Positions 1-64,000 of a DNA stretch of 64,000 nucleotides are shown here, piece by piece (within the stretch, counting starts at the first letter, position 1; the number at the start of each line of letters is the position of its first letter). Below the pieces are notes generated by a model that ran no database searches, was not told the origin of the DNA, and was given only the letters and a program-made list of their open reading frames with translations. Origin of the DNA: Candidatus Bathyarchaeota archaeon (GTDB lineage Archaea > Thermoproteota > Bathyarchaeia > Bathyarchaeales > Bathycorpusculaceae). A program made the translations under genes and the position numbers. Location of the stretch: positions 21,370 through 85,369 of the forward strand of contig PLNS01000013.1 of the NCBI GenBank assembly GCA_003141855.1, written 5' to 3'.

Positions 1-364
1 AGTAGGCTGAAAGTGGACCTATGATTAATCTTGCAGCTAAGCCTATTCCGAAGGCGGTAACTAACCCTGAAGCAATTATGATTCGTATTCTTCTCACAGT
101 GGCTTGTATTTGCTGTTCTCTCGGTGACAGCATTGGAAATCCTGTTTTATGGATAATATAACGTACAGCCAAAACGGCAGCGACATAAATAATTATCCAA
201 AGGGCACCAAAGAAAGCGGTAGCTTGAAGCACCAAATAGAAAATTGGAATAATTAATGCGGCCAAAAATACTGCCATGAATACAATTATTGTTCGGCTTA
301 CTAGAAGAGGTTCTTTGGGAATCCAACCTCTAATGCGATTCTCCAAGTTCTTTCTTGTGTTCAT
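1..364 (-). CDS. Membrane protein with N-terminal RIRGW-motif, runs off the window edge (not in ORF track)
   Basis: Hand translation from ATG at 364 gives MNTRKNLENRIRGWIPKEPLLVSRTIIVFMAVFLAALIIP..., open to base 1. GGAGGA RBS upstream; several hydrophobic segments. Confidence 0.85.
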   Translation of the reverse strand, partial: MNTRKNLENRIRGWIPKEPLLVSRTIIVFMAVFLAALIIPIFYLVLQATAFFGALWIIIYVAAVLAVRYIIHKTGFPMLSPREQQIQATVRRIRIIIASGLVTAFGIGLAARLIIGPLSAY

Positions 365-387
365 TTCTCATGTATCCTCCATACTTT

Positions 388-909
388 TCATGGGAAAAGG
401 GGAAACTGATAATCCCTCTTCTTACCTACCCAATCACCTATGCAGGCTCCAACTGCAATAAAAGCGAAGAATAGTGACAATGAGTAGTGTATTGGAAGAG
501 GCTGACCCAATATTCCCACCACTAAACCGGAAAGAATGAACCCGCTCGCTAAGCCGAAGCATATCATAAAGGTTGCTCTACTCCTATATTTCTTGTAAAA
601 TAATGAGTTTAATGTGGAGTGATAATCGGGTTGTCTCTTGTAATCGCTTCGGGCACGAGTAAGATAAATAACCACACCCGTCATCGCTATGAACACAACC
701 GTCAGCGCAACAGTGCGATTTACAAGACTCTCCGCTAGAAAGGGTATGTAGAATAGAATAACCATGGCTGCTATGAACGCTAAAATTGCAAAAACGACTG
801 TATACCGAAAAACCTTGTAAGCCCTAGTCGATGTCTCAAACGCTTTTACTCTGCTTGGTTCTTGAGGAAACCACCCTCGAATACGCCTTTCCAATTTTTT
901 TAGTCCCAT
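388..909 (-). CDS. Multi-pass membrane protein, RIRGW-motif family
   Basis: MGLKKLERRIRGWFPQEP start (ATG 909 preferred over the ORF-track extension, which overlaps the upstream gene); about 4 TM segments. Confidence 0.85.
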   Translation of the reverse strand: MGLKKLERRIRGWFPQEPSRVKAFETSTRAYKVFRYTVVFAILAFIAAMVILFYIPFLAESLVNRTVALTVVFIAMTGVVIYLTRARSDYKRQPDYHSTLNSLFYKKYRSRATFMICFGLASGFILSGLVVGILGQPLPIHYSLSLFFAFIAVGACIGDWVGKKRDYQFPLFP

Positions 910-917
910 ATTTCCCT

Positions 918-1406
918 TCAACTCCTCCGTAAAGAGAACCAGCCTATGAGTTTCTTGGAGAGTTCTTTTTTGCCCCAAACATAAGCTATTACAGCAAACA
1001 GTAGCGGCACATGAACTAGTGCCAGCGTCAAGAGTGATAGGGCTCTCGTAAGAAAGCTGGAAGGAACAGAAAAAACATACAGATTAACAAGAACGCCTCC
1101 CAAACTGATAACCGTAAGTATTAGGCCCATCACAAGCTTCATATTCAACTCTTTGCCACGTGACACCAAAATATCCAGTGCCAAAGAGACGCCAAGTATA
1201 CACGAGATCCAAAGGAAAGGAGCGCCTGTAGCGTTGCCCTCTAGAAAATAGCTAATGGAGATGAGCATGAAGAGGGAGCAAAACAGTAACCCGCCTTTTG
1301 GAAGTTTGGTTTTTATGACTATGTTTTTTGCTGGGAAACTTGATAGATTGGGGTCTGTCGGGAACCAGCCTCGAATGCGCTGTTCAATTGATATCTTGTG
1401 CTTCAT
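918..1406 (-). CDS. Multi-pass membrane protein, RIRGW-motif family
   Basis: MKHKISIEQRIRGWFPTDP; about 4 hydrophobic segments. Confidence 0.85.
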   Translation of the reverse strand: MKHKISIEQRIRGWFPTDPNLSSFPAKNIVIKTKLPKGGLLFCSLFMLISISYFLEGNATGAPFLWISCILGVSLALDILVSRGKELNMKLVMGLILTVISLGGVLVNLYVFSVPSSFLTRALSLLTLALVHVPLLFAVIAYVWGKKELSKKLIGWFSLRRS

Positions 1407-1410
1407 GTTC

Positions 1411-1974
1411 TCAACTCTCCGATTCTGAGACCGTTTGTAATTCTATAACAGCGCTTGTACCCGCGAGGGGTATCTCGGAGCCATCTAGATAGAGTCTTGG
1501 TTTTGGCAACTCAATAGATGGGATGTCATTACCGATGACTTTAAGCAGATACGTGAATTGATCTCCCCCTCCAGAGCCGTTGTATTGGAGGGTATTGTTT
1601 CCGCTAACGAGCTCGAAGTTGTTTTGGGGAAAAGAGTCGATGATGTTCACTTGTCGTTGGAACTCTGGAAATACATGACCGTGCCAATACACGCGAGTTT
1701 TCACTTCGACAATGTCGCCGACGTTTGCGGTGGTACAATTCAAAGACTTGTCAAAATAGCTAGCTGTAACGTCAGCTTGCGGGTTACTGTAGTTTATGTA
1801 AATCTGTATGCCTCTGTAGGCTAAAAAGGACAAGGCAACCATGGCTACTAGGGTGAGAGCAATCCAGGCGGGTTTTTTCCAGCGAGGCTTTAAGGGTTTA
1901 TTTGCGTATGCTGCAAAAGGTTCTTTTGGAAGCCAACCCCTGATACGATTCTGTAAGTGATTCTTTGAATCCAT
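1411..1974 (-). CDS. Single-TM protein, RIRGW-motif family, with extracellular beta-rich (Ig/BatD-like) domain
   Basis: MDSKNHLQNRIRGWLPKEP, one TM, then a beta-strand-rich domain. Confidence 0.8.
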   Translation of the reverse strand: MDSKNHLQNRIRGWLPKEPFAAYANKPLKPRWKKPAWIALTLVAMVALSFLAYRGIQIYINYSNPQADVTASYFDKSLNCTTANVGDIVEVKTRVYWHGHVFPEFQRQVNIIDSFPQNNFELVSGNNTLQYNGSGGGDQFTYLLKVIGNDIPSIELPKPRLYLDGSEIPLAGTSAVIELQTVSESES

Positions 1975-1975
1975 C

Positions 1976-2515
1976 TTACATACCGCCATCAGGACGTGTT
2001 TGCTTCTTGTAATATCTGACCAGTAAAGTGTTAACTAAAATAACCGATAGCGAAAGAATAATCCACAAGCCGAGGGTTACCTCACTGCTCTTGATATTTG
2101 GGTCAATCAAGAAATACGTCCCTAAGAAAATGCTAAACATTATTGTGTTAGCCACGCCGATTATTTTGGACGCCTTTCTTTCCCCTTCCATCATGGATCT
2201 GTTTTTCATTTCACTAGGTCTTGAGATTTGGTTACGCGGCTTCCAAAGCAAGACACTCAAAACAGCACCGGCAAGAGCTGCGACAGCTCCGGCGGCGTAA
2301 GGTGCATTAGACTCTAAACCTAAAACTTGGAGTACGGTGAGCGCGCTGACCACAACAGCAAAAATAGCGATACCGAACACTGCCAGCCCAGTCTTGGTCG
2401 GCTTTTTGGTCTTCTGGTTCACCTCGACCATTTCGGTTTTTTGGGTACTTGGCAAATACGGCTCTTTTGGTAACCAGCCCCTAATACGAGACCCTAAACT
2501 TTTCTTTACATTCAT
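1976..2515 (-). CDS. Multi-pass membrane protein, RIRGW-motif family
   Basis: MNVKKSLGSRIRGWLPKEP; about 4 TM; ATGA overlap with the upstream HTH gene. Confidence 0.85.
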   Translation of the reverse strand: MNVKKSLGSRIRGWLPKEPYLPSTQKTEMVEVNQKTKKPTKTGLAVFGIAIFAVVVSALTVLQVLGLESNAPYAAGAVAALAGAVLSVLLWKPRNQISRPSEMKNRSMMEGERKASKIIGVANTIMFSIFLGTYFLIDPNIKSSEVTLGLWIILSLSVILVNTLLVRYYKKQTRPDGGM

Positions 2516-3003
2516 GTTTTCAACTCCGGGATAAGCGTACAGAAAAGTATATGCGCCAATTTGGCTGGGTGCATTTTCTCCGCGTCTTTGATCTCTATGC
2601 CTCTTTCTTTGGCTATTTCAAGCAGGTATGTTCGGGTTTGTTTTAGGAATTCTTCGTTTGTAATTTCTTCTGGTTGGTCGTGCCAGTACCAGACTTTTAT
2701 TCCATAATTTGTGCTGTAGGTGAGAATTGCTTTGCGTTTTAAGGCTGGATGATAACCTAAAAGCATACCTTCTTTGGGGTATAGTTTTGTGATTTGGAGG
2801 TCGTTTGCTTGCGCAACATCTAAAAGGGTTGTGGATAGTCTGGCTTCTGCGGCTAGTTTGGTTTGGTTAATGAACTGTCTTGTGGTGTTGAGTTTTTCAG
2901 CTATCGTTGCGGCGGATAAGCCTTTGCTTATCATTGACCAAATGGTCTTTTGTTTTTGACTAAGTGGAGACGCCAAGGTGCAAGTTGATCTCATAACCGT
3001 CAC
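2512..3003 (-). CDS. HTH transcriptional regulator (LuxR/sigma70-region-4-like HTH plus unknown C-terminal domain)
   Basis: LSQKQKTIWSMISKGLSAATIAEKLNTTRQFINQ fits an HTH pattern; first gene of the operon. Confidence 0.7.
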   Translation of the reverse strand: MTVMRSTCTLASPLSQKQKTIWSMISKGLSAATIAEKLNTTRQFINQTKLAAEARLSTTLLDVAQANDLQITKLYPKEGMLLGYHPALKRKAILTYSTNYGIKVWYWHDQPEEITNEEFLKQTRTYLLEIAKERGIEIKDAEKMHPAKLAHILFCTLIPELKT

Positions 3004-3006
3004 TGC

Positions 3007-3026
3007 GTAAATAGTATATTATTTAC
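3007..3026. promoter_or_regulatory. Palindrome GTAAATA-N6-TATTTAC between TATA box and start of the HTH gene (putative autoregulatory operator)
   Basis: Perfect 7-bp inverted repeat; minus-strand TTTAAATA at 3030-3037. Confidence 0.55.
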
Positions 3027-3135
3027 AATTATTTAAAAATATTGGTCGTTGTTAGAATACCAGCAACGGCATTAAGCCGTATGTTGAGTCTATGAATTTG
3101 CTGTTTTTAAATTCAGAGAATGGGAAATTAGAGCG

Positions 3136-4065
3136 CTATTTGCGTCTTTTTTTGCTTCTGACAAACAAGGCGATTGCCGCAATTACAACGACTGATGTTG
3201 CTGCTATCAGCAAAATAGCAATTGCGAGAGTGTAATCAGCTAATGGCTGTGACTTTGTTTCTGGGATTGAAGGCGAAGGACTTAAGGCTGTTTGCATAGG
3301 TGTGGGTGTTGTCGGGTTTCCGTCGTTTGATGAAACAACTATTAGGTCTGTGAGTGGGTGGTAATCTATGACTTCATCCCAATGACTATAAGGCGTATTC
3401 CATACACCTGAATTATCTATCTCCATAGCGTTTGGGAATCTTGTTAAGTAGTCGCCCCAGTAGTTTCTGTCCACCACTGGTTCTGGCGACAGCCAAACAG
3501 ACCAACTGCTAAGGATGTTATTCTCCGTGACGATATTGCCGCCGCTGGCGTAGTTTATGGAGATGCCGGTGGTGCAGTTCTTGACAGTATTATGGATGAG
3601 AGTGTTATTTGGGCTTCCAGTTATCCAGAAACCAGTGTCGCAGTCTTCAATGTAGTTGCCGATGAAAGTGTTATTGTAAGTGTTTTCGCTGCCTATTGCG
3701 TAGTAACAATTTATGATTTTTAGGTTCTTTACCGTTACATTGTTTATCTCGGTACGTGAGGGGTCTTGTCCCACCCCGTTTCCGAGGTTAATGCCTATGT
3801 CTTGTCCATTTCCGTCAATAGTGTAACCTGCGCCATCAATTACGATGTAACTCTTTTGAACCGAAATGCCGCCTGAAATGTTACCCGTTAAAGTGTAAAC
3901 ATTGCCGTTTCGCTGGACATTATTGGTCCCTGTTACTGACCCATCTGGGTTGATAAATGCGCTTGTGAAAAACTGAACTTGCGCCTCCACGACTCCAAAA
4001 GCCACCGCTCCGGCAGTAAGCAACATTAAAAATGTAAAGATTGCTAGAAATCGTTTCTCTCTCAT
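3136..4065 (-). CDS. Secreted right-handed beta-helix (NosD/PbH1-like) surface protein with C-terminal TM anchor
   Basis: Signal peptide, N/I-rich parallel beta-helix repeats, NYWGDY motif, P/T linker, TM plus basic tail; AGGTGA RBS. Confidence 0.8.
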   Translation of the reverse strand: MREKRFLAIFTFLMLLTAGAVAFGVVEAQVQFFTSAFINPDGSVTGTNNVQRNGNVYTLTGNISGGISVQKSYIVIDGAGYTIDGNGQDIGINLGNGVGQDPSRTEINNVTVKNLKIINCYYAIGSENTYNNTFIGNYIEDCDTGFWITGSPNNTLIHNTVKNCTTGISINYASGGNIVTENNILSSWSVWLSPEPVVDRNYWGDYLTRFPNAMEIDNSGVWNTPYSHWDEVIDYHPLTDLIVVSSNDGNPTTPTPMQTALSPSPSIPETKSQPLADYTLAIAILLIAATSVVVIAAIALFVRSKKRRK

Positions 4066-4197
4066 CTGCAATCACCTATAGTAAAAATGGTATTTTCTGA
4101 ATAAATGTGTGTTTGTAAAGATTCTTTGACAAAACAACCCTTACCAACGGTTGCAATAATTGCTTGGAAGATTTTGCTTTTCATAATCAAGTCTCTC

Positions 4198-5550
4198 CTA
4201 AGGAGGCGCGGTTTCGGTTGGTTCGAATGCGAGAAGAAGGGCGTAGCTTGTAATGTCTTTTCCGTCGTATCGGATTTGTATTTCAAATGTTCCTGTTGAG
4301 TTGCTACTGACTTTTGTAACGGTGAAACCTGGCTGTGGCGAGTCTGCGGTAAGAATTGGTCCGACTTTTTGGTTTGTAGAATTGTAAACGTTTGCTGTTA
4401 TACTGAAATAGTAATCTTTGGAGTAGTCGTTTCTAATTGTTCCATTTATGATAACGCACGCATCGCCATTGTTAATAGAATAAGAGCCTGTGGCGCCTGA
4501 GCGGGTGAAGCTTTGGTTATAATTTCCATAATAAAGTTGTGAATCAATCAAATAAGCCATAGTTTCAGCGCCCCCTTGATAATCACTTGGAAAGTGCAGA
4601 TAGACACCACTTTCTGATTGAGTGGAAGAAGACACTGGTTGATTGCTAACTAAATCACCACTTGCATAACTGTACGCTGGGAACGCTAACAATGAAACCG
4701 GAATAACGCAAGTTTCATTGGGTTGCAATGCATCATTAAGCAAAGCCGATGCCAAGTAACTTTGCCCATCCACGGAGGGCCCTCCAGAGAACATAGCGGT
4801 TTTAACTGGAAAGGTGTTGTTGTTGCATACTGTTACGTTGAAGTAGTTTTCGCCAATTTGGTTTAACGTCTTAGCCCAATTGTAAGAATTTGGCTCCAAT
4901 GGAAAATATCTGGAAGGATTACTTTTCTGAAAAAAATTGGGTTGGTCGTTAACGTATTCATTGCGGTTTTTGGCACTATTGAAGTGTTCATGCCAAGTAT
5001 CATTGTCATGCTGAATTGAGCTGTAGACTAAGATTTGCAGGTAAGCTTTTCTTTGTAAAATGGTGAAAGATTGACCGTTAATTACGTCGCCTAAGTTGTT
5101 CTGTGAAAGGTAGAGCTTAACTGTATGCTGACTAAATAGCGTTATTTCTGGGTATGCAAAAGTAAACTGAATACTTCTGGTTTGGTTGGGTTCAATCGTT
5201 ATCTCAGTGAAGTTGTCTGCAAAATCAAATGGCATGGTTTGGTTGCGGGGATCATGAACATAAATCATTCTCGTTGAATGTAAATTCGTTACCGCTACAG
5301 GTGAGTCATCAACTATGGCGGTTAATTGTAAATTATCAAAATTTTTGTTTGACGGGTTTACAAGGGTAATGTTGCCGCCGCTAATGTTATCGCCATATAT
5401 GTCAGGGCTGAAACTCGCTATAAACAGAGCATTCTTGTTGGAACCGTTAGCATTTACGTTTTGAACTGACACATACGCGAATGCGCTTGAAACAACAATC
5501 ACTATGGCGATTAAAGCTATAACTGTTAGGGATATTTTATTTAACTTAAT
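4198..5550 (-). CDS. N-terminally anchored extracellular multi-domain protein (C-terminal FxLYD-like Ig domain); probable ATT start
   Basis: Signal-anchor (I)KLNKISLTVIALIAIVIVV begins at ATT 5550, 8 nt after GGAGAG. The ORF-track start at 5631 lies inside the upstream gene. Confidence 0.65.
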   Translation of the reverse strand: MKLNKISLTVIALIAIVIVVSSAFAYVSVQNVNANGSNKNALFIASFSPDIYGDNISGGNITLVNPSNKNFDNLQLTAIVDDSPVAVTNLHSTRMIYVHDPRNQTMPFDFADNFTEITIEPNQTRSIQFTFAYPEITLFSQHTVKLYLSQNNLGDVINGQSFTILQRKAYLQILVYSSIQHDNDTWHEHFNSAKNRNEYVNDQPNFFQKSNPSRYFPLEPNSYNWAKTLNQIGENYFNVTVCNNNTFPVKTAMFSGGPSVDGQSYLASALLNDALQPNETCVIPVSLLAFPAYSYASGDLVSNQPVSSSTQSESGVYLHFPSDYQGGAETMAYLIDSQLYYGNYNQSFTRSGATGSYSINNGDACVIINGTIRNDYSKDYYFSITANVYNSTNQKVGPILTADSPQPGFTVTKVSSNSTGTFEIQIRYDGKDITSYALLLAFEPTETAPP

Positions 5551-6224
5551 TTTCTTCGCTCTCCAATCTCGGAAAATCGTGTTTTTTTCCTGAGGTACAA
5601 ACCAGCTCCCAACAGTGAAACTGCTATGCAAGCTATAATTATGAAAGGTAATGGATTTTCTAGCGGTTGGAAACTATCAGTGTTTGTTGTAGGCTGAGCT
5701 GTTCCAGTCGGATCCATAGGGTTAGTTGTGGCTGCGGTGTGGTTCATGGAATCCGTAAGCTGAGGCTGAGGCGGCACATAGTCATAGTCCACCGTAAACT
5801 CTCTTGTTCGGGACATTTCTTTACCGTCAGCAGCGTGCGAGTACACGATAAGCGTATGATTACCTTCTTCTACATTGTCCAAAGAGGCTTCTGTACTGAA
5901 AGCATTACCATGTGCAAAAACGCCTTTTGTAGTGGTCCAATAATAAAGTCCATCCTCCCTTGTTAAATTGGTAAGTGTAACGTTGGCTCCTCCGTCCAAA
6001 CTATAGCGGATGAAAGTGATGTCGGCTTCGTTTGTTAAGACGTTAACGCGAACCTGAAGTGGAACAGATGCGGTTGAATGAACATCGGGAGCAGGGATAG
6101 GAGAAAAGATTTCGATGGATGGCGGCGGATAATAATTTGCGCTCACCAAATTAACTTGTGATAGTGTTGGCACTGAAATTAGTAGCGCTAAAAGGGCTAT
6201 TACCGCCAATTTTGTCCTTTTCAT
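5541..6224 (-). CDS. Secreted Ig-like domain protein with C-terminal TM anchor
   Basis: Signal peptide, Big-like motif (YSLDGGAN...EGNHTLIVY), T/P linker, TM-RKK. Confidence 0.75.
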   Translation of the reverse strand: MKRTKLAVIALLALLISVPTLSQVNLVSANYYPPPSIEIFSPIPAPDVHSTASVPLQVRVNVLTNEADITFIRYSLDGGANVTLTNLTREDGLYYWTTTKGVFAHGNAFSTEASLDNVEEGNHTLIVYSHAADGKEMSRTREFTVDYDYVPPQPQLTDSMNHTAATTNPMDPTGTAQPTTNTDSFQPLENPLPFIIIACIAVSLLGAGLYLRKKTRFSEIGERRKLS

Positions 6225-6384
6225 ACCCTTACATCAATGAAATGCTAAGTTTATAGATAAAAGTGTTTTCGTCAAGGTTTCTTAACTTACACTGCACTAA
6301 AGATTAGAACACCTCGGACTGGGGATAGAAATAAGAAGCCTAATGCTGTATTTACTGATAATTAGAGCTAAGGGGAGCTGTTGA

Positions 6385-8055
6385 ATGAAAAGAGCAAGAC
6401 TATTTTCGGCAGTTGCAGTGCTTTTAATAGCCATTTTTATAGCAAATATATTTGCAATTAACAATGTAGGGAATGCAAGCGCACAGGAAAGTCAGCCGTT
6501 CCATGTTGGCGTAACTTACGGCGGCAGCAACATCACCGAAGCCCAGCAACTAATTGATAGAGTCAAGAATTACACTAACCTGTTCGTGGTACAGTCTGGT
6601 TCTCTGATGTCTAACCTTACGGGTATGGAGCAGATATGCGATTATGCCGTCAACGCAGGGTTAAACATAATAGTGTCCTTTGGCTACTACGGTGCTACAC
6701 CTAAGACTTGCAACGACTTCCTTGCCATTGCTCCAGCACGTTGGGGTAGCCATTTCTTGGGATTATATTATAATGACGAGCCTGGTGGGAAAATGCTTGA
6801 TGGCTCAGTCGCCCTTTATGACAATGCGACAGGAAATTCAATAATCAAGTCTATGAACTATATTCAAGTACAGCAAAGTGGGCAATCCAATGATAGCTCA
6901 TATTCCAATACTTATTTCTTCCATTCCTCAGGAGAGATTGACCTCCACATGTCCACAAGTTTCTCAAAGCTCCCCCCGAATTTGAACCCGACTCCTACAA
7001 GCTCATCGACAAGTCAAAACAGTCGGGCTTATGTGTTTACGACCTCCAACAGTACAAGATACTTTACAAACGGCACACTCTCATTCTCAACTGAATCTTC
7101 TTCAGCCGAAGAAATGATATCTAATCGACAGCTTTGGTATCAACCAAACGGTGAGGTGCAGGACGAAAAAGGAACATTAGTAACCGACGCAGGAAACACT
7201 TCCCAGTTTGAACCCTACCAGCAAGTATGGGATTCAAGACCACTTCAAACCTACACTGAAACAGCAAACATCTATGTGAGCACACAGCAGAACATCTTAA
7301 ACTCTATTGACAATCAAACAAACGTGAACCTTTTCACCTCAGACTATGGGCTGTACTGGTTCGACTACCTTGGTGGCTATAACACAGTATTTGCTGAATT
7401 AGGCTGGAATAACACTGTTGCCCAAGAAATCGGCTTAGTTAGAGGAGCGGCGAACTTGCAAGGCAAAGATTGGGGTACCATCATAGATTGGAAATACAAT
7501 CAGCCGCCCTATTTGCCCAGCGGAGATGAAATGTACGACCAGATGCTCACATCTTATGAGTGCGGTGCTAAGTATGTGGTTGTTTTTAACTACGCTGATG
7601 GCATGGATGGTCCGTATGGAACACTGCAGGATGAACATTTCCAAGCTCTCCAGCACTTCTGGAACGATGTGGTACAAAACCCAAACGTTAAACATGGCGG
7701 AATTACGGCTGAGGCAACATTGGTTTTACCCAAAGATTATGGATGGGGCATGAGACATGAAAACGACACGATTTGGGGATTGTGGAAAGCAGACGATACT
7801 TCACAGCAAATCTGGAACCAAGTGCAAAGCAGACTTGCTCAATACGGCTCAAAACTTGACATTGTCTATGATGACCCAGCCTATAACGTCACTGGAAAGT
7901 ATAGCCAAATATACTATTGGAACCAATCAGCCGCTCCCTTCGCAACTCCACTTATAATCGGGCTATTAGTTGCAGCCGCAATCATAGGCGCAGTCACTAT
8001 TATTGTCATTAGAGCAAAAAGGAGACAGCAATCTTCAGTGATAACTAGAACTTAG
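6385..8055 (+). CDS. Surface-anchored putative glycoside-hydrolase-like (beta/alpha)8 protein, paralog 1
   Basis: Signal peptide; VGVTY, LFVVQSG, YNDEPGG, FTSDYGLYW, AELGWN, RGAA, WGTII, YVVVFN motifs shared with three paralogs; C-terminal TM. Confidence 0.6.
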   Translation: MKRARLFSAVAVLLIAIFIANIFAINNVGNASAQESQPFHVGVTYGGSNITEAQQLIDRVKNYTNLFVVQSGSLMSNLTGMEQICDYAVNAGLNIIVSFGYYGATPKTCNDFLAIAPARWGSHFLGLYYNDEPGGKMLDGSVALYDNATGNSIIKSMNYIQVQQSGQSNDSSYSNTYFFHSSGEIDLHMSTSFSKLPPNLNPTPTSSSTSQNSRAYVFTTSNSTRYFTNGTLSFSTESSSAEEMISNRQLWYQPNGEVQDEKGTLVTDAGNTSQFEPYQQVWDSRPLQTYTETANIYVSTQQNILNSIDNQTNVNLFTSDYGLYWFDYLGGYNTVFAELGWNNTVAQEIGLVRGAANLQGKDWGTIIDWKYNQPPYLPSGDEMYDQMLTSYECGAKYVVVFNYADGMDGPYGTLQDEHFQALQHFWNDVVQNPNVKHGGITAEATLVLPKDYGWGMRHENDTIWGLWKADDTSQQIWNQVQSRLAQYGSKLDIVYDDPAYNVTGKYSQIYYWNQSAAPFATPLIIGLLVAAAIIGAVTIIVIRAKRRQQSSVITRT

Positions 8056-8087
8056 GGTTTAGTAATATTTGCCTGCGACCTGATTTA

Positions 8088-8510
8088 TTACAAATTGCCT
8101 CGTCGCCAAGTTTTTACTGTTTCATAGCAAAAGAAAAATGCGAGTATCACGGTTGCAACTAACGAAAAAACGTATTCACGGTAAAGAACAGCCGGCTTCA
8201 TGATTGTCAATTCTATTATGAGGATTGCGATGGCAAATATGGCGTAAAAAAAGTATCTCGGAACCAGAAAACGATTGATCTTGATGCTGTTCTCCAAAAG
8301 GAATTTGCTAACGGTGAAACCGCCAGGCGCCTTTTTCAGAAGCCCCGCATCTTCAAGTTTAGATAGATGGTACGTGGCTACCGAGGAACTGCTAAGATTT
8401 AGCGCTCTTTGAAGTTCGCGTGTTCCAACAGGCTTATTGCTTTTTAACAGAAAACGGTAAACTTCAAGAGTAGTTCCTCTTAGCACTTCTTTGGAGTCAT
8501 CGTCAACCAA
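8088..8510 (-). CDS. Membrane-tethered winged-helix regulator (family 1)
   Basis: GTTLEVYRFL...GTRELQRALNLSSSSVATYHLSKL wHTH followed by 2 TM; paralog of 16265..16744. Confidence 0.8.
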   Translation of the reverse strand: MVDDDSKEVLRGTTLEVYRFLLKSNKPVGTRELQRALNLSSSSVATYHLSKLEDAGLLKKAPGGFTVSKFLLENSIKINRFLVPRYFFYAIFAIAILIIELTIMKPAVLYREYVFSLVATVILAFFFCYETVKTWRRGNL

Positions 8511-8580
8511 ACTCTTTCACAGTCCCAAACAAAGCGCATCAATAATTTAAGAGCTATCCTCAAGAGTTACCCATTGCACC

Positions 8581-8598
8581 TGTTCGAAAATTAGAACA
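8581..8598. promoter_or_regulatory. TGTTCT-N6-AGAACA-type operator upstream of 8671
   Basis: TGTTCG-aaaatt-AGAACA. Confidence 0.55.
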
Positions 8599-8670
8599 CC
8601 CTTCAACAAAATATAGCATTAAATAACAGACTGCATGTTTTCATGAAGTATTACAGATAAGGATGAAATT

Positions 8671-8976
8671 ATGAGCCTGCTCCGGAAGAAAATGCTAATG
8701 GCACCCCTTCTTGCACTTGCATTAGCCTTCTTACTAGCAGGAGCCGTAAGTTTTTTGCCCCAAAATGCTTCGCAAGGTCCCCCCAACCCTCAACCCACCT
8801 CAAATCCTAATTCAACCATGACGCCCTTACCTACATCACCACCAGTGGCGCAAACTACCACATTAAGTAGCAATGTAGTTTCAATTCTTTTTGCTGTTGC
8901 CGCTATAGTAGTTGCGATAGTTGCTGCTCTTTTGTTATTTTCAGAAAGAAGCCTCAAGAAAGAAATTAATCAATGA
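8671..8976 (+). CDS. Small membrane protein (signal/TM, P/T linker, TM)
   Basis: Two hydrophobic segments around a Pro/Thr-rich linker; divergent from the wHTH gene. Confidence 0.75.
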   Translation: MSLLRKKMLMAPLLALALAFLLAGAVSFLPQNASQGPPNPQPTSNPNSTMTPLPTSPPVAQTTTLSSNVVSILFAVAAIVVAIVAALLLFSERSLKKEINQ

Positions 8977-8999
8977 TAATGACTTTCTGCTATCACGCA

Positions 9000-9026
9000 T
9001 GTGCTAAAAAAAGAACAGTTCGTTCT
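9000..9026 (+). promoter_or_regulatory. Tandem TGTTCT-N6-AGAACA-type operator upstream of 9091
   Basis: TGTGCT-aaaaaa-AGAACA-gtt-CGTTCT. Confidence 0.5.
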
Positions 9027-9090
9027 AAAACATCGCATTAAGTACAGCTTGCACCTGCTTTATTCATCCAAGCAAAGGAGCGAAAAATGA

Positions 9091-9981
9091 ATGAACTATA
9101 AAATCTTAACAGCAGTAATAACTTTATGCGCAATAACTCTACTTTCAACCTATCCCTTTTTGGTAAGAGGAGACGCAACTAACCAATTTACAGCTATTTC
9201 AACGCCGATGGCGTTTACGCCGGCAACACAATTCCCGATACCAACCGCAAACGGCGCTGTGAGCTTTGCACAGACAGGGTACTATGAAAACGCCGCTCTA
9301 GTTAATGATGCCTGGGTTTTCACTCATCTGCAACTTGACCCGCAACAAGCCGGTCTACTCTCAGACAGCTCAACAACTGCAAACCTAAACATAACAACCC
9401 AAGACAGCAACATCACCCTAACCAGCTTCGAACGCCTCCTAACTCCCGATTCATACGACCAACGGAATACTGGTTCATGGTTAACTGCAGGATGGCTAAA
9501 CTATACCGTATCCGGAGTTGGAAGACAGATAATCAAGATACAGTTCAATCTGGCAAATTGGACAGTGCCTTCTCAAGATGACATCAACGGAACATACACT
9601 TGGCCCATGGGTGTTCAAGTTTACATTGATGGCAAAGAAGCACAGTATAACAATAGCTGGACAACAATCGATAACGATAACGGAATAATTCCATATGGCA
9701 CAGGACTCATAGTTAATGGAGCCACTTCAAACGTTAGCATAAAATATGCGTGGGCGCCAGTGCCAGCACCTGCAAATCAGTCACCAACAGATTCCAGTTT
9801 ACCGACCACTAAAGCTTCAATCGCACCCGTCTGGTTACATTACTTAATGCTTGTTGCTGTGGCAAGTGCTGTCATAGTTTCAGTTGCCTTATTCACAAAC
9901 AGACACCGCTTGGAATCCATCATAAACAAAAGAATAAAGCGGCGATTTGAGAATAGAGGTGAAAAACGATTAAGAAAATAA
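9091..9981 (+). CDS. Secreted/surface protein with C-terminal TM anchor
   Basis: Signal peptide, beta-rich body, TM plus basic tail. Confidence 0.75.
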   Translation: MNYKILTAVITLCAITLLSTYPFLVRGDATNQFTAISTPMAFTPATQFPIPTANGAVSFAQTGYYENAALVNDAWVFTHLQLDPQQAGLLSDSSTTANLNITTQDSNITLTSFERLLTPDSYDQRNTGSWLTAGWLNYTVSGVGRQIIKIQFNLANWTVPSQDDINGTYTWPMGVQVYIDGKEAQYNNSWTTIDNDNGIIPYGTGLIVNGATSNVSIKYAWAPVPAPANQSPTDSSLPTTKASIAPVWLHYLMLVAVASAVIVSVALFTNRHRLESIINKRIKRRFENRGEKRLRK

Positions 9982-10295
9982 TAGCAATAAGTTTACTTAC
10001 AATTTTATTTATCACCGCGCTCACTGCAACAGTCCTCGCACAATCAACACAATCCAATACGCTCTCAGCACTTGGCTCAATCCAGTCCTCAAACGCTAAT
10101 GCGACATTAGCCAGTTCTCAGCCTGCTCTTGCAATATTGAAAATTCCAAGCATAACCGCAACCGAAACCGGTCCTGAGCCTACCTTGCCGCCCTTTGACC
10201 CAGCTAAAGCAACTCCTGTTAACATGACTCATGTCAAAGCTGAAATGGCTGGAAACCCAATCAGCGACCCAAACCACATGGTTCCAGTGCGTTAA
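9969..10295 (+). CDS. Secreted 108-aa protein with probable ATT start (not in ORF track)
   Basis: GAGGTGA RBS then ATT-AAG-AAA gives (M)KKIIAISLLTILFITALTATVLA-QSTQ..., a signal peptide; open to TAA 10295. Confidence 0.55.
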   Translation: MKKIIAISLLTILFITALTATVLAQSTQSNTLSALGSIQSSNANATLASSQPALAILKIPSITATETGPEPTLPPFDPAKATPVNMTHVKAEMAGNPISDPNHMVPVR

Positions 10296-10712
10296 ATGAA
10301 TTGCACAGGAACCGCATTTTTGTTTTCGGTAACGCCGTTAATTTGGCAAAAACTTTTATGATAAGCAGATTGATACAAAAGCGGTTAAGGGTTTGCGTGC
10401 ATAGCCAAAAACCCCTTTCTCGAAAAACCGTTTAGCCCTTAATCATGGCACGTCCAGCCCAAGGCGTGCCATCACCCTTCTATCCTAACCCCATTTTCTT
10501 CTAAATGAAAGGAGCAGGCGTGCCTCTGAATGGAAAAGGGGCATGCCAAAGTTCCGTGCCTCTTTTGCTCCCTAACCCGTCTGGCGGATAGACAGTGGTG
10601 ATGCGGAAAAAGGGCAAGACACAGAACTGGAAGTGTTCAGTGGTCGAGAAGCCAAACAGGTCATTAATCCTTTTTGTTAAGTAGGCTCTCTGGTCCCTTG
10701 GGGTTTAAGTCC

Positions 10713-10768
10713 ATAGAGACCTGACTTGCTTTGGGTTTGAATAATGTTAAAACAAGCGCTTTAAAATT
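10713..10768 (+). repeat. Dispersed ~55-bp element (inverted relative to copies at 25.6 kb and 34.9 kb)
   Basis: ATAGAGACCTGACTTGCTTTGGGTTTGAATAATGTTAAAACAAGCGCTTTAAAA matches the reverse complement of 25605-25659 and 34895-34948. Confidence 0.8.
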
Positions 10769-10951
10769 TCTCTTTTTCAAAGAGGACTTCAAGAGCTTTG
10801 GATAAGAGAATATAATTGAAAGTGTCCTTTAGTTGGCGCGGCGATGTCTTATCAAAAAAAACCTACAAAAAAACTACACTAAAAATTACTCTGAAATTCC
10901 TAAGCTTTAAAAGCCGATTATCTTAGATATCGATAAACTGGTTGAACGATA

Positions 10952-11902
10952 ATGAACAGGGCAATAATATTAACTGCTGTATTGGTATGCATCATTCTAA
11001 CCGCCAGTTTTGTAGGAATAATTGCGAATAATAGCTTAGCTGACGAAAACAAAAGCCTCAAAGAACAATTGGCTACCGTCAAAAATCAGCAGTTAACGTT
11101 AGTCTTCCATGTCTGCGAAAAAGGCGAAGAATATACATATGCCCAGCTCCCAAATGCCAGCTATACTTACAACCAAATACTCGCACTAAACAACAACACT
11201 TACCAAATAATATTACTTCCAGAATACAAAGGAAACCTCAACTGGACAGAAGAACTCGCCTGGATAAAAGCAAACTTTGGAGGACCACAAGGCATCCCAA
11301 TAATGCTAGACGTCTTTGGTGGAGGAAGCCAGAGTACACCCACACCAATGCTAACAACAGACCAAATCTCACAAGCCATGAACGTAGCAAACGTCAAGTG
11401 CATTCGCATCGCAGAGGTAATAAGCTGGCACATAGAAAACAATCTATCCTTCCCAACAAGTTATGTTCGAGAAATTCTTGAATTCTGTAAAACAAATAAT
11501 CTTGGCGTATTCTGGACAGAATGGAAGAACGACTACCCTACCAAAAACATCGAAACATTCACAGCAATTAAAAATTACATCGCCAGCTATGAGAACATTG
11601 TAACCGTTTCATTTTCTACCAATTCACAAGAACTTGAACCAGCGGATGCATTTCTAAAACTCGACCAAATGTTTACGCAATGGGGCACTTCAATCCAACC
11701 CTGGTACTGGAATACCACACGAAACCAAAACCTAATGGATATGCCTGCCTCGCTAATACTAGAACATACGTTGGCAGCTGAAGGATTAGGCGCAAAAATA
11801 ATACAGTTTGAACCTTACTGGTATCTCTTTGATAGTAACGGAGCACCAAACGAAAACTTGGAACTCATCTTAACGAATTTAGTCAACGAAAACCATCATT
11901 AA
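10952..11902 (+). CDS. N-terminally anchored extracellular protein, possible glycoside-hydrolase-like barrel
   Basis: Signal-anchor, short coiled coil, alternating strand/helix motifs (RIAEVISW, FWTEW, QFEPYWY). Fold is inference. Confidence 0.55.
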   Translation: MNRAIILTAVLVCIILTASFVGIIANNSLADENKSLKEQLATVKNQQLTLVFHVCEKGEEYTYAQLPNASYTYNQILALNNNTYQIILLPEYKGNLNWTEELAWIKANFGGPQGIPIMLDVFGGGSQSTPTPMLTTDQISQAMNVANVKCIRIAEVISWHIENNLSFPTSYVREILEFCKTNNLGVFWTEWKNDYPTKNIETFTAIKNYIASYENIVTVSFSTNSQELEPADAFLKLDQMFTQWGTSIQPWYWNTTRNQNLMDMPASLILEHTLAAEGLGAKIIQFEPYWYLFDSNGAPNENLELILTNLVNENHH

Positions 11903-11903
11903 T

Positions 11904-12990
11904 AGACCTTAGTTTCAATTAGCGTTTTATGGCTGAAACGAAGGTTTTATTAGCGAACAGGCGCAATACTTGTCTTTTGGGCTGTTTTAATGCTAAATTA
12001 CAGCATATTATCGAAAAAACCTGCACATTTCAGGAATTTCTCAGGCGTTGAATTAGCTGAATTTAACACCTTAAACCTAAAGATAAAAGAGAAATATGAT
12101 TCCTACGAGGAAAAAAGACTTGCCAGAGTAGACAGAAAAAGAGCAGTCGGCGCAGGTCACCCCTTCAAACTTTCTTTGACAGACCGCTTGCTAATGCTGC
12201 TAGTGTACTACCACATGTACCCGTCATCAACACTGCTAGGGTACCTTTTTAACCTCAGCCAAACCAGCGTGCTCAAAGCCATCAGAAAACTAGAGCCCAT
12301 GGTCAGCGAGATCTTGCCCTTGCCTAAAAAACAACAAGACAAGGTCAGACGGCTGCAAACAGTCGACGAGGTTGAAGCGATGTTTCCAGGCTTCAAAGCT
12401 TTTCTGGATGCAACAGAGCAGGAGATCCCAAGACCCCATGGCAAGCGTAAGCGGAAGACGCATTACAGCGGCAAAAAGAAGAAACACACTGTCAAGACCC
12501 AGTTGACCGTGAACGAAGATGGCTTGATTGTTCACAAGACGGGGCATGTTAAGGGTAGCATGCATGACTACACCTTGTACAAGCGGAGTCATCCTCATTT
12601 GCCGATAACGTCCGTGTAGGTTTAGATTTGGGCTATCTTGGGATAAGAGTTGATTTTCCCAAGCTTTACTGTGCGTTGCCTTTTAAGAGGAAAAATCCCG
12701 GACGGGGCAAACGTGGCGTGAAGGCGCAGGAGCTTTCAGCAGAGCAGAAATCCTTCAATAAGGCGCTGTCAAAGGAGCGGGTGGTGGTAGAACACACTAA
12801 TTCTAGGGTGAAAAAGTTTCACATATTTGGAGACGAGTTCAGGAATCGCCTCAAACGTTATGACACCATGACTGACATAGTGTGCGGCCTGGTAAACTTT
12901 CGCATAGCAGGAACATTAGCTATCTGAAAAAAACCCAAAATAGCAATGAAAACCGCACAAACTATCTAAAAATAATAGGGACTAAGGTCT
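11904..12990 (+). mobile_element. IS5-family-like insertion sequence (ISL2-type HTH_Tnp_4/DDE_Tnp_4 architecture), 1087 bp
   Basis: IRL AGACCTTAGTTTCAATTA versus IRR reverse complement AGACCTTAGTCCCTATTA (15/18). Flanked by AAT..AAT (11901-3, 12991-3), or TA..TA if the IRs begin one base inward. Confidence 0.85.
11990..12927 (+). pseudogene. DDE transposase, frameshifted near 12608
   Basis: FLDATEQEIPRP, YSGKKKKHT, then DNVRVGLDLGYLG restored by adding one base; RVVVEHTNSRVK in the second ORF. Confidence 0.85.
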
Positions 12991-13302
12991 AATTTTATTT
13001 TTAAAAAAAAAGAAAAATAAAGAAAGCCCCCTTTTTTCGATCTAGTAATGGCCTACTAGCCCCATAAAAGTGAGCATAAACTAAGGAACTCCACTCAACC
13101 GTTCTTTTGCCCTCAAAAGAGCCGCTCTAAGGTTTGCCAGTGATCGATTCTATGACTTTGAAGGGTAAAAGCGAAGCTACATGCTCTCGAACATGCTTAC
13201 AACCAGTACAATTATCGTATGTCATTAATCCAGAAAAATGCTTATTTTACTGAAAAAGGCTGTTGTTAAGCTTTGTTAAACGTTAACAACAATTGTTAAA
13301 TA

Positions 13303-13848
13303 TTAACAAGCGGCTTTTGTATACTTGTTCTCTTTTTCCTCAAATGTAACGTTACCTGTGTTTAGAAGGACAGTCAGAACCTTTTGTTGAGATGGCGTTA
13401 GCTCGTTAATATCTTGGTTTTTCACAGGTAATTTTGCAAGCAACGTGTCTAAAGTTTGTCGGTCAATGGCGTAGGTCTTTCCTGAACTCCTTTTAACTTC
13501 AGCGAAATCTTTTACTTGATTAGCCAGCATTTCAGAGCGTTTCTGATCGCTCAAAAACCAAACAATCCGTCCTGCTTTCGCAATATCTCTAGTCTCATCG
13601 ATAACTCCTTCAGTTGCTAACCTTTCCTTAAATTTCGACATCCTCTCAAGCTGACGTTCCTGTAAACGCTTGTATCCACGACTTGGCAGAAAAAACCTAG
13701 TCAGCGCCATAGCTACGAGAAACCCTAAAAACAACGTAAGTAGGGCAATGTTAAACCCTTTACTTAGCCCAACTAGCAAGGTGGCGATTAATGTCGCCAC
13801 AATATCCATAATAATTAAATTTCTAAGACCCAAACTTTTTGTTTTCAA
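13303..13848 (-). CDS. Hypothetical membrane protein (2 TM plus cytoplasmic domain)
   Basis: ORF track; N-terminal hydrophobic pair. Confidence 0.7.
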   Translation of the reverse strand: MKTKSLGLRNLIIMDIVATLIATLLVGLSKGFNIALLTLFLGFLVAMALTRFFLPSRGYKRLQERQLERMSKFKERLATEGVIDETRDIAKAGRIVWFLSDQKRSEMLANQVKDFAEVKRSSGKTYAIDRQTLDTLLAKLPVKNQDINELTPSQQKVLTVLLNTGNVTFEEKENKYTKAAC

Positions 13849-13898
13849 GACAGTTGCAATCTCCTAGCTGGTGTTATTTCCCGTTAAATTTTTCAGAG

Positions 13899-14831
13899 TC
13901 ATATCGACGAAAGCTTGTTAGAATCAACTTTTGCAAACAAGCACGAAATTGTTTCTCTAAATTTCCTCCTAGCGTACCATAATGCGCTAAATATGCCACC
14001 AAATACTGCGACAAAGGGAGTTACTCCAAGAACGATTGTGATTTCTCGTCCAGAAACAATTCTGTGTGCTATCACTTGTTGCATTCCAAAGGTATGCGTA
14101 CTAGTCAATACAAAAAGCCATAAAACTAGAAGAGGCAGAGCAACCATGAATCCGGCATAAATCGATAGAAAGACCCGTCTATACTTCTTCATCACATTAA
14201 GTATCAACTGAAGTTCTTGTCTAGTTGAGGAATCAACGCTCTCTTTTTTCGAAAGCTCTTTGATGTATAACTTTGAATAGCCAACATGCAAATAAAGCGA
14301 GGAAAAATCCTGCGAAACCAAGTCTCTTAGAAAATGATGGAAGCGAACGCTAATGGCGGGATTTTGCTCCTTCCAATAGTGAATGCCGTAAACAAAAACA
14401 AATAATCTCACATCGTTTTCCTTCTCAAACTTAGAAAAAAACCAACCGCTTGAACCTAAAACAGCTACAAAGAATGGGAAAAATGCGTAAAGCCCAAATG
14501 GTAGATACTCGGAGGCTCCAAAAATCTGTGTGACTACTAGCCAAGGTATAGCAATTAAAGCAGTTCCAATGGGCAATATCATCCAAACTAACGCTTCAAT
14601 ACTTTCCTTTAGCTTTGGAATAACTGTTCTTGCTTCAAAGGCTCCCAAAAATATTCCCGCTGCTACTCCAAACAACAAATAAAGTAGGCGTATTAATGAA
14701 AAATATCCTTGATTTAAGGATGCAAAGAAAATTAGCAGCCCTACGAGAAAGGCTGTGACGAAAGATGCGGCGATTCGGAACGAGCCTATCGGATATCCTA
14801 ATCGAATATTTTGGGGAAGCATTGCAGTCAA
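13899..14831 (-). CDS. Hypothetical multi-pass membrane protein
   Basis: About 6 TM with a central soluble segment. Confidence 0.75.
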   Translation of the reverse strand: MTAMLPQNIRLGYPIGSFRIAASFVTAFLVGLLIFFASLNQGYFSLIRLLYLLFGVAAGIFLGAFEARTVIPKLKESIEALVWMILPIGTALIAIPWLVVTQIFGASEYLPFGLYAFFPFFVAVLGSSGWFFSKFEKENDVRLFVFVYGIHYWKEQNPAISVRFHHFLRDLVSQDFSSLYLHVGYSKLYIKELSKKESVDSSTRQELQLILNVMKKYRRVFLSIYAGFMVALPLLVLWLFVLTSTHTFGMQQVIAHRIVSGREITIVLGVTPFVAVFGGIFSALWYARRKFRETISCLFAKVDSNKLSSI

Positions 14832-14865
14832 CTTTTTTTAGCTTCACAATTGATAAGAAGCTTGC

Positions 14866-15780
14866 TTAAGGTTTGGTGTGCTCGATAAGCGTCATGTCCA
14901 TGCTCATGTTCATTGCGTAGTTCATAGTTGCTGATTGAGTGGAAACACTTTCTTGCATGCTTGCCTTGATTTGCCTCATTGTGCCATATTCAATGTAAAT
15001 TTGATAGTTCATATCCATGCTTATGGTAATGTTTGCTGGTGTAAAGTTGCTCAGCCCGCTTAATGGCGATTGATAGTTCATTCTTAAGTCGTTGCTTGTA
15101 ATGTCTATTCTGAATACTTTGTATGTTCCTGCTGGAACTGTAAGGTCTTCGATACCTTTGAATGTCATCTTTAAACTGCCAGTTATTCCAAGGCTTGAGT
15201 TTCCAGTTGGGAATGGCACATTTACAGAGTCTCCGACTTTAACTTCTGGCTGGTTTAGCAACTGAGCAAGATAAGAGGTACTTGTTAAGCCATTGTTGGG
15301 TACTTCTTGCTGAGTGCTTCCAATGTTGAACAGGTAAGCTGAATATCCAGTCTTATTCATTTTCTCAATCATTGAGAAACTAATCGGTTTGTTGTTTAGA
15401 TTCATTGTCATTGTATGGTTCAAAGTGTAGTATTCACCGTCAAAACCTGTAACTTCTATGGTTTGCTGGGAATTAATGGTTGTATTTTTAGGAATAAGCA
15501 TGCTAGTTCCGGGTGGCACAGCCGAATCATAACTGCCGGTTATGGTTGAGTCATAAACCATTTTCTCACCAACAGTATAATCAACGTTAAGAGGTATTAC
15601 CGCTTGGCCAAGAGGAACAAAAAGTGCAACTGCAATCAAAGCAACCGCAATGACAGCTGCTAAAGCCAAGAACTTTTTACCAAACCACCTGCGCTTGACA
15701 GGCGATGATGAAATCGGTTGTTCATTTGTACTAGGCAATTCTGGAGAAACTGCTAATAGTTTAGCTCGAATGTTATTCAT
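14866..15780 (-). CDS. Membrane-anchored extracellular protein, distant paralog of 20423 and 32619
   Basis: Shared Y.VGE.MVYD.T and LTVPAGT[YF]K...I...S motifs. Confidence 0.8.
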   Translation of the reverse strand: MNNIRAKLLAVSPELPSTNEQPISSSPVKRRWFGKKFLALAAVIAVALIAVALFVPLGQAVIPLNVDYTVGEKMVYDSTITGSYDSAVPPGTSMLIPKNTTINSQQTIEVTGFDGEYYTLNHTMTMNLNNKPISFSMIEKMNKTGYSAYLFNIGSTQQEVPNNGLTSTSYLAQLLNQPEVKVGDSVNVPFPTGNSSLGITGSLKMTFKGIEDLTVPAGTYKVFRIDITSNDLRMNYQSPLSGLSNFTPANITISMDMNYQIYIEYGTMRQIKASMQESVSTQSATMNYAMNMSMDMTLIEHTKP

Positions 15781-15819
15781 ACTTCTTACCTGTCAGTCAT
15801 TTAGTAGTTTACTGCTTAT

Positions 15820-15858
15820 AGCTCTAATGACAGAACACTTTGTTCTACCAGTAGAACA
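15820..15858 (-). promoter_or_regulatory. Tandem operator TGTTCT-N6-AGAACA-N3-TGTTCT-N6-AGAGCT abutting TATA
   Basis: Same 39-bp architecture at 16223 and 17987. Confidence 0.7.
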
Positions 15859-15860
15859 GC

Positions 15861-16175
15861 CTAAGGTCCTTCTGTCTCCACTTTCAATTTTAGAAATTTT
15901 AGTAACAGCAACAAAATACCCAAAAGAACGGCAGCAAACCAAACGCCCACCAACCCCAAGTACACAACATTACCTGTACGAAAGAATAACCCGAGGAGGA
16001 ATACACCAAATACACCTTCCACTCCTGCCCCGACAGGGCCGATAGCGTAAAAGAAACGCTTGTTTTTTGCTCGAAGTTTTGAGGAACAGACTGAACAGGT
16101 AATCGGATTCAAGTTATTGAATAACAAGACTTTCCGAACTTCAATTTTGCTACCGCACTTTGTGCAAACGACCAA
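15861..16175 (-). CDS. Zinc-ribbon (CxxC-x19-CxxC) membrane protein, cxxc_20_cxxc-like
   Basis: CTKC...CSVC followed by 2 TM. Confidence 0.7.
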   Translation of the reverse strand: MVVCTKCGSKIEVRKVLLFNNLNPITCSVCSSKLRAKNKRFFYAIGPVGAGVEGVFGVFLLGLFFRTGNVVYLGLVGVWFAAVLLGILLLLLKFLKLKVETEGP

Positions 16176-16222
16176 TCTTTTCTACCCCAGATTTCAGTTT
16201 ATTCAAGCATTTAGCTCTTATT

Positions 16223-16261
16223 AGCTCTGTTTGTAGAACAATTTGTTCTAGTGTTAGAACA
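16223..16261 (-). promoter_or_regulatory. Tandem operator, same architecture
   Basis: Minus strand TGTTCT-aacact-AGAACA-aat-TGTTCT-acaaac-AGAGCT-AATAAG. Confidence 0.7.
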
Positions 16262-16264
16262 GTC

Positions 16265-16744
16265 TTAGGCTTGCGATTTTTCCACGGTTGACTTTTTCTT
16301 GGTACTGTCATTTTGTGTTTTATTGCGCAACCATACGCCTTCGCCTAGGAATAACACCGTGGCAATTGCAGTGGGTCCCAGCAAGTAGAAGAGATACAAC
16401 TCCGGAGTTTGGCCGCTTTGAAAAAAGGGAATGGCGATTGCTATAGCTTCCACGATTAAGATGCCAATGAAGAAGAATGCATAGAAGATTAAGCGTGGCA
16501 CCAAAGTTTTTCCTACCCACAAATGACCGCTGATATTTACTTTTTCCTTAACTGTGTATTCGCCGTACTCGTCCTTTGCGATTAAACCTAGCGACTCCAG
16601 TTTTTGCAGGTGCCAATAAGCAACGCTGGGGCTGCTCAAGTTGGCAAGTCGCATGGTTTCGCGTGGACCCAAAGGTTTACCCTCCTTAACCATGCACGAA
16701 TATACGTTTAGAGTTGTACCTTCGAGTTCTTCTGCGTTTGTCAA
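16265..16744 (-). CDS. Membrane-tethered winged-helix regulator (family 1)
   Basis: GTTLNVY...GPRETMRLANLSSPSVAYWHLQKL plus 2 TM; TTG start immediately after the upstream stop. Confidence 0.8.
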   Translation of the reverse strand: MTNAEELEGTTLNVYSCMVKEGKPLGPRETMRLANLSSPSVAYWHLQKLESLGLIAKDEYGEYTVKEKVNISGHLWVGKTLVPRLIFYAFFFIGILIVEAIAIAIPFFQSGQTPELYLFYLLGPTAIATVLFLGEGVWLRNKTQNDSTKKKSTVEKSQA

Positions 16745-16745
16745 T

Positions 16746-17948
16746 TTATGGCTCCTCTTTAATGAATGCTTCAATACCGTTTGAGGAAAGCTGGAATGCT
16801 TGGTTGCCTGAGAGAACGGCATTGTATAAGTATCCGTTGGGTGTTATTTGGAGTTGCACTGTGTTTAGCCATGTAGCAGTTGCAAGAGTGTTGTAATATA
16901 CGCCGTCGACTGGCATGTTGTTAATGAAGCTGGTTATTGATCCGTAGAGGGTTATGCTTCCGTTTTCAAGAGAGGCGAGGGTGCTGTTTGTACCCTCAGC
17001 GTTGTTGTAAGACTGCATGCCTGAAAAAGCGATGAGTTTGGATTGGTGGGGTTCCCAAACGTAGCTAAACCCAGTTCCGCCAGACCATTTGAGAGCTGCA
17101 CCGTTGGAGTTATACATTTGCCAACCAGGAAATGCGGTTACTGGACCGACACTGGAGTTCATGTTCTGATAGATTGGTGTGCCTGAGGCTAACACTTGAT
17201 CTACGAGTGTATTGCTTGCTAGAGCCATCGGTTGTGGGGTACCCGGTTGTACTCTGCCAGTTACATCTACCCATGCGCCGTTAATGTAAATTTGTGTATC
17301 GGACATTTTTGCGGGATCATAGGATTCGCCTATTGGGACGCCCTCTATCCAGGTGCCTTCATCGGTGGCGTTTTCAGGCAAATCAGGAATAGAAGACACT
17401 GTTCTATGCTGAGGAGTCATTATTTGAAAAACGTTATAGGGATAATTCTTGCCTGGAACCCAGGTTGTATTGACCCATTTGCCATCCAGCCAGACGCCTT
17501 CTACGACACCGCCAAAACTAACGCCTGGGTCTTTAGCATAGCCTCGGTTGAAGGATTGACCGCCTAAAGCTGAATTAACTATGTTGATGCTTTGGGCTGC
17601 TGCAAAGCCCATTTCGTGCATTTTAGCACTCAAATCGGAGAGATTGGTCACGTTAGCAATAACTGTGTAAGTGACGTTTGTGAAAGGAATCGATTCGGTA
17701 ACGTTTACCGATGAGTAGTTGCCAGTTGCAGGGTCAGCTACCCATTTTCGCACCGTCTGGTTTTGTTGCCATTCAATAACACTCAGATTAGCATACAATA
17801 TATCGATACTAAAATCCGCTTTCAGTCCTTCACTGGCGTGTGGGTAAGGTTTAACTTCTAACGGCACAATGAGCATTGGCGCCGCAAATGCTGTTCCACT
17901 CAATAGAGCTAAAACAGCAACGACAATGAGTTTGTACTTAAAGTCCAT
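16746..17948 (-). CDS. Secreted hypothetical protein
   Basis: Signal peptide; internal repeat GVWLDGKWVN / IYINGAWVD. Confidence 0.75.
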   Translation of the reverse strand: MDFKYKLIVVAVLALLSGTAFAAPMLIVPLEVKPYPHASEGLKADFSIDILYANLSVIEWQQNQTVRKWVADPATGNYSSVNVTESIPFTNVTYTVIANVTNLSDLSAKMHEMGFAAAQSINIVNSALGGQSFNRGYAKDPGVSFGGVVEGVWLDGKWVNTTWVPGKNYPYNVFQIMTPQHRTVSSIPDLPENATDEGTWIEGVPIGESYDPAKMSDTQIYINGAWVDVTGRVQPGTPQPMALASNTLVDQVLASGTPIYQNMNSSVGPVTAFPGWQMYNSNGAALKWSGGTGFSYVWEPHQSKLIAFSGMQSYNNAEGTNSTLASLENGSITLYGSITSFINNMPVDGVYYNTLATATWLNTVQLQITPNGYLYNAVLSGNQAFQLSSNGIEAFIKEEP

Positions 17949-17986
17949 ACGCAGTCACTGTAAATATTGCTTTCTTGCTGCTTATT

Positions 17987-18025
17987 AGCTCTGGTCATAG
18001 AACGCTTTGTTCTAAGAGTAGAACG
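17987..18025 (-). promoter_or_regulatory. Tandem operator, same architecture
   Basis: Minus strand CGTTCT-actctt-AGAACA-aag-CGTTCT-atgacc-AGAGCT-AATAAG. Confidence 0.7.
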
Positions 18026-18042
18026 CCCAAATTTTTTTTAAC

Positions 18043-18303
18043 TTGACAGATTATGTTACGGCTATGAGACCAAACGGAACATTAAGTAAATGGCTCCTCA
18101 GTGGCATCTTTTGGCTAATCGCTGCCGTTTTGTCGTTAATTTTGCTGATTGCGTATTATGGACGGGAGAGCATTTTTGTTTACAATAATACTTTTGCTCT
18201 TATTCCCACTATCTTCATAATAATGATGTCTGCCTCGTTTATCACATATCTTCTTGAAAGAAAAAATAAAAAAACAGTGACAAACTTATACAGCACTCAA
18301 TAG
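18043..18303 (+). CDS. Small 2-TM membrane protein
   Basis: ORF track, two hydrophobic segments. Confidence 0.5.
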   Translation: MTDYVTAMRPNGTLSKWLLSGIFWLIAAVLSLILLIAYYGRESIFVYNNTFALIPTIFIIMMSASFITYLLERKNKKTVTNLYSTQ

Positions 18304-18364
18304 CGAGTAGTTTTTTAAGTGAACTAAAAAAAGAAATTGCTATTGCAGTGCCCAAGATTCTAAC

Positions 18365-18499
18365 TTAATCCTTTTCTGTTTTACCCCAACTTTCTATAAC
18401 AAAACTTGTTAGCGCCCGATGCCACCCGCGTTTTTCAGCAAGGAGTTTCTTCAATTCTTTTTCTAACCGCTTTTTCATTCTTAGAATACCCTTACGTAT
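18365..18499 (-). pseudogene. Start-less gene fragment of the 'AEKRGWH' family
   Basis: IRKGILRMKKRLEKELKKLLAEKRGWHRALTSFVIESWGKTEKD*; homologous fragments at 23.7, 25.5 and 34.8 kb. Confidence 0.65.
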
Positions 18500-18667
18500 T
18501 TAATTAGAAAGAATATTGGTTTACTCTAGCATTTCGAGACTTTGCTTTTTAGATCAGCTGAGCAAGAATCAGCGATGTCGTAAAACCATCCAAATTCTGT
18601 AAGCTATTCAATGATAAATTTTTCAGTCAGAAAACTTAAAATCCGTATAACAAAGTCAATTGTAACT

Positions 18668-19420
18668 ATGGCTTCAGGGATTAACTCGCTTCATAAGATT
18701 CTGAAAGACGAAAATCGCAGAAGAATTATACTCCAATTGCAAGAAAAAGGAAGCATAACCTACGTTGACTTAATGAAGATTCTGGGTATCACTAATACTG
18801 GAAAAATGAACTATCACTTGAAAGTACTTGGCGATTTGATAGGAAAGAATGAGGATGGCAAGTATGTTCTGACCGAGAAGGGCAAGCTCGCTACTAGGCT
18901 GCTTCTTGAATTTAATGAAAGAACATCTCTTGATAAAAAGAGCCCTTTCCAAATAGAAAGTGAATTTCCGAAGTGGTACTTGACTTTGATATACGTCTCG
19001 GCAACGGTTTATCTTGTTGTTTTCTTAGCGCTTTATGCTGCGGGGATAATAGATTTTTCAAGATTGTTATTAACTTCAATCATAATAGCTTTAGGCATAG
19101 CCTTTTTCTTTGTTGCCCAGAAAATGAGGCAGAAAAGCGGCAAATGGTCGCCTAGGCGACAAATGTTAGGCATTGAAATCGGAAAGATTATTTTCGGAGC
19201 TTTGGTCGGGATGGTGGTTTTCATTTTTGGGGGAGCACTGATTCTTTTGGGTTTTCAAGCCCTTCTAAAGTCGCTTGGAATTCAGTTTAAACTTCCTCCC
19301 TTTGCTATATCATATGTTATCATCTCAGTTGCTGGAGCAATTGTAGGTGGGTACATAGCTTATTGGCGATATAGGCGAAGCAAATATTCTCGAGTTAGCT
19401 ATTTCGAGACGTTCCCCTGA
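18668..19420 (+). CDS. Membrane-tethered ArsR-like wHTH regulator (family 2)
   Basis: SLHKILKDENRRRIIL...TGKMNYHLKVLGDL...LTEKGKLA plus about 4 TM. Confidence 0.85.
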   Translation: MASGINSLHKILKDENRRRIILQLQEKGSITYVDLMKILGITNTGKMNYHLKVLGDLIGKNEDGKYVLTEKGKLATRLLLEFNERTSLDKKSPFQIESEFPKWYLTLIYVSATVYLVVFLALYAAGIIDFSRLLLTSIIIALGIAFFFVAQKMRQKSGKWSPRRQMLGIEIGKIIFGALVGMVVFIFGGALILLGFQALLKSLGIQFKLPPFAISYVIISVAGAIVGGYIAYWRYRRSKYSRVSYFETFP

Positions 19421-19561
19421 TGCGAGTCCTCTGAGCACTAAGCCAGCCCTTTCAACCGGTGTGAAATTAGAAAAGGTTAAGAAGCGAATTTATAGAACTC
19501 CATTTTGAAGATATTTTCTTTAGTGCCCCAAGGACTAATATTAAGAAAAGCGCGTGTGTTC

Positions 19562-19581
19562 TTGACTACTTTTTTAGTCAA
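19562..19581. promoter_or_regulatory. TTGAC-N10-GTCAA palindrome upstream of BRE/TATA
   Basis: TTGAC-tactttttta-GTCAA-AAAAGCCTAAAT. Confidence 0.7.
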
Positions 19582-19617
19582 AAAAGCCTAAATCTAATCA
19601 ACCACTAATCAGACTCT

Positions 19618-20335
19618 ATGCAACAAGGATTGGCTTCATTACACAAAGTCCTAAAAGACGAAACAAGACAAAGAATACTGCTTACACTAAATGACAGAGG
19701 AAATCAATCCTATACAGTTTTAATGAGTACTCTGGGGATTACGAGTACTGGAAAGTTCAATTACCACTTGAAAATGCTAAATGGCTTACTTGAAAAAAAC
19801 CAAGATGGGCTGTATTCGTTAACTGAAAAGGGTAAACTTGCTATTCGGTTATTGGAGGAATTCTGTGAGAAGAAAAGCCAATCTGAACTCGATGCTTCGT
19901 TTCCAAAGGGCTACTTTGTTGTAGTAGGGCTTTTTTCTGTTACATTGCTTATTTTGGTTTTCGGCTTTTATGTTGCCAGAATAATCACCTTAGAAAGATT
20001 CATTCTGTATATTGCCACCTCCATTTTAGGCATTGTATTTCTTGTAATTGCTGATAAAGCAAGACGAAAAAGAGCAATGTCAAAGCCTTCAAGTCAGATG
20101 TTGGGCGCAAAAATCTCCATAATTTTGGCTGGTGCGTTTGCTTGTGGAGTTATTCTTTTCTTTGCGGGTGGTTTACTAATAGGATTAATAGCTAAATCGC
20201 GGGGAATTTCGCTTTTCGGTTTTACTGATTGGATAATAATCAGTTTTACCGTCGGCTCAATTTTAGGGCTTAGTTGGTTATTGGATTTACAAGAGAAGTA
20301 AACTGTCGAAAACAAGCTACTATGATCCGTTTTGA
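19618..20335 (+). CDS. Membrane-tethered ArsR-like wHTH regulator (family 2); C-terminal frameshift near 20268
   Basis: ORF stops at 20301, but an alternate frame VGYWIYKRSKLSKTSYYDPF* matches the paralog tail YIAYWRYRRSKYSRVSYFETF. Confidence 0.75.
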
Positions 20336-20357
20336 AGGGTAAACTCTCTCCTGCCGC

Positions 20358-20377
20358 ATGACGAGATTTTTAGTCAA
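20358..20377. promoter_or_regulatory. TTGAC-N10-GTCAA-type palindrome
   Basis: ATGAC-gagattttta-GTCAA-AAGACCTTAAAT. Confidence 0.65.
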
Positions 20378-20422
20378 AAGACCTTAAATCTTCAAGCATT
20401 CAACTAACCTTATGGAGCTGTA

Positions 20423-21298
20423 TTGATGATTAGACAAGAAAATTCCAATTCACCTAACTATGAAGCAAGTGGACTACAAGTTAATGGCAAAAAGCATGAC
20501 CGGAAATTGTATGCATCAATTGCAGGATTGGCAGTAGTTTTGATTGTTCTGGCAGCTCTGTTTATTCCTCAAGGTGCAGGATCACCGCTGGAACTTAGCC
20601 TAAACTACAAGGTAGGCGAACATATGGTCTATGACACCACAAATATCGTTACGAATCAAATGGTCAACACATCCCTTAGCCTGCCTGGCGCTACAAATAC
20701 TCAAAGCTACAATTCAACATTAACCTTAGACATCATAAGCTCTAACGCCGATAACTACGTTGTAAATGAGACAATTGTTGCTGTACCAAATTTGTTTAGT
20801 CACGCATTGCGCCCGCTGACATTAAACGTTAGTAAATCGAGCTACTACAACAATTTAATGGCGCCAGGCGGACCGCTTATTTTCTACAATACAAGTAGTA
20901 TCCCAACGATTTCAGCCTATTTAGCTCAACCAACGGTTAAAGTTGGAGAGATCTGGAAAATACCGGTCAACACAGGTAACGCAAGCCTAGGATTAACAGG
21001 CGAAGTCACCTTAACCTTTGCAGAGCTACAAGATTTGACCGTTCCAGCAGGCGCATTCAAAACCATGCGCATCGAAGTAACAAGCAATACTCTAAGCCTT
21101 CATTCAGACGGCAGTTCAATCATAAAAATTCCAAACGGCATGACTCTACAGCTAAACGGCACCTCATACATAGAGCAAGGCACCTGCCGCCTAATCAAAG
21201 CAGACCTAACACAACTAACCACTACAAATTCCCCTGGAATTGGCAGCACATCAACACTCTACACAGAAAAGACCTTGGCCGAGTACTCACACCATTAA
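20423..21298 (+). CDS. Membrane-anchored extracellular protein (close paralog of 32619..33494)
   Basis: Single TM, then a beta-rich domain; C-terminal ~60 aa almost identical to 32619. Confidence 0.85.
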   Translation: MMIRQENSNSPNYEASGLQVNGKKHDRKLYASIAGLAVVLIVLAALFIPQGAGSPLELSLNYKVGEHMVYDTTNIVTNQMVNTSLSLPGATNTQSYNSTLTLDIISSNADNYVVNETIVAVPNLFSHALRPLTLNVSKSSYYNNLMAPGGPLIFYNTSSIPTISAYLAQPTVKVGEIWKIPVNTGNASLGLTGEVTLTFAELQDLTVPAGAFKTMRIEVTSNTLSLHSDGSSIIKIPNGMTLQLNGTSYIEQGTCRLIKADLTQLTTTNSPGIGSTSTLYTEKTLAEYSHH

Positions 21299-21325
21299 GT
21301 TCTCCAATTTTTCTTTCTTTTTTGC

Positions 21326-21345
21326 TTGACGAGATTTATCGTCAA
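21326..21345. promoter_or_regulatory. TTGAC-N10-GTCAA palindrome
   Basis: TTGAC-gagatttatc-GTCAA-AAAACCTAAAAT. Confidence 0.7.
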
Positions 21346-21382
21346 AAAACCTAAAATGCGCTAAATGCCATACTCATAGCTA

Positions 21383-22066
21383 ATGACCTCAATCATTGAT
21401 TCACTCCATAAAATTCTCAAAGATGAGACCAGACGAAAAATAATCCTTTGCATAAATGAAAAAGGTAGCTTGACCTACACTGACTTAATGGAGAGTCTGG
21501 ATATCTTAAGCACGGGAACGCTAAACTACCACTTGAAAGTGTTAGGCGACCTTTTAGAAAAGGATGAGATGGAAAGATATGTTCTTTCAGAAAAGGGTAA
21601 GCTTGCATCTCATTTGTTAACTGATTTCCCGGAACAAAACGGTTCCACCCCAAATATAAGAAGACTGAAATTCCTCTGGCTATTCTCTGCAATAATTTTC
21701 ACAGTAACAGGACTTGTTATATGGTATGAGATGAACGTGCCAATTTATAGAGCGATTAATGTTATTATCGTTGCGCAGTTGAGCGCCGCATTCTTTTACT
21801 ACATACGAACAAAGCCTGAAAAAACAGGAAAAATTTTCTGGATCGCAATTGGCGTATTTGTAATTGGCGGAGCTTTATGGCTTGCACTTCAAGCCTTCAT
21901 GAAAGTAACAGGATTTAGGCTACAGCTACTGGGGTTAACAGGCAATACAGGCGAGGACCTCTTTGTTTTGATAAGCTGGATAGTTCTCTGGGTTATTGGC
22001 GGATTTGTGGGTGATTTGATAGGTAAAAAGATAAAATATAAGGTGTTATTTTATTCAGGTCTTTGA
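21383..22066 (+). CDS. Membrane-tethered ArsR-like wHTH regulator (family 2)
   Basis: Conserved wHTH plus about 4 TM unrelated to the paralogs' TM region. Confidence 0.85.
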   Translation: MTSIIDSLHKILKDETRRKIILCINEKGSLTYTDLMESLDILSTGTLNYHLKVLGDLLEKDEMERYVLSEKGKLASHLLTDFPEQNGSTPNIRRLKFLWLFSAIIFTVTGLVIWYEMNVPIYRAINVIIVAQLSAAFFYYIRTKPEKTGKIFWIAIGVFVIGGALWLALQAFMKVTGFRLQLLGLTGNTGEDLFVLISWIVLWVIGGFVGDLIGKKIKYKVLFYSGL

Positions 22067-22117
22067 AGTGAGGGCTGAAACGAACATCAGTAGAGATCTC
22101 ATTGAGCAGGTGCTATC

Positions 22118-23639
22118 TTGAGAAAAATGTTAGCATTGGCTATAGCACTTATGCTGATACTAATTGTGTTAGTATCGGCTTTCGCTGCCATATCATTCAA
22201 CAATGCAACTTCAAAACATGAAATGAACAACAAGCCGTTCTACGTTGGGGTAACATATTGTGGTAATTCAGCCATGGAAGCCCAAGAGCTCATTGATAAA
22301 GTCAAGAATTATACCAACCTGTTTGTTTTGCAGTCAGGGGCATTAATGCTTAACTTTACTGCGACAGAGCAAATATGCGACTACGCTATTATCTCTGGAC
22401 TTAACATAATTTTGTGTTATACTACAAACTGTTTAGGGAACAATTTAGACTCATTTCTTAATGAAGCCCAGTCACGCTGGGGAAGCCACTACCTTGGAGT
22501 ATATTTCAACGATGAACCAGCAGGACGGATGCTTGATTCTCATTTCATCCTTCTAAATGATAATAATACAAGCGCTACCATTACTAGAGGTGTAGACAAA
22601 ACGATTTCATTCGGCAAACAATCAGGTTCTGGATTAAATTCTACTTCATTGCAATATGATTTTGACATTTCATCAGGAATAATAACCATAACTTCAACTC
22701 CTGCAATCTTGAGCTCTTGGGGTGCGACTGCAAACCAAAATAGTCAGGCAACCAACGGAATATCTGAAGCTCCTATTAGCAGACAAACTCAAACAATTTA
22801 CTATCCTAACGGCACAGTTAGTTATACAACTGATATCACGATAACATATGAGCCAAACGGTACTGTCATAAATGAAAACGGTCAAGTTGTAAGCGATCGA
22901 GGCAACATTTCTCAATTTGAACCTTATCAGCAAGTTTGGGATTTGAATCCACTTCGAAACGACACTGATGTAGCTAATCTCTATGTGAACAACCTGCACA
23001 CCACGTTATCTTCAATTGGCAATGAGTCCTACGTTAATCTTTTCACTTCAGACTATGGACTTTATTGGTTTGATTATGAAGCTGGATAATACCGTTTTTA
23101 CAGAGTTTGGTTGGAACAATAGTCGTCAAATGGACATTGCATTTTGCAGAGGAGCAGCTACTGCTCAGGATAAAGATTGGGGTGTTATGATTACTTGGAC
23201 TTATAACCAGCCACCTTATCTTGAGAACGCTACTAAGCTTTATGCTGACATGAAGTTAGCCTATGATAATGACGCTAACTACATTGTGGTTTTCAACAGT
23301 GATGGGAGCAATAGCGGAATCTTGGATAACGACCAATTTAATGCTATACAAGCGTTCTGGCAATATGTTCAAAGTAATCCAAAGACAAATGATGTTTCAA
23401 GAGGTAGAGTTGCTTATGTTCTGCCAGAAGGTTACGGGTACGGCTTCAGAGGAATGAATGACTCCATATGGGGATTGTGGGAAGCAGATAATTTTTCAGA
23501 CCATCAACTAAGTAACATTAACAGTGAATTTCAACAATACGGAAGTAAACTTGATGTAATCTTTGATGACCCATTATTTTCATTTTATCAGAACCCGTAT
23601 TCAAGAGCAATTTATTGGAACGAAACGATAACTTCTTAA
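22118..23639 (+). pseudogene. GH-like barrel paralog 2, frameshifted at ~23087
   Basis: ...YWFDYEAG-TAA; restoring TA (ggata[ta]atacc) gives GYNTVFTEFGWN as in the paralogs. Confidence 0.8.
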
Positions 23640-23697
23640 CATTATAAAGAAGACACCAAAAAAGCAATTAAATAATCAATAGGGCTTTTCCAAAGCC

Positions 23698-23833
23698 TTA
23701 TGGTCTAATTTGTGTTTTTTCAGTTTGACCCCAAGTATCCACTGCAAATCTTGTGAGCGCCCAATGCCAACCGAGTTTCTCCGTAACATGCGCTATAGAC
23801 TCGATTTCCAAAAGTTGGTTCAAAGATTCCTTG
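23698..23833 (-). pseudogene. 'AEKRGWH' family fragment
   Basis: LLEIESIAHVTEKLGWHWALTRFAVDTWGQTEK. Confidence 0.6.
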
Positions 23834-23863
23834 ATTTTGTTTTTCGAACCATTTGGTGAACTT

Positions 23864-25393
23864 TTAACTTGTTTGGTTCCAGTAATATATATGGCTGTAT
23901 TTTCCAGCCGCAGGGTACGCTGGGTCATCATAAACTATGTCTAGTCTCGAGCCATATTGCGCAAGTTTGCTTTGCAACTGAGTCCAGATTTGCTGTGAGG
24001 TGCTATTTGCGTTCCATAAGCCCCAAATCGTATCGCTTGGGTTTCGCATGCCCCAACCATAATCCTTAGGCAAAACCAGAACGGCTTCCGCTTTAATGCC
24101 TCCATGAACAACGCTACTGTTTTGCACTACCTCATTCCAGAAACGTTGGAGGGCTTGGAAATGCTCATCTTGCAATGTTCCATACGGACCATCCATGCCA
24201 TCAGCGTAGTTAAAAACAACCACATACTTAGCACCGCACTCATAAGATGTGAGCATCTGCTCATACATCTCATCGCCATTTGTCAAATAAGGTGGCTGTG
24301 TGTATTTCCAAGTGATTATTGTTCCCCAATCTTTGCCCTGCAAATCAGCTGCACCGCGTACTAAGCCGATTTCTTGGGCAACCGAATTGTTCCAGCCTAA
24401 CTGTGCAAGAACCACGTCGTATCCACTCTTGTAATCCCACCAGTAAAGACCATAATCAGACGTAAAAATTGGAAAATCCCCTTTGCTTATGTTACATTGA
24501 TTTCTCAAATTATCTATGGGTCCTTTGGTTTTGGCTATAAAGAGATTTGCTGCGGCATTGTAATCAGGTATTGGGTTGTCGCTCTTTATTTGCAGGTAAG
24601 TTTTTTCTTGAGCTATGATATCTGAGCCATTTTCCATTGTATAGAAATTATCCCTCAGTACTTGGTAAGAGTTCCCTGCATCATAGTGACCATAAGGTAA
24701 ACCGCCCGTGAATACTTTATTTATTGTGCTTGTGAGCGTTTCTCTTAGAGTTACTGAGCCGTTTGGCTCATAAGTGGTCATGTTGGTGTTACTTAACGTG
24801 TTAGATATCGTTACAGAAGAATTGTTGGGGTCACGCTCAAGTGAAAAGGTTTCATTGCTTTTTTTTACTTCAATTTTGCCTTCTGGAAAAAATGCTGTCC
24901 AACACCCATTATAATCAGAACAGTTTACGACGCCATCATTTAATTTATTGATAAAAATTCCTTGATTCTCATAAAAAAAGATGGAGCCATCAAGCATTTT
25001 GCCTCCAGGTTCATCGCCCAAATAGACTCCCACGAACATGCCTCCCCATCGTTGCTTGGCAGTTCCTATCCACTCCGCGTTTTGGGCATTACCTATTACG
25101 TCAAAGTAAGCCGCAAAGTGTAATCCTTTGGCTACTGCGTAGTCGCCTACCTCATTCACGGCATTCGCATCATTTTTTAGTGAGCCTGATTGCAGTACAA
25201 ACAGGTTAGTGTAATCTGCAACTTTGTCAATAAGCAGTTTTGCCTCAGCGGTTGTATCTCCACCAAACGTGACGCCGACATAGAACGGTTTTGAATCGCT
25301 GTTTTTACTCAAAGAAGCGTAATTGATAACGGCGACTAATCCGATCAATACTATGAGTATTATAGCAACTGAAAGGATTATCGCCCGCTTCAT
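23864..25393 (-). CDS. GH-like barrel paralog 3 (no C-terminal anchor)
   Basis: YLGDEPGG, FTSDYGLYW, AQLGWN, YVVVFN motifs. Confidence 0.8.
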   Translation of the reverse strand: MKRAIILSVAIILIVLIGLVAVINYASLSKNSDSKPFYVGVTFGGDTTAEAKLLIDKVADYTNLFVLQSGSLKNDANAVNEVGDYAVAKGLHFAAYFDVIGNAQNAEWIGTAKQRWGGMFVGVYLGDEPGGKMLDGSIFFYENQGIFINKLNDGVVNCSDYNGCWTAFFPEGKIEVKKSNETFSLERDPNNSSVTISNTLSNTNMTTYEPNGSVTLRETLTSTINKVFTGGLPYGHYDAGNSYQVLRDNFYTMENGSDIIAQEKTYLQIKSDNPIPDYNAAANLFIAKTKGPIDNLRNQCNISKGDFPIFTSDYGLYWWDYKSGYDVVLAQLGWNNSVAQEIGLVRGAADLQGKDWGTIITWKYTQPPYLTNGDEMYEQMLTSYECGAKYVVVFNYADGMDGPYGTLQDEHFQALQRFWNEVVQNSSVVHGGIKAEAVLVLPKDYGWGMRNPSDTIWGLWNANSTSQQIWTQLQSKLAQYGSRLDIVYDDPAYPAAGKYSHIYYWNQTS

Positions 25394-25455
25394 TAATGCA
25401 GCACTCTAACAAGTCTGGATAAGCTGCCGATTTCGGTTTATTTAGTTTTCTGAAT

Positions 25456-25756
25456 TCAAGTCCTTTTCTGTTTCTCCCAAACTTCCATCGTAAAACTGGT
25501 AAGTGTCCAGTGCCAGCCGCGCTTCTCTGCAATGTGTTCGCCAAACTCTTTTTCCAAACGCCTGTTCACTCTCAGGATTCTTTGGCATCATCTGAAAACG
25601 ACTATTTTTAGAGTGCTTATTTTAACAGTATTCAAACCCAAAGTGAGTCAGGTCTCTATGTCCCTGACCCCAAAAAGGTTCAAAACCTGATTGAAAACAA
25701 AAGGTAGCACTTGCGTTTCTCAAACAGTTGGCACAAAGCGGGTCCGGTGGGATTCG
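25456..25756 (-). repeat. Composite relic: tRNA-3'-like fragment (25738-56), conserved ~55-bp element and 'AEKRGWH' fragment
   Basis: 25511-25659 aligns closely with 34801-34948; minus-strand CGAATCCCACCGGACCCGC resembles a tRNA T-loop/acceptor 3' end. Confidence 0.75.
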
Positions 25757-26065
25757 TTTAAACTATTAAGCGAATCCTCAACGCATCCAATTTTGAATTA
25801 CTTCAAGCTGGTATACCTGCGCTGCTAACTTAGATTAAAATTTAGGGTTTTTTCTGCCTCGTTTATGTGCCATACTAACAACCCGCACTACGCAACTTTT
25901 GGGTGAAGGGGGCGAACAAGAGAAGGAGCTTGAGCGATTGCTCGCCTAAATTTCTGCGCAGAAGATATAGCATCAACCTTAAAAAACTACCTATTACGCT
26001 TGGAGTGGTACGCACAAAGCATAAATGCAAACTGAATCAATAAACACAACTGGAACTGGCAAGTT

Positions 26066-26304
26066 ATGGATAGAGCAGAAACCCTCGCTGTGCTTCACGA
26101 AATCTTAGAAGTGTGCAAAGAATAATCTTAATGAATAGCGTTTCTTTAGATAACCCACCAATTTCCTCCACATCAAAAAGTTACCTGACAAAAATAAACT
26201 GCACCCTCGATAGTACTTCAAAGCAATGTATTGCACCAATTCTGAAAAAACATGAACTTTTCCTAAAAGAATCAGAAAGCTTTGCAGTAATTCAAGGCAT
26301 CTAA
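26066..26304 (+). pseudogene. Small hypothetical protein, frameshifted paralog of 26430..26693
   Basis: MDRAETLAVLHEILEVCKE-TAA; one missing C (gaat[c]aatc) joins it to ILMNSVSLD...; aligns with MKREEAILVLKELFDKC... Confidence 0.65.
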
Positions 26305-26429
26305 TTAATTAAAAGATTTTCGAATTGAGAGTTGGTTCCTGAAAGCTAACTTACTTGAAGCTCCATTTACCGTTTAGCTCTTTGGGGAGGAACGCACTAT
26401 GAAAGTTGTTTCTTTGCCCCAAAATCGCT

Positions 26430-26693
26430 CTACTTCTGGGGAACAGGGGCGGGAGGGCTGTAAATTATGAAACTATCTTCTTCTTCGACTTTAATAGTAA
26501 GCTGATATTTCATTAGAACGTCTTGCATGCATGTTCTTGTTTCTTCGTCAAGAGCCGCCTTAATATGTATTTGATACCCCAAACTCATATCTTTGGAAGC
26601 TTTAGGCGGTATTACTTCTAAATAATGACCATCGAGATTAGTGCACTTATCAAAAAGCTCTTTTAAAACCAATATTGCTTCTTCACGCTTCAA
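26430..26693 (-). CDS. Small conserved hypothetical protein
   Basis: 87 aa, with a paralog on the opposite strand. Confidence 0.75.
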   Translation of the reverse strand: MKREEAILVLKELFDKCTNLDGHYLEVIPPKASKDMSLGYQIHIKAALDEETRTCMQDVLMKYQLTIKVEEEDSFIIYSPPAPVPQK

Positions 26694-26847
26694 AAAAATC
26701 CCTAATAAATTTAGCGTTAATGCATTATAAAAACATTAAGCTTCTAGCGCTATTTGATTAAAAGTGCTATGGCTCGCTTACGACTCAAGAACCAAGGCTA
26801 CATAGGATCGCGCGCGCTGACGAGAAAAAGAATACTCTAAAGACAGC

Positions 26848-29244
26848 TCATCTAGTTAGAGGCAAACTTACTGTGAAAGTGGTTCCTTTGCCCTCTTGGC
26901 TTTCAAATGTGATAGTTCCGCCTAGTGCCTCAGTCATTCGCTTAACCACGGGTAAACCGAAGCCTTGACCCTTCGCTTTTGTCGTGAACATAAGTGTAAA
27001 CATTTTACCTTGTACATCTTTAGGAATGCCTACCCCAGTGTCCTTAACAGTAATAACTATGTCCTTTGGGCCTCGGAAGGCATGTATAGTTAGTGTGCCG
27101 CCATTTGGCATGGCTTGCACAGCATTAGTAACTAGGTTGTACATGATGCGGTTTATGTAGTAGGAATCGGCACTAATTTTTTCAGCTTTATTTTCTATTT
27201 TAACGCTTAGTTCAATGTTATCTGGCATACTCTGTTTTACCAACAACTCTGCAATTATCAGTTTCAGGTCAGTTTCTTCTGCCTTTGGGTTAAGAGGTCT
27301 GGCATAATCTTGCAGGTCTTGCACAATTTTGTTAATGTAGTCAATGTTCTTTTCAATCTCCTGCAGACTTTCTAATGCGTTCTTTTTCTCTTCGCTCTCA
27401 GGTGTCGAAGCTAATTCTGTTTTAGCCAAGTAAACATCGCTGGTAATAGCCTGCAACGGATTACGGATATCATGCCCAACCATACCAGCAGTAGCGCCGA
27501 TAGCGGCTAAACGCTCAGAATCCTTAAGCTGCTTAGTACGTTCTTCAACAAGTTTCTCCAAGTTCTCTCGGTATTCCGAGAACTTCAATTCAGCTTGCTT
27601 TCTTTCAGTAATATCGGTAAATGAGATTGCTACTTGTTTATCATTTGTTTTCCAAGCATAAACTTCATACCACTTGTCAAGTTCAGCGCCATAATTCTCA
27701 AAATGGAGGGTAGTTCCAGTTTTGGCAACTTGGTCGTAAAATTCGATCCAGTAATCTTCAACAACTCCAAATATGTCTTTTGCACGTTTGTTAACGAGTT
27801 GTTCTCTTGGTTTTGCTACAAGTTTTTCGAAAGCAGGATTAACTTCGCGGTAATAATAATCAATCGCCTTCCCGTCATTATCGTAAATTAACTCAATAAC
27901 TTGAAACATCTCAGTCATGGAACTAAAAAGCTGACGATAACGATGCTCACTTTGCGTTAATGCTTCTTCAGCTTTCTTACGTTCGGTTATGTCGTGGTTG
28001 ATGAACAAATGTCGTCCTGGCAAAACGTTAGCTGTACCCGTAGATTCTACTATACTAAATGTTCCATCCGGATGCTTAATCTTGTCTACACTGAAGTAAT
28101 GTCCAGTTTTGAGAAAGTTGCGCACTGCCTCATCGGTGTTATAATTCGGTTCGGTGAACTCCGTAACTGATCGACCGATCAATTGGTCACGCGAGACACC
28201 ATAAATAGCCGCAGCAGCTGGATTAGCCTCCACGTACCGAAAATTCTCATCAAATAATATTACGCCATCCGGTGTGGAGTCAAAAATAGCCTTCAATTGG
28301 TTTTGATTTTCTTTCAGCGCTTCTTCCGCATTCTTGCGTTCAGTGATGTCAACAAATAGTGCTATAAAATAGTCTTTCTTTGGGCTGTAGGCGGAAACGT
28401 TTAGCCATTTTTTCAAAGATTGCCTATAACTTTCAAAGTGGGCAGGTTCTCCCGTGAGCGCGACACGACCATATCGCCCGATCCAGTCTGCAGGGTCTTT
28501 CGGTTCTTCTGGAAACAGCTCATTAACCTTTTTGCCGATAATTTGCTCTCTCTTTAGCCCTACTATTCGACTATAAGCATCGTTGACGTCAAGGAAAATC
28601 CAATCGACGGGCTTTCCATTCTTGTCAACCAGGATTTTGCAATAGAGAAACGCGTCTAGCATGTTACTGAACAATGCAGCAAACTGTTCGCGATTACTCC
28701 TAAATGCTTCAGCCCACCCGCCCGCAATATCAGTGCCAGTAGTTGATTTTCTGGACGCGAGAAGAGCAGCTACCAAGTAAAAAGTCCCAGTGTATAACGT
28801 TAGTCTTCCAAGCCATGTGGGCACATCGCCAATAGTCTTTTGTTCGAAAGCACTAAACAACCCAATACTAACGAGTCCAATGGCAAGAGCATACCAATAA
28901 AGCGAAGGCGACTTCGACCTCAAGAATTGAACTCCAAAAATTAAGGCGGCAACTGCAAAGAAGAAAACTGATGACCCCAACACAACCTGACGCAGCAAAG
29001 TTGGTCCTGATGCGTCGAAGAATGTTGGATAGTAACCCAGCAAAGCTACGGTTGAATTAACCAACACGAAAATTACAGATGCAAGGTAGGCAGTTGCAAG
29101 CAACTTTTTTCTGTTTGATGTTTTGGTTTCCTGTTGTTTAAGTGTGTGTGACTGTGAAGCTACAACTACCGGTGAAAAGTGCCATGTTTTTGTCTCCTTG
29201 ATTCTTACGAGAGAACATGAGAAGAACCTCCCAAATAAAAGCAT
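26848..29244 (-). CDS. Multi-PAS sensor histidine kinase with partial MASE3-like TM input; 5' end probably truncated
   Basis: Three PAS/PAC repeats (DITERK), H-box GHDIRNPL, N-box NLVTNA, G1 DTGVGI, G2 TTKAKGQGFGL. Confidence 0.9.
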   Translation of the reverse strand: MLLFGRFFSCSLVRIKETKTWHFSPVVVASQSHTLKQQETKTSNRKKLLATAYLASVIFVLVNSTVALLGYYPTFFDASGPTLLRQVVLGSSVFFFAVAALIFGVQFLRSKSPSLYWYALAIGLVSIGLFSAFEQKTIGDVPTWLGRLTLYTGTFYLVAALLASRKSTTGTDIAGGWAEAFRSNREQFAALFSNMLDAFLYCKILVDKNGKPVDWIFLDVNDAYSRIVGLKREQIIGKKVNELFPEEPKDPADWIGRYGRVALTGEPAHFESYRQSLKKWLNVSAYSPKKDYFIALFVDITERKNAEEALKENQNQLKAIFDSTPDGVILFDENFRYVEANPAAAAIYGVSRDQLIGRSVTEFTEPNYNTDEAVRNFLKTGHYFSVDKIKHPDGTFSIVESTGTANVLPGRHLFINHDITERKKAEEALTQSEHRYRQLFSSMTEMFQVIELIYDNDGKAIDYYYREVNPAFEKLVAKPREQLVNKRAKDIFGVVEDYWIEFYDQVAKTGTTLHFENYGAELDKWYEVYAWKTNDKQVAISFTDITERKQAELKFSEYRENLEKLVEERTKQLKDSERLAAIGATAGMVGHDIRNPLQAITSDVYLAKTELASTPESEEKKNALESLQEIEKNIDYINKIVQDLQDYARPLNPKAEETDLKLIIAELLVKQSMPDNIELSVKIENKAEKISADSYYINRIMYNLVTNAVQAMPNGGTLTIHAFRGPKDIVITVKDTGVGIPKDVQGKMFTLMFTTKAKGQGFGLPVVKRMTEALGGTITFESQEGKGTTFTVSLPLTR

Positions 29245-29491
29245 TCGAAAAGTTGGCTTTACAAGTGAAAACGGGTTGAATCAAAAAGGGTTCGTACCCT
29301 AAACGGTGCTAGTCTCTACCGGACTCAGCCCGCAACAGGTATGAGCCAACAACAATGTGTGCAATGAGATTTTGTCGCCAACTTACCAGTAAAAATGATT
29401 TGTTGAACCCAAATCGAAAATTGGTTTGGGATAGATGGGATTCGTTTAAAACATTAAGCAAATCCTCTATTTTCCTTGAAGAAAAGTTGAA

Positions 29492-29516
29492 ACGGGCCCG
29501 CTGGGTCTCAGACCCA
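29492..29516 (-). repeat. Degenerate tRNA-3'-like (att-like) fragment
   Basis: Minus strand TGGG-TCTGAGA-CCCAG-CGGGCCC-G. Confidence 0.45.
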
Positions 29517-29720
29517 AACGGGTTCGGAACCATAGTTTGCATTTGTTCTGTTTACAACTTCACCGATGATTAGGGATAGTGTTTTCTTTTTAAGTTATTA
29601 ATGGGTTTGAGAGGAGTTGGTAGAAACCTAATTTTTCTCCAGCGTATTCAGCTAGGACATCCAGTCCTCAATAATATTTACCACTTTGTTGTCACCTTCC
29701 ATGTCTTGTAGGCTGAGAAT

Positions 29721-29787
29721 AAAAACCAACTATCGTTGCAAAGCAGACTCTGCTTTGTGAGGCCTCGCAAAGTCACCTATCCAAAAA
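29721..29787. repeat. Palindromic hairpin element, copy 1
   Basis: AAAGCAGA-C-TCTGCTTT followed by GTGAGGCCTCGCAAAG; 60/67 identical to copy 2. Confidence 0.85.
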
Positions 29788-29897
29788 AAGACCTATATTC
29801 TCTTGAATTGTCAACGACGCTTTTGCTCTTTAACTGACAAACTGGCAAAGCATATAAGCGCAGAATTCGATAACTTGCCCTCATCTCTGGGGTATGT

Positions 29898-30239
29898 ATG
29901 AGCAGAACAAAAAAAGACATTACTATTAAAGGTCGTACATTGGAAGAAGCAAGAACCGTTGTACAAAAATGGTTTAGCGAAAACAAGATAGCAACAATAG
30001 AAAGCACCCCGAACTCTATTAAAGGTCGTTGGGGTACAGGTTTTCTCACAGCGCCCAAATACTTTCAAGTAACATTCGTGCCTACGGAAGGAGGAGTAAT
30101 TGCACAAACAGCAGGTTGGATGACGTGGTATTGGTTGAAAGATCAGGATTTCTCGTCATCTGCCATTGGTGGAGGTATTCCAAGGCGAGAGGGATGGCGA
30201 GCAATGGAGCGTTTATGGAGCACCCTACAATCTTCATAA
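29898..30239 (+). CDS. Hypothetical protein; stand-alone form of the C-terminal domain of regulator 33884..34723
   Basis: Shared LTAPKYF.V, GW, GGIPR..GW...E.LW..L motifs. Confidence 0.8.
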   Translation: MSRTKKDITIKGRTLEEARTVVQKWFSENKIATIESTPNSIKGRWGTGFLTAPKYFQVTFVPTEGGVIAQTAGWMTWYWLKDQDFSSSAIGGGIPRREGWRAMERLWSTLQSS

Positions 30240-30267
30240 ATCCATAAACATACCACTCACAAAATCA

Positions 30268-30644
30268 TCAAAAGTATTCGATAAACTTGCCTAGTTGTTC
30301 ATCAGTTGCTGTTTCTAGGAATTCTTCGATGTTTTTTCATCCAGCCGCAAGTTTGCTTTTCCTTTCTGAGTCAAATTATAGAGTACAGATTCTCCCTGAA
30401 CTTTCCCAGGTTTACAACCAACATCGACAAGGCATTTCTCATCAATTAAGACGTTTATTCGCCGATAAACCGTTCCTCAAGCAAAGTGTCTGCATCCCTT
30501 CATCCCATTGATAATTTTGTAGATTTCAAACTTTGTAAGGGGTGTTTTAGAGGACTTTAAGAGTTTCATGATAAGACGGTTGAGGCGTGCCTGTTTCCCA
30601 CTAAACAGCTTAAGCTTTGTACCTCTGCATTTACCCCCTGCCAT
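30268..30644 (-). pseudogene. Winged-helix (PadR-like) gene, inactivated paralog of 31504..31920
   Basis: MAGGKCRGTKLKLFSGKQARLNR...; in-frame TGA at 30477-79 and a 1-bp deletion near 30333. Confidence 0.8.
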
Positions 30645-30711
30645 TTAGGCTATGCCCCTCCAGTCCTGGAGGAGCTCAAAAGAAGAGGAAGCTTATCATA
30701 CTAACCCAAAC

Positions 30712-30777
30712 AAAAACCATCTATCGCCGCAAAGCCGACTCGGCTTTGTGAGCCTCGCAAAGACACCTATCCAAAAA
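30712..30777. repeat. Palindromic hairpin element, copy 2
   Basis: AAAGCCGA-C-TCGGCTTT: compensatory A-T to C-G change relative to copy 1. Confidence 0.85.
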
Positions 30778-30912
30778 CGGACATTTCAACAATATTAAAA
30801 TAATATTTACAAAGAAATGCAATTACACCTGCTTCGGACCTTGACTAAAAAAATTCGTCAAAACGGCTGAGCGCTTCTTACAACCGCGAAAAGCTAAAGA
30901 ACCTACTGCGCT

Positions 30913-31476
30913 ATGTACATTAAGAGAAAAATGCAACGTCGACACATCATTGCGGTAAGTCTCCTGCTAATCACAATTCTCAGCTGTTTAATATTTTATT
31001 TTAGTTTGCCTGGGACTCGTCTGGATGTATCTGGTTTTCCTACATCGCAAAACTATGGTACGTATACAGCATTTGGACCCTCATATGAAGCTGGAAGTTA
31101 TGTTATAATTAACAATTCTTATCAAGTGCATAATATTGGCAATGTTAACGCGAGCAATATTCAAGTGAAATTCAATGTGTATCCTGCAGACACCTCAAAG
31201 ACATGCAAGATCATTTCCATCTCTATATATACAGACGAACCTACACCAACCAACTTGTTGACAATAGTAAAAGACAAAAACGAATACACAATAGCCACGT
31301 TGAATCCTGATGCAAAAGTCATTTTCGTTTTCCAGATTAAGTCAACAAACCTCCACTCAGATACAAAATACGTCTTAAATGTTGATTCTGCTAATGCAGG
31401 TTCATTTTATAGAGAAGTCCTATCGCAAGGAAAATATGGCAGTACCGTTCATGAACAGCGCTGGCCTTGGTGGTAA
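30913..31476 (+). CDS. Membrane-anchored Ig-like protein
   Basis: N-terminal TM, beta-sandwich motifs (VHNIGNVNASNIQV). Confidence 0.7.
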   Translation: MYIKRKMQRRHIIAVSLLLITILSCLIFYFSLPGTRLDVSGFPTSQNYGTYTAFGPSYEAGSYVIINNSYQVHNIGNVNASNIQVKFNVYPADTSKTCKIISISIYTDEPTPTNLLTIVKDKNEYTIATLNPDAKVIFVFQIKSTNLHSDTKYVLNVDSANAGSFYREVLSQGKYGSTVHEQRWPWW

Positions 31477-31503
31477 CACCTCAAGATACCCCGTCAACTC
31501 AAG

Positions 31504-31920
31504 CTATAATACGTCAATAAACTTGGCTAACTGCTCATCAGACGCTGTTTTCAGGAATTCTTCAATGCTTATTTCATCCAGTCTTAAAGCTAATTTTCCC
31601 TTAAGCGTCAGTTCGTAGAGTATAGATTCTCCTTGCACTTTTGCTGGTCTTTTGCCCCTGTGAGCGATCCAGCCTTCCTGATTCAAAACCTCTATGCGTC
31701 TGTAAACGGTCTTGGAGTCTTTGCGTTTTAATCCCTTCATACCGTGAATTTGCAAGTAAACGTCATATTTTGCTAACGGATGTTTTGAGGAGAGGAAAAC
31801 TAGCAGTATGACGCGGTTTAGAGTCGCCTCTTTGCCACTAAACACCTTAAACGGTGTACCTTTACCCTCTTCCGCGCCAAAGTTTTCTGCTCTCCCCCTC
31901 AACTCTGGAAGATGAAGCAT
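31504..31920 (-). CDS. Winged-helix (PadR-like) DNA-binding protein
   Basis: TVYRRIEVLNQEGWI...LYELTLKGK wing motif. Confidence 0.7.
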   Translation of the reverse strand: MLHLPELRGRAENFGAEEGKGTPFKVFSGKEATLNRVILLVFLSSKHPLAKYDVYLQIHGMKGLKRKDSKTVYRRIEVLNQEGWIAHRGKRPAKVQGESILYELTLKGKLALRLDEISIEEFLKTASDEQLAKFIDVL

Positions 31921-32199
31921 GGCGCTCGATGCTGCTTATTACATTGACTCAGCTTTTTTCAGCGGTTTTGTTCGAGGTGAAATTTTTCTACATGTAGAAA
32001 TGCCTTGGGCAAAATTTTTTCGGAGACCCTATTTTAACAAAATTTGAAATTTGATGGAGATGGAAAGCGATTTTTCTGTTTTTTTCGGTGTTTTGACGGG
32101 GTGTTTTCTATTTGTAGAAACGTTTTCCGCATAGCATTTCTACCTTGAAAAAGCCCAAAACTGATAATGCGGCGGGCGATTCTCTATCTTGAGGGTATT

Positions 32200-32526
32200 C
32201 TAAGAAGGGTTCTGTTTTGTTTCTTTGCTTCTTTGGAGCCTATAGATAAAGTATACATTTACTATCATTAGAACCCAAAAGAAGTAAAAGCTAAAATTAG
32301 GTTCTACAGCGCCAATACTTGGGAAGGTATAATTGTAGAAAGTTATCGATAGAGGACTCCATAGTGCATGATGGGAAGGCATATTGCCAAAGTAATCGTA
32401 AACTAAATTAGAGACAACAAAAAAGAAACCCAATAAACCATTGACAAAAATCATAATCTTAAACTGTTTAGGCATGGCAATCATAGTTTCATTTGTTTTT
32501 TCTGTCTTAAAAGATTTTAGAACCAA
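32200..32526 (-). CDS. Small 2-TM membrane protein
   Basis: ORF track; hydrophobic segments. Confidence 0.65.
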   Translation of the reverse strand: MVLKSFKTEKTNETMIAMPKQFKIMIFVNGLLGFFFVVSNLVYDYFGNMPSHHALWSPLSITFYNYTFPSIGAVEPNFSFYFFWVLMIVNVYFIYRLQRSKETKQNPS

Positions 32527-32553
32527 TTTTTCCGTTTGTGCATCTTTGATTCT

Positions 32554-32573
32554 TTGACTATATTTTTAGTCAA
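32554..32573. promoter_or_regulatory. TTGAC-N10-GTCAA palindrome
   Basis: TTGAC-tatattttta-GTCAA-AAGACCTTAAAT. Confidence 0.7.
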
Positions 32574-32618
32574 AAGACCTTAAATTCTCAAGCATCCAAC
32601 TAACCTTTTAGAGATGTT

Positions 32619-33494
32619 TTGATGTTTAGACAAGAAAATTCAGGTTCATCCACCTCTGTGCCAAACGGACTACAAGCTAGTACTAAAAAGCATGACAGAA
32701 AGTTATACGCATCAATCATAGGATTCGTGGTGATTTTGGTTATTCTTGCAGCTCTGTTTATTCCTCAAAGCTCTGGCTCACCAATGGATCTGAGCCTAAA
32801 CTACGCGGTAGGAGAACATATGGTCTATGATTCCACAAATATTGTAACGAACCAAATGGTCAACGCATCCCTTAGCCTACCGGGCATTACAAATACTCAA
32901 AGCTACAATTCAACATTAACCTTAGATATCATAGGCTCAAGCACTGATAACTATAAAGTAAACGAGACGATAGCTACCTCCCCAGATTTGTTTAGCCATC
33001 CTTTGCCGCCGCTCACATTAAACGTTAGCAAGGCAAGCTACTTCAACAATTTCATGGCGCCAGGAGGGCCACTTATCTTCTACAATTCAAGCAGTAACCC
33101 CACCATTTCCGCCTATTTAGCCCAGCCAACAGTTAAGGTCGGGGATGTTTGGAAAATCCCGGTTAACACAGGTAACGCAAGCCTTGGATTAACAGGTGAA
33201 GTCACACTGACATTTGCAGGATTACAAGATGTAACAGTTCCAGCAGGCACCTACAAAACCATGCGCATCGAAGTAACAAGCAATACTCTAAGTCTTCACT
33301 CAGATGGAAGTTCAATCATTAAAATTCCAAACGGCATGACTCTACAGCTAAACGGCACCTCATACATAGAGCAGGGCACATGTCGCCTAATCAAAGCAGA
33401 CCTAACACAATTAACGACTACTAATTCTCCTGGAATTGGCAGCACATCAACACTCTACACAGAAAAGACCTTGGTTGAGTACACCCACCCTTAA
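32619..33494 (+). CDS. Membrane-anchored extracellular protein (duplicate of 20423..21298)
   Basis: High amino-acid and nucleotide similarity. Confidence 0.85.
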   Translation: MMFRQENSGSSTSVPNGLQASTKKHDRKLYASIIGFVVILVILAALFIPQSSGSPMDLSLNYAVGEHMVYDSTNIVTNQMVNASLSLPGITNTQSYNSTLTLDIIGSSTDNYKVNETIATSPDLFSHPLPPLTLNVSKASYFNNFMAPGGPLIFYNSSSNPTISAYLAQPTVKVGDVWKIPVNTGNASLGLTGEVTLTFAGLQDVTVPAGTYKTMRIEVTSNTLSLHSDGSSIIKIPNGMTLQLNGTSYIEQGTCRLIKADLTQLTTTNSPGIGSTSTLYTEKTLVEYTHP

Positions 33495-33573
33495 TTTCCC
33501 AGTATTTCTTTCTCTTTTTGTTTGCTACATTTTAGTCAAAAACCTAAATTAACCATAAGACTGATCATAGTTT

Positions 33574-33813
33574 ATGAATCAAGGACTAGCTTCCCATCAG
33601 TCATCCAAGAAAACCGATTGGCTTCTTGGGGTAAAAATATTATGGCTTCTTTCATTAATATCTCTAATAATTGTGGTACTCCTAAATGCTATCAGCGTAA
33701 ACAACCTAATTTTTACGTGGTTATTCTTTGCCACAGGGGTATTTTATTTAATAAGATATTTCAGAGAAAAAGCTAGAAACAACCGAGCACAAACGACTGA
33801 TGTTAGAGCATAG
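33574..33813 (+). CDS. Small 2-TM protein starting like a family-2 regulator
   Basis: MNQGLAS versus MQQGLAS (19618); similar promoter half-site. Confidence 0.6.
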   Translation: MNQGLASHQSSKKTDWLLGVKILWLLSLISLIIVVLLNAISVNNLIFTWLFFATGVFYLIRYFREKARNNRAQTTDVRA

Positions 33814-33826
33814 CTTTGTTTATTCT

Positions 33827-33846
33827 TTGACGAGATTTATCGTCAA
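33827..33846. promoter_or_regulatory. TTGAC-N10-GTCAA palindrome
   Basis: Identical to the site at 21326. Confidence 0.7.
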
Positions 33847-33883
33847 AAAACCTAAAATGCCATAAAAACTATACCCATACCTA

Positions 33884-34723
33884 ATGACCTCAACGATTGA
33901 TTCTTTACATAAAATTCTCAAGGATGAAACCAGAAGAAATATCGTTCTGCTACTGAGCGAGAAAAGCAGCTTAAGCTACACTGATCTGATGGACGCCCTA
34001 AAAATTGGCAGTACTGGAACCCTAAATTATCACCTAAAAATTTTAGGTGACCTTTTAGAAAAGAACATGACTGGGCAGTATATGCTCACTGAAAAGGGTA
34101 AACTCGCTTCCCGATTCCTTATAGAGTATCCTGGACAAGATGGTTCCTTAAAGGCTAAAAGAGTGTGGTGGCGTCGATTCTGGTTCGTAGCAATCGTGCT
34201 TCCGACCGCATGGCTGCTGATTGTGTTGTATTTGCATTTCTCGGGTTATTTAGATTTGTATCGGACGGCGCAAGCTACTTTTGGATTTATCACCGCCATA
34301 CTTTTTACCTACTTTTTCTACCGAATGATTCGACCTAAAAACAAAACCCAAGCTCAGAAATCCCAAGATAGAACCATCCACGATATCCTTGTTTCCGGAA
34401 GACAATTACAAGAAGTAAAGGAAGAGGTACAACGCTGGATAACAGAAGAAGGCATAAACATAGAAGTTGAACAAGAGGTATTCATCAGAGGGCGGCTTGG
34501 AATTCCAAGCGGACTTGGATTAACCGCTCCAAAATATTTTGAGGTATCATTGAAGCCTGACCAAAAAGGAGTAATGGTTCACACTGAAGGCTGGATAAGC
34601 GTGTATGACATAAGTGAGAGAAGCTTCTCTAAGACTGCACTTTCGATGGGCGGAATACCAAGGAAAAAAGGCTGGACAGTTATCGAGCATCTATGGGAAA
34701 GACTAAGAGCAATGTCAAAATAG
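33884..34723 (+). CDS. Membrane-tethered ArsR-like wHTH regulator (family 2) with extra C-terminal domain
   Basis: wHTH plus 2 TM plus a domain homologous to 29898..30239. Confidence 0.85.
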   Translation: MTSTIDSLHKILKDETRRNIVLLLSEKSSLSYTDLMDALKIGSTGTLNYHLKILGDLLEKNMTGQYMLTEKGKLASRFLIEYPGQDGSLKAKRVWWRRFWFVAIVLPTAWLLIVLYLHFSGYLDLYRTAQATFGFITAILFTYFFYRMIRPKNKTQAQKSQDRTIHDILVSGRQLQEVKEEVQRWITEEGINIEVEQEVFIRGRLGIPSGLGLTAPKYFEVSLKPDQKGVMVHTEGWISVYDISERSFSKTALSMGGIPRKKGWTVIEHLWERLRAMSK

Positions 34724-34744
34724 GAGATAAATTAACCGCTTGAG

Positions 34745-35001
34745 TTTGCTCCACTTTCCGTTTCACCCCGGTTTCTACTTCAAAGCTGGTTAATGCCCCA
34801 TGCCAGTCCCGTTTTCTGCAATGTTCTTGCCAAACTCTTTTTCCAAACACTTGTTCACTCTCGGGATTCTTTGGCATCATCTTAAAACGACTATTTTTAG
34901 AGCGCTTATTTTAACAGTATTGAAACCCAAAGCGAGTCAGGTCTCTATTGACTAACCCCCAAAAGGGGGCGGAACCAATAGCGGGTCCGCTGGGACTCGA
35001 A
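34745..35001 (-). repeat. Composite relic: tRNA-3'-like fragment (34981-35001), ~55-bp element and 'AEKRGWH' fragment
   Basis: Minus strand TTCGAGT-CCCAG-CGGACCC-GC; aligns with 25.5-25.76 kb. Confidence 0.75.
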
Positions 35002-35092
35002 GCCCCAAGGAGCGAATATGTACTTTTCCACCTTTTTCCTGAAACATCGTATTTACCTTGCGTTGAGAAAAGGGTAAATCTTGTATTTCTGC

Positions 35093-35515
35093 TTAAAAGA
35101 TGAAGGGAATAAGCCGCTTCGTCCTGCCCATATACTGCAAGTATTCTTCGCCAAGCTCTCTCGCCAAAACAGGTTCCTCCACATGTATCCTATAAGCGTA
35201 GGCGATTCCGCAAACCACGGCCATAATCAGCACGGCAACCGCCGATTGCGTGGCGAGACCTAAGCCGACCATCGTGAGGATACTTCCGCCGTAAGCAGGA
35301 TGCCGCACAGCGAACTGGAAAGCGGTTATTATGGCGACGAACACACTGAGGTAAATCAGTAAACCCGACCCTTTGTCTTCCCGTGTTTTCGCCGTCTTTT
35401 TGCTTGGGCTTCTGAGTATCATGGGTTCGATTAGGAATGTGAAAGCAAGCCATATGGCGAAGGCGGCGTAGAAAACGACCTGAGTCACAGTTGTCGCAAG
35501 GAAAGTCATGTCCAA
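35093..35515 (-). pseudogene. Isoprenylcysteine carboxyl methyltransferase/PEMT-family protein with internal in-frame deletion
   Basis: VRHPAY and RIHVEE...GEEY..Y...TKRLIP motifs are present, but the segment normally preceding RHPxY is absent. Confidence 0.6.
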
Positions 35516-35921
35516 TCAGCCTACTGCGCTATGTGGTAAGTTTTGGTATTTATGTCATTCTTCACAAAACTGGGCATCGAATCCCACCGCCCTACGCTGT
35601 TGGGGAACCGAACCCTGAACATTCATCTCAGTAATTGTACTGGGGATGGGCTTTTGAGTTGGGGTTCGAATCCTTCCCGGTACCACTTTTCGTGTGCTTA
35701 AGAAGCACAAAATTTGGTTGGAACCTCCGAAATTATTTGGGTTCGAGCCTGAATCGGTTTGGGTCTCTACCGGGCTTACCCCCTACACGGTATGAGTCCC
35801 TACACTAAGACTTACCGAATAAGGCTATTTTCCTAAGTATAGACCATGGTTTTCTTGAACCTTAGGCGGGAGAGGTTACTTTTTGCATGCAAGAAAGTGA
35901 ATGCTTTAAATTTTCCGAGAT

Positions 35922-35996
35922 ATAGTTTGCCAAACAATACTAAAAGGTGAACAGCTATTTTTAAATAGTTTGCCAAACAATACTAAAAGGTGAACA
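35922..35996 (+). repeat. Perfect 32-bp tandem direct repeat (43-bp period) in the promoter/RBS of the AbiE-like operon
   Basis: ATAGTTTGCCAAACAATACTAAAAGGTGAACA at 35922-53 and 35965-96. Confidence 0.95.
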
Positions 35997-35999
35997 ACA

Positions 36000-36710
36000 A
36001 TGCCTGAATACTTGACCCAGTTTAGCAAGAAATTGAAGCCTTACGAAGGAAGTTTAGTTAGTGTTAAGTCTGTTATAGGCATTGAACCAAATGCTAAGGA
36101 ATACTTGAACAAGTTATCCAAAGAAGGTGCGATAGAAAGGGTAAAGTGGGGCTGGTATTGGGTTCCAGCCGAGGTCAAGGACGTATGGGATTTTTTGGAG
36201 AAGGACAAAAACTTCAAGGTAGTTTCAGCCCAGACCGCCGCCTCTTTCTGGAATAATGACTTTGTCCACAGAGACGTCTACGTGTTAAAGGTTAAGGACA
36301 AGTCTTATGGAAAAGCCTTGAAAGAATTCGGCAAGAAAAAAGGTTGGAATTTTGAGGTCAAATATTCAAAGGACGCCTCCAAAATCAAGTATCGGAAAAT
36401 CGGAAACTTGCTTGTCGAGAACATTGAAGAAAACGTAATCGAATGTATACAGAACTGGGCTTTCGCTGACGCCTTTGCAACTTTGTCCGAGAATAGAGAC
36501 AAGATAAACTTGGATAGGTTGTATAAGGAGTCTTATTGGAAGAGGATTTCAAAGACCAATGTCAGGGCCAAACAGGCTTTGGAGTATGGCTTCCATCAGT
36601 TAGTGGAGTTGGGCGGGGCGGAATTTCCGCATAGAGAAGCAAAATTGGAAGACAATTTTGTCAGAAGAGAGATTGATGAAGCGATAGAGAGGGTTGTTGA
36701 ACTTGGTTAA
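36000..36710 (+). CDS. AbiEi-like (type IV TA) antitoxin with N-terminal wHTH
   Basis: YLNKLSKEGAIERVKWGWYWV resembles the AbiEi N-terminal 'L.+.G.I.R+..G.Y' pattern; overlaps the nucleotidyltransferase gene. Confidence 0.65.
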   Translation: MPEYLTQFSKKLKPYEGSLVSVKSVIGIEPNAKEYLNKLSKEGAIERVKWGWYWVPAEVKDVWDFLEKDKNFKVVSAQTAASFWNNDFVHRDVYVLKVKDKSYGKALKEFGKKKGWNFEVKYSKDASKIKYRKIGNLLVENIEENVIECIQNWAFADAFATLSENRDKINLDRLYKESYWKRISKTNVRAKQALEYGFHQLVELGGAEFPHREAKLEDNFVRREIDEAIERVVELG

Positions 36711-37431
36711 GCACGCCGAACTTATGAATCTAAGAGAGGAAGAAATCAGCAAGATAATCGAGCATATATCAAAACAAACCGATGGCTTTGATAATCCGAA
36801 GCTGATTCTGATTGGCGGCTATGCACTTAGGGCGTTTACATCATTCTCCCGATACACTAGGGATTGCGATTTTGTCCTCAAGAAATCGGACGGCTGGAAC
36901 CTGGATAAAATACAAAAGATGCTATCCAAGGAAATGAGTGCTGAAGCTTTTGAGAAACGAGACAGCTACGGATTTCTCAGATGCGTAAAGCTGCTCAAGG
37001 CAGCCGCAAAGATATCCATAGATTTCATGGAAGGCGAGGTAAGGGGCAGAACCGACCAACAAGTGTTTTGCATAACGGAGAAATTCATCCAGAAGGCAAA
37101 GAAAGTGAAGATTACCATTGCCGAAAAGACTTTTGATATGTATGTTCCGGATTATATGGACTATCTGGTTCTAAAGCTCATGTCTGCAAGGCCGAGCGAC
37201 ATAAGAGACCTTGCCACCTTGGTCTGGAAAAACGGTATTCCTGACGATCTGAAGGAAGAGGCAAAAAAAACTTTAGCACACCCTGAGATTATCGAGGAGA
37301 ACCTAAAACTCATTATTTCAGATATTTCCGACAAACGATTCTTGGACTCATGGAAGGGAACGTTTGTCACAACCGAGTTCACGGAAAACATTAAGGAAGA
37401 AGTTCTCAAAAAGCTGAAGACCCTATCGTAG
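36694..37431 (+). CDS. AbiEii/AbiGii-like nucleotidyltransferase toxin
   Basis: LILIGGYAL...RYTRDCDF, IDF, LKLMSARPSDIRD motifs. Confidence 0.8.
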   Translation: MLNLVKHAELMNLREEEISKIIEHISKQTDGFDNPKLILIGGYALRAFTSFSRYTRDCDFVLKKSDGWNLDKIQKMLSKEMSAEAFEKRDSYGFLRCVKLLKAAAKISIDFMEGEVRGRTDQQVFCITEKFIQKAKKVKITIAEKTFDMYVPDYMDYLVLKLMSARPSDIRDLATLVWKNGIPDDLKEEAKKTLAHPEIIEENLKLIISDISDKRFLDSWKGTFVTTEFTENIKEEVLKKLKTLS

Positions 37432-37670
37432 TTTACTGATGTGCTAACCTCAAACTTCTGAAGTATTTCAACGCTCGCAAGACTCATCATGAGACCAAAT
37501 CAGCTCTAATCGATATCTTCTCCTGGAATTATCGAGGTCAAGTCTTCTTCTATATTATCAGGGCATGTTTTCTTTTCCAGCTGAAAGGGGGATCCTAGCC
37601 CCAATTTACCAGTAAAAAGAGTTTGAGAGTGAATCGGATTGGACTTAGCTCCAGGGAGAGACTTTATGAT

Positions 37671-38000
37671 TTAGTCTTGCCTTGAGAGGTCGTTTATGCT
37701 TTCTTTTGAAATATGGTATTTGGAGGGTGATGGAAGCGAATGTGTTGTCCTTTGCTGCTCGAATAGTTCTCCTTCAAGTTTGCCTCTCTTGATCAACCTT
37801 CTTACAGTGCTCTCTGAAACCTTAAGTTCGTGAGCAGCTTCCGACACGAATAAATAAGGAAATGTTTGGCCGAATTCGAAGTGTTGACAGCCCCAACAGC
37901 CCTTGTACCTGTAGGTGACTTCGTCGGTAATTTCTTCATGTAAGTCGCAGTACCCAAACTCCTTTGAACCTTGGCTCAACTTACTTTCCCCAACCATCAA
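37671..38000 (-). CDS. Excisionase-like (HTH_17/MerR-type) protein with N-terminal Cys/His cluster
   Basis: CDLH...CWGCQHF then LFVSEAAHELKVSESTVRRLIKRGKLEG. Confidence 0.75.
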   Translation of the reverse strand: MMVGESKLSQGSKEFGYCDLHEEITDEVTYRYKGCWGCQHFEFGQTFPYLFVSEAAHELKVSESTVRRLIKRGKLEGELFEQQRTTHSLPSPSKYHISKESINDLSRQD

Positions 38001-38002
38001 GT

Positions 38003-38026
38003 AATATTGTTTGCCTCAACAATATT
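38003..38026. promoter_or_regulatory. Inverted repeat AATATTGTT-N6-AACAATATT at the excisionase-like gene start
   Basis: Perfect 9-bp arms. Confidence 0.6.
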
Positions 38027-38537
38027 TTGTTTTTTCCCCAACAACATCAACTAATTTTAAATCGAATGTATTCAATATTTTCAACAAGAAAAGTGATTCT
38101 TCTTCCTACTTGAAAGTTAGATAAGGACCGGGTTAGCCCCAAAACAGCGGTGATTATTAAAAGACTGGGAAATGAATTAAAAAAAGACTCGGATCTTACC
38201 ATTAACTCTTTAATCATCGTCATGCGCTGAAGTAGGAATCATACTTTTACTGACCTTTTCCTTTAGGTATGGGGTATCCCCGGTATCAACTATTCTTAGA
38301 CTTTAGAAGACTTAGTTAATTATGAAAGAGTAGATTCAATCAAGAAATAATTATCCTACATTTTGGTTAAATCAGTATTTTGAGAAGGAATTATTTGGTG
38401 TCATATAATCAAGTGATGAATTGTAAAGGGGTAGGGTGGTTATGCACTTGCTTGGGAAAAGGTCATTGCTTCAAGTTAGCGGTTTTTTAAGCAATTTCAT
38501 GGATTAATTTTAATATAAGCAAAGGATACATCGATGC

Positions 38538-39086
38538 ATGCACAAAAAAAAGTTAGTCATTGTAGCCTTTGCCGTGATGCTAGTAATCCTGTTGTTAAGT
38601 CTTTACTATTTCCAGAATATTTATCATAGCACCGCTGGCAATACCGTTCAAAGTAGCATCAACAATGACTTACAACTTTCCATGACTCTTAATGCAAACA
38701 CAAGAACCTTTAAACAAGGGTCAGAAATCTATGTGATTGTAACGCTAACCAATATTGGTCATAAAGCCTTGAACGTTTCTTTCGATGTAAACTCATATTT
38801 AGGTTTTGATGTTAGAAATAGTGAAAACGTTTCTGTCTGGACAGAAGAAGGGGGGAACACTACGGTAGTAACCCTTGCCCCACAAAGAAGCGTTAGTGAC
38901 ACTTTTAATTGGTATACAGGTTATTACCGTTATACCCCACAAGCCCCACTTGGAGTATACCAATTAGTAGGCTTTTTTGTTACTGAAAATAACTTCACCA
39001 ACCGTTTCCAAACAGCACCGCTAAACATAACAATAGTCGAAGGCTCTTCACCAACTCCTTATGCCGAAGTGAAAATAGGCTGGTAA
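38538..39086 (+). CDS. Membrane-anchored Ig-fold (BsuPI-like) protein
   Basis: TM then LSMTL...FKQGSEIYVIVTLTNIG...GVYQLVG. Confidence 0.65.
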   Translation: MHKKKLVIVAFAVMLVILLLSLYYFQNIYHSTAGNTVQSSINNDLQLSMTLNANTRTFKQGSEIYVIVTLTNIGHKALNVSFDVNSYLGFDVRNSENVSVWTEEGGNTTVVTLAPQRSVSDTFNWYTGYYRYTPQAPLGVYQLVGFFVTENNFTNRFQTAPLNITIVEGSSPTPYAEVKIGW

Positions 39087-39439
39087 TAAGGGACTTCCAG
39101 TATGATAACCCGTCAGTCAAAAAAGGCTAACAGGAATATACTAGAACCAGAACGACTAAAGAGAAAGAAACGAACGAATACCATATTCTGTATATATTTA
39201 ATATCAAAAGGTAAGAGTAGCAACTTCCCCGTACCCCTTTCTCTCTGAAGTATCAGACTGCAAAGCGTGCTCTGACTGAGCGTATTTTATGCTGGAAAAC
39301 GTCTGAAGCCGCTGGATACCCAGTAATAGAAAGGGGGTGTGCATTAAATTTTAGTCAAAAAAATAAAGAGGGTAGGTTAACCTTGCCGTGGGAAAAGGTT
39401 AAGGATTTAACTTAGTGATTTGGCGATGCCTAAGTCCCT

Positions 39440-40033
39440 TCAACTTGGATTTATTATCATGGAAAACCAATATGATTCATCCAACTGCATGAATCGAGAG
39501 TTTTCATCCGTTTGCTTGGGCTCAGATTCTAGATTTATGTACATTGAGTATTGACCTATTGGTGCATTTTTTTCGATATGTAACGTAATTATAGTGGAAT
39601 TGGACATAGATGGTTGTAGGCTAACGGGATTAGGGCTTGAAGAGTAGCTAAAAGCACTTGTTTGAATTACGCTATCATTACCCGTGTTTGGTGGAGAATA
39701 CCAAGTGTATAAATTTACTTTAGGATTATACCACCATACTTGAATGCTTTTTACTAAGACTAACTCTTCGGGTCCAGTTGATGTAATCGTTACATTAACT
39801 TTCAGGTCGTTTCCCTGAGTAACATTGGTGTAATAATTTGGTGGTGGACCAAACTGATTGTCAATTATTGGACCGTTAACTACCGAAGTATTCACATTAA
39901 AAATGATTTGAGGAATAGGCGTACCGACAGGAGTTTCAGCTTTCTTAATTTGTGGCAAAATGACAAAATAAGTAAGAGCTACAATTAGTGCTATTATAAT
40001 GATTATTGCAAGTGAGAGGCTTCTGCGATTCAA
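39440..40033 (-). CDS. Membrane-anchored extracellular beta-sandwich protein
   Basis: Signal-anchor; APIGQYSMYI motif. Confidence 0.7.
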   Translation of the reverse strand: MNRRSLSLAIIIIIALIVALTYFVILPQIKKAETPVGTPIPQIIFNVNTSVVNGPIIDNQFGPPPNYYTNVTQGNDLKVNVTITSTGPEELVLVKSIQVWWYNPKVNLYTWYSPPNTGNDSVIQTSAFSYSSSPNPVSLQPSMSNSTIITLHIEKNAPIGQYSMYINLESEPKQTDENSRFMQLDESYWFSMIINPS

Positions 40034-40199
40034 TCAACGTCACATTGTTTAAGTTAGCTCTGTTTACTTAAAAGTTTTTTTAGACTACTTTTGTTTAAGA
40101 GTCAGGAGATTGTTCAAGGTTATTTGATTGAGCTGTCATTAAAAATTCTTTGATTAGGAAACATATAGTGGGTATGTACACTACATCGCTGGAAAAGGT

Positions 40200-41051
40200 C
40201 TACTTACTCAATGAAGTGGTCTTTCGATGTCTAAGTATCACAACAACAGATAATATCCCAACTATCAAAGGGATAACTACCAACAATGAAAACTCTGGAA
40301 CGGCAGGAGTAGGAGTTGATGTGCCTAAAGGATTTGAACCCATCAATGGAATTGCTACTGGCTTCATTAATGGATGATTATCCTGACAATAGATTGTTTG
40401 CGTGTAATTCTGCACAGTAGCATAAACATATGGTTGGTTGCCTATTCCTGAGTTATCAATTTCTGCAGCATTTGGGTACTTCGTTAAATAGTCACTCCAA
40501 TAGTTTCGGTCAGCAATTCCGCCAAAGCTTAACCATACTAAAATGTTACCTGTGAGGTTATTTTCAGTTATTGTGGCGTTTCCTCCGTAATCAAATGATA
40601 TTGCTGCAACGGAGCAGAAAGTTATGTTATTGTTAATACAGTCTCCTAGAAACTGGATGGAGGGTATGTAGTCATTGTAGAAAGTGTCATTTCCACCGCC
40701 ATTAGTGCCTATGCCGCCACTTTCAATATACAAGTTCTCGATTGTTACATTGTTAATAGTAGGATGTGTTGGGTTTTGCCCTATTCCGTTTGTTAGGTCT
40801 ATTCCACCTTGGTTAAGCGAATACCCTGCGCCGTCTATTACTATACTGCTTCTCTGAACTTGCATGTTGCCTGAAATGTTTGCTTTTAAAGCGTAAGTAT
40901 TGCCGACTTGCTGGATGCTATTTGTTCCTGCAACCGAGCCATCTGCATTAATTATTATGTTGCCAACCGTTTGTCCCTTGATAAGAGGAACACTAACCAC
41001 TAATGACGTTAGGAATATAAGAGAAACAACAAAGGCTAAACGTTTCTTCAT
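40200..41051 (-). CDS. NosD-like beta-helix surface protein with PEF-CTERM sorting signal
   Basis: Paralog of 3136; C-terminus PTPAVPEF-TM-RHRK. Confidence 0.8.
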   Translation of the reverse strand: MKKRLAFVVSLIFLTSLVVSVPLIKGQTVGNIIINADGSVAGTNSIQQVGNTYALKANISGNMQVQRSSIVIDGAGYSLNQGGIDLTNGIGQNPTHPTINNVTIENLYIESGGIGTNGGGNDTFYNDYIPSIQFLGDCINNNITFCSVAAISFDYGGNATITENNLTGNILVWLSFGGIADRNYWSDYLTKYPNAAEIDNSGIGNQPYVYATVQNYTQTIYCQDNHPLMKPVAIPLMGSNPLGTSTPTPAVPEFSLLVVIPLIVGILSVVVILRHRKTTSLSK

Positions 41052-41276
41052 ACCTTCCATCTCTCCAATAAATCCGTTAAGTGACATAATAAAAGTGTTT
41101 TCGTCAAAGTTTCTTGACTGATAGCTGAATAATAAGAGAAGGAATGTAATGGAAACATATGTAGTTCTTTAATTGACTGCACATAGGAATAAATTTTAAA
41201 GCATTTTTCATTAAGAAGAATATGCCATTTGCCCTCTCTGTACGTTTTACTTACGTTCTCGATTTTTAGTACTGTC

Positions 41277-42587
41277 TCATTCATATCGCATTGCCTCTGC
41301 TGGTCGGGTTCTGGCTGCTCTCCATGCGGGGTACAGGCTGCCCAGTGCACCTAACAGTACGGCGACACCTAACCCTAGTAGTACAAGCTCGGGGGTTATG
41401 GCTACGGAGATAGATGCCGACGAAGCAGCCCCGATGGATACACCTGTTTGGGTTACGGTGCTATTACCTGCCTGAGTTGGCGCGGGAAGCAGCAGGTTAG
41501 CAAACGAGGTTGCCCCGATGGTGCCTATTGCTATGCCGCCTATGCCTGCGATTAAACTTAACAGTACCCCTTCAAGCATGAATTGCCCCAGAATTGCTGC
41601 GCTGCTGGCACCCAACGCCTTCAGGGTTCCTATTTCGCGGGTTCTCTCACGCACCGTATAGAGCATGATGAATAGCACGATGGCGGCGTCCACTGCGGTG
41701 ACAACCGCAATCTCCAATGTACCTGTGCTTTGAATTTCACTCATCGTCGCCTGCGCCAGCTCCAGTTGCACGTTGGTTTGGGTTTGCATCTGTATAATCG
41801 AGTACACCAGCGATGCAGCTATCGAAACGGTGAGTTTAGGGTACATGATGCTGATTTTGGTGGCGACTTCGTCTACGTTGTGGACGTCGTCGACGAAAAC
41901 CTTAAAGTTGGTTACGTTTCCAGCGTTGTCTGTTATGGTTTGGGCTTGGTTGAGGTTCATGTAGGCGGCGGTTTTGTTAAGCGGACTGTACCCGTCTATG
42001 CCGACGACTTGGAAGGTTTGGTTTAAAATCTTCACTGTATCGCCCACCTGTACGCCGAAGTTGTCTGCGACCCGTTGCTGCAGCACCACTACGCCACTGT
42101 CGCCGACTTGGAGGTTGCGTCCCTCTGTGATGTTGGAGGGCAAAAGCAGCGAGTACATGTCTATCAGAGAGGCGTCATCGAGCGGTATGCCGTAGATGTT
42201 ATAGTCTAAGTTGCTGTCGTTTGCGGCTTGGTCAAGGATAGGTATAACGCCCCTAACATGTGGAATCGACGTTATGTTCGAGTAGTCTGTGTTGTTCATA
42301 AGCGGCTGCACCTGGATGGTTTCAGCCTTTGAGTCCGGATTGGGAACCGAGATGGCTGGAAGATGGCATTCTATTTGGGTTGCCACTATGCTCATTGTGG
42401 CGTTGACGGCTTGCGCGTTAGCTGTTAGGGCATCAATCGTTTTCTGTGTGGTGGCTTGGCTTTGTGTGATGCTTGGCGGAAGCGAAATTAACATCGCCAG
42501 GGCAAAACTCAACACCACAATCACCAAAAGCGACCGGGTTTTTCTTCTCGATATGTTTCTGGTTGCTCGACTTAATATCCCCATCAT
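41277..42587 (-). CDS. MacB/FtsX-family ABC permease
   Basis: N-terminal TM, large extracellular domain, ERTREIGTLKALGA, YPAWRAARTRPAEAMRYE. Confidence 0.9.
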   Translation of the reverse strand: MMGILSRATRNISRRKTRSLLVIVVLSFALAMLISLPPSITQSQATTQKTIDALTANAQAVNATMSIVATQIECHLPAISVPNPDSKAETIQVQPLMNNTDYSNITSIPHVRGVIPILDQAANDSNLDYNIYGIPLDDASLIDMYSLLLPSNITEGRNLQVGDSGVVVLQQRVADNFGVQVGDTVKILNQTFQVVGIDGYSPLNKTAAYMNLNQAQTITDNAGNVTNFKVFVDDVHNVDEVATKISIMYPKLTVSIAASLVYSIIQMQTQTNVQLELAQATMSEIQSTGTLEIAVVTAVDAAIVLFIMLYTVRERTREIGTLKALGASSAAILGQFMLEGVLLSLIAGIGGIAIGTIGATSFANLLLPAPTQAGNSTVTQTGVSIGAASSASISVAITPELVLLGLGVAVLLGALGSLYPAWRAARTRPAEAMRYE

Positions 42588-42601
42588 TTTTTACCTTCAG
42601 A

Positions 42602-43891
42602 TTAAATAAACAAAGAAGGCTGTTCTTTTGCCCGATTAGCCAGTCGGGTTGGTTGTGGCGCTTGTTTTTCTTTGTCGCTTAAGCTTGGCGTTGGCTTTGA
42701 GCTCGTCGGGTTAGATTTGGCTTTTTTCTTTTTCTTTACAACGATGACCACGGCGAGGACTGCTATGATTGCAACAAGCACAGCAATTATCAGCAACTGA
42801 ACGGGCGGTATCAAATCTGGAGTATAAATTGTCGATGTGTAGGGCACTATGTTTATCACTGAAACGGTGCCGAGTCCTCCATTGGTGATGTAGGCATATT
42901 CGCCGTCGGATGTTATGGCCATGGCATAAGGTGTGCTTCCAAGAGGCGTCTGTATGGTTGAGGTGACCTTGTTGGCAACGGTGCTTATCACTGAAATTGA
43001 GCTGTTAATTAGATTTGAGGGCTTAAAAATTTCGTCAGTGCCGAGATTTGTGACTAAGGCGTATGTGCTGTTGGGCATTATAGCTATACCGCGGGGAGAG
43101 GTTCCAACATTAACCGTCGCAGTCACACTGTTTGATGCTGTATTTATCATCGAGACAAACCCGTCTTGTGCTTCGGGGTTCTCGTTTTTAGATAGGCTTA
43201 TGACATAGACGTATGCGCCGTTGGGTGCTATAGCTAAACTGTGAGGGTAACCGTCAACAGATATTTTTGTTTTCACAGTGTTGGTTGCTGTGTCTATGAC
43301 TGAAACGGCGCCTTTGCTATCCATAGTTTCATAGTTGAAATCGTTCTCGGAGACGTAGGCATATTTCCCGTTTGGAGTTATGGCTATGCCTTCAGGGCTG
43401 CCATCAAGGGGTATTGTCGTCGTCACCTGATTGGTGGCTGTGTTTATCACCGACACCGATGAGTTGCCGATGCTTGCAACATAGGCGTATTCGCCATTAG
43501 GCGTTATTGCCACATCGTTAGAGGTGCTTCCAACAGGTACCGTCGCCGTCACTGTGTTTGTAGCCGTACTTATCACTGAAACCATGTTGCTGCCCTGATT
43601 GACAACATATGCATATTGACCGTTGGGTGCTATTGCCACGCAAACAGGCGAACTTAAACCGGTTACCGTCGCCGTTACCTTGTTTGAAGTTATGTTTATG
43701 ACTGAGACTGAGTTGCCTGCGGAATTTGCAACATAAGCGTATTGGCCATTGGGCGTTATAGCTACACTGCAGGGGGTGCTTCCAACCGGTATCTGTGCGG
43801 TATCGGTGGCTCCGACCAGTGAAGGCAAAGAGGCCAAAACGCAAAGAAAAAGAAGAGCGCAGGCGGCCCAAGTTTTTGTTCTTTGCTTCAT
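42602..43891 (-). CDS. YVTN-repeat beta-propeller surface protein
   Basis: About 7 repeats of VAITPNGQYAYV.N..SN.VSVI; C-terminal TM. Confidence 0.9.
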   Translation of the reverse strand: MKQRTKTWAACALLFLCVLASLPSLVGATDTAQIPVGSTPCSVAITPNGQYAYVANSAGNSVSVINITSNKVTATVTGLSSPVCVAIAPNGQYAYVVNQGSNMVSVISTATNTVTATVPVGSTSNDVAITPNGEYAYVASIGNSSVSVINTATNQVTTTIPLDGSPEGIAITPNGKYAYVSENDFNYETMDSKGAVSVIDTATNTVKTKISVDGYPHSLAIAPNGAYVYVISLSKNENPEAQDGFVSMINTASNSVTATVNVGTSPRGIAIMPNSTYALVTNLGTDEIFKPSNLINSSISVISTVANKVTSTIQTPLGSTPYAMAITSDGEYAYITNGGLGTVSVINIVPYTSTIYTPDLIPPVQLLIIAVLVAIIAVLAVVIVVKKKKKAKSNPTSSKPTPSLSDKEKQAPQPTRLANRAKEQPSLFI

Positions 43892-44631
43892 TCTTCCTGC
43901 GTCTCCTCTGCTTTTGATTGATTGCCCGAAAGGGTTGATTTTTGGGTTTGTTTGTCTTTGAGGATTTTTCCGTTGTTTAGAGTCAGCATCCGTTGAGTCT
44001 GCGCTGCAACTTGCTCGTCATGTGTCACCATGATGATGGTGGTGCCCTGTTTTTGGTTGAGGTCTAATAGCAGCTTTACGATTTCCTGTTTGTTGTTGAC
44101 ATCGAGGTTTCCGGTGGGTTCATCCGCTAAGATTATGGCTGGGTCGTTGGCTAAGGCGCGGGCGATTGCGACTCTTTGCTGTTCTCCTTGGCTTAACCGT
44201 TGAGGCCGGTGCTGTTCTCGTCCTGAGAGGCCGACTGTGTTGAGGAGGTCTTTGGCTCTTTGTTTGCGTTGTCCCTTGAATTTGCCTGCAAGCTCCATGG
44301 CTAACTCGACGTTTTCGCGGGCGTTAAGGTAGGGTAGCAGGTTGAAGTTTTGGAAGATGAAGCCTATTTTGTCTCTGCGTATCTTGTAGAGCTGTGATTC
44401 GGGTAGGTGCGCGATGTCTACGTTGTCTATGAGTACGCTGCCGCTTGTTGCTTTGTCGATGCATCCGATGATGTTTAGCAGGGTGGTTTTGCCGCTGCCT
44501 GATGGTCCCATGATGGCGGTGAATTCGCCTTTTTTTACTTCAAGGTTGAGGTTGGTTAGGGGTTGGACGTCTCGTTTGCCGAGTTTGTAGGTTTTAGTTA
44601 GGTTTTCGATTTTTAGTACTGAATCATTCAT
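43888..44631 (-). CDS. ABC ATP-binding protein (MacB/LolD type)
   Basis: GPSGSGKTT, LSQGEQQRVAIARAL, ILADEPTGNLD, THD. Confidence 0.95.
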   Translation of the reverse strand: MNDSVLKIENLTKTYKLGKRDVQPLTNLNLEVKKGEFTAIMGPSGSGKTTLLNIIGCIDKATSGSVLIDNVDIAHLPESQLYKIRRDKIGFIFQNFNLLPYLNARENVELAMELAGKFKGQRKQRAKDLLNTVGLSGREQHRPQRLSQGEQQRVAIARALANDPAIILADEPTGNLDVNNKQEIVKLLLDLNQKQGTTIIMVTHDEQVAAQTQRMLTLNNGKILKDKQTQKSTLSGNQSKAEETQEE

Positions 44632-45976
44632 ATCTCATGGCCTCCGCGGGGCGTGTTCTTGCAGCTTTAAGGGCAGGATACAGGCTTCCAAGTGCACCCA
44701 ACAGTATGGCAGCGCCTAATCCGAGCAGCATAATTTCGGGAGTTACAGAGGCAGCGATAAAGTTGGTTTCGTGGCCTGGGATAACGGGTGTTTTCCCAAA
44801 GGACACCATTCCCGGTTGCAGAACGACGGTTCCGTTTGGATCCCATCCTATACCGACTCCGGTTTGCACCGGCATTGGCAACAGCACGCTGGCTAGTGTT
44901 GGTAGGACAAAGACGCCGACTGCTATGGCAATTACAGCAGCTATCACGCTTAGCAGCACGCCTTCAAGCATAAATTGCCCCAGAATCTTTGCGTTGCTGG
45001 CGCCCATCGCTTTGAGGGTGCCAATTTCTTTGGTTCTTTCTCGGACACTGTAGAGCATAATGAACAGAATTATTGCGGTGTCTGCGATGACGGCGATGCT
45101 TATTTCGATTAGACCAGTGCCTTGAATTTGGTTAAGGTTGTTTTGTGCTGCTTGGGTTAGTACGTTGATTTGGCTCTCCAACGGTTGGGCTGTGTTTAGC
45201 TGGGATAGGCCTGCTGAAACCTCCAGTTTAGGGTCTAGGCTGCGGATTCGTGATACGACGGTGTTGACGTTATCGATGTTGTCAGCAAATACTTTGTATG
45301 CCCATGCTTGCCCAGTACTGTTTGTGATGGCTTGAGCGTCTGCTAAACTCATGGTGACGCCATTCGCACCGCGTGGTAGCTCCAGACCCTCGATGCCTAC
45401 AACCGTAAAGTTTCGTCCCAAAATGGTGACGGTGTCGCCTAAGCTTGCACTCAAATTCTCTGCTGCGTGCTCGTCGAGGATAACAACGCCGCTATCGCCA
45501 ACCTGCAGGTTTCGTCCTTGGGTGATGTTTTGCGGTAGAATTGTTGGGTCCATCTGGAAAGAAGCGTTCTCTAGGGGTACGCCGTAGATTTGATACGACC
45601 TGTTGGCTGTGGATAATTCAAGAAATAGGGGTATGACGTTGGTTACGTCTGGGAGTGAGGTGATGTTGTTGAATAGTGATTCGTTCATTAGTGGCTGGGT
45701 AAGCCAGATGGTTCCATGACCTATCATTGTGTTGGGGTCAAAGGATATTGTATAGTCGCATTGTATTTCGGTTGCTGACAAAGTTACGGTTGTTTTAAGG
45801 AAGTCGGCATTAGCGATTAGGCTATTGATTGCTTTTTGGGTGAGTGCTTGTCTTGCGTTGATGCTTGGCGGCAGGATAATTAACATTGTTAAGGCAAGGC
45901 TTAATGCGATAATTACAACTAAGGCTCTAGTTTTTCTTCTTGATAGATTTCTGGTTGCTCTTGTTAGTATTCCCAT
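44624..45976 (-). CDS. MacB/FtsX-family ABC permease (second subunit)
   Basis: Paralog of 41277; same motifs. Confidence 0.9.
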   Translation of the reverse strand: MGILTRATRNLSRRKTRALVVIIALSLALTMLIILPPSINARQALTQKAINSLIANADFLKTTVTLSATEIQCDYTISFDPNTMIGHGTIWLTQPLMNESLFNNITSLPDVTNVIPLFLELSTANRSYQIYGVPLENASFQMDPTILPQNITQGRNLQVGDSGVVILDEHAAENLSASLGDTVTILGRNFTVVGIEGLELPRGANGVTMSLADAQAITNSTGQAWAYKVFADNIDNVNTVVSRIRSLDPKLEVSAGLSQLNTAQPLESQINVLTQAAQNNLNQIQGTGLIEISIAVIADTAIILFIMLYSVRERTKEIGTLKAMGASNAKILGQFMLEGVLLSVIAAVIAIAVGVFVLPTLASVLLPMPVQTGVGIGWDPNGTVVLQPGMVSFGKTPVIPGHETNFIAASVTPEIMLLGLGAAILLGALGSLYPALKAARTRPAEAMRYE

Positions 45977-45998
45977 TTTTTTGTCTCCCGATTATACC

Positions 45999-46139
45999 TA
46001 CTATCCTGTATGGTAGAGCTTATAACACTTACCATTATCTATGGTAGGTGAATGGCAAGCGCCCAACAGCGAAATAGTTTTTTGTTTGACGTATCGCCTG
46101 ATTTTGGAAAAATTTAAAAGCCTACCATCCCCTATGGTA
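45999..46139. promoter_or_regulatory. Three TACCAT-N5-ATGGTA operators in the divergent promoter
   Basis: 45999-46015 (TACTAT), 46030-46046 and 46123-46139; TATA-like TTATAA at 46020 and TTTAAA at 46113. Confidence 0.8.
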
Positions 46140-46153
46140 CTTGAGGAAAAACA

Positions 46154-46612
46154 ACGACAGAAGAGAAAAAAACAGCCGTCTCTCAATATAATGTTCAAGG
46201 AAAACAACTAGAAGCCTTCCTAGGACCACTAGAAGCAAGCATACTTCAAACGATATGGTGCTCAAAGAAAAGACCCATCACAGTAAGAGAAGTACTGGAC
46301 GAACTCAGAAAGAAAAAACCCGTCGCCTACACCACCATCATGAATACAATGGATAGGCTATACGAGAAGGGTCTGCTTGACCGAAAAATCGAAAAAAGCA
46401 AAGGCGGTGCCTATCTCTACTATGTTTACTGGCCAAAGCTTGAAGAGGCAAACTTCAAGGAAGCTGCGGTTCGCCAGGTACTCGGCAGCCTTATAGACAA
46501 CTTCGACGAACTCGTCACCAACTGTCTAGTTGAGAAAGCTGCATTGGATGATAAACAGTTAGAGGCACTTAAAGAGAAAATCGATAAGACCCTAAAGGAA
46601 AAGAAGAAATGA
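46154..46612 (+). CDS. BlaI/MecI/CopY-family repressor; ACG at the expected start
   Basis: LGPLEASILQTIW...ITVREV...VAYTTIMNTMDRLYEKGLL; the frame is open from 46145 with no ATG/GTG/TTG before 46340. Confidence 0.8.
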   Translation, partial: TTEEKKTAVSQYNVQGKQLEAFLGPLEASILQTIWCSKKRPITVREVLDELRKKKPVAYTTIMNTMDRLYEKGLLDRKIEKSKGGAYLYYVYWPKLEEANFKEAAVRQVLGSLIDNFDELVTNCLVEKAALDDKQLEALKEKIDKTLKEKKK

Positions 46613-46619
46613 CCAAGTT

Positions 46620-48053
46620 ATGGTAGGCTTAAACGATTTCCTGTTTCAAATCTTGCAGCCATACTTCTTTTATTCAGTAGTGTTTCTCTCCATAGCCTTT
46701 GTCTCCGTCAAGATTTTTTTGAAGTTTAATCCCCTTATCTCACGGCGAGTTCAAAGTATCCTATGGCTTATACCGCTTCTTGTCCCAGTCACCGTATTGT
46801 TGCTTTTTCATCCCCAAACAGTAATAAGCGCCATGTCTTTTGCGTCTCAGATTTCAGTTCCAGCTGGCATGGGCGTTGCTTCGGCGGGCCCCAGCTTTTT
46901 GTCGTTCACAGGGTTACTGTGCATCGGCGGAGCAGTTGCAGCTGTAGTTTACTTTGGATTCATGGTGTTTTTTGGGCGGAGGATCGCGCTTAAGCGGTTC
47001 CATGTTGTTATGATGGCTCAAGACGAGTATACACCGCTACAGGAGAAAGTCAAGGAAACCGCACATAAACTGGGCATTTCCGAGCCCAAAGTCGGCTTAG
47101 TCGATGACCTGTTACCCAATGCCTTCACAGTCGGCTATGGGCAAAATACAGTAGTAGTTTTCTCTTTGGGTCTTCTAAACATGCTTGCCCTTGACGAGTT
47201 GACCGCTGTTGCATCCCATGAATTGGCTCATGTCAAAGCAAAAGATTACTTATTCAAAACCACTTCATACACCCTAAACATTCTTTCTTTCTTTAACCCG
47301 CTCTCATATTTGGCAGCTTCTCAGTCTCAAAAGGAGCGTGAGTTGCTTGCTGACCAGAAAGGTGCTGCTTTACTTGACAAACCTGCGTTGATGGCAAAGG
47401 TACTTACAAAGGTTCAAGCGATGGTACAAGAGTTTCCCAAGCCAAATCTTGCAGATAGGCTTTCCTCCAGCTTGTTTCTTGTATTCCCTCTTGCTCATAG
47501 ACCGGGAATACTTGCCTCTCACCCGCAAATAGCCCAAAGAGTACAAAACATACATGCCGTTGCTTCTGCGCCCTCTAAAAAACGCCGATATGTGATTGCT
47601 ACCGCCTTGCTGTTAGGCATTCTTGTTTGTGCAACAATAGCGGTGGGGTATTCAACTATACAGGCTCAAAATGCATTTAGTCAAAAAGCAAACGCCGCTT
47701 TAGTCAATGGACAAAGTTTCTATCTTTATAATGAATCGTATCCTTTCGACCCTAGTAGCCCAACAGGCATCTTTTTTGCCAACGAATCGAGCCTGCAGCT
47801 TTTTCTATCATCTTTACCGCAAGGCAGTTCTTATGTGGGTTGTTATGTAGATGGCAATGGAATAACTCACACGTATACATCATCGATACCAAATATTGTT
47901 GTAGTCAGTGGGCAAAGTGTCTTAGTTAATGGGCAAAGTTCCTTTTTTGGCAACATGACATATCCTTTTGATCCTGCTCACCCAACGGGTAACTTTGTCA
48001 TCAATCAAGGGAGCTTGCAAAATTCTCAGCAAGACGACTGGCTTTACAGATAG
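46620..48053 (+). CDS. BlaR1-like membrane zinc metallopeptidase (M56/M48) with C-terminal extracellular domain
   Basis: TM segments, PNAFT.G, HELAH, ELLAD, SHP; duplicated YPFDP..PTG motif. Confidence 0.85.
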   Translation: MVGLNDFLFQILQPYFFYSVVFLSIAFVSVKIFLKFNPLISRRVQSILWLIPLLVPVTVLLLFHPQTVISAMSFASQISVPAGMGVASAGPSFLSFTGLLCIGGAVAAVVYFGFMVFFGRRIALKRFHVVMMAQDEYTPLQEKVKETAHKLGISEPKVGLVDDLLPNAFTVGYGQNTVVVFSLGLLNMLALDELTAVASHELAHVKAKDYLFKTTSYTLNILSFFNPLSYLAASQSQKERELLADQKGAALLDKPALMAKVLTKVQAMVQEFPKPNLADRLSSSLFLVFPLAHRPGILASHPQIAQRVQNIHAVASAPSKKRRYVIATALLLGILVCATIAVGYSTIQAQNAFSQKANAALVNGQSFYLYNESYPFDPSSPTGIFFANESSLQLFLSSLPQGSSYVGCYVDGNGITHTYTSSIPNIVVVSGQSVLVNGQSSFFGNMTYPFDPAHPTGNFVINQGSLQNSQQDDWLYR

Positions 48054-48428
48054 TAGTACAATAACTAACACTTTTCCAAGCGCGGCAAATGTTACTTTAT
48101 CTCTAAAGATGGCGCAAACGCCACTATATTTTGGGCTAATCAGTCTCAAACGTCAGGATAAAAGGCAATTATAAGGCTGATTTTTTTGTTAATGATTATT
48201 CCAGTGGCGACGTATATAGTCAGCCATCGCCGTGCCAACTAAAGAGCGCTTGCATTGACCCTGACTTCTAATTTTGCTCTCTAATCTGAACGTTAAGAAC
48301 TCATTTGTTTTACCCAAATCACTTTTTCCTTTTCGAAGCTTTTTGCAGAAATCCTATGGGATGAGTAAACTACATAACGATCTAAGTGACATATGACATA
48401 CGTTTAACATTTGACGGATGGCTATGGA

Positions 48429-49927
48429 ATGAAGCGAACGGTAATATTTGCCACTATCGCGGTTCTCTTAATAATAGTCGTGTCAGCAACCCTCGTTATA
48501 GTTAACAATATGCCAGCAAAGAATGACCCATTCTATGTTGGCGTAACCTATGGCGGAGACACAACCGCTGATGCCAAGCTCCTTATTGACAAAGTTAAGA
48601 ACTACACAAACCTTTTCGTTTTACAGTCAGGAACCTTGCAACGGAATAATACGGCCATGGATGAAATAGGAGATTACGCTATTGCTTCAGGACTGCACTT
48701 TGCAGTTTACTCTGGCGTTGATGAGGCATTTCAATCAACTGATTGGATAAACACCGCTCAACAACGATGGGGAAGCCAATTTCTAGGCATATACTACAAC
48801 GACGAGCCAGGAGGAAAAATGCTTGACGGTTACGTGAATCTCGTCCCATCGATAAGCAATGCCACAGTTGGAAACAGTACCACAACTATAGGGAGCGCAG
48901 GCGTACTGAAGATGGGTGGCGGTGGAATTCAAGTTGGAGATACAACGTATTATCCGAATGGCACCATCCGAGTCTACAAATCAACTGGCATGCCTCCGAA
49001 CCCTTCTTCGTGGACTAGTTCATCGGACACACCTAAGGTTGTTGACGGCACAAACACCGGTATCTCTTACTATCCTAATGGCTCGATTACCATAAATGAG
49101 AGTGCAAACTCAATAACCTATTATCCTGATGGATCAATGACTGAGCAGTTGAAAGGAAAAGACTTTTTTACGATGGAAAACGGTTCAGACCGTATATCTC
49201 AAGTGGAACCTTACAGCTCCGTTTTAGCCAAAAGCCCAATCAAGAACTGTGATGAAGCCGCGCAAAATTTTGTTAACCGAAATCGCTCATCTTTAAGCTG
49301 GCTAGATAATCAGTCAGTTACCCTTTTTACCGCCGATTATGCGCTTTATTGGTGGGATTATCAAAGCGGCTATGACGTTGTCCTTGCTGAGTTGGGCTGG
49401 AACAACACGGATGCTCAAGAAATTGGTCTGGTGAGAGGAGCGGCGAACCTGCAGGACAAGAGTTGGGGCACAATCATAACTTGGACGTATACTCAACCGC
49501 CCTATTTGACAGCGGAGACGAAATGTATAATGAAATGCGCTTGTCATATGAGTCCGGTGCCAAGTACGTTGTAGTCTTCAATTACGCTGGAGACATGAAT
49601 GGTCCGTATGGGACGTTGCAGGATGAACATTTCCAAGCTCTTGAACGCTTCTGGAACGAAGTGGTACAAAACAAGAGCGTGGTGCATGGTGGAATTAAGG
49701 CTGAGGCAGCGTTGGTTTTGCCCAGGAATTATGGGTGGGGCATGCGAAATCCGGATGATACGATTTGGGGTTTGTGGAGCACAAACAGCACCTCGCAGCA
49801 AATCTGGACACAACTTCAAAGTAAGCTTGCGCAATACGGCTCAAAACTAGACATAGTTTATGATGACCCAGCGTACTCTGTCGCTGGAAAATACAGCCAC
49901 ATATATTACTGGAACCAAATAAGTTAA
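48429..49927 (+). pseudogene. GH-like barrel paralog 4, frameshifted at ~49510
   Basis: PPYLT then out of frame; adding one base restores SGDEMY. Confidence 0.8.
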
Positions 49928-50129
49928 AAGTTCACCAAATGGTTCGAAAAACAAAATCAAGGAACCTTTAAACAAACGTTTGGAAATCGAGTCTATAGCA
50001 CATTCCCGAAACTAACGTTCAGGTTTTGAAGACGCTTGTAGACGCCAAATTTACAGAGGTCCTCAAAAAGGCTGAAGATGGGCAAGTATATACTAACGTA
50101 TGATAGTAAGAAATGTAGAGGGGATATAG

Positions 50130-51800
50130 ATGAAACGTCTATTAAACGCTGTATTAATCGCATTGTTACTGTGCACATTGTTCTTTGTAACTTTAACAGT
50201 TTATGGAGCTACAAACTACAATGACACGATTAGTTCCAATACAACTTGGACCAAAGCCAACAGCCCCTACACGTTAACTGGAAACGTAACCGTTGACTCT
50301 GGCACAACTTTAACAATTGAACCTGGCGTCACCATACAAATTCCCAGCGACTGCACGTTGCAGGTAAACGGCATTTTGGTTGCCCGAGGCACGAGTTCTG
50401 AAAAAATCAGTTTTACAGGCGGAGACATTTCCCTTGGTGGTAGAGGTTCGGGCAGCGTGATTGAGAATGCAATCTTAAATCCCACTAATCTTATCATTGG
50501 CAGTTCAGCCACAATTAACGGCAACACCATCATTGGGCGAGGCTCAGCAAACAGCTTCGAAGCAGTATTAATCAATGATGGAGCGCCCAGCATTTCAAAC
50601 AACCTTATTTATGGAGCCGACAGCCAACGTGGAATGCGCATAACAGGCGGGTCCCCAACAATTAGCTCAAACGGCATTATGGGTATGATAATTAGCGAAG
50701 GCAACAACGTGGGTGCACCAGTAATTTCCCATAATACCATTGAGGGAGGCATCTCATTGTCACAAAGCGGCGCAACAATTACAAACAATTTAATCACTGG
50801 ATTTAAGTATGTCAACTTCAACGGCGACGTGGACAGTCTCTATAGCTTGATATACGACAGCTGGCTTGGCAGCGGTATTGGCATTACAGCGGACTACGAA
50901 AACATAATGCATGGCGCAGGCGCAGTGATAACTGACAACGTCATCACAGGTTGCGAAGATGGTATTTCTGTTTTGCAAGGCGGCACCACAACCATACAGA
51001 GAAACCTAATAGTTAACACCTCAAGAGAAGCACTTCACGTAGCATCCGACGCCATCATCAGTGATAACACGATAAGAAACAACCAAAAAGGTATAGTGGT
51101 AAGCAACGCGCCGACCCTGAATGTGAGAAACAACAACTTGGAAAACAATGGCAAATACAGCTTTTACCTCTATACAGGCAATAATGTTGATGCAACCAGT
51201 AACTGGTGGGGCACAAACGACACCCAAACCATCGAAAACAGCATTTGGGATAGCACGTTTGAGCCTTACGACGGCACTGTAAGCATTAATCCAATTCTCA
51301 CAGCGCCAAACCCAGAAGCACATCCCAACTCCATGACATTCCCAAGCATTAACATGCCAAACAGCGGCGGCTCAGACAGCAACCCCTTCCACATTGGAAC
51401 CAACAGCACCGTAACCGACGTATTCTTCAACCCCGAAAATGCATCTCTCAGCTTCACTGTCAGCGGTCCCAGTGGCACCGCAGGTTCCACCAATGTCACC
51501 ATAGCCAAATCTGTTATGCCAAACGGCGGCGCCCTCAAAGTTACCATGGACGACAAACAAATTAGTTATGCGCTTGCCGATAACGGTGATTCATGGAATT
51601 TAGGCTTCGCCTATACCCACAGCACTCACAGAGTAACCATCACTGACGGAGTAAACCAAACCCAACCCACACAAACGCCAACCTCAACACCAATTTCTGC
51701 TGCTGACGAATTCAACATCCTGCCAATAGCAATAGTCCTCATTGCAGCACTTGCAACTGTCAGCCTCATTTTTGTTGGGTTAAAAAGAAAAAAATCCTAA
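50130..51800 (+). CDS. Secreted beta-helix surface protein with C-terminal domain and TM anchor
   Basis: WTKANSPYTL, PbH1-like repeats, NWWG, T/P linker, TM-KRKK. Confidence 0.85.
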   Translation: MKRLLNAVLIALLLCTLFFVTLTVYGATNYNDTISSNTTWTKANSPYTLTGNVTVDSGTTLTIEPGVTIQIPSDCTLQVNGILVARGTSSEKISFTGGDISLGGRGSGSVIENAILNPTNLIIGSSATINGNTIIGRGSANSFEAVLINDGAPSISNNLIYGADSQRGMRITGGSPTISSNGIMGMIISEGNNVGAPVISHNTIEGGISLSQSGATITNNLITGFKYVNFNGDVDSLYSLIYDSWLGSGIGITADYENIMHGAGAVITDNVITGCEDGISVLQGGTTTIQRNLIVNTSREALHVASDAIISDNTIRNNQKGIVVSNAPTLNVRNNNLENNGKYSFYLYTGNNVDATSNWWGTNDTQTIENSIWDSTFEPYDGTVSINPILTAPNPEAHPNSMTFPSINMPNSGGSDSNPFHIGTNSTVTDVFFNPENASLSFTVSGPSGTAGSTNVTIAKSVMPNGGALKVTMDDKQISYALADNGDSWNLGFAYTHSTHRVTITDGVNQTQPTQTPTSTPISAADEFNILPIAIVLIAALATVSLIFVGLKRKKS

Positions 51801-51921
51801 CTGTAACTGTAATCAAGTCATCGATAACTTTTTTTTGGAAGTCTAAGCTTCATAAGTTCTACAATTCGCCAAGCAAGAGTGTTATTTTTTTTTATTCTTG
51901 TATGTAGGCTCTGAACCCAAG

Positions 51922-51948
51922 TGGGTCTAGGACCCAGCGGCCTCACCA
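51922..51948 (+). other. tRNA-3'-like fragment ending in CCA (possible att relic)
   Basis: TGGG-TCTAGGA-CCCAG-CGGCCTC-A-CCA. Confidence 0.4.
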
Positions 51949-52136
51949 CAAACATCTAAGCCTTACTTGATTGCAAAAAGAGCGATAAGCTCGTAACATG
52001 TAAATATTACAGGCTTTATAATTTTATTAACGCACTCCAAGAGAGCGCACCACTAGGAACAAGGGGTATCCCTCTCGCAGCAAAAAAAAAAATCCGTTTT
52101 AAGTTATATTGATAAAAAAAACCGAAATGAAATTAA

Positions 52137-53237
52137 ATGAAGTTGCCTGGATTTTTAAGCAAACACAAATCTTCACTTTTCCTGATTCTCGGATCGATAG
52201 CCTTCATTGCATACCTGGAATACTTCGTAAAATTTGATTCACTCATTAAACTCTTAACCTCCTTAAACCTTGCCCAATACTCACTCTACTACTCCCTCGC
52301 AATCCTATCGCTTGTCCTCATGGTTTTTTTCGATTCATTAATCTTTTATTATCTCCTCCAAGGACTAAAAGTGAAAATAAAACTCACAAAAATGATCCTC
52401 TACAACTGGATTGGAAACTTTGTGGAAATGGTAATTCCATGCGAAACGGTTTGCGGAGAAGTAACGAGGATATATCTGATTCAGAAAGATACAAAAAGCA
52501 ACATCGGAACATCGGCTGCTCCCGTTATTAGTTCGCGGATAATAAGCACAGTCATCTACACCGCGGGATTGTTGGTTGGATCAATCTTCTTAGTCTTCGG
52601 ACGACCGCTTCCACTTTACTTGCTTGGAACACTTCTAGTCATTTCTTTTGGAACTGTAGGAATCATAGGAGTATTCTTCTACATCGCCCTCAAGAACGGA
52701 GCCGACGAAAGACTAGTTAACGCAATCATGCGTTTGCTGAAGGTAATTACTAAGAACCAAGCTAAACTGGATAAGAGAAAAGAGAAGCTCCAAACTACGA
52801 TATTTTCATTTACTGAAGCCTTCAAGACCTACAAAAAAAACCCGAAACTTCTTATTAAGCCTACAATTTTCGCCGCAGTAGGTTACATATTCAACTTGTT
52901 GGTTTTCCTGATGGTGTTTTACGCGCTGAATTTCAGGAGCATTACATTACCCGATTTAGCAGTTGTCTACTTTATTTCATCTACGGTTGAGACTATTACG
53001 TCGGGTTTCCCAGTCGGCGCGGTTGAGATAACAATGATTAACCTCTATTCAGCATTAAACGTGCCCTTAGTGATTGCTGGAGCAGCCACGACCTTATCGA
53101 GACTTCTAACTTTCTGGGTTCAAGTTTTAATTGGTTACCCACTCGTCCAGTTCACCGGACTCAAGCAACTGGTTAAAAACGGTCTTTCCTCGGATGCGCT
53201 TTTTGGAAACCAAGAACCAGGTATGAGTGAGATATAG
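52137..53237 (+). CDS. Lysylphosphatidylglycerol synthase TM / flippase-like protein (UPF0104)
   Basis: About 8 TM; GEVTRIY, P..G.VE, RLLTFW motifs. Confidence 0.8.
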   Translation: MKLPGFLSKHKSSLFLILGSIAFIAYLEYFVKFDSLIKLLTSLNLAQYSLYYSLAILSLVLMVFFDSLIFYYLLQGLKVKIKLTKMILYNWIGNFVEMVIPCETVCGEVTRIYLIQKDTKSNIGTSAAPVISSRIISTVIYTAGLLVGSIFLVFGRPLPLYLLGTLLVISFGTVGIIGVFFYIALKNGADERLVNAIMRLLKVITKNQAKLDKRKEKLQTTIFSFTEAFKTYKKNPKLLIKPTIFAAVGYIFNLLVFLMVFYALNFRSITLPDLAVVYFISSTVETITSGFPVGAVEITMINLYSALNVPLVIAGAATTLSRLLTFWVQVLIGYPLVQFTGLKQLVKNGLSSDALFGNQEPGMSEI

Positions 53238-53416
53238 AAGAAAATACCTAAAATGCTACAGGCATCAAAATTAAGGATAAGTAACCATCAAAAAAATCAG
53301 GGCAAATTAAGTTAAATTGAAAATGAAAAAAATGGTTTGGCTAGTCGTATGATTCTCTTCGTGAAGCTTAACTGGAAAATCGCTGCAGTTAACAGGAAAT
53401 TCCCGTGTTCTTTTTG

Positions 53417-53593
53417 TTAAGGGACGACTTCGGCGTCTGCACAACCGCTGATTAAGTTTGTTATTCTTATTTTTACGTGCTCGTTGGCTTTTGCGTTTTT
53501 GATGAAGACTGGGAAGCCTTTGATTTTAGCGACGCCCTCCCCGTTCGGGCTCATATCGATTACGTCTACTTCAAATTCTTCGCCAATTTCCAT
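53417..53593 (-). CDS. Single TRAM-domain RNA-binding protein (not in ORF track)
   Basis: MEIGEEFEVDVIDMSPNGEGVAKIKGFPVFIKNAKANEHVKIRITNLISGCADAEVVP. Confidence 0.85.
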   Translation of the reverse strand: MEIGEEFEVDVIDMSPNGEGVAKIKGFPVFIKNAKANEHVKIRITNLISGCADAEVVP

Positions 53594-53768
53594 TGGGTAC
53601 GCAATGCCTCTTCCTCGGTTTTTGGCGTTTCTTGGAGCTCTTTTTTTGGGACTAAAAGTGCATCATCCTCTTTTCAAATTAATAATGTGTTCCTAAGGAT
53701 AAGGGTTTTGTCTTCAATCTTCTAAAAAACGAAGCCATCTTATTGTTTTATGTTAGCAACGGTGGGTA

Positions 53769-54752
53769 TTACGTTGGTTTGCTTTTTTTCAGCGTTTCTG
53801 TCGCTTTTTCTGCCCACTGCGAATCACTCCAAAATGCTCTGCCCACCGCTACCAAGTCGACTTTTCCCTCACTTACCAGCTTATCCGCGTATTCTGCCTC
53901 GGTGATTCCGCCGACGCCTATAACTGGAACGCTTACTGCGCTCTTAATCGCCTGTGCCTGTGGGACAAAGTAGCCTTTTATTTGCCGTAGCTGTTTAGGT
54001 TCGCTTCCGCACATGCCTCCCGACACGTCAAGTATGTCTACCCCTGACGCCTCAAGCCGATTGGCAAACACAACCGAATCTTCAATATGCGTTCCACTGG
54101 GAGCTAAATCATCAGAGCCTAACCTGTAGAGCAAAAGCCTACCGTCGAGGCGTTTGTGCACCTTTTCAACGACCAAAAGGGGAAAACGCATCCGATTCTC
54201 CAAAGAACCGCCAAACTCATCCTCCCGCCTGTTAAACAGTGGCGAGAAGAACTGGTTTAGCAAGTACCCGTGCGCTCCATGAAGCTCAACTCCGTCAAAC
54301 CCAGCCTTAACCGCGCGCTCAGTCGCCAAAGCAAACTCTTCAGCGATACCGTAAATTTCACTTGCTTCTAACATGCGCGTTTTTTCCCTCGGCGAAGGAC
54401 CGGCGGGTTCGGTACCTATGACTCTTTTATTCGTAACCCCGCCTGCGTGAGAAATCTGAACCACCGCTGGAGCACCAACCTCATGCAAAGCGTTTGCAAG
54501 CTTCTCAAAACCATTAATCGACGAGTCATCGTGGATTGCTAGTTGTTTTGGTCCTATCTTGCCAGTCGGCGAAACATAGGAGTGCTCAACGATGGGCAAA
54601 CCTAAGTGGGATGAGCGTCGAACGTAAAAGTTAATCAGCCTGTTGGTTACTGTGCCTTCAAAACTTGCCCTGCCCGTCTGCATAGGCGGCAAAACAATAC
54701 GGTTCCTAAGAGTGTAACCCTTCACTTTCAAAGGCTCAATTAGACCAGGCAA
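53769..54752 (-). CDS. NADH:flavin oxidoreductase (Old Yellow Enzyme family)
   Basis: LRNRIVLPPM, AGFDGVELHGAHGYLLNQF, FGGSLENRMRF, GR. Confidence 0.92.
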   Translation of the reverse strand: MPGLIEPLKVKGYTLRNRIVLPPMQTGRASFEGTVTNRLINFYVRRSSHLGLPIVEHSYVSPTGKIGPKQLAIHDDSSINGFEKLANALHEVGAPAVVQISHAGGVTNKRVIGTEPAGPSPREKTRMLEASEIYGIAEEFALATERAVKAGFDGVELHGAHGYLLNQFFSPLFNRREDEFGGSLENRMRFPLLVVEKVHKRLDGRLLLYRLGSDDLAPSGTHIEDSVVFANRLEASGVDILDVSGGMCGSEPKQLRQIKGYFVPQAQAIKSAVSVPVIGVGGITEAEYADKLVSEGKVDLVAVGRAFWSDSQWAEKATETLKKSKPT

Positions 54753-54948
54753 ACCCTAACACCGATGCGATAAATGGTTGGAGAGGAGTTATAAGAACAT
54801 GCCATAGTAAAATGAGCAAAAATGGGTTTTGGGTATTTGAGGTATGGCATCTGAGAAGAATTTTTTTATACCTCCTGCAACTGTTTGTCTAGTGGAAACG
54901 TTTAGTTTCTGGTTACTAAAACTCGATTATGAAATTGAAGGAATTTTC

Positions 54949-55689
54949 ATGAATGTAAAAGACAAGACTGCAATTGTTACTGGAGCATCCTCAGGAATAG
55001 GGCTATCGACTGCCCAATTACTTTCTAAAATGGGCGCCAAAGTAGCCCTCGTTTCGCGTTCAAAAGAAAAATTAGAAAAACTCTCAAACGAAATTCCCAA
55101 CTCCATCGCCGTTCAAGCTGACATGGCTAAGGTTTTTGAAATCAAACGAATGGTTAACGAGGTCACCGAACGTTTCGGCAGGATCGATGTGCTTGTTAAC
55201 AATGCAGGTGTCGGATACGATGCCTTAGCGGAGAAAATCGACGTTGACACGTTCCATTACATCTTCGACCTCGACTTGGTTGGACCACTCGCCGCCATGC
55301 AACAAGTCATCCCGATTATGAGAAAGCAGGGTGGAGGCACAATTATTAACGTAAGCTCTGCAGTGGCGCTTATGAACTTGCCCAACAACGGACCCTACGC
55401 GTCAATAAAACGCGCACTATCAGTTTTAAGTTTAACCGCGCGAGAAGAGCTAAAAAATGATAACATAACTGTGAGCGTGGTCTACCCCTACATTACGCTT
55501 ACGAATTTTGAGAGAAACACCATTCGAGACGTCCCCGTGCCCGAGAGCGAGCTGGAACCTCGAGGTCCCTTTCCGCCTGACACTGCGGAATATGCGGCGC
55601 AGAAGATTGTTGAAGGCATAGAAAGCGGAGAAGCGGAAATTTTCGCTCATGATTGGATAAAAAATAGGGTTCGCGGAAATCCGCAGTAG
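54949..55689 (+). CDS. Short-chain dehydrogenase/reductase
   Basis: TGASSGIG, NNAG, YASIK. Confidence 0.92.
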   Translation: MNVKDKTAIVTGASSGIGLSTAQLLSKMGAKVALVSRSKEKLEKLSNEIPNSIAVQADMAKVFEIKRMVNEVTERFGRIDVLVNNAGVGYDALAEKIDVDTFHYIFDLDLVGPLAAMQQVIPIMRKQGGGTIINVSSAVALMNLPNNGPYASIKRALSVLSLTAREELKNDNITVSVVYPYITLTNFERNTIRDVPVPESELEPRGPFPPDTAEYAAQKIVEGIESGEAEIFAHDWIKNRVRGNPQ

Positions 55690-55724
55690 AAAGTGCGCTC
55701 TCTCCTTCCTTAAAATTTGCAGAG

Positions 55725-56339
55725 TTACGCTTTTATGAGGTTTTTTGCACCCTGAGTTAAAGCAAGCGCAACGATGTATGCGATGAAAACTGCTATCATT
55801 ACCCATTCTCCGATAAACAGGTTCATAAAGTTAAAACTAACACCGAAGGCGAAGTTAATCATGGCTGCGGCAAAACCAAAATACGCGGTCCATTTAGGAC
55901 TGGAGGGGTTTCTCCGTATTGCGCTAGCCGAAAATATTTCAAAGAAACCAACAAACACAAAAAGCATGATAGAGAAGAAAGAGTGAACGGAATCGTTAAC
56001 GCCTAAAGGAAAAAGGGCAGACATCATGAAACTGAGAGCAAAAACTATTCCAGATACCTGTGACAACCTAAGAAAGACTTTCGCCTTCTTATCGCCCACC
56101 TTCCAAGTATACATTCCAGCGAAGAACAAAACTAAAACCGCACTCGTTATTATGCCGCCTGCGTCGTAGAAGATGGCGCCTGCTGGATTCTGCGTGGGAT
56201 TTCCAAAGTCGCTTAGCCAATTTGTCAGCGGACTGAAAGGTTTAGGGTAGTAGAGAATGGCAACTAGAGTAAACACGACGTAGATACAAACCGCGATTAT
56301 TCCCATAAGCGAAAAAAGTGAAAGTCTCTTCATTTTCAA
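55725..56339 (-). CDS. DUF998-family membrane protein
   Basis: NWLSDFG, FN/YDAG, H..FS, EW motifs; about 5 TM. Confidence 0.75.
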   Translation of the reverse strand: MKMKRLSLFSLMGIIAVCIYVVFTLVAILYYPKPFSPLTNWLSDFGNPTQNPAGAIFYDAGGIITSAVLVLFFAGMYTWKVGDKKAKVFLRLSQVSGIVFALSFMMSALFPLGVNDSVHSFFSIMLFVFVGFFEIFSASAIRRNPSSPKWTAYFGFAAAMINFAFGVSFNFMNLFIGEWVMIAVFIAYIVALALTQGAKNLIKA

Positions 56340-56495
56340 CTAAACACTCCTCAGCATAGCAAGCCGCTGATTTATATCGGCGACACGCTTATAACAGGAA
56401 CGGTTGACTGAAGCCAATTAAAACAGTTCGTTTCTAAGTGCTTCAAAATCAGGTGCCCCGCCACTACCAAAGCCTTGGGCACGGTTACGGAAGTC

Positions 56496-56999
56496 TTAAG
56501 CATATTTTTCAACGATTTCTCCGATTATATTCATGTTTCTAGTAGTCGCTTTCATCTTCAGCTTTGACTCCAAAAAAGGGTTAGGCAGTGCGCCCTCTCC
56601 GCCACCATGCGTCACACTGAAAACTTCCGTGCCCTTCGCTGAAATTACTTGCGCGGTAGACTTGAATCGTTAAAGGAACTGCAGAGGAAAACTGGGTGGC
56701 TCAATTGCAAGAAAAGTCACTAGAAAACTTGTGCCTTCTTTTTCTTGGCTTTTGAGTTGGGGAATTGTGCGCACGAACGTTGCGACTTCATAGCCTACGG
56801 TGCTGTGGAGTTTTTCTTCGATTTTAACTTTGATGTCCTGAGGGTTCGCTAGGTCGGTTTCGAAGATTACGTTGCCGCTTTGTTTGTAGGTAGAAACGTT
56901 TTGGAAGCTCAACGAAGTAAAGGCTTCTTTGAGTTTCTCTTTAACCACGATGTGCCCGCCAACGTTGATTCCCCTTAAGAAAACTACAAAGCGATGCAT
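56496..56999 (-). pseudogene. DUF1697-family protein interrupted by in-frame TAA at 56670-72
   Basis: FLRGINVGG, SGNVIF; the frame continues ...KATTRNMNII to TAA 56496. Confidence 0.75.
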
Positions 57000-57079
57000 G
57001 AAAAGGCATTAAGAATGCGTTCTTATAAGATTTTGTTTGGGTACTATAGATGCCACAGTTACCAGGAAGGGAGTTGATG

Positions 57080-57469
57080 TTATTTTATCATGACTGCTTC
57101 TTTTAGGTCCTTGAAGTGTGGGTCTCCAGTTAACACTTTGGATTTCAATTTCCTTGCAGTAGCCAGCACATAGGCATCGGCAAGTCCAAAGTCTTTTTCA
57201 GTCTGCCTCATTTCTGCATGGAGCACACCTGTTTTTTTGGAGAGCTCTTCGTCGGCGTTTACAATTTGGGAATTGCTTAGAAGCAAGTCATAGGCTTTTT
57301 CGACGTCTTGTTTTTCCCGCGCAACTTTGCTTATTACCTCTGCAACCGTAACAGCGCACGTGTAGACCTCGACGTTTTCCTGTTCTAAAATTTCATTAAC
57401 TTTAATGCCCATTTCGCTTCCAATCAAGTATTCAATCCAAGCGTAGGCATCAATCACATATCTACTCAT
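57080..57469 (-). CDS. vapC: VapC PIN-domain toxin
   Basis: VIDAYAWIE, E, ADA..LATA, LTGD.HF. Confidence 0.88.
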   Translation of the reverse strand: MSRYVIDAYAWIEYLIGSEMGIKVNEILEQENVEVYTCAVTVAEVISKVAREKQDVEKAYDLLLSNSQIVNADEELSKKTGVLHAEMRQTEKDFGLADAYVLATARKLKSKVLTGDPHFKDLKEAVMIK

Positions 57470-57674
57470 GCGTTTTCAGCTCGTCCTCGGCGGTGAAGGA
57501 GGTCATTTTTTTGAAGGCGCCAAAACCTGACTTTCGGCATTTCTTAACTGTTATTTCTACAAACTCGTTCTCTTTGATTTTTTGGGTTTTCACCAATTCA
57601 TTCGGCAAAGTTACGACTATTGAGCCTCCGACCTTACGGGTTTTTGCTAAACACCCAACCATAAATAACACCAT
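57462..57674 (-). CDS. vapB: AbrB/MazE-fold antitoxin
   Basis: KTRKVGGSIVVTLP; overlaps the vapC start. Confidence 0.8.
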   Translation of the reverse strand: MVLFMVGCLAKTRKVGGSIVVTLPNELVKTQKIKENEFVEITVKKCRKSGFGAFKKMTSFTAEDELKTHE

Positions 57675-57892
57675 TATGATAATTTATTATACTAAAGTAA
57701 CATATAACGTTTTTTTCAACAAACCAAAACCCACACCTTAAAGCTGGAGCAGCATATTTGGAACCTAATAGAAATAGTATGCACAAACCTATAGGGGGTA
57801 GGTCGGTATTGGCAACTTTCTATATCAATAGCATGTTCAAAACCCAGCGTGCCCGACTAAACAAAAATTTTGAATGCCAAAGTTGAGGCTTC

Positions 57893-58486
57893 TTATTTTG
57901 AAAGCAAGAAAAGCCCAACTTCACCAAACAAGTTAGGCAAAAACCTGATAGTCCGATTCTTTGAAATAAACGCTTCATATTCGACGGTTATGTGGCTTTT
58001 TTTGCAGTAATCTTTGAAGTCTGCGATGCTTAAGAAGTGCAGGTTAGGAGTGTCATACCATTCATAGGGCAGCGAGGCAGTAACGGGTACTTTCCCACGG
58101 AAGAAAATTTGGAAGCGGTCTGTAATGTAGCAGAAGTTTGGGAACCCAACGATGACTTTTTTTCCGACTCGCAAGGCTTCTTTTATGGCAAAATCAGGCT
58201 TCTTGACCTGCTGGAGTGTCTGGTTTAGGATGACGTAGTCGACGCTTTTGTCGGAGTATTCGGTTAAGCCTGTGTCGATGTCTTGTTGGAACACGCTTAA
58301 GCCTGCCGCGACGCAGTTGTGGATGGCTTGTTCGCTGAGTTCGATGCCTTGAGCATGCACTTGCTTGTTTCTTATCAGTAAAGAGAGCAGTTCGCCGTCG
58401 CCGCAGCCCAAGTCCAGAATGGATGCTCCGCTGCTAATCCAGCTTGAAATTATTCTGTGTTCTATTGCATGGGTTTGCTTGGTCAT
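57893..58486 (-). CDS. metW: Methionine biosynthesis protein MetW
   Basis: [33 protein letters not shown]. Confidence 0.9.
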
Positions 58487-59628
58487 GTGTGGTTACCGTT
58501 CCCGTTTCCGTTCGCTACAGCTTTCAAGAAGTCTCCGATAAGCTGCGTTTCCTGCTTAGTTTCCAAAAGGAAAGAGTCGTGCCCGTAGGTGCTGTTTATT
58601 TCGCAGTAGCTTGCATCTACGCCCGCTAGTTTACATGCTTTTACGGTCTCTTGGCTTTGGTAGGCTGGGTAGAGCCAGTCAGATTTGAAAGCTAACACCA
58701 GCACCTTTGCCTTTAAACCCTTAAAGACGCTGCCTAAACTGTGTCCGTTGAGCAGGTTAAAGTTGTCGATGGCTTTTGTGATGTAGAGGTAGCTGTTGGC
58801 GTCGAAGCGTTTGACGAAGTTGTCGCTTCTGTAGCGCAGGTAGCCTTCAACTTCAAAGTCCGCGGCAAACTTGAAGGGTTCCTTGTCGGCTCGGGTTCTT
58901 CTGCCGAACTTTTCAGTCATGGATGTGTCGCTCATGTAGGTTATGTGTCCAATCATTCTTGCAACTGCTAAGCCTTTTGAGGGGGGAGATGAATCGTAGT
59001 AGTCGCCGTTTTTCCAGTCAGGGTCTGACATTACCGCTTGCCGGCCAACTTCGTTGAATGCTATTTGCTGGGGCGTATGTTTCAGGGTAGTTGCTATGGG
59101 TATAGCTGAGCTTATTCTTTCGGGGTATGAAACCATCCATTGCAAGACCTGCATGCCGCCCATTGAGCCGCCGACGACGGCTAAAAGCCTCTCAATACCC
59201 AAATGGTCAATCAGGTGTTTTTGTGCTTGAACCATGTCGCCGATGCTGATTAAGGGGAAACTCAGACCGTATGGCTTTCCTGTCTTCGGGTTGGTTGAGG
59301 ATGGACCGGTGGAGCCCTTGCATCCTCCGATAACGTTGCTGCATATCACAAAGTACTTGTCTGTGTCAATGCCCTTGCCTTTGCCGATAAGGTTGCTCCA
59401 CCAGCCATCGGGTCCAGCAGCATGAGCGTCGCCACTTAGTGCGTGAAGTATAAGAATCGCGTTTGATTTTTGTGCATTGAGCTTGCCGTATGTTTCGTAG
59501 GCAAGCGTTATTGGACCAAGTTTCTCGCCTGATTCCAAAATAAGCTCCGCTTGTGGATACGCGAAAGTGAATGTTTGGATTTCGGAATTTTCCGGTTTGT
59601 TAGCTTCTGTGAACTTTTGTGCCTCCAA
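58483..59628 (-). CDS. metX: Homoserine O-acetyltransferase
   Basis: HALSGD, GGSMGG, RFDANSY, D.LYP, GHDSFL. Confidence 0.93.
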
Positions 59629-59664
59629 AAAATGAAGGGTTGCAGCTATAACGCTGCTATAGAT

Positions 59665-61074
<1,410 letters not shown>

Positions 61075-61084
61075 TTACACAAAC

Positions 61085-61639
61085 ATGTTCCCCGCACTAG
61101 AAGACATCGCCAAACGCCGAAGACAACTAGGCCTAAAACAGTCACAGCTAGCCAAAATGGCGGGCGTAAGCCAATCCCTAATCGCCAAACTCGAAGCAGG
61201 AACCATCGACTCATCCTACACCAAAGTAAAAACCATCTTCGACGTGCTTGAGCGATTAGAATTCAAAACGAAGGTTCAAGCAGAAAAAATTCTCCACAAC
61301 GAAGTCGTAGCTGTCCAAAAAAGCGATCCAATCTCCAAAGTGGTGAACATGATGAAAGAACACGGGTATTCTCAGATTCCCGTTTTTGAAGGAAAACAAT
61401 CCGTGGGAAGCGTATCAGAAAAAGCTATCCTGCGACAAATTTTATCAGGGAAAGATTTAGAAGAAATCTCCAAGTTGCCAACTGGGGAAATTATGGAAGA
61501 AGCTTTTCCACAGATAAATGAGGATGCTCCTTTGCCGTTGATTACGAGTCTTTTGCAGACTTATTCGGCTGTTTTGGTCTCCAGAAAAGGCATCATAATA
61601 GGCATAATTACGAAGGCTGACTTGCTGCGAATGCTTTAA
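61085..61639 (+). CDS. XRE-HTH plus CBS-pair transcriptional regulator
   Basis: RRRQLGLKQSQLAKMAGVSQSLIAKLE; YSQIPV; GIITKADLL. Confidence 0.9.
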   Translation: MFPALEDIAKRRRQLGLKQSQLAKMAGVSQSLIAKLEAGTIDSSYTKVKTIFDVLERLEFKTKVQAEKILHNEVVAVQKSDPISKVVNMMKEHGYSQIPVFEGKQSVGSVSEKAILRQILSGKDLEEISKLPTGEIMEEAFPQINEDAPLPLITSLLQTYSAVLVSRKGIIIGIITKADLLRML

Positions 61640-61844
61640 GCCCTAGCCTTCTCCACAAGCTAAACCCGTCATTGCTTTCACGTATTTTGAAGCGTCTTCT
61701 TTTGTACTGAAAGGTCCATAAATAAAGTCGTATTGCGGGTGCGTTTCCTTGGTTGGTGCAGCATCTAATTCTAAGAGTTCAGGTCTTTTGTTTTCTTTAA
61801 ACCCTATGTAAATCACTTAGCCTTTTCCTCCAAGGGGATAGCTG

Positions 61845-62201
61845 TCAAATATAATATTCAGGGTTTGAGCCTTCAGACTTTACGTCATCTTTCTTGCAAA
61901 AAGTGGCACAAAGCCTACAAAAGTCAAAGGTTACATCGCCAACGCCTATCTCTTTATTCACAATCTTTCGGGCAGTTTCATCTGCCATAGCTTGAATTTT
62001 AGGCAGGTACTGCTCAACATGCTCGATGCCTTTGTAGGCGCGTTTTGAACTTAGGTATTGACTTACGGCGGCTTGGGTGGTGCCGAGTTTTTTGGCTGCT
62101 TCGGTTTGGGAAAAATTGTATTTCTGCACGAGTTCTTTGGCAAGCATTGACCTGTAGATTGGGAGGACGTATTTGCCGATTATTTCGCATTGAGGATCCA
62201 T
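61845..62201 (-). CDS. Archaeal HTH transcriptional regulator
   Basis: SQTEAAKKLGTTQAAVSQYLS; conserved Cys residues. Confidence 0.8.
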   Translation of the reverse strand: MDPQCEIIGKYVLPIYRSMLAKELVQKYNFSQTEAAKKLGTTQAAVSQYLSSKRAYKGIEHVEQYLPKIQAMADETARKIVNKEIGVGDVTFDFCRLCATFCKKDDVKSEGSNPEYYI

Positions 62202-62401
62202 GTTTATCGCCTTGTCTATAACACTCTTATATTAATAAAATCTTTCTGAAACATTATGCCATTTGCCATCCTGGGCGCATGACCGGATTGGGAACATTGT
62301 GAACTGCTACGCACCTAATAGGAACAGGAAAAGAAAAGGCACCATAACGCCTCCAACATAACCTTATTACCATAGCACCCTCAAAATATATTGGTGTTTT
62401 T

Positions 62402-62833
62402 TTGAGTTTTAAAGAAAACATGAGATTAATGACCACTTTAGATGACGCTTGGAACAATCAAGATTGGGAAACATTCAAGAAACGCCACGCTGAAAACGTC
62501 ATTGTCCACTGGCCGGGTCAACCCCAGCCCACCAAAGGTCGAGAGTCACATCACAAAGAATCTGTTGAATTCTTCAAAACATTCGACAATAAACTCGTTA
62601 ATAATCCCTACAAGATTCTTTTCGCCGATGGCAATTACACCTGTTCAGTCGCCGACTGGACAGCAACCATGATAGGACCCATGAAGATGCCTGATGGAAA
62701 AGTCATTCAACCCACCCACAAAACCGCTAAACTTGAATTTTGCACCGTTGCAACTTGGAAAAACAATGAAATCACAGAAGAACGCCTCTTCTACGATGTT
62801 GCGGGCATGATGAAACAGCTCGGACTAACATAA
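62402..62833 (+). CDS. SnoaL-like / ester cyclase family protein
   Basis: DDAWN..DW, G..K..C.V.....KI.EER.FYD. Confidence 0.85.
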   Translation: MSFKENMRLMTTLDDAWNNQDWETFKKRHAENVIVHWPGQPQPTKGRESHHKESVEFFKTFDNKLVNNPYKILFADGNYTCSVADWTATMIGPMKMPDGKVIQPTHKTAKLEFCTVATWKNNEITEERLFYDVAGMMKQLGLT

Positions 62834-62884
62834 TCAGCCAAAACTTTAAAGAAAGAAAAGGAAAAGAAGGCAAATCTTTCCCGC

Positions 62885-63388
62885 TTATTCGATTGCTAGT
62901 TTTTTTGTTTCTTTAGGTTCCTTCTTGGGCAACGTAATCTCGAGTATGCCGCTGTTGAGGTTTGCTTTCGCGTCATCTGACCGTACTTCTTCAGGCAGCG
63001 GAATTCTTCTGTAGAAGGTTTGGGCGGCTCTTTCACGGCGAACATAGTTTCTTTTTTTCTCTTCTTCTTCGATGGTTTTTTTCGCATGAATCACCACCGA
63101 ATCATCGCTAACCTCGATTTCCACATTCTCCTTGCTAAAGCCAGGCAAGTCAACAGTCAAACGGAAATCTTTCCCACGGTCCTCAAGGTCTACCGAAGGC
63201 ATCATCGTTTCCTTGAAAGGCATCATTGGAAAACCGTGCCTCCACCGCATTCCATGACCCCACCGCGAGGGCGTCTCCCAGAAATCTTCAAATTCATGTT
63301 GGAAACTCTTCATCATTCTGTCAAAATCTCGATGAATCTCACTGGAAGAGTAAGGAACCATGCCTTCTTCCGCTTTCTTTTTTACCAT
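62885..63388 (-). CDS. hsp20: Small heat-shock protein (Hsp20/alpha-crystallin)
   Basis: VDLPGFSKENVEI, FYRRIPLP, A.LNSGILEITLPK. Confidence 0.92.
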   Translation of the reverse strand: MVKKKAEEGMVPYSSSEIHRDFDRMMKSFQHEFEDFWETPSRWGHGMRWRHGFPMMPFKETMMPSVDLEDRGKDFRLTVDLPGFSKENVEIEVSDDSVVIHAKKTIEEEEKKRNYVRRERAAQTFYRRIPLPEEVRSDDAKANLNSGILEITLPKKEPKETKKLAIE

Positions 63389-63531
63389 ATCAGCCTTTTT
63401 CTCTTTTCCACTGTAGTAGTAATACATTTTCTTCTTATCTTCAGACAAAACTTTCACCTCCCATTACACCAAAATTTTCTCGTGGTTAACAATCTGGCAT
63501 CCGCCAAGCGCAACAAAAAGCAGTTAACAAA

Positions 63532-63774
63532 TTATGAGCCAGACAAAGTTCCGACTACTTTCATTCTATCCATAACTTCTCCATTATGGGGCGCAATTTC
63601 CATTTCCTCAGTTAAATCTTGCCCTGCCATATGCCCTGTATGATCTCCAACAACCCATTGGTCAGAGTCAGTTACATCATACACCTTGCCTTTGTAGCCG
63701 ACGTAGGCAGGTTTACCGTTCTTTCCGTTAAACTGGCTCAGCTCGTTTTGGGTAAATGTTTTGGTATCTTCCAA
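63532..63774 (-). CDS. Cytochrome b5-like heme/steroid-binding protein
   Basis: ELSQFNGKNG, GKVYDVT, H.AGQDLT, APH. Confidence 0.88.
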   Translation of the reverse strand: MEDTKTFTQNELSQFNGKNGKPAYVGYKGKVYDVTDSDQWVVGDHTGHMAGQDLTEEMEIAPHNGEVMDRMKVVGTLSGS

Positions 63775-64000
63775 CGCCGTGCACTGCCTTGGTTCCTTGA
63801 TTAGAATTTGCGTTTGGAAGCTATAACCCTCTGTGGGTGTGAATCAGCAATCACAAAAACAAGGATTTTCTTTATCTTAAGAGGACAGATAGTTTTATAA
63901 CAAGAACAAACATACATGCAATCATTAAACTGGATGATAAATATGCCCGCCGTTCCAAATTTACTAAACATATGTAGCAGGCACAGGTTCCGAGTAGAAA

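Follow-up and report, generated by a model that had tools for sequence, protein, structure and literature searches.

The window, a 64,000-nucleotide stretch of DNA from Candidatus Bathyarchaeota archaeon, carries near its start a minus-strand gene for a helix-turn-helix (HTH) regulator, followed on the same strand by five tagged membrane-protein genes and, just beyond the window, by a sixth. The regulator gene (2512..2994, minus strand) encodes 160 aa, comprising a sigma70-region-4/LuxR/Tfx-like HTH, a long stem helix and a head domain, and belongs to a cysteine-less group of regulators (clade A). Translation most likely begins at the ATG at 2994 and not at the GTG at 3003 given in the initial annotation, because the resulting 160 aa equals the length of the database homologs. 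The operon promoter shows a TATA-like box (TTAAATAA, 3029..3036, minus strand) and, three bases after its TTAAATA, the perfect palindrome GTAAATA-N6-TATTTAC (3007..3026, minus strand), which had been noticed before and which we consider a putative operator, 13 nt upstream of the ATG at 2994. A scan for bacterial promoters and terminators was set aside as uninformative for an archaeon.

The starts of the five tagged genes at 2515, 1974, 1406, 909 and 364 of the minus strand all proved correct, and their products begin with ...SRIRGWLPKEP, NRIRGWLPKEP, QRIRGWFPTDP, RRIRGWFPQEP and NRIRGWIPKEP, respectively. The first (1976..2515, minus strand; 179 aa; MNVKKSLGSRIRGWLPKEP) has four transmembrane (TM) segments with the N-terminus inside, and its start codon shares an ATGA overlap with the stop codon of the HTH gene, as reported initially. 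The second (1411..1974, minus strand; 187 aa; MDSKNHLQNRIRGWLPKEP) has a single TM segment and an extracytoplasmic domain of 131 aa, and matches no Pfam family that would bear out the Ig-like label given to it initially. The third (918..1406, minus strand; 162 aa; MKHKISIEQRIRGWFPTDP) and the fourth (388..909, minus strand; 173 aa; MGLKKLERRIRGWFPQEP) have four TM segments each, as does the fifth, which indeed leaves the window (1..364, minus strand, cut by the window start; complete at 154 aa; MNTRKNLENRIRGWIPKEP). The array is larger than first noted: a sixth minus-strand gene (contig C6:20934-21272; locus L001 9564-9902) encodes 112 aa with two TM segments and the sequence NRVRGWIPKEP, and a second array is located elsewhere in the genome. 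Beyond the sixth gene, likewise outside the window and on the minus strand, follow an ABC ATPase (L001 8615-9412) and a 564-aa permease (L001 6924-8618).

Behind the tag, the six proteins have little in common. BLASTP found no similarity among their bodies (all E > 0.05), and comparison with Pfam, NCBIfam and PDB gave only sub-threshold noise from hydrophobic segments. To that extent the description of the bodies as completely unrelated holds, but it overlooks that four of the six share a 4-TM plan with an identical loop pattern and may be paralogs that have diverged to an extreme degree. Clearly distinct from these are the 2-TM protein and the 1-TM protein with its 131-aa ectodomain.

The shared part spans about 19 residues with the consensus M-x(9-10)-R-[IV]-R-G-W-[LFI]-P-x-[ED]-P in the six array genes. 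It precedes the first TM segment, ahead of which stand 10-25 polar residues, and its G-W-x-P-K-E-P portion is itself polar. Lysine and arginine residues number 5-10 in the N-tails, 0-1 in the outward loops and 3-8 in the inward loops and C-tails; by the positive-inside rule, the tag therefore faces the cytoplasm. When the array sequences were compared with established motif definitions, no Tat, class III/pilin-like or lipobox signal matched the tag: its arginines are separated (R-I-R), where Tat signals have an adjacent twin arginine ahead of a hydrophobic region; its glycine leads into polar residues, where class III signals have [KR]G directly before a hydrophobic stretch; and in the window it lacks cysteine, which a lipobox carries behind a hydrophobic region. 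The position after the tryptophan (W+1) is occupied by L, F and I within one and the same array, and residue-level coevolution at this position was for that reason dropped from consideration.

The ten tag codons vary synonymously among the six array genes, with differences at nearly every codon between neighbours, so it is the peptide rather than the DNA that is conserved. This bears on the idea that the arrays are fast-evolving conflict or defence cassettes of variable membrane effectors or immunity proteins, in which gene conversion or cassette recombination keeps the 5' ends alike and the shared N-terminus is a by-product. The high variability of the bodies, array lengths from 1 to 12 and the frequent association with ABC exporters would fit such cassettes, and variable membrane-protein islands have been described in archaea (Makarova et al. 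2014; PMC4158269). Tag DNA is, however, not homogenised, and the synonymous variation between neighbours suggests that 5'-end recombination tracts are absent; nor were any close relatives found on viral contigs. We consider this explanation very unlikely, and it concerns the biological role of the arrays, being compatible with a docking function of the tag.

In a six-frame scan of the 2.39-Mb genome, open reading frames with an N-terminal GW[FLI]Px[ED/N]P were confined to two arrays, each directly behind a clade-A HTH paralog, and there were no tagged genes outside them. The second array, on contig C11, follows an HTH paralog of 70% identity. Across 61 related genomes, a back-translated pattern yielded 48 strict tag matches, compared with 1 for the reversed control, and together with the genome-wide scan and the synonymous codon differences this excludes a chance origin of the tag. 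For all but two of these matches (46/48), a clade-A HTH gene lies no more than 4 kb upstream, and no clade-A tag was matched in those of the 61 genomes that have no clade-A HTH gene. Co-location of motif genes with HTH homologs had been set beforehand as a test of the initial annotation, and the outcome was clearly positive; random placement of motif genes relative to the HTH gene is contradicted by the linkage both in this genome and in its relatives.

In 41 loci with 10-kb flanks, arrays of 1-12 tagged ORFs lie almost exclusively downstream of the HTH gene and on its strand. No gene other than the HTH gene is common to all loci, and the genes after the arrays vary. Six of the 49 clade-A loci have no adjacent tagged gene. 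In a second class of operon (class 2), the tagged gene stands last, 2.4-3.5 kb from the HTH gene and behind unrelated genes. No tagged partner lies downstream of the remote homologs P0199, P0221 and P0201, which may represent a different, solo family. Altogether, the regulator-tag module is present in roughly a third of the sampled Bathyarchaeia genomes, often in several copies.

Almost all orthologous loci share both the ATGA (-4) overlap and a partner in the -1 frame, and intergenic gaps along the array measure only 4-23 nt, which indicates translational coupling. No in-frame fusion of the regulator with its first partner was found among the loci; the partner is always in the -1 frame, so that a read-through fusion is impossible. 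Such coupling would be expected if the conserved N-terminus were a nascent-peptide or translation element, acting in termination-reinitiation, ribosome pausing or membrane-targeting kinetics, and not a docking site on the mature protein. The proline-rich G-W-x-P-x-E-P also resembles arrest-type sequences in composition. We nevertheless regard a translational role as highly improbable: the tag is kept in class-2 operons behind unrelated genes, the motif precedes any TM segment able to relieve an arrest, and a specific 19-residue peptide, with an invariant cysteine (47/47) in the sister clade described below, exceeds what coupling needs.

The regulator itself has more than 1,400 close homologs in the databases, none of which carries a Pfam domain. 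Its matches to GerE and Tfx are weak, sub-threshold and confined to the HTH (PF00196, LuxR/GerE, 18.4 bits against a gathering cut-off of 23.5; TIGR00721, Tfx, 18.1 bits, E 0.0019, residues 14-47, against a cut-off of 60.25 bits). The family profile, which also recovered a third regulator subfamily at E about 1e-30, found EnfR/Tfx (8HNO) as its best match in the PDB (E 1.7e-6; EnfR residues 4-64, HTH and stem). In an AF2 model (pLDDT 91), helices 13-23, 28-35 and 39-63 form the HTH and the long stem helix in the manner of the Tfx-type N-terminus, followed by a head of four consecutive strands (67-103) and helices 114-130 and 143-159. Foldseek aligned the HTH of this model locally to GerE, NarL and RcsB (probability 0.97-1.0), while the whole-chain match to EnfR was weak (probability 0.89-0.96, TM 0.35-0.41) and neither of two regulator models yielded a homolog of the head domain in the PDB. 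The head is thus predicted to be a four-stranded sheet with two helices, of no known fold.

The putative operator is conserved along with the regulator. GTAAAYA-N6-TRTTTAC is kept upstream of orthologous HTH genes, beside the TATA box, at about 40 loci, and a TTAAATA(A/T) box stands 2-3 nt ahead of the palindrome in nearly all clade-A loci. The 2.39-Mb genome contains exactly two copies of this pattern, one at each clade-A HTH promoter, and the detectable output is therefore the operon itself. As it stands, the earlier suggestion of one transcription factor fed by many sensors is doubtful.

In HTH paralogs of another clade the head domain contains C-x2-C-x5-C, and W-C-P tags, among them a literal MGWCPG, mark the partners. 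A set of 98 non-redundant regulator-partner pairs divides into 49 with a Cys-triad regulator and 49 with a cysteine-less one. In the former, an x-C-[PRQ] tag (WCPQPP, WCRRP, MGWCPG) follows the regulator in 47 cases, and the tag cysteine is invariant in these tagged partners (47/47); in the latter, a gene with a GW[LFIVM]P tag follows in 32 cases. About 10 of the cysteine-less regulators stand at the front of ABC operons, and most of these operons have a TQGWLPQDPYIP protein at their end. Both types occur in this genome, where an HTH gene at contig C8:232367 is followed by MSILRKLRRWCPQPQ, and loci L056 and L073 contain the two as neighbours. In an alignment of the tags at the tryptophan, the cysteine falls on the L/F/I position of the window's tag, and the three head cysteines correspond to I, E and T in the window protein. 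The C-x2-C-x5-C form is the older and more widespread one, and the window's clade is derived, with cysteines lost on both sides. As head C-x2-C-x5-C and tag W-C-P with its cysteine at the same position go together, the original regulator-tag contact probably involved cysteines.

The two tag types, each beside its own HTH type, are not what a generic membrane-targeting signal would show. They also bear on a broader explanation, in which the tag is read by another machine (an insertase, a protease, a lipid- or metal-modifying enzyme, or a quality-control factor), the HTH protein is a local autoregulator, and the types correlate through linkage and co-duplication. The covariation of regulator and tag is essentially one evolutionary split, which common descent of linked genes could produce by itself. 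One other cysteine-less lineage has a readable downstream partner, P0207, and that partner is Cys-free but bears no recognisable tag; downstream of the cysteine-less P0132 comes an M48 peptidase that keeps a cysteine at its N-terminus (NLCGLLP). The single split, the N-terminal location before the first TM segment, as in targeting or processing signals, and the distant tagged genes of class-2 operons speak for another reader. A shared machine, however, predicts one consensus and scattered genes, whereas two consensuses exist in one genome, each confined to its own HTH-type locus; moreover, the loci have no gene in common besides the HTH gene, clade-A tags are absent from genomes without clade-A HTH, and Tat, class III and lipobox patterns are not matched. 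We therefore judge a separate reader of the tag to be unlikely.

On balance we favour, with some confidence, the reading that, within a self-regulated operon, the regulator head domain has the tag as its cognate docking peptide on the cytoplasmic side. The small, dimer-type Tfx-like regulator would bind GTAAATA-N6-TATTTAC in its own promoter, immediately beside the TATA box, and would control transcription of its own gene and of the tightly packed genes downstream. All downstream products are inner-membrane proteins whose first approximately 19 residues, basic and amphipathic up to R-G-W-[LFI]-P-x-[ED]-P, are cytoplasmic. Through docking of this tag on its head domain, the regulator would be tethered at the membrane or titrated there, and expression of the operon would depend on how abundant the tagged proteins are or on their state, a logic that may be likened to that of an anti-sigma factor or to Mlc sequestration by PtsG. 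We infer the binding of the regulator to its operator, the binding of the tag to the head and the direction of regulation. Against docking count the range of W+1 residues, L, F and I, that one regulator would need to tolerate within one array, the single split behind the covariation, the N-terminal cysteine in the partner of P0132, the six clade-A loci without an adjacent tagged gene and the restriction of the operator to the operon's own promoter.

The initial annotation had compared the arrangement with ECF sigma/anti-sigma systems, and this stands as an analogy. As in pairs of an ECF sigma factor and a membrane anti-sigma factor, the gene for a sigma70-region-4-like protein lies directly upstream of, and is translationally coupled to, a membrane-protein gene; the cytoplasmic N-terminus of the partner is conserved and its outer part variable; and the operon is, or here would be, autoregulated. 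The older clade, with Cys/His motifs at the presumed interface, additionally recalls the zinc-binding ZAS anti-sigma factors. Membership is a different matter: archaea use no sigma factors, sigma-2 and anti-sigma domains are absent here, and Pfam and NCBIfam searches found no Sigma70_r2 or anti-sigma family in any array protein. The conserved segment of the partner comprises about 19 residues instead of a helical domain of about 50-90, the cysteines reside mainly in the DNA-binding protein and not, as in ZAS anti-sigma factors, in the partner, and up to 12 differently built partners accompany one regulator gene, unlike in an ECF/anti-sigma pair.

Closer in architecture are Tfx and EnfR (MTH0916 Tfx; TON_1525, PDB 8HNO), archaeal proteins of about 150 aa with a sigma-r4-like HTH, a stem helix and a C-terminal alpha+beta head. 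EnfR binds a promoter pseudo-palindrome as a dimer (PMC10570040). Its head, however, is arranged beta-alpha-alpha-beta-beta, compared with four strands then two helices here (PMC10570040), and a tagged membrane partner has not been reported for Tfx/EnfR. In Mlc-PtsG, MalT-MalK and BlaI/BlaR1, as would be the case here, the activity of a soluble regulator is set by the cytoplasmic part of a membrane protein, and some relatives of the regulator are paired with an ABC transporter operon or an M48 peptidase membrane protein, comparable to these systems. Their components are non-homologous to ours, and it would be a portable short tag, not a folded domain, that binds. No paper describing the regulator-tag system was found in the literature.

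The proposed resemblance to DUF1673 holds for the motif only. The family arCOG06827/DUF1673 has been described as a "Methanosarcina expansion, MGWCP motif", that is, an expanded set of membrane proteins with a short N-terminal ...GWCP motif (PMC4158269). Partners of the Bathyarchaeial sister clade start with ...[RK]Y[ML]GWCPG, like the DUF1673 motif. Cys-triad partners have MGWCPG or WCPQPP, and the window's RGW[LFI]P, without cysteine, is a Cys-to-Leu/Phe/Ile derivative. The PF07895 (DUF1673) HMM, however, matched nothing in four tests, covering the window proteins, the whole genome, the sister-clade partners and 50-aa N-terminal fragments, and membership of the tagged proteins in DUF1673 was rejected. 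DUF1673 was also not found in 151 genomes of the phylum of locus L041.

A more speculative extension of the docking hypothesis, which we consider possible though doubtful, is that three cysteines of the ancestral regulator head and, as fourth ligand, the cysteine of the W-C-P tag formed a shared Zn or Fe-S centre. The tether would then sense redox, metal or oxygen, and the metal-free form of the window's clade would have arisen from it by joint replacement of all four cysteines. A fourth ligand within the regulator is not conserved, since no more than about 60% of members have the histidine before the Cys triad, whereas the tag cysteine occurs in 47/47 partners and aligns with the L/F/I of the Cys-free tag. 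The C-x2-C-x5-C spacing occurs in WhiB-like [4Fe-4S] proteins, and NsrR is a precedent for three cysteines plus a ligand from another chain.

Taken together, the initial interpretation is partly supported, in the co-location and in the motif likeness to DUF1673, and the comparative sequence evidence is pointing to an undescribed regulator-membrane protein docking system in Bathyarchaeia. Bathyarchaeia are among the most abundant uncultured archaea of sediments, soils and guts, and to our knowledge hardly anything has been learned of how they perceive their environment. If true, the system would be a major lineage-specific route from membrane to transcription, and would rest on a principle undescribed in prokaryotes, by which a short portable N-terminal tag makes any membrane protein the client of one small regulator. 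The cysteine-bearing sister form may represent a new kind of inter-protein metal or redox switch, and the shared metal centre, if real, would give the MGWCP motif of Methanosarcina DUF1673 proteins a functional hypothesis for the first time. The regulator-tag system also offers a lead on the long-unexplained MGWCP/DUF1673 expansion in the genetically tractable Methanosarcina.

The gene for the HTH regulator occupies 2512-3003 on the minus strand, and we prefer its ATG at 2994, which gives a protein of 160 aa, over the GTG at 3003, because the homologues in the databases are 160 aa long as well. Its promoter carries a putative operator, the palindrome GTAAATA-N6-TATTTAC (3007-3026, minus strand), three bases past TTAAATA and 13 nt ahead of the ATG. 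The start of the following gene (179 aa) overlaps the HTH stop codon (ATGA), and four further minus-strand genes (starts 1974, 1406, 909 and 364) succeed it at gaps of 1-23 nt; our re-reading confirmed this series, which the initial annotation had described, and added a sixth gene outside the window. The gene starting at 364 extends past the window edge and, read on in C6, the contig on which the window spans 21370-85369 (source genome 2.39 Mb, 30 contigs), has a complete product of 154 aa. The sixth gene (112 aa) comes next, and is separated by 151 nt from genes for an ABC ATPase and a permease-like protein of 564 aa. In all six products the N-terminus conforms to M-x(9-10)-R-[IV]-R-G-W-[LFI]-P-x-[ED]-P, and we refer to this segment of about 19 residues as the tag.

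Downstream of the ABC genes, just beyond the window, the minus strand encodes a DUF996 membrane protein that ends in a zinc ribbon (6068-6820 of L001, the locus extracted from C6). On the other side, some 1.2 kb ahead of the HTH promoter, lies the gene for a 477-aa single-pass surface protein (4198-5631, minus strand), which begins with MHSSFTVGSWFVPQEKN and continues with a run of basic residues and then a transmembrane (TM) segment; its 'GSWFVPQE' has the look of a degenerate RGWFPQEP tag located outside the array.

The ten core tag codons vary synonymously across the six genes (CGT/CGC, ATT/ATC, AGG/CGA/AGA, GGC/GGT/GGG, four Pro codons and GAA/GAG), and the conserved entity, as judged from these sequences, is the tag peptide and not the tag DNA. 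In the six proteins, Lys and Arg together number 5-10 in the N-tail, 0-1 in the loops assigned outward by hydropathy, and 3-8 in the inward loops and C-tails; hydropathy and the positive-inside rule thus predict a cytoplasmic location of the tagged N-tail. The initial annotation held that the proteins diverge completely after the motif. Pairwise BLASTP of the six bodies beyond the tag indeed gave no match (all E > 0.05), but four of them are alike in having a 4-TM plan, possibly as paralogs that have diverged very far, while the remaining two have either a single TM segment with a 131-aa outer domain or 2 TM segments. Pfam and NCBIfam searches returned no family match for any tagged protein.

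Scanned in all six frames, the entire genome yielded N-terminal GW[FLI]Px[ED/N]P ORFs at just two sites, namely the array in the window and an array on contig C11, which begins right behind an HTH paralog 70% identical to that of the window and comprises six or seven tagged genes, including three that are paralogs of one another. One tagged ORF of the latter array, NTLEKLRGWFPKEPIQNN (C11:14816-15109, corresponding to 5817-6110 of locus L002, minus strand; 97 codons to the stop), shows no ATG, GTG or TTG before the tag in its open frame, so either its start is non-canonical or the gene is decaying; a 37-codon fragment bearing RGWFPQEP lies at 2317 of the same locus. Among the relatives compared, which are Bathyarchaeia (Bathy-6, Candidatus Bathycorpusculum and relatives), tagged ORFs were found almost exclusively downstream of an HTH gene and on its strand (41 loci, flanks up to 10 kb). 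These arrays contain 1-12 genes, and their first tagged ORF invariably overlaps the HTH gene by 4 nt in the -1 frame. When the back-translated tag pattern was run against 61 related genomes, 48 matches were obtained in 17 of them. Rather than being placed at random relative to the HTH gene, a possibility raised in the initial annotation, 46 of the 48 matches share their strand with a gene for a clade-A regulator (the cysteine-less regulators that include the window's protein) and lie at most 4 kb downstream of it; the other two sit on short contigs. The 39 genomes lacking a clade-A HTH gene yielded zero matches, and the reversed pattern, used as a control, matched once in the 61 genomes.

A subclade with the same regulator and operator displays a second layout (loci L034, L040, L042, L059 and others, about 10.0-14.6 kb), in which the HTH gene is followed by a surface protein in some cases, an ABC ATPase, an ABC-2 permease, an anchored beta-rich protein and, in last place, a 2-TM protein that starts with TQGWLPQDPYIP and has a GOLD/emp24-like outer domain. 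The ABC cassette of L042 is tandemly duplicated together with its terminal tagged gene. The promoter layout TTAAATA(A/T)-NN-GTAAAYA-N6-TRTTTAC precedes nearly every orthologous HTH gene, including those of the ABC-type operons.

Against family models, the HTH of the regulator alone gave weak, sub-threshold matches to GerE and Tfx. Just 104 clusters, nearly all of about 155 aa, emerged when 1.84 billion cluster representatives were searched exhaustively. Of 301 Bathyarchaeia genomes sampled, 115 contain the family, mostly at E < 1e-25, and a third regulator subfamily appeared among these matches. A 34-member profile matched EnfR, the Tfx-family protein of known structure (8HNO), along the HTH and the stem with E 1.7e-6. 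In the AF2 model of the regulator (pLDDT 91), two short helices lead into a stem helix of 25 residues, after which come four strands and, at the C-terminus, two more helices. [quoted passage not shown] Owing to the weak, HTH-only matches, the different head topology and the lack of a Foldseek match for the head, we place the regulator in a new family of Tfx-like plan, outside Tfx itself. Its most remote homologues, P0199 and P0221 (metagenome contigs L127/L128 and L129), adjoin genes for an Arf-family GTPase and Roadblock/LC7 proteins, neighbours that suggest Asgard archaea, and no tagged partner was found downstream of them.

Paralogs with 33-39% identity to the window regulator represent the majority type in the class and carry an invariant C-x2-C-x5-C at the junction of strand 4 and the helix, where the window protein has I, E and T in place of the three head cysteines. 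A His precedes this Cys triad in just about 60% of members, so there is no conserved fourth ligand inside the same protein. The gene that follows each Cys-triad regulator gene overlaps it by 4 nt and encodes a membrane protein. These partners differ widely in architecture and in length (110-870 aa), and their N-terminal pattern is M-x-x-R-K-R-[FL]-x-x-[FLW]-R-x-W-C-[PRQ]-x-P (for example RDFRDWCPQPP, LWNWCRRP and LRYMGWCPGVES). In a Trp-anchored alignment, the Cys of this tag falls at the L/F/I position of the window's tag. At locus L121, the partner behind a Cys-type regulator bears a zinc ribbon, as does the DUF996 protein next to the window.

The correspondence between regulator and tag was assessed in 98 non-redundant pairs. 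A Cys tag stands behind 47 of the 49 Cys-triad regulators and behind none of the 49 cysteine-less ones, apart from signal-peptide false matches and the N-L-C-G-L-L-P of the partner of P0132. Instead, a gene with a GW[LFIVM]P tag comes directly after 32 of the cysteine-less regulators. About 10 others stand at the front of ABC operons, and the terminal gene of most of these operons carries a TQGWLPQDPYIP tag. Cys-type and window-type pairs adjoin each other in two loci. The present genome likewise holds both tag types, since besides its window-type arrays it contains one Cys-type pair (C8:232367-233373), in which a third HTH paralog (partly masked as N) is followed after 12 nt by a 198-aa 2-TM protein starting with MSILRKLRRWCPQPQ.

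As judged from the comparison of sequences, strong purifying selection maintains both tag consensus sequences within one and the same cell. Were the tags read by a common targeting or processing machine, two consensuses, each limited to the locus of its own regulator, would not be expected. Because each is so restricted and the regulator is the sole constant gene of these loci, we posit that the tag is probably a docking peptide for the cognate regulator. The contact site would be the head loop, as the cysteines were replaced on regulator and tag together. A metal or redox centre in the ancestral contact is likewise suggested by this joint replacement; we consider a metal site shared between the two partners possible, but less likely than not. 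Against docking it can be held that the covariation amounts to about one phylogenetic split between linked genes, and that two cysteine-less lineages deviate. The partner of P0207 is Cys-free and bears no recognisable tag, while that of P0132 begins with ...NLCGLLP, an awkward exception. In place of a tagged protein, P0132 (L087, a metagenome contig, 1338-2778) has a membrane peptidase of the M48 (HExxH) type as its partner, an arrangement resembling BlaI/BlaR1. The promoter of this more distant paralog has a palindrome of its own, GTCAATAG-N4-CTATTGAC, at the position of the operator.

The likeness to the GWCP N-terminus of Methanosarcina DUF1673 proteins, proposed in the initial annotation, is borne out by literal MGWCPG tags among the sister-form partners. 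Membership in DUF1673 was rejected, as its HMM matches no protein here, and the relation is therefore confined to the tag. A single table line in Makarova et al. (2014; PMC4158269), which lists arCOG06827/DUF1673 as a Methanosarcina expansion with an MGWCP motif, is the only published trace of such a system that we found. ECF sigma/anti-sigma pairs and the membrane sequestration of regulators in Mlc-PtsG and MalT-MalK are alike in logic, although no part is homologous.

The operator occurs in exactly two copies in this genome, one per clade-A HTH promoter, and this restriction to the regulator's own promoters weakens the picture of many sensors controlling a regulon. In archaeal repressors, an operator between TATA box and start codon is the arrangement of autorepression, and by analogy the placement of the putative operator fits it. 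By the count of operator copies, the sole detectable target of the regulator is its own operon.

Follow-up and report, generated by a model that had tools for sequence, protein, structure and literature searches.

Membrane-anchored DUF7347 regulators of Bathyarchaeia and their predicted palindromic operator

Regulator genes and palindromes in the window

Four genes encoding winged helix-turn-helix (wHTH) proteins with a membrane module, named R1 to R4, were identified in the window, which is the whole 64-kb stretch of DNA analysed here, taken from an uncultured member of the class Bathyarchaeia. They lie on the plus strand with partner genes, a small membrane protein gene and predicted operators, which were scored with a position weight matrix (PWM).

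18611..18630, plus strand: predicted diverged operator of R1, ATGATAA-N6-CAGTCAG type (PWM score 33.1)
18668..19420, plus strand: R1, 250 aa, ArsR-like wHTH (DUF7347) and 4-TM module, helix class NTGK (PF24038, E 2.6e-9)
19562..19581, plus strand: predicted exact operator of R2, CTA/CTA half-sites (PWM 42.5)
19618..20301, plus strand: R2, 227 aa, wHTH and 4-TM module, helix class STGK (PF24038, E 1.2e-11; 4 TM)
20358..20377, plus strand: predicted one-mismatch operator of partner gene A, hybrid CGA/CTA half-sites (PWM 38.6)
20426..21298, plus strand: partner A, 290 aa, N-terminal TM anchor and extracellular open beta-barrel (AF2 model, pLDDT 79)
21326..21345, plus strand: predicted exact operator of R3, CGA/CGA (PWM 43.4)
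21383..22066, plus strand: R3, 227 aa, wHTH and 4-TM module, helix class STGT (PF24038, PF01022, PF13412)
32554..32573, plus strand: predicted exact operator of partner gene B, CTA/CTA (PWM 41.6)
32622..33494, plus strand: partner B, paralog of partner A with 83% amino-acid identity (segmental duplicate)
33520..33539, plus strand: predicted decayed operator 5' of the small TM gene (compared with the intact copy at C9:1963)
33574..33813, plus strand: 79-aa two-TM protein (its C9 copy lies behind an intact operator)
33827..33846, plus strand: predicted exact operator of R4, CGA/CGA (PWM 43.4)
33884..34723, plus strand: R4, 279 aa, wHTH, TM hairpin and cytoplasmic alpha/beta domain, helix class STGT (PF24038, PF01022)

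The exact palindrome TTGAC-N10-GTCAA occurred four times in the window (19562, 21326, 32554 and 33827) against 0.12 expected, a number reached in 0/100 shuffles, and the copy at 20358 carried one mismatch (ATGAC). All five sites abut a BRE/TATA-like AAAA(A/G)CC(T)TAAA(T), located at 19582-19594 for R2, 20378-20390 for partner A and 21346-21359 for R3, and an ATG lies about 36 nt 3' of each palindrome. A preliminary description had reported palindrome and box together at these five positions; the box is present at all of them, with four palindromes exact and that at 20358 near-exact. The downstream genes were as described, namely the four wHTH-TM regulators (18668, 19618, 21383, 33884) and the partners (20426, 32622). 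The sites are partly non-independent, because three regions (window 20358-21355, window 32554-33550 and, on contig C9, C9:998-1990) are segmental duplicates of each other, 84-88% identical at the nucleotide level. The 20-mers at 21326 and 33827 are identical.

Variant copies had also been listed, and these fared differently. The one at 18611 is a real, diverged copy, which scored 33.1 where the genome-wide null gave 0.3 hits per genome, and the orthologous loci L025 and L026 had retained the same variant. Behind this copy comes AAAACTTAAAAT, with an ATG 37 nt downstream, and R1 was taken to start at 18668 and not at 18611 because the spacing rule of 36-37 nt then fits. The copy near 33522 proved to be decayed from an intact form that persists in a paralogous cassette of contig C9; it retained the proximal half TAGTCAA, lost the distal half and fell under the PWM threshold. 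An N11 palindrome is present at 30841-30861, outside the neighbouring repeated hairpin element with which it was compared, and was left out of the system, having neither a BRE/TATA box nor a PWM score.

Architecture of the regulators and their partners

PF24038 was found in all four regulators of the window at 34.5-45.1 bits (cut-off 27.6), and PF01022 in R3 and R4 at 24.9 and 29.4 bits (cut-off 22). Matches to the ArsR fold came from PF01022/PF12840, 1Y0U, PagR and CadC (TMt 0.65-0.76); for the wHTH of R4, Foldseek gave PagR with TMt 0.76 and rmsd 2.1, and CadC with TMt 0.65. In the AF2 model the wHTH was composed of helices 15-27, 32-39 and 44-57, a wing at 58-68 and a helix at 70-81. Alignments A1 and A3 showed no conserved Cys within the wHTH, where L, D, R, Y, N, H50, K and the like were invariant, and NCBIfam metalloregulator models reached 24-26 bits, far under their cut-off of 55. 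At least 433 protein clusters were related to R3, every one generically named.

The wHTH is followed in the same polypeptide by two to four hydropathy peaks (four in R1), and the TM helices begin about 10 residues past it. The tether between alpha5 and TM1 has about 5-15 residues, with a conserved EFPE motif exactly at the junction. A tether of this length would be sterically demanding for a protein that binds DNA close to the membrane, and the position of EFPE would also suit a wHTH that is cut off by intramembrane or juxtamembrane proteolysis and binds as a soluble dimer. Such release is unlikely, since no protease gene was linked to the cassettes, since all targets predicted by the PWM scan encode membrane proteins, so that co-translational insertion could keep the target genes next to the membrane, and since ArnR, BcrR and ToxR bind DNA while anchored (PMC6396743, PMC3968067, PMC10269533). 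Binding by the anchored protein is thus preferred here.

The idea that these regulators carry swapped TM modules could not be kept. In pairwise BLASTP with default statistics, the C-terminal modules of R1 and R2 matched at 36% (E 3e-13), those of R1 and R3 at 26% (E 9e-6) and those of R3 and the paralog C25 at 35%, and by this comparison the 4-TM modules of R1, R2, R3, C9a and C25 are homologous and have diverged rather than been swapped. Other architectures were present only in R4, C27 (2 TM) and C9b (double wHTH), and R4 alone in the window has a clearly different membrane module. Single-linkage clustering of the C-terminal modules, run with no composition correction, lumped 72/98 together and was dropped as evidence.

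R4 has two TM helices and a conserved cytoplasmic domain of about 120 aa, its AF2 model contained long helices at 87-119 and 125-149, and its C-terminal part was found in 14 orthologs with 50-97% identity. Fold searches gave a weak likeness of this C-terminal domain to KA1/SRPBCC-like folds, and of partner A to lipid-binding beta-barrels (Foldseek), all with low TM scores of 0.2-0.39 that make them leads only. For the TM modules, the R4 C-terminal domain, the partner and the small TM protein, no significant match was obtained from Pfam or NCBIfam. Homologs of partner A were observed behind the same operator in other genomes.

Distribution and variants of the promoter module

The motif occurred 12 times in the 2.39-Mb genome against 2 expected, and a PWM scan revealed 13 promoter modules where the null gave 0.3. 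These precede 8/8 wHTH (DUF7347) paralogs, three copies of the 290-aa beta-barrel gene, one small membrane protein gene and one ABC-2 transporter operon; NCBIfam classed one target as a DrrA/lantibiotic-protection-type ABC operon. With 13/13 modules at family, partner or transporter genes, the proposed link to the family was borne out, and a general promoter element was not indicated. Among 80 homologous Bathyarchaeia loci, 55 had the exact palindrome (0.04 expected) and 71 had it with at most one mismatch (about 1.0 expected), at the same position. The module was essentially absent from 120 genomes drawn across the class outside this genus.

It is very improbable that the palindrome is non-regulatory, as a hairpin (terminator or RNA element) or as a sequence inherited with duplicated promoters. 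Several copies are indeed recent segmental duplicates, and at 21326 and 33827 a T-rich stretch past the upstream gene precedes the palindrome. However, the arms are conserved while spacer and flanks diverge, at loci whose proteins are 35-50% identical, and A7 and T14, which lay outside the selection, are symmetric too. Positions 6 and 15 are unpaired in 42/91 sites, against a structural stem, and the position is fixed to the downstream ATG (35-37 nt in 71/91) rather than to the gene that precedes it. Genes that are not homologous (ABC operon, partner, small TM protein) have the palindrome in front of them too, and it also lies between divergent promoters. The terminator or hairpin reading was rejected for the arm conservation, the unpaired 6/15 and the ATG-fixed position, and a regulatory site is retained.

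The operator bases were then compared with the helix classes. T46 went with operator G6 in 25/25 cases against 0/66 (half-site Fisher 6e-28), and on a full-length tree with the helix masked the direction was the same in 7/7 independent pairs (p 0.016); promoter and recognition helix lie less than 200 bp apart, so co-transfer by recombination or gene conversion could mimic such co-evolution. The wHTH-only tree was poorly resolved, with only one or two supported contrasts. The pairing of N43 with T5 was not significant on contrasts (p 0.125), L082 being an exception. In the AF2 model, T46 and S43 fall at the beginning of helix 44-57, the predicted recognition helix. Partner operators with a CGA half were found in 5/5 cases beside STGT regulators and in 0/3 with no STGT regulator nearby. 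Judged from these patterns, subfamilies have their own operator variants, in which bases 5 and 6 track residues where the recognition helix begins, and the single operator assumed earlier for the whole family has to be given up. The view that many sensors share a common operator holds for R3, R4 and the C9 paralog, which have the same operator class and helix and differ C-terminally, so that different sensors would converge on one operator in this subset; family-wide it does not hold.

The T46-G6 covariation suggests direct binding by the family proteins. The proximal half-site is nearly always TAGTCAA with any helix class, which is unexpected under a simple homodimer model and could be explained if a common soluble transcription factor read it, the wHTH-TM genes and their partners being its regulon. 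Binding by the family is a prediction, and the genome holds many other wHTH proteins, including weaker ArsR-like hits. Still, a soluble factor is improbable, because the site is in the own promoter of 8/8 paralogs and about 90% of the 80 homologs, bases 5 and 6 follow the family's own recognition helix, and no promoter-like sites were found in genomes of the genus with no close family member.

Predicted mode of action and comparison with known systems

From the operator association and the covariation of residue and base we infer binding by the family proteins and action from the membrane. TTGAY-n-A-N6-T-n-RTCAA is probably the operator of Bathyarchaeia-specific TM one-component regulators, which would autoregulate and control a few membrane-protein genes in addition; autoregulation is the favoured interpretation. 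A cytoplasmic N-terminal winged helix of the ArsR fold (DUF7347) would be joined by the tether of about 5-15 residues to a membrane module, usually of four TM helices with both ends cytoplasmic, and in R4 of a TM hairpin and a cytoplasmic domain. The 20-bp dyad, which abuts the BRE and has its centre about 47 bp 5' of the point where a leaderless or short-leader transcript would begin, would be occupied by a dimer. From this position the regulator would control the gene that encodes it, the 290-aa anchored beta-barrel partner, the small TM protein and the ABC-2 transporter. Operator preference would be set by T46 with G6 and N43 with T5, so R3, R4 and C9a, being of one class, would have to cross-bind, and the other classes would be partly insulated.

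The direction of control may be either. An anchored ArsR-like dimer could be an autorepressor which occludes the BRE and blocks TFB/TBP until a signal at the membrane module releases it, as in ArsR/SmtB derepression; this is a real possibility, though somewhat short of an even chance. The wHTH is of the ArsR/SmtB type, a family of mostly autorepressors (NCBIfam names include the SdpR autorepressor), and the proximal arm touches the A-rich BRE, so that a footprint would probably extend over it. Most archaeal repressors bind at the TATA box or start site, whereas this dyad lies off both. ArnR and ArnR1, the characterised archaeal regulators that are membrane-bound, are activators, and their boxes lie 5' of the BRE (PMC6396743). 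Other promoters of the genome rarely have a CCTAAA-type box, which would fit activator dependence; the genome promoter consensus, blurred by uncertain start codons, shows only that CCTAAA at -35 comes mostly from this predicted regulon. We therefore lean slightly to activation, because the site lies upstream of BRE/TATA like the ArnR boxes, not over TATA or the transcription start, and because the TATA-like box is atypical for the genome.

A further elaboration is a combinatorial membrane code, where all classes would take the BRE-proximal TAGTCAA, the distal half would be class-specific (CGA, CTA, CAA, ATAA), and hybrid operators (such as 20358 and C9:998, at partner genes) would be read by heterodimers or competing homodimers, co-translational insertion keeping each target gene near its tethered regulator. 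There is only a small chance that this applies; if true, individual promoters would combine several membrane signals, and no soluble transcription factor would take part.

Bathyarchaeia are abundant, uncultured archaea of sediments and guts, and to our knowledge essentially nothing is known about their transcription regulation. Literature searches on DUF7347, and on promoters or regulons of Bathyarchaeia, returned no papers. That a one-component regulator controls its own gene through a palindromic operator is a well-known principle. The present proteins very probably bind the palindrome for their own control and would thereby form an uncharacterised yet conceptually familiar self-regulating sensor family. 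The analysis offers a concrete predicted operator for a lineage-specific membrane-tethered family of at least 433 sequence clusters with generic annotation only, and in addition a small predicted regulon and a simple predicted recognition rule (T46/G6, N43/T5). With eight paralogs in one genome and two kinds of sensor module predicted to converge on the same operator, the family could be a model for how tightly tethered regulators find their DNA targets.

The winged-helix fold is shared with ArsR/SmtB regulators (CadC 1U2W, PagR 2ZKZ, A. fulgidus 1Y0U), which are dimers that act on palindromic operators, typically with autoregulation. The family's signature xxxxxNYHLKxL in the recognition helix is similar to their SxxxxSxHLxxL. 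Unlike ArsR/SmtB, the DUF7347 family has no Cys/His metal sites in alpha3/alpha5 of the alignment, is membrane-anchored, and has TTGAC-N10-GTCAA beside an archaeal BRE. It agrees with the definition of transmembrane transcription regulators (TTRs), in which one polypeptide combines a DNA-binding domain with one or more TM regions (PMC10269533). Demey et al. 2023 reported that most archaeal genomes encode TTRs, at about 4 per genome, whereas this genome has 8 members of one family alone; their survey, which is a census, describes no operator, regulon or specificity code for an ArsR-type archaeal TTR, and its text does not mention Bathyarchaeota or ArsR (PMC10269533).

The closest known systems are the transmembrane one-component regulators ArnR and BcrR. 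ArnR and ArnR1 of Sulfolobus acidocaldarius are membrane-bound one-component activators of the archaellum, with two required boxes (TCGAC-N5-GTCGA) at -43 to -84, and pilus and archaellum genes are regulated (PMC6396743). Like the DUF7347 family, ArnR is archaeal, has an N-terminal HTH and a membrane anchor, and uses inverted-repeat boxes upstream of BRE/TATA; ArnR and ArnR1 are likewise paralogs whose DNA-binding domains are almost identical. In ArnR, HAMP and sensor domains are present together with a C-terminal pair of TM helices, while in the DUF7347 family an ArsR-type wHTH sits nearly directly on a 4-TM bundle; past the wHTH, the Pfam scan gave no HAMP or other match. Unlike the two ArnR boxes, there is a single 20-bp dyad, TTGAY-N10-RTCAA, against the BRE, and the regulators are themselves the main predicted targets.

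BcrR of Enterococcus faecalis is a one-component transmembrane regulator of the bcrAB ABC transporter (PMC3968067). As in the DUF7347 family, its N-terminal HTH runs straight into a multi-TM bundle with almost no extracytoplasmic domain, which makes intramembrane sensing likely. The four-TM architecture of BcrR was reportedly described by Gauntlett et al. 2008. BcrR is bacterial, with an XRE-type HTH and sigma-70 geometry, and acts as a single regulator, whereas the DUF7347 proteins are ArsR-type and form a paralog family. BcrR controls an ABC transporter, and one predicted target in the present genome is an ABC operon. The four-TM layouts are similar, but the likeness is an analogy of architecture only.

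Palindrome modules in the window and in the genome

Four exact copies of the palindrome TTGAC-N10-GTCAA were identified in the window (19562, 21326, 32554 and 33827) against 0.12 expected, and four was reached by no shuffle; a further copy at 20358 carried one mismatch. AAAA(A/G)CC(T)TAAA(T) stood directly 3' of each copy, so the proposal of the preliminary description that the palindrome precedes a BRE/TATA-like box was borne out. When two mismatches were allowed, the 37 matches in the window were at chance level (36 expected), thus it is the exact and near-exact copies, taken with their context, that carry the signal. The start codon followed ~36 nt past the palindrome, with the TAAA box ~27 nt 5' of ATG, which is the archaeal BRE/TATA geometry for leaderless mRNA. 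The exception was the genes of the 290-aa partner, an anchored beta-barrel protein, which had a leader of ~15 nt with GGAG. The window sites are not all independent, since 20358-22066, 32554-34723 and a stretch of another contig (C9:998-3013) are duplicated cassettes with 84-88% nucleotide identity.

A variant with a longer spacer, TTGAC-N11-GTCAA, was located at 30841-30861, 51 nt 5' of the gene at 30913 (187-aa anchored protein). No BRE/TATA box was found with it, and it lay outside the repeated hairpin element (29718-29792 and 30709-30782).

In the source genome (2.39 Mb, completeness 96%), of which the window covers C6:21370-85369, 12 exact dyads were present, compared with 2 for the reversed control. 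A genome-wide motif scan, as proposed earlier, was carried out with a PWM trained exclusively on sites from other genomes, and 13 clear palindrome and promoter modules were obtained against 0.3 in shuffled sequence. An HMM from the wHTH domains of the four window regulators (R1 to R4 at 18668, 19618, 21383 and 33884) revealed eight strong paralogs, namely these four, two on contig C9, one on C25 and one on C27, and the own promoter of all eight held a module. The other five modules preceded the following genes:

Window 20426, window 32622 and contig C9: the 290-aa partner, three copies
Contig C9: 79-aa two-TM protein, whose window copy at 33574 lies behind a decayed site at ~33520-33539
C6:20829, minus strand, just left of the window: ABC-2 ATPase/permease operon

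Because the 13 modules were restricted to the eight paralogs and these five genes or operons, the module is specific to this set rather than a general promoter element. CCTAAA at ~-35 in the promoters of this genome was mostly contributed by the palindrome regulon.

Several neighbouring genes were also observed. An ORF at 22118-23089 overlapped another, in a different frame, at 23016-23639, and jointly they matched single anchored or secreted proteins of ~510 aa (L010, a locus encoding relatives; C6:27820-29298; contig C13). The stretch 22118-23639 represents either a copy with a frameshift or a mistake in assembly. A 509-aa ORF (23864-25393, minus strand) is a paralog of the same proteins, which have at least nine copies in the genome and often adjoin regulators in other genomes. 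A PAS-domain histidine kinase of 798 aa (26848-29244, minus strand) was located between the two regulator cassettes.

Regulator proteins and their membrane modules

The N-terminal ~85 residues of the regulators matched DUF7347 and ArsR-type HTH profiles. The nearest solved sequence to the wHTH was 1Y0U, a putative ArsR, and the AF2 model of R4 superposed on PagR and CadC. No conserved Cys/His metal sites were found in alignments of the family wHTH, and the scores of metalloregulator models against the regulators were under cut-offs. TM1 starts ~10 residues past the wHTH. By hydropathy, R1, R2 and C9a (a paralog on contig C9) have four TM segments, and R3 and the paralog on contig C25 show three peaks; from our reading of the charge distribution, both termini would be cytoplasmic and the outside loops very short.

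Pairwise wHTH identity among the regulators was 54-86%. The 4-TM modules were weakly yet significantly related (R1-R2 36%, R1-R3 26% with E 9e-6, R3-C25 35%, R3-C9a 67%), and the swapping of TM modules suggested in the preliminary description could not be kept as a general rule. It held for R4, as it did for less common architectures elsewhere. R4 kept the first TM hairpin, the remainder being a cytoplasmic alpha/beta domain of ~120 aa. The closest wHTH to that of R4 was that of R3 (69%), while the membrane module of R3 has its relatives in R1 and C25, therefore the R4 lineage replaced its module. Across 14 orthologs, conservation was higher in the cytoplasmic domain than in the wHTH, and the fold of this domain had weak likeness to KA1, AMPK-CTD or SRPBCC domains. 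The domain occurs both free and regulator-fused, given a stand-alone 113-aa paralog at 29898-30239 (41% identity, E 8e-30).

Stand-alone proteins of ~170 aa, at C7:6559-6936 of this genome and in many genomes of the genus, matched the R3 TM module alone (residues ~88-220, 22-34% identity), so the 4-TM module also exists without a wHTH. A 311-aa paralog (L001:3249-4184, on contig C9) had two wHTH domains with a TM segment between, and its operator was diverged (CTGACAA-N6-TAATCAA).

Conservation and operator-helix covariation

Scanning of a genome collection gave 80 loci encoding relatives, nearly all in Bathyarchaeia MAGs. In the 100 nt 5' of the relatives at these loci, the wider form TTGAY-N10-RTCAA was exact in 55 and within one mismatch in 71 (expected 0.04 and 1.0), and of the 91 genes scored for dyad-to-ATG spacing, 71 had 35-37 nt; loci from same-genus and same-order genomes gave the same pattern. 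A7 and T14 were symmetric too, though these positions were unused in site selection. The spacer was T-rich on the gene side, and AAAA-CC-TAAAT behind the dyad was conserved. Across the relative loci 110 sites were recorded, 88 before regulators and ~15 before homologs of the 290-aa partner, and in some genomes the cassette comprised the partner gene and two or three tandem regulators with one module apiece. Two divergent core promoters can share a single palindrome:

L053, L056 and L068; G001:C3:519963-520006 (another genome): palindrome flanked by two divergent BRE/TATA boxes and equidistant from a regulator and a partner gene on its opposite sides

When 120 genomes drawn evenly from the class were scanned, the module was essentially confined to the genus of the window. 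A survey of this genus gave matches in 32 of 60 genomes, headed by the source genome with 11 matches (nine of them promoter modules), and in the same-genus genomes scanned that had no close family member, promoter-like sites were not found.

At least one CGA half-site was present for each of the 25 regulators whose third helix residue is T (T46 in R4; motif STGT), and G at base 6 occurred in neither half for any of the 66 regulators without T46. An N at the helix N-cap (N43) was accompanied by T as base 5 in the distal half (23/24 vs 1/67). Both residues map to the beginning of H44-57, the predicted recognition helix. On a contrast tree of full-length proteins with the covarying helix residues masked, seven independent supported pairs differed in T46 and G6 followed in 7/7 (p 0.016), while contrasts for N43-T5 were too few (p 0.125). 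Operators of partner genes had a CGA half in 5/5 cases beside STGT regulators and 0/3 where other classes alone were near, in small numbers that include some duplicates. Recombination carrying promoter and helix together could mimic co-evolution, as the two are <200 bp apart, and the wHTH-only tree was too weak to distinguish these. The covariation is the strongest argument that the family itself would bind the palindrome.

The two halves were not equivalent. Combinations of bases across the two halves were AT 26 vs TA 3 and GT 9 vs TG 2 at base 6, and TC 19 vs CT 4 at base 5. The BRE-proximal half was almost always TAGTCAA, with class-specific bases in the distal half (e.g. window 20358 and 21326; loci L025-L104), an asymmetry that a simple homodimer model fails to explain.

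In the source genome, the CGA class comprised R3, R4 and C9a; R2 had CTA, R1 ATAA/CAGTCAG and C25 CAA/CTA. R3 and R4 had identical 20-mers but different modules (4-TM vs hairpin and cytoplasmic domain), therefore sensor convergence on one operator, which had been proposed for many sensors, stood for this pair and failed for the whole family, where the sites of R1, R2 and C25 differ. Operator classes other than CGA are at least partly insulated.

Mode of regulation and related systems

The dyad was centred at ~-47 and its end met the BRE. Repression is typical of ArsR proteins, and the footprint of a protein on the dyad would touch the BRE, both of which favour ArsR-like repression; archaeal repressors usually bind over the TATA box or start site, whereas the dyad lies upstream of the BRE. 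Such a position is that of ArnR and ArnR1, archaeal membrane regulators which activate from inverted repeats upstream of the BRE (PMC6396743). Weighing dyad position, the ArnR/ArnR1 precedent, repressor placement and ArsR habit, we consider it quite probable that the wHTH-TM family autoregulates through the palindrome, and lean only slightly to activation rather than repression.

The predicted targets were membrane-protein operons without exception; this and the very short tether are consistent with action at the membrane. The anchored regulator would act there, with target genes held nearby via co-translational insertion; less probably, the wHTH might be freed by proteolysis. In the AF2 model of the 290-aa partner (pLDDT 79), a single TM anchor linked a tail in the cytoplasm to an open, all-beta barrel. 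Foldseek returned lipid-binding barrels (vitellogenin, ApoB, MTP), a YmcC-like fold and LmcA at low TM-scores (0.3-0.39). The model gives a hint that the barrel might bind a hydrophobic ligand, and the partner may be a co-sensor in the manner of ToxS or TcpH.

Related protein clusters numbered at least 433, with generic names throughout, and no paper mentioning DUF7347 was found in the literature. Transmembrane one-component regulators are widespread, archaea included (PMC10269533). Among them BcrR, which controls an ABC transporter, is an architectural analog of the present family (PMC3968067).

Follow-up and report, generated by a model that had tools for sequence, protein, structure and literature searches.

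The locus occupies positions 41277 to 48053 of a 64,000-nt stretch of DNA (hereafter the window) on contig PLNS01000013.1 of assembly GCA_003141855.1, which is from a Candidatus Bathyarchaeota archaeon. Two operons diverge within it. The minus-strand operon carries, in order, genes for a permease (permease A), an ABC ATPase, a YVTN beta-propeller and a second permease (permease B), and these four genes either overlap or are separated by gaps of at most 14 nt. On the plus strand, a gene for a PF03965 winged helix-turn-helix repressor ends at 46612 and is followed by a gene for an M48/M56 peptidase at 46620 to 48053. This divergent arrangement had been proposed in a preliminary description of the same DNA, and open reading frames together with Pfam and NCBIfam profile matches place both operons where it had put them. 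The genes are as follows.

41277..42587, minus strand: permease B, the second MacB-type permease (PF02687, 67 bits; PF12704, 48 bits)
42602..43891, minus strand: YVTN beta-propeller surface protein that has a signal peptide and is anchored in the membrane by its C-terminus (TIGR02276 repeat, 186 bits)
43888..44631, minus strand: ABC ATPase of the MacB/LolD type (PF00005, 126 bits), overlapping the permease A gene by 8 nt
44624..45976, minus strand: permease A, MacB-type, with FtsX and MacB periplasmic core domains (PF02687, 58 bits; PF12704, 42 bits), the first gene of its operon
46154..46612, plus strand: BlaI-family repressor (PF03965), 152 codons, predicted to be initiated at the ACG of 46154-46156
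46620..48053, plus strand: BlaR1-like membrane zinc peptidase, 477 amino acids (PF01435, 79 bits; PF05569, 61 bits)

The four-helix permeases with their FtsX and MacB core domains, and an ATPase resembling MacB and LolD, place the transporter among MacB/LolCDE-type (type VII) systems. The ATPase scores 239 bits against the NCBIfam model for the N-terminal part of MacB and 234 bits against LolD, both below the equivalog cut-offs. The transporter reaches no NCBIfam equivalog cut-off, so profiles predict no substrate for it. The propeller translation begins with an N-terminal signal sequence and closes with a C-terminal hydrophobic helix followed by a run of lysines.

The intergenic region holds three copies of a 17-bp palindrome and two TATA-like elements, which are arranged as listed here.

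45999..46015, no strand: predicted operator O1, TACCAT-N5-ATGGTA with one mismatch, lying downstream of the ABC operon's TATA box and ahead of its estimated transcription start
46020..46025, minus strand: TTATAA, putatively the TATA box that serves the ABC operon, 4 nt from each flanking operator
46030..46046, no strand: predicted operator O2, an exact TACCAT-N5-ATGGTA, upstream of the ABC TATA box
46108..46119, plus strand: AAAA.. TTTAAAA, a putative BRE/TATA-like element serving the repressor-peptidase operon
46123..46139, no strand: predicted autoregulatory operator O3, an exact TACCAT-N5-ATGGTA, beginning 3 nt past the TATA box

Transcription starts were estimated from TATA spacing only. 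All three palindromes that had been noted at the two TATA boxes are indeed in place, two of them exact, and the centres of O1 and O2 lie 31 bp apart. Matches to TACCAT-N5-ATGGTA far exceed chance in the window (3 observed versus 0.07 expected from shuffles), and the 2.39-Mb genome contains exactly three copies of the family consensus TACYAT-N5-ATRGTA, all of them within 141 bp at this locus, whereas controls gave 0 hits. The predicted regulon is compact and clear, comprising two divergent operons and three boxes.

Comparison with related loci reveals that these sites are conserved in both the repressor's own promoter and the target promoter, as predicted operators of an autoregulated system. 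In 33 of the 37 loci of the order, the spacing between O3 and the TATA box is constant. When these 33 are aligned, eight positions are invariant, including the outer TAC and GTA triplets, position 4 and its mirror position change together, the spacer varies, and a GAAA-NN-TTAAA-NN-GC block lies at a fixed distance from O3. A second family carries the variant palindrome TTACTAC-N5-GTAGTAA. The O1-TTATAA-O2 module, with its two boxes 31 bp apart, tracks the transporter genes, being present in 12/12 clade loci that have a divergent permease and ATPase and in 0/2 that lack them, which bears out the expected co-conservation of the switch with the ABC genes.

The claim that a two-permease transporter and a propeller are controlled together survives only in part. 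One permease and the ATPase form the conserved regulated core, as a divergent permease A homologue is found in 12 of 14 assessable clade loci and ATPase identity across related loci ranges from 62 to 95%. In contrast, gene-content comparison shows the propeller and permease B to be lineage-specific accessory genes. In loci G016, G008 and L069 the propeller gene lies within the operon, in locus L074 it is found downstream of the peptidase gene, and only G016 among the related loci compared has a second permease within the operon.

The repressor is clearly related to BlaI and MecI, as had been proposed. It matches PF03965 with 72.3 bits (gathering cut-off 22.6) over profile positions 1-114 of 115, from 46220 onward, and phmmer searches of solved structures align residues 26-145 with MecI residues 11-122 and residues 17-144 with BlaI residues 4-121. 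With both domains covered by these alignments, the protein is predicted to carry a C-terminal helical dimerisation domain homologous to that of BlaI and MecI. The bond cleaved in BlaI and MecI, N101-F102, aligns with N123-C124 here, and N123 varies among N, T and S across the family. Seven residues upstream of the aligned scissile position, N116-F117 is invariant in 37 homologues. A metal-responsive system of the CopY type, in which the repressor is freed by metal binding rather than by proteolysis, would account for a weak CopY/TcrY match of 33.5 bits. However, this score is far under the TIGR02698 cut-off of 122, the C-terminal CxC..CxC metal motif is absent, the C-terminus being a lysine-rich helix, and Pfam and NCBIfam searches of the locus find no metal-handling genes, making such a system extremely improbable.

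The reading frame of the repressor opens at 46145 and contains no ATG, GTG or TTG before 46340, which itself lies inside the DNA-binding domain. This absence of an ordinary start codon had escaped the preliminary description. As shown by comparison of related loci, the predicted start of the gene is the ACG codon, which stands behind a ribosome-binding motif.

46143..46146, plus strand: GAGG, Shine-Dalgarno-like motif, 7 nt ahead of the ACG

Loci with an ATG, TTG or ACG start likewise have a Shine-Dalgarno-like motif at this spacing. ACG occupies the start position in 15/15 clade loci, in two of which a TAA immediately precedes it, and only 13% of the other threonine codons in these genes are ACG. 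The ACG clade is monophyletic and contains one nested switch of this codon to TTG; it represents a single origin, and its 15 loci are not independent events. Gene callers trim the repressor to 90 residues, yielding a protein without most of the DNA-binding domain, and the ACG start is therefore a practical annotation problem as well as a handle on near-cognate initiation in archaea. No report of ACG as an archaeal start codon was found in the literature searched.

A missing start codon might instead indicate a dead gene, an assembly error, a -1 slip by ribosomes that start at the ATG within O3 and reach a run of A residues, or C-to-U editing of ACG to AUG, as is known from plant organelles. 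The frame that begins at this ATG (46134) does cross an A7 run before it ends, after 25 codons, at the TAG at 46209-46211. However, codons 2-62 are under purifying selection (dN/dS 0.10, dS 1.2), which excludes a dead gene, and an assembly error is excluded because 15 independent assemblies share this ACG. Slippage is not a general route because four ACG loci have no A run, and in three loci a TAA just ahead of the ACG closes an in-frame upstream ATG. Moreover, TATA spacing puts the ATG inside O3 upstream of the likely transcript start. We consider this group of explanations very improbable, C-to-U editing less firmly so than the others. Most likely, initiation at ACG keeps synthesis of the repressor low, and likewise that of the closely following peptidase.

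The peptidase has the HELAH motif and the duplicated YPFDP..PTG tail motif that had been ascribed to it, and its parts are arranged as follows.

nt 47217-47231 (residues 200-204), plus strand: HELAH motif of the predicted cytoplasmic protease domain
nt 47616-47684, plus strand: fourth membrane helix, after three N-terminal membrane helices
nt 47685-48050, plus strand: predicted extracellular tail, 122 residues, C-terminal to the fourth helix
47697..47798, plus strand: tail repeat 1 (LVNGQS..N-E-S-YPFDPxxPTG..SLQ), from repeat alignment
47919..48020, plus strand: tail repeat 2, from repeat alignment

Across 40 homologues, H200, E201, H204 and E241 never vary. The HExxH motif and the downstream glutamate would fall in the cytoplasmic loop that joins membrane helices 3 and 4, with sidedness judged from charge and glycosylation sequons, and the outside tail probably carries N-linked glycans. 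The two tail repeats (residues 360-393 and 434-467) share 20/34 residues (E = 3e-13), and the PFDPxxPTG motif has no other occurrence in the genome. An AF2 model places helices at residues 14-36, 51-62, 96-126 and 322-362, and Foldseek matches this model to ZMPSTE24/Ste24 and to S. aureus BlaR1 (8EXS, 8EXQ, 8EXP). Pfam M56 aligns residues 45-251 with profile positions 33-250 at 60.8 bits versus a threshold of 31 (59.1 bits in a second search). NCBIfam blaR1_generic aligns residues 121-368 with profile positions 125-356, a match of 45.6 bits versus a cut-off of 400 that covers the protease part only. Pfam finds no match to the PF00905 penicillin-binding (transpeptidase) domain in the peptidase.

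Membership of the HtpX family (M48B) was considered and rejected. The best NCBIfam HtpX score is 94 bits versus an equivalog cut-off of 341, and the fourth helix and 122-residue tail are foreign to the HtpX architecture. The enzyme could nevertheless be an HtpX-like quality-control protease that is simply co-transcribed with the repressor, which would stay uncleaved and answer a small ligand or redox signal. The top Pfam and NCBIfam scores do go to M48/HtpX (78.9 bits for Pfam M48 versus 60.8 for M56), phmmer searches of solved structures find HtpX only, and public records label the protein as family M48 or HtpX. Against such a role, the repressor gene is directly followed by the peptidase gene in 57/57 archaeal loci examined, and separate, ordinary HtpX-type genes exist elsewhere in the genome. 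In addition, the extra N-terminal helix pair, the fourth helix and the variable outside tail follow the plan of BlaR1 rather than that of HtpX, and no ligand-binding or cysteine motif is present in the repressor sequence. On balance, a bystander protease is unlikely.

A separate question is what the outer part of the peptidase might perceive. Between paralogues the core is conserved and the tail is hypervariable. The switch might sense the transporter rather than a free ligand if the tail or outer loop contacts the extracellular domain of the permease or the propeller and relays how active transport is, comparable to the signalling of BceAB to BceS in Firmicutes. Consistent with this, the tail and the outward-facing operon products diverge fast together (identity between the window and G016 is 45% for the propeller and 58% for permease A versus 90% for the ATPase), the propeller gene stays linked in L074 though the ABC genes are missing there, and predicted models, with pLDDT <50 over most of the tail, contain no recognisable ligand-binding fold. 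However, for many repressor-peptidase pairs of the order there is no ABC transporter in the vicinity, and they instead lie after an HtrA-like protease gene or opposite genes for Ig-like surface proteins, so that we judge transporter sensing to be quite improbable. A broader and rather doubtful proposal is that a selected ACG throttles translation of repressor and protease, and thereby sets the sensitivity of the switch, while the tail reads the cell's own exporter or propeller and not a free ligand. If true, archaea would have their first example of a near-cognate start codon put to regulatory use, and a protease would stand in for the kinase in a Bce-like scheme of transport sensing.

The locus probably encodes a proteolytic switch of the BlaI/BlaR (BlaIR) family that acts in one step, regulates its own expression and controls a MacB-type exporter. 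In this proposal, a dimeric winged-helix repressor would bind the three palindromes, as their positions suggest, with O3 placed downstream of the TATA box, and upstream of the transcription start, of the repressor's own two-gene operon and with O1 and O2 bracketing the TATA box of the divergent ABC operon. Given these positions, occupied sites should keep TBP/TFB or RNA polymerase off both promoters. By analogy with the family, an extracellular cue would act on the hypervariable outside tail or outer loop of the peptidase and activate the cytoplasmic HELAH zinc-protease domain, which would then cut the repressor in its C-terminal dimerisation region and derepress both operons; we infer this proteolysis from family membership. 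An induced cell would make more sensor, more repressor and more exporter (at its core, one permease and the ATPase), and in this lineage also the membrane-anchored surface propeller and the second permease. The physiology is justifiably described only as 'envelope-related, inducible'.

BlaI/BlaR-type switches are now viewed as a large and mostly unexplored class of bacterial envelope sensors. The same logic in archaea, operating on TATA/BRE promoters and a compact two-operon regulon, would offer a good test bed. Pairs lacking a penicillin-binding domain were already recognised as widespread among bacteria, and what is new here is the predicted ACG start of the repressor gene.

Among the closest known systems are BlaI-BlaR1 and MecI-MecR1 of S. 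aureus and Bacillus licheniformis, a kind of pair used by Staphylococcus in penicillin sensing. These share the gene order, in which a PF03965 repressor gene precedes the gene for a membrane HExxH zinc peptidase, and the topology of three helices, a cytoplasmic protease, a fourth helix and an outside C-terminal part. They also share palindromic operators in a divergent promoter region and autoregulation, which is predicted here. The BlaI/MecI operator is a TACA/TGTA dyad, whereas the archaeal operator is TAC-N11-GTA. Unlike BlaR1, the archaeal peptidase has no penicillin-binding sensor and instead carries a tail of 122 residues that contains an internal repeat. An exporter, rather than beta-lactamase or PBP2a, is the predicted target, and the archaeal locus further differs in its TATA/BRE promoters, its ACG start and the lack of conservation at the aligned scissile-bond residues.

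According to Kurtz et al. 2026 (PMC13492132), ~96% of M56 proteins have a BlaI-like gene within five genes, only ~6% carry a transpeptidase domain, and the commonest architecture among ~15,000 M56 proteins has a short C-terminal region without an identifiable domain. CenIR of Clostridioides difficile controls cell-envelope genes (Kurtz et al. 2026, PMC13492132), and PetR of Synechocystis is degraded in a PetP-dependent manner in extracts (Garcia-Canas et al., bioRxiv 10.1101/2020.07.31.226407). Both CenIR and PetR/PetP pair a repressor with an M56/M48-like protease that has such a short C-terminal region, as does the locus described here. However, both are bacterial systems, and neither paper mentions archaea. 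Their targets also differ from an exporter, being a peptidoglycan hydrolase and an exported protein for CenIR and plastocyanin and cytochrome c6 for PetRP. PetRP answers copper, whereas nothing at the archaeal locus points to a metal.

In the BceRS-BceAB antimicrobial-peptide modules of Firmicutes, which are induced on demand, an ABC transporter of the FtsX family with a sizeable extracellular domain stands under an adjacent envelope sensor. The archaeal locus would likewise place an FtsX-family exporter under a dedicated adjacent envelope sensor and make it inducible. However, sensing in Bce modules relies on a histidine kinase and a response regulator rather than on a protease and a repressor, and BceB is a 10-helix permease rather than a 4-helix permease of the MacB/LolC type. 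Near-cognate starts are known from the AUU of infC in E. coli and from the ACG of AAV VP2 and some plant and viral mRNAs. As in infC and AAV VP2, a weak initiation codon in a good ribosome-binding context might serve to keep a product low or tuned, but here the ACG stands on an autoregulated repressor gene in an archaeon.

Our comparisons support a reading of this locus as an archaeal BlaI/BlaR-type system with a well-defined regulon. The source assembly is 2.39 Mb in length and 96% complete, and its close relatives have been deposited under the names Candidatus Bathyarchaeota or Bathyarchaeia, Bathy-6 and Candidatus Bathycorpusculum. Profile matches confirm the gene content and divergent arrangement given in the preliminary description, in which a repressor-peptidase operon lies opposite an ABC transporter operon. 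Three candidate operators, designated O1, O2 and O3, occupy the region between them, and the components are arranged as follows.

Components of the locus (window coordinates, strand, feature)
41277-42587, minus: second MacB-type permease
42602-43891, minus: YVTN beta-propeller protein carrying a signal peptide and anchored to the membrane at its C-terminus
43888-44631, minus: ABC ATPase
44624-45976, minus: first MacB-type permease
45999-46015: O1, palindrome, 4 nt from the TTATAA box
46030-46046: O2, palindrome, 4 nt from the TTATAA box
46123-46139: O3, palindrome, beginning 3 nt past a BRE/TATA-like block
ending at 46612, plus: winged-helix repressor gene, PF03965 (BlaI/MecI/CopY)
46620-48053, plus: M48/M56 zinc peptidase of 477 residues, starting 7 nt after the repressor gene

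The four minus-strand genes are tightly spaced, with two junctions that overlap by 8 nt and 4 nt and a third that leaves a gap of 14 nt. Neither flanking gene (40200-41087, minus, 295 aa; 48411-49574, plus, 387 aa) matches a Pfam or NCBIfam profile, and neither adjoins a repressor-peptidase pair in any relative examined. Therefore, both probably fall outside the system.

The three palindromes reported to lie beside the TATA boxes are well beyond chance, as shuffled sequence is expected to yield only 0.07. Across the 2.39-Mb genome, exactly three sites fit the consensus TACYAT-N5-ATRGTA, all of them inside 45999-46139, with no control matches, and a search of the whole genome for further operator copies returned none beyond these three. 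O1 and O2 flank the TTATAA box with a centre-to-centre distance of 31 bp. The 12 window-clade loci that carry a divergent permease and ATPase all have this module, and the two loci that lack these genes do not. The motif also proved to be conserved among relatives, in line with a check that had been proposed for the earlier reading. Of 37 distinct loci compared within the order, 33 have an O3-type site at an equal distance from an equivalent BRE/TATA-like block, and a variant operator (TTACTAC-N5-GTAGTAA) is found in a second family of the phylum. Eight positions are invariant among the 33 sites and the 5-nt spacer is free, while position 4 and its mirror mostly co-vary (9 loci have C/G, 20 have T/A and 4 are mixed).

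Based on TATA spacing, transcripts are predicted to start near 45997 and 46142, and thus O1 and O3 would fall between TATA box and start, whereas O2 would lie just upstream of the ABC TATA box. Archaeal repressors usually block TBP/TFB or polymerase from such operator positions. The positions themselves are evident, and family knowledge suggests that the repressor would bind to them. We also compared operator position 4 with repressor residue 64 (46343-46345), which lies in the recognition helix. Repressors with Asn (..MNTMDRL) mostly accompany TACCAT arms, and those with Ser (..MSTMDRL) accompany TACTAT arms only. The two may form a specificity pair, although this correspondence is confounded by common ancestry.

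Each of the 57 distinct archaeal loci examined has the peptidase gene directly after the repressor gene, and this obligatory pairing, together with the operator architecture, favours the BlaI/BlaR-like switch proposed earlier for 41277-48053. The distribution of the pair is patchy. Of 301 genomes sampled from the order, 27 have it, as do 28 in a 401-genome sample that spans the phylum, and one other family within the latter sample carries it in 16 of 17 genomes. Within the window clade the O1/O2 module tracks the ABC genes; in other groups the regulated neighbour is different. In the window clade, the regulated neighbour is one permease plus the ATPase, to which the propeller is added in the loci of genomes G016 and G008 and at locus L069, and the second permease in G016 only. 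In a second clade (L027:9655-10638, minus; likewise L020, L021 and L026), the pair lies directly downstream of a gene for an HtrA-like Trypsin_2-PDZ protease. An ATG immediately past the operator in this clade suggests a leaderless transcript. In the other family (L084:2012-3421, L090:2032-3426), the pair lies opposite a gene whose product is a large surface protein containing CarboxypepD_reg, NEW3 and Ig-like domains, and a single operator is common to both divergent TATA boxes. These regulated neighbours, though varied, are united by a cell-envelope theme.

Several individual loci are unusual. Genome G016 carries six repressor-peptidase pairs (L017-L021, contigs C4 and C5), and in one of them a second repressor gene lies in tandem with the first. 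The six differ in their peptidase tails, but their operator half-sites are nearly alike (TACYAT), posing the puzzle of how the paralogues escape cross-talk. In G007 (L023/L081), just the last 33 repressor codons are left ahead of an intact peptidase gene, and in L077 (OY969706.1) the repressor gene is broken across two frames near codon 53; these copies have either decayed or been misassembled. The pair, with 85% and 77% identity and an ACG start, also occurs on a 1.6-kb contig (L073, CAZUDL010000075.1) assigned to ‘uncultured Actinomycetes bacterium’; this contig is almost certainly mis-binned.

The HELAH peptidase and the duplicated YPFDP..PTG motif in the tail beyond its fourth helix were both corroborated. 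Residues 1-330 are well conserved among 40 homologues, with H200, E201, H204 and E241 invariant. Beyond a hydrophobic helix at 333-355, length and sequence are hypervariable between paralogous groups. The internal repeat of the tail (20 of 34 residues alike, E = 3e-13) involves a motif found nowhere else in the genome. Kinship with BlaR1 is indicated by profiles and the predicted fold. The profile matches are collinear with BlaR1, yet M48 models score higher and no NCBIfam cut-off is reached, and public records label these archaeal proteins M48 or HtpX. A sequence search against solved structures returned one HtpX fragment and no BlaR1. In a full-length AF2 model (pLDDT 71), three helices (14-36, 51-62 and 96-126) precede the protease domain, and a long helix at 322-362 follows it. 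Foldseek matches this model to ZMPSTE24/Ste24 and to S. aureus BlaR1 (8EXS, 8EXQ, 8EXP), the latter giving the top query TM-scores of 0.37-0.38. Positive charges beside the cytoplasmic sides of the helices, as well as N-x-S/T sequons within the tail, point to a BlaR1 topology in which the tail is outside the cell. Residues 408-477 have pLDDT <50 in the full-length model, and a tail-only prediction with 20 orthologues gave no confident fold (mean pLDDT 51).

The repressor aligns with MecI and BlaI over both domains. The counterpart of the MecI N101-F102 bond is N123-C124, which is not conserved. Seven residues before it, N116-F117 is invariant in 37 of 37 homologues.

The most unusual feature of the locus is the start of the repressor gene. 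Its frame opens at 46145 behind a TGA and offers no ATG, GTG or TTG before 46340, a position inside the recognition helix; the Pfam domain already begins at 46220. Relatives with ATG, TTG or GTG starts share the N-terminus M-x-x-[ED]-K-K..SQYN, and ACG occupies the matching start position in the window and in 14 other clade loci. An SD-like GAGG/GGAG lies 7-8 nt before the ACG with the same spacing as in ATG and TTG loci, and in two species a TAA directly precedes the ACG. Of the remaining Thr codons in these genes only 13% are ACG, yet the start ACG is invariant while neighbouring codons vary. On a maximum-likelihood tree the ACG loci group together as a single clade (support 95/81), within which the start codon has changed once to TTG. 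Loci L047, L048 and L050 are not ACG starters, as they have ATG or TTG first and ACG as the second codon.

Some alternative explanations can be dismissed. Codons 2-62, all of which precede the first canonical start, have a median dN/dS of 0.10 (dS 1.2), which rules out a dead gene, and the presence of ACG in 15 assemblies rules out assembly error. Another candidate start is the ATG in the right arm of O3, which opens a 25-codon frame (46134-46211, TAG at 46209-46211) that overlaps the repressor frame and runs over an A7 stretch (46166-46172) where a -1 slip could be envisaged. As a general mechanism this was rejected because the run is absent from four ACG loci, and in three a TAA closes a different frame. 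In addition, TATA spacing indicates that this ATG probably precedes the start of the transcript. RNA editing is a less probable explanation for the ACG at the start position. We consider translation initiation at the ACG itself to be quite likely. A coarse genome scan using strict criteria for other SD-plus-ACG starts (long frames in which no canonical start occurs early) recovered the repressor gene alone. The cofE gene of this genome (L098:1441-2226, G000 contig C1) begins with GTG, preceded by a GAGG motif. Our literature search turned up nothing on ACG starts in archaea.

The proposed mechanism draws on family knowledge, with the BlaR1 literature and PetP/PetR as precedents. The peptidase would be activated from outside the cell and would then cleave the neighbouring repressor, much as PetR degradation is PetP-dependent (bioRxiv 10.1101/2020.07.31.226407). 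Only about 6% of M56 proteins possess a transpeptidase domain, the C-terminal region of the commonest form is undefined, and about 96% are encoded near a BlaI-like gene (Kurtz et al. 2026, PMC13492132). Therefore, this kind of system is known and common in bacteria. Archaea go unmentioned in that study, and no publication describing BlaI/BlaR systems in archaea emerged from our literature search. The window repressor differs from CopY in having no CopY-type cysteine motif, and metal sensing of that type was rejected on this ground. The peptidase resembles S. aureus BlaR1 in its collinear profile matches, fold match and predicted topology. What is new here is an archaeal member of a kind of switch already known in bacteria.
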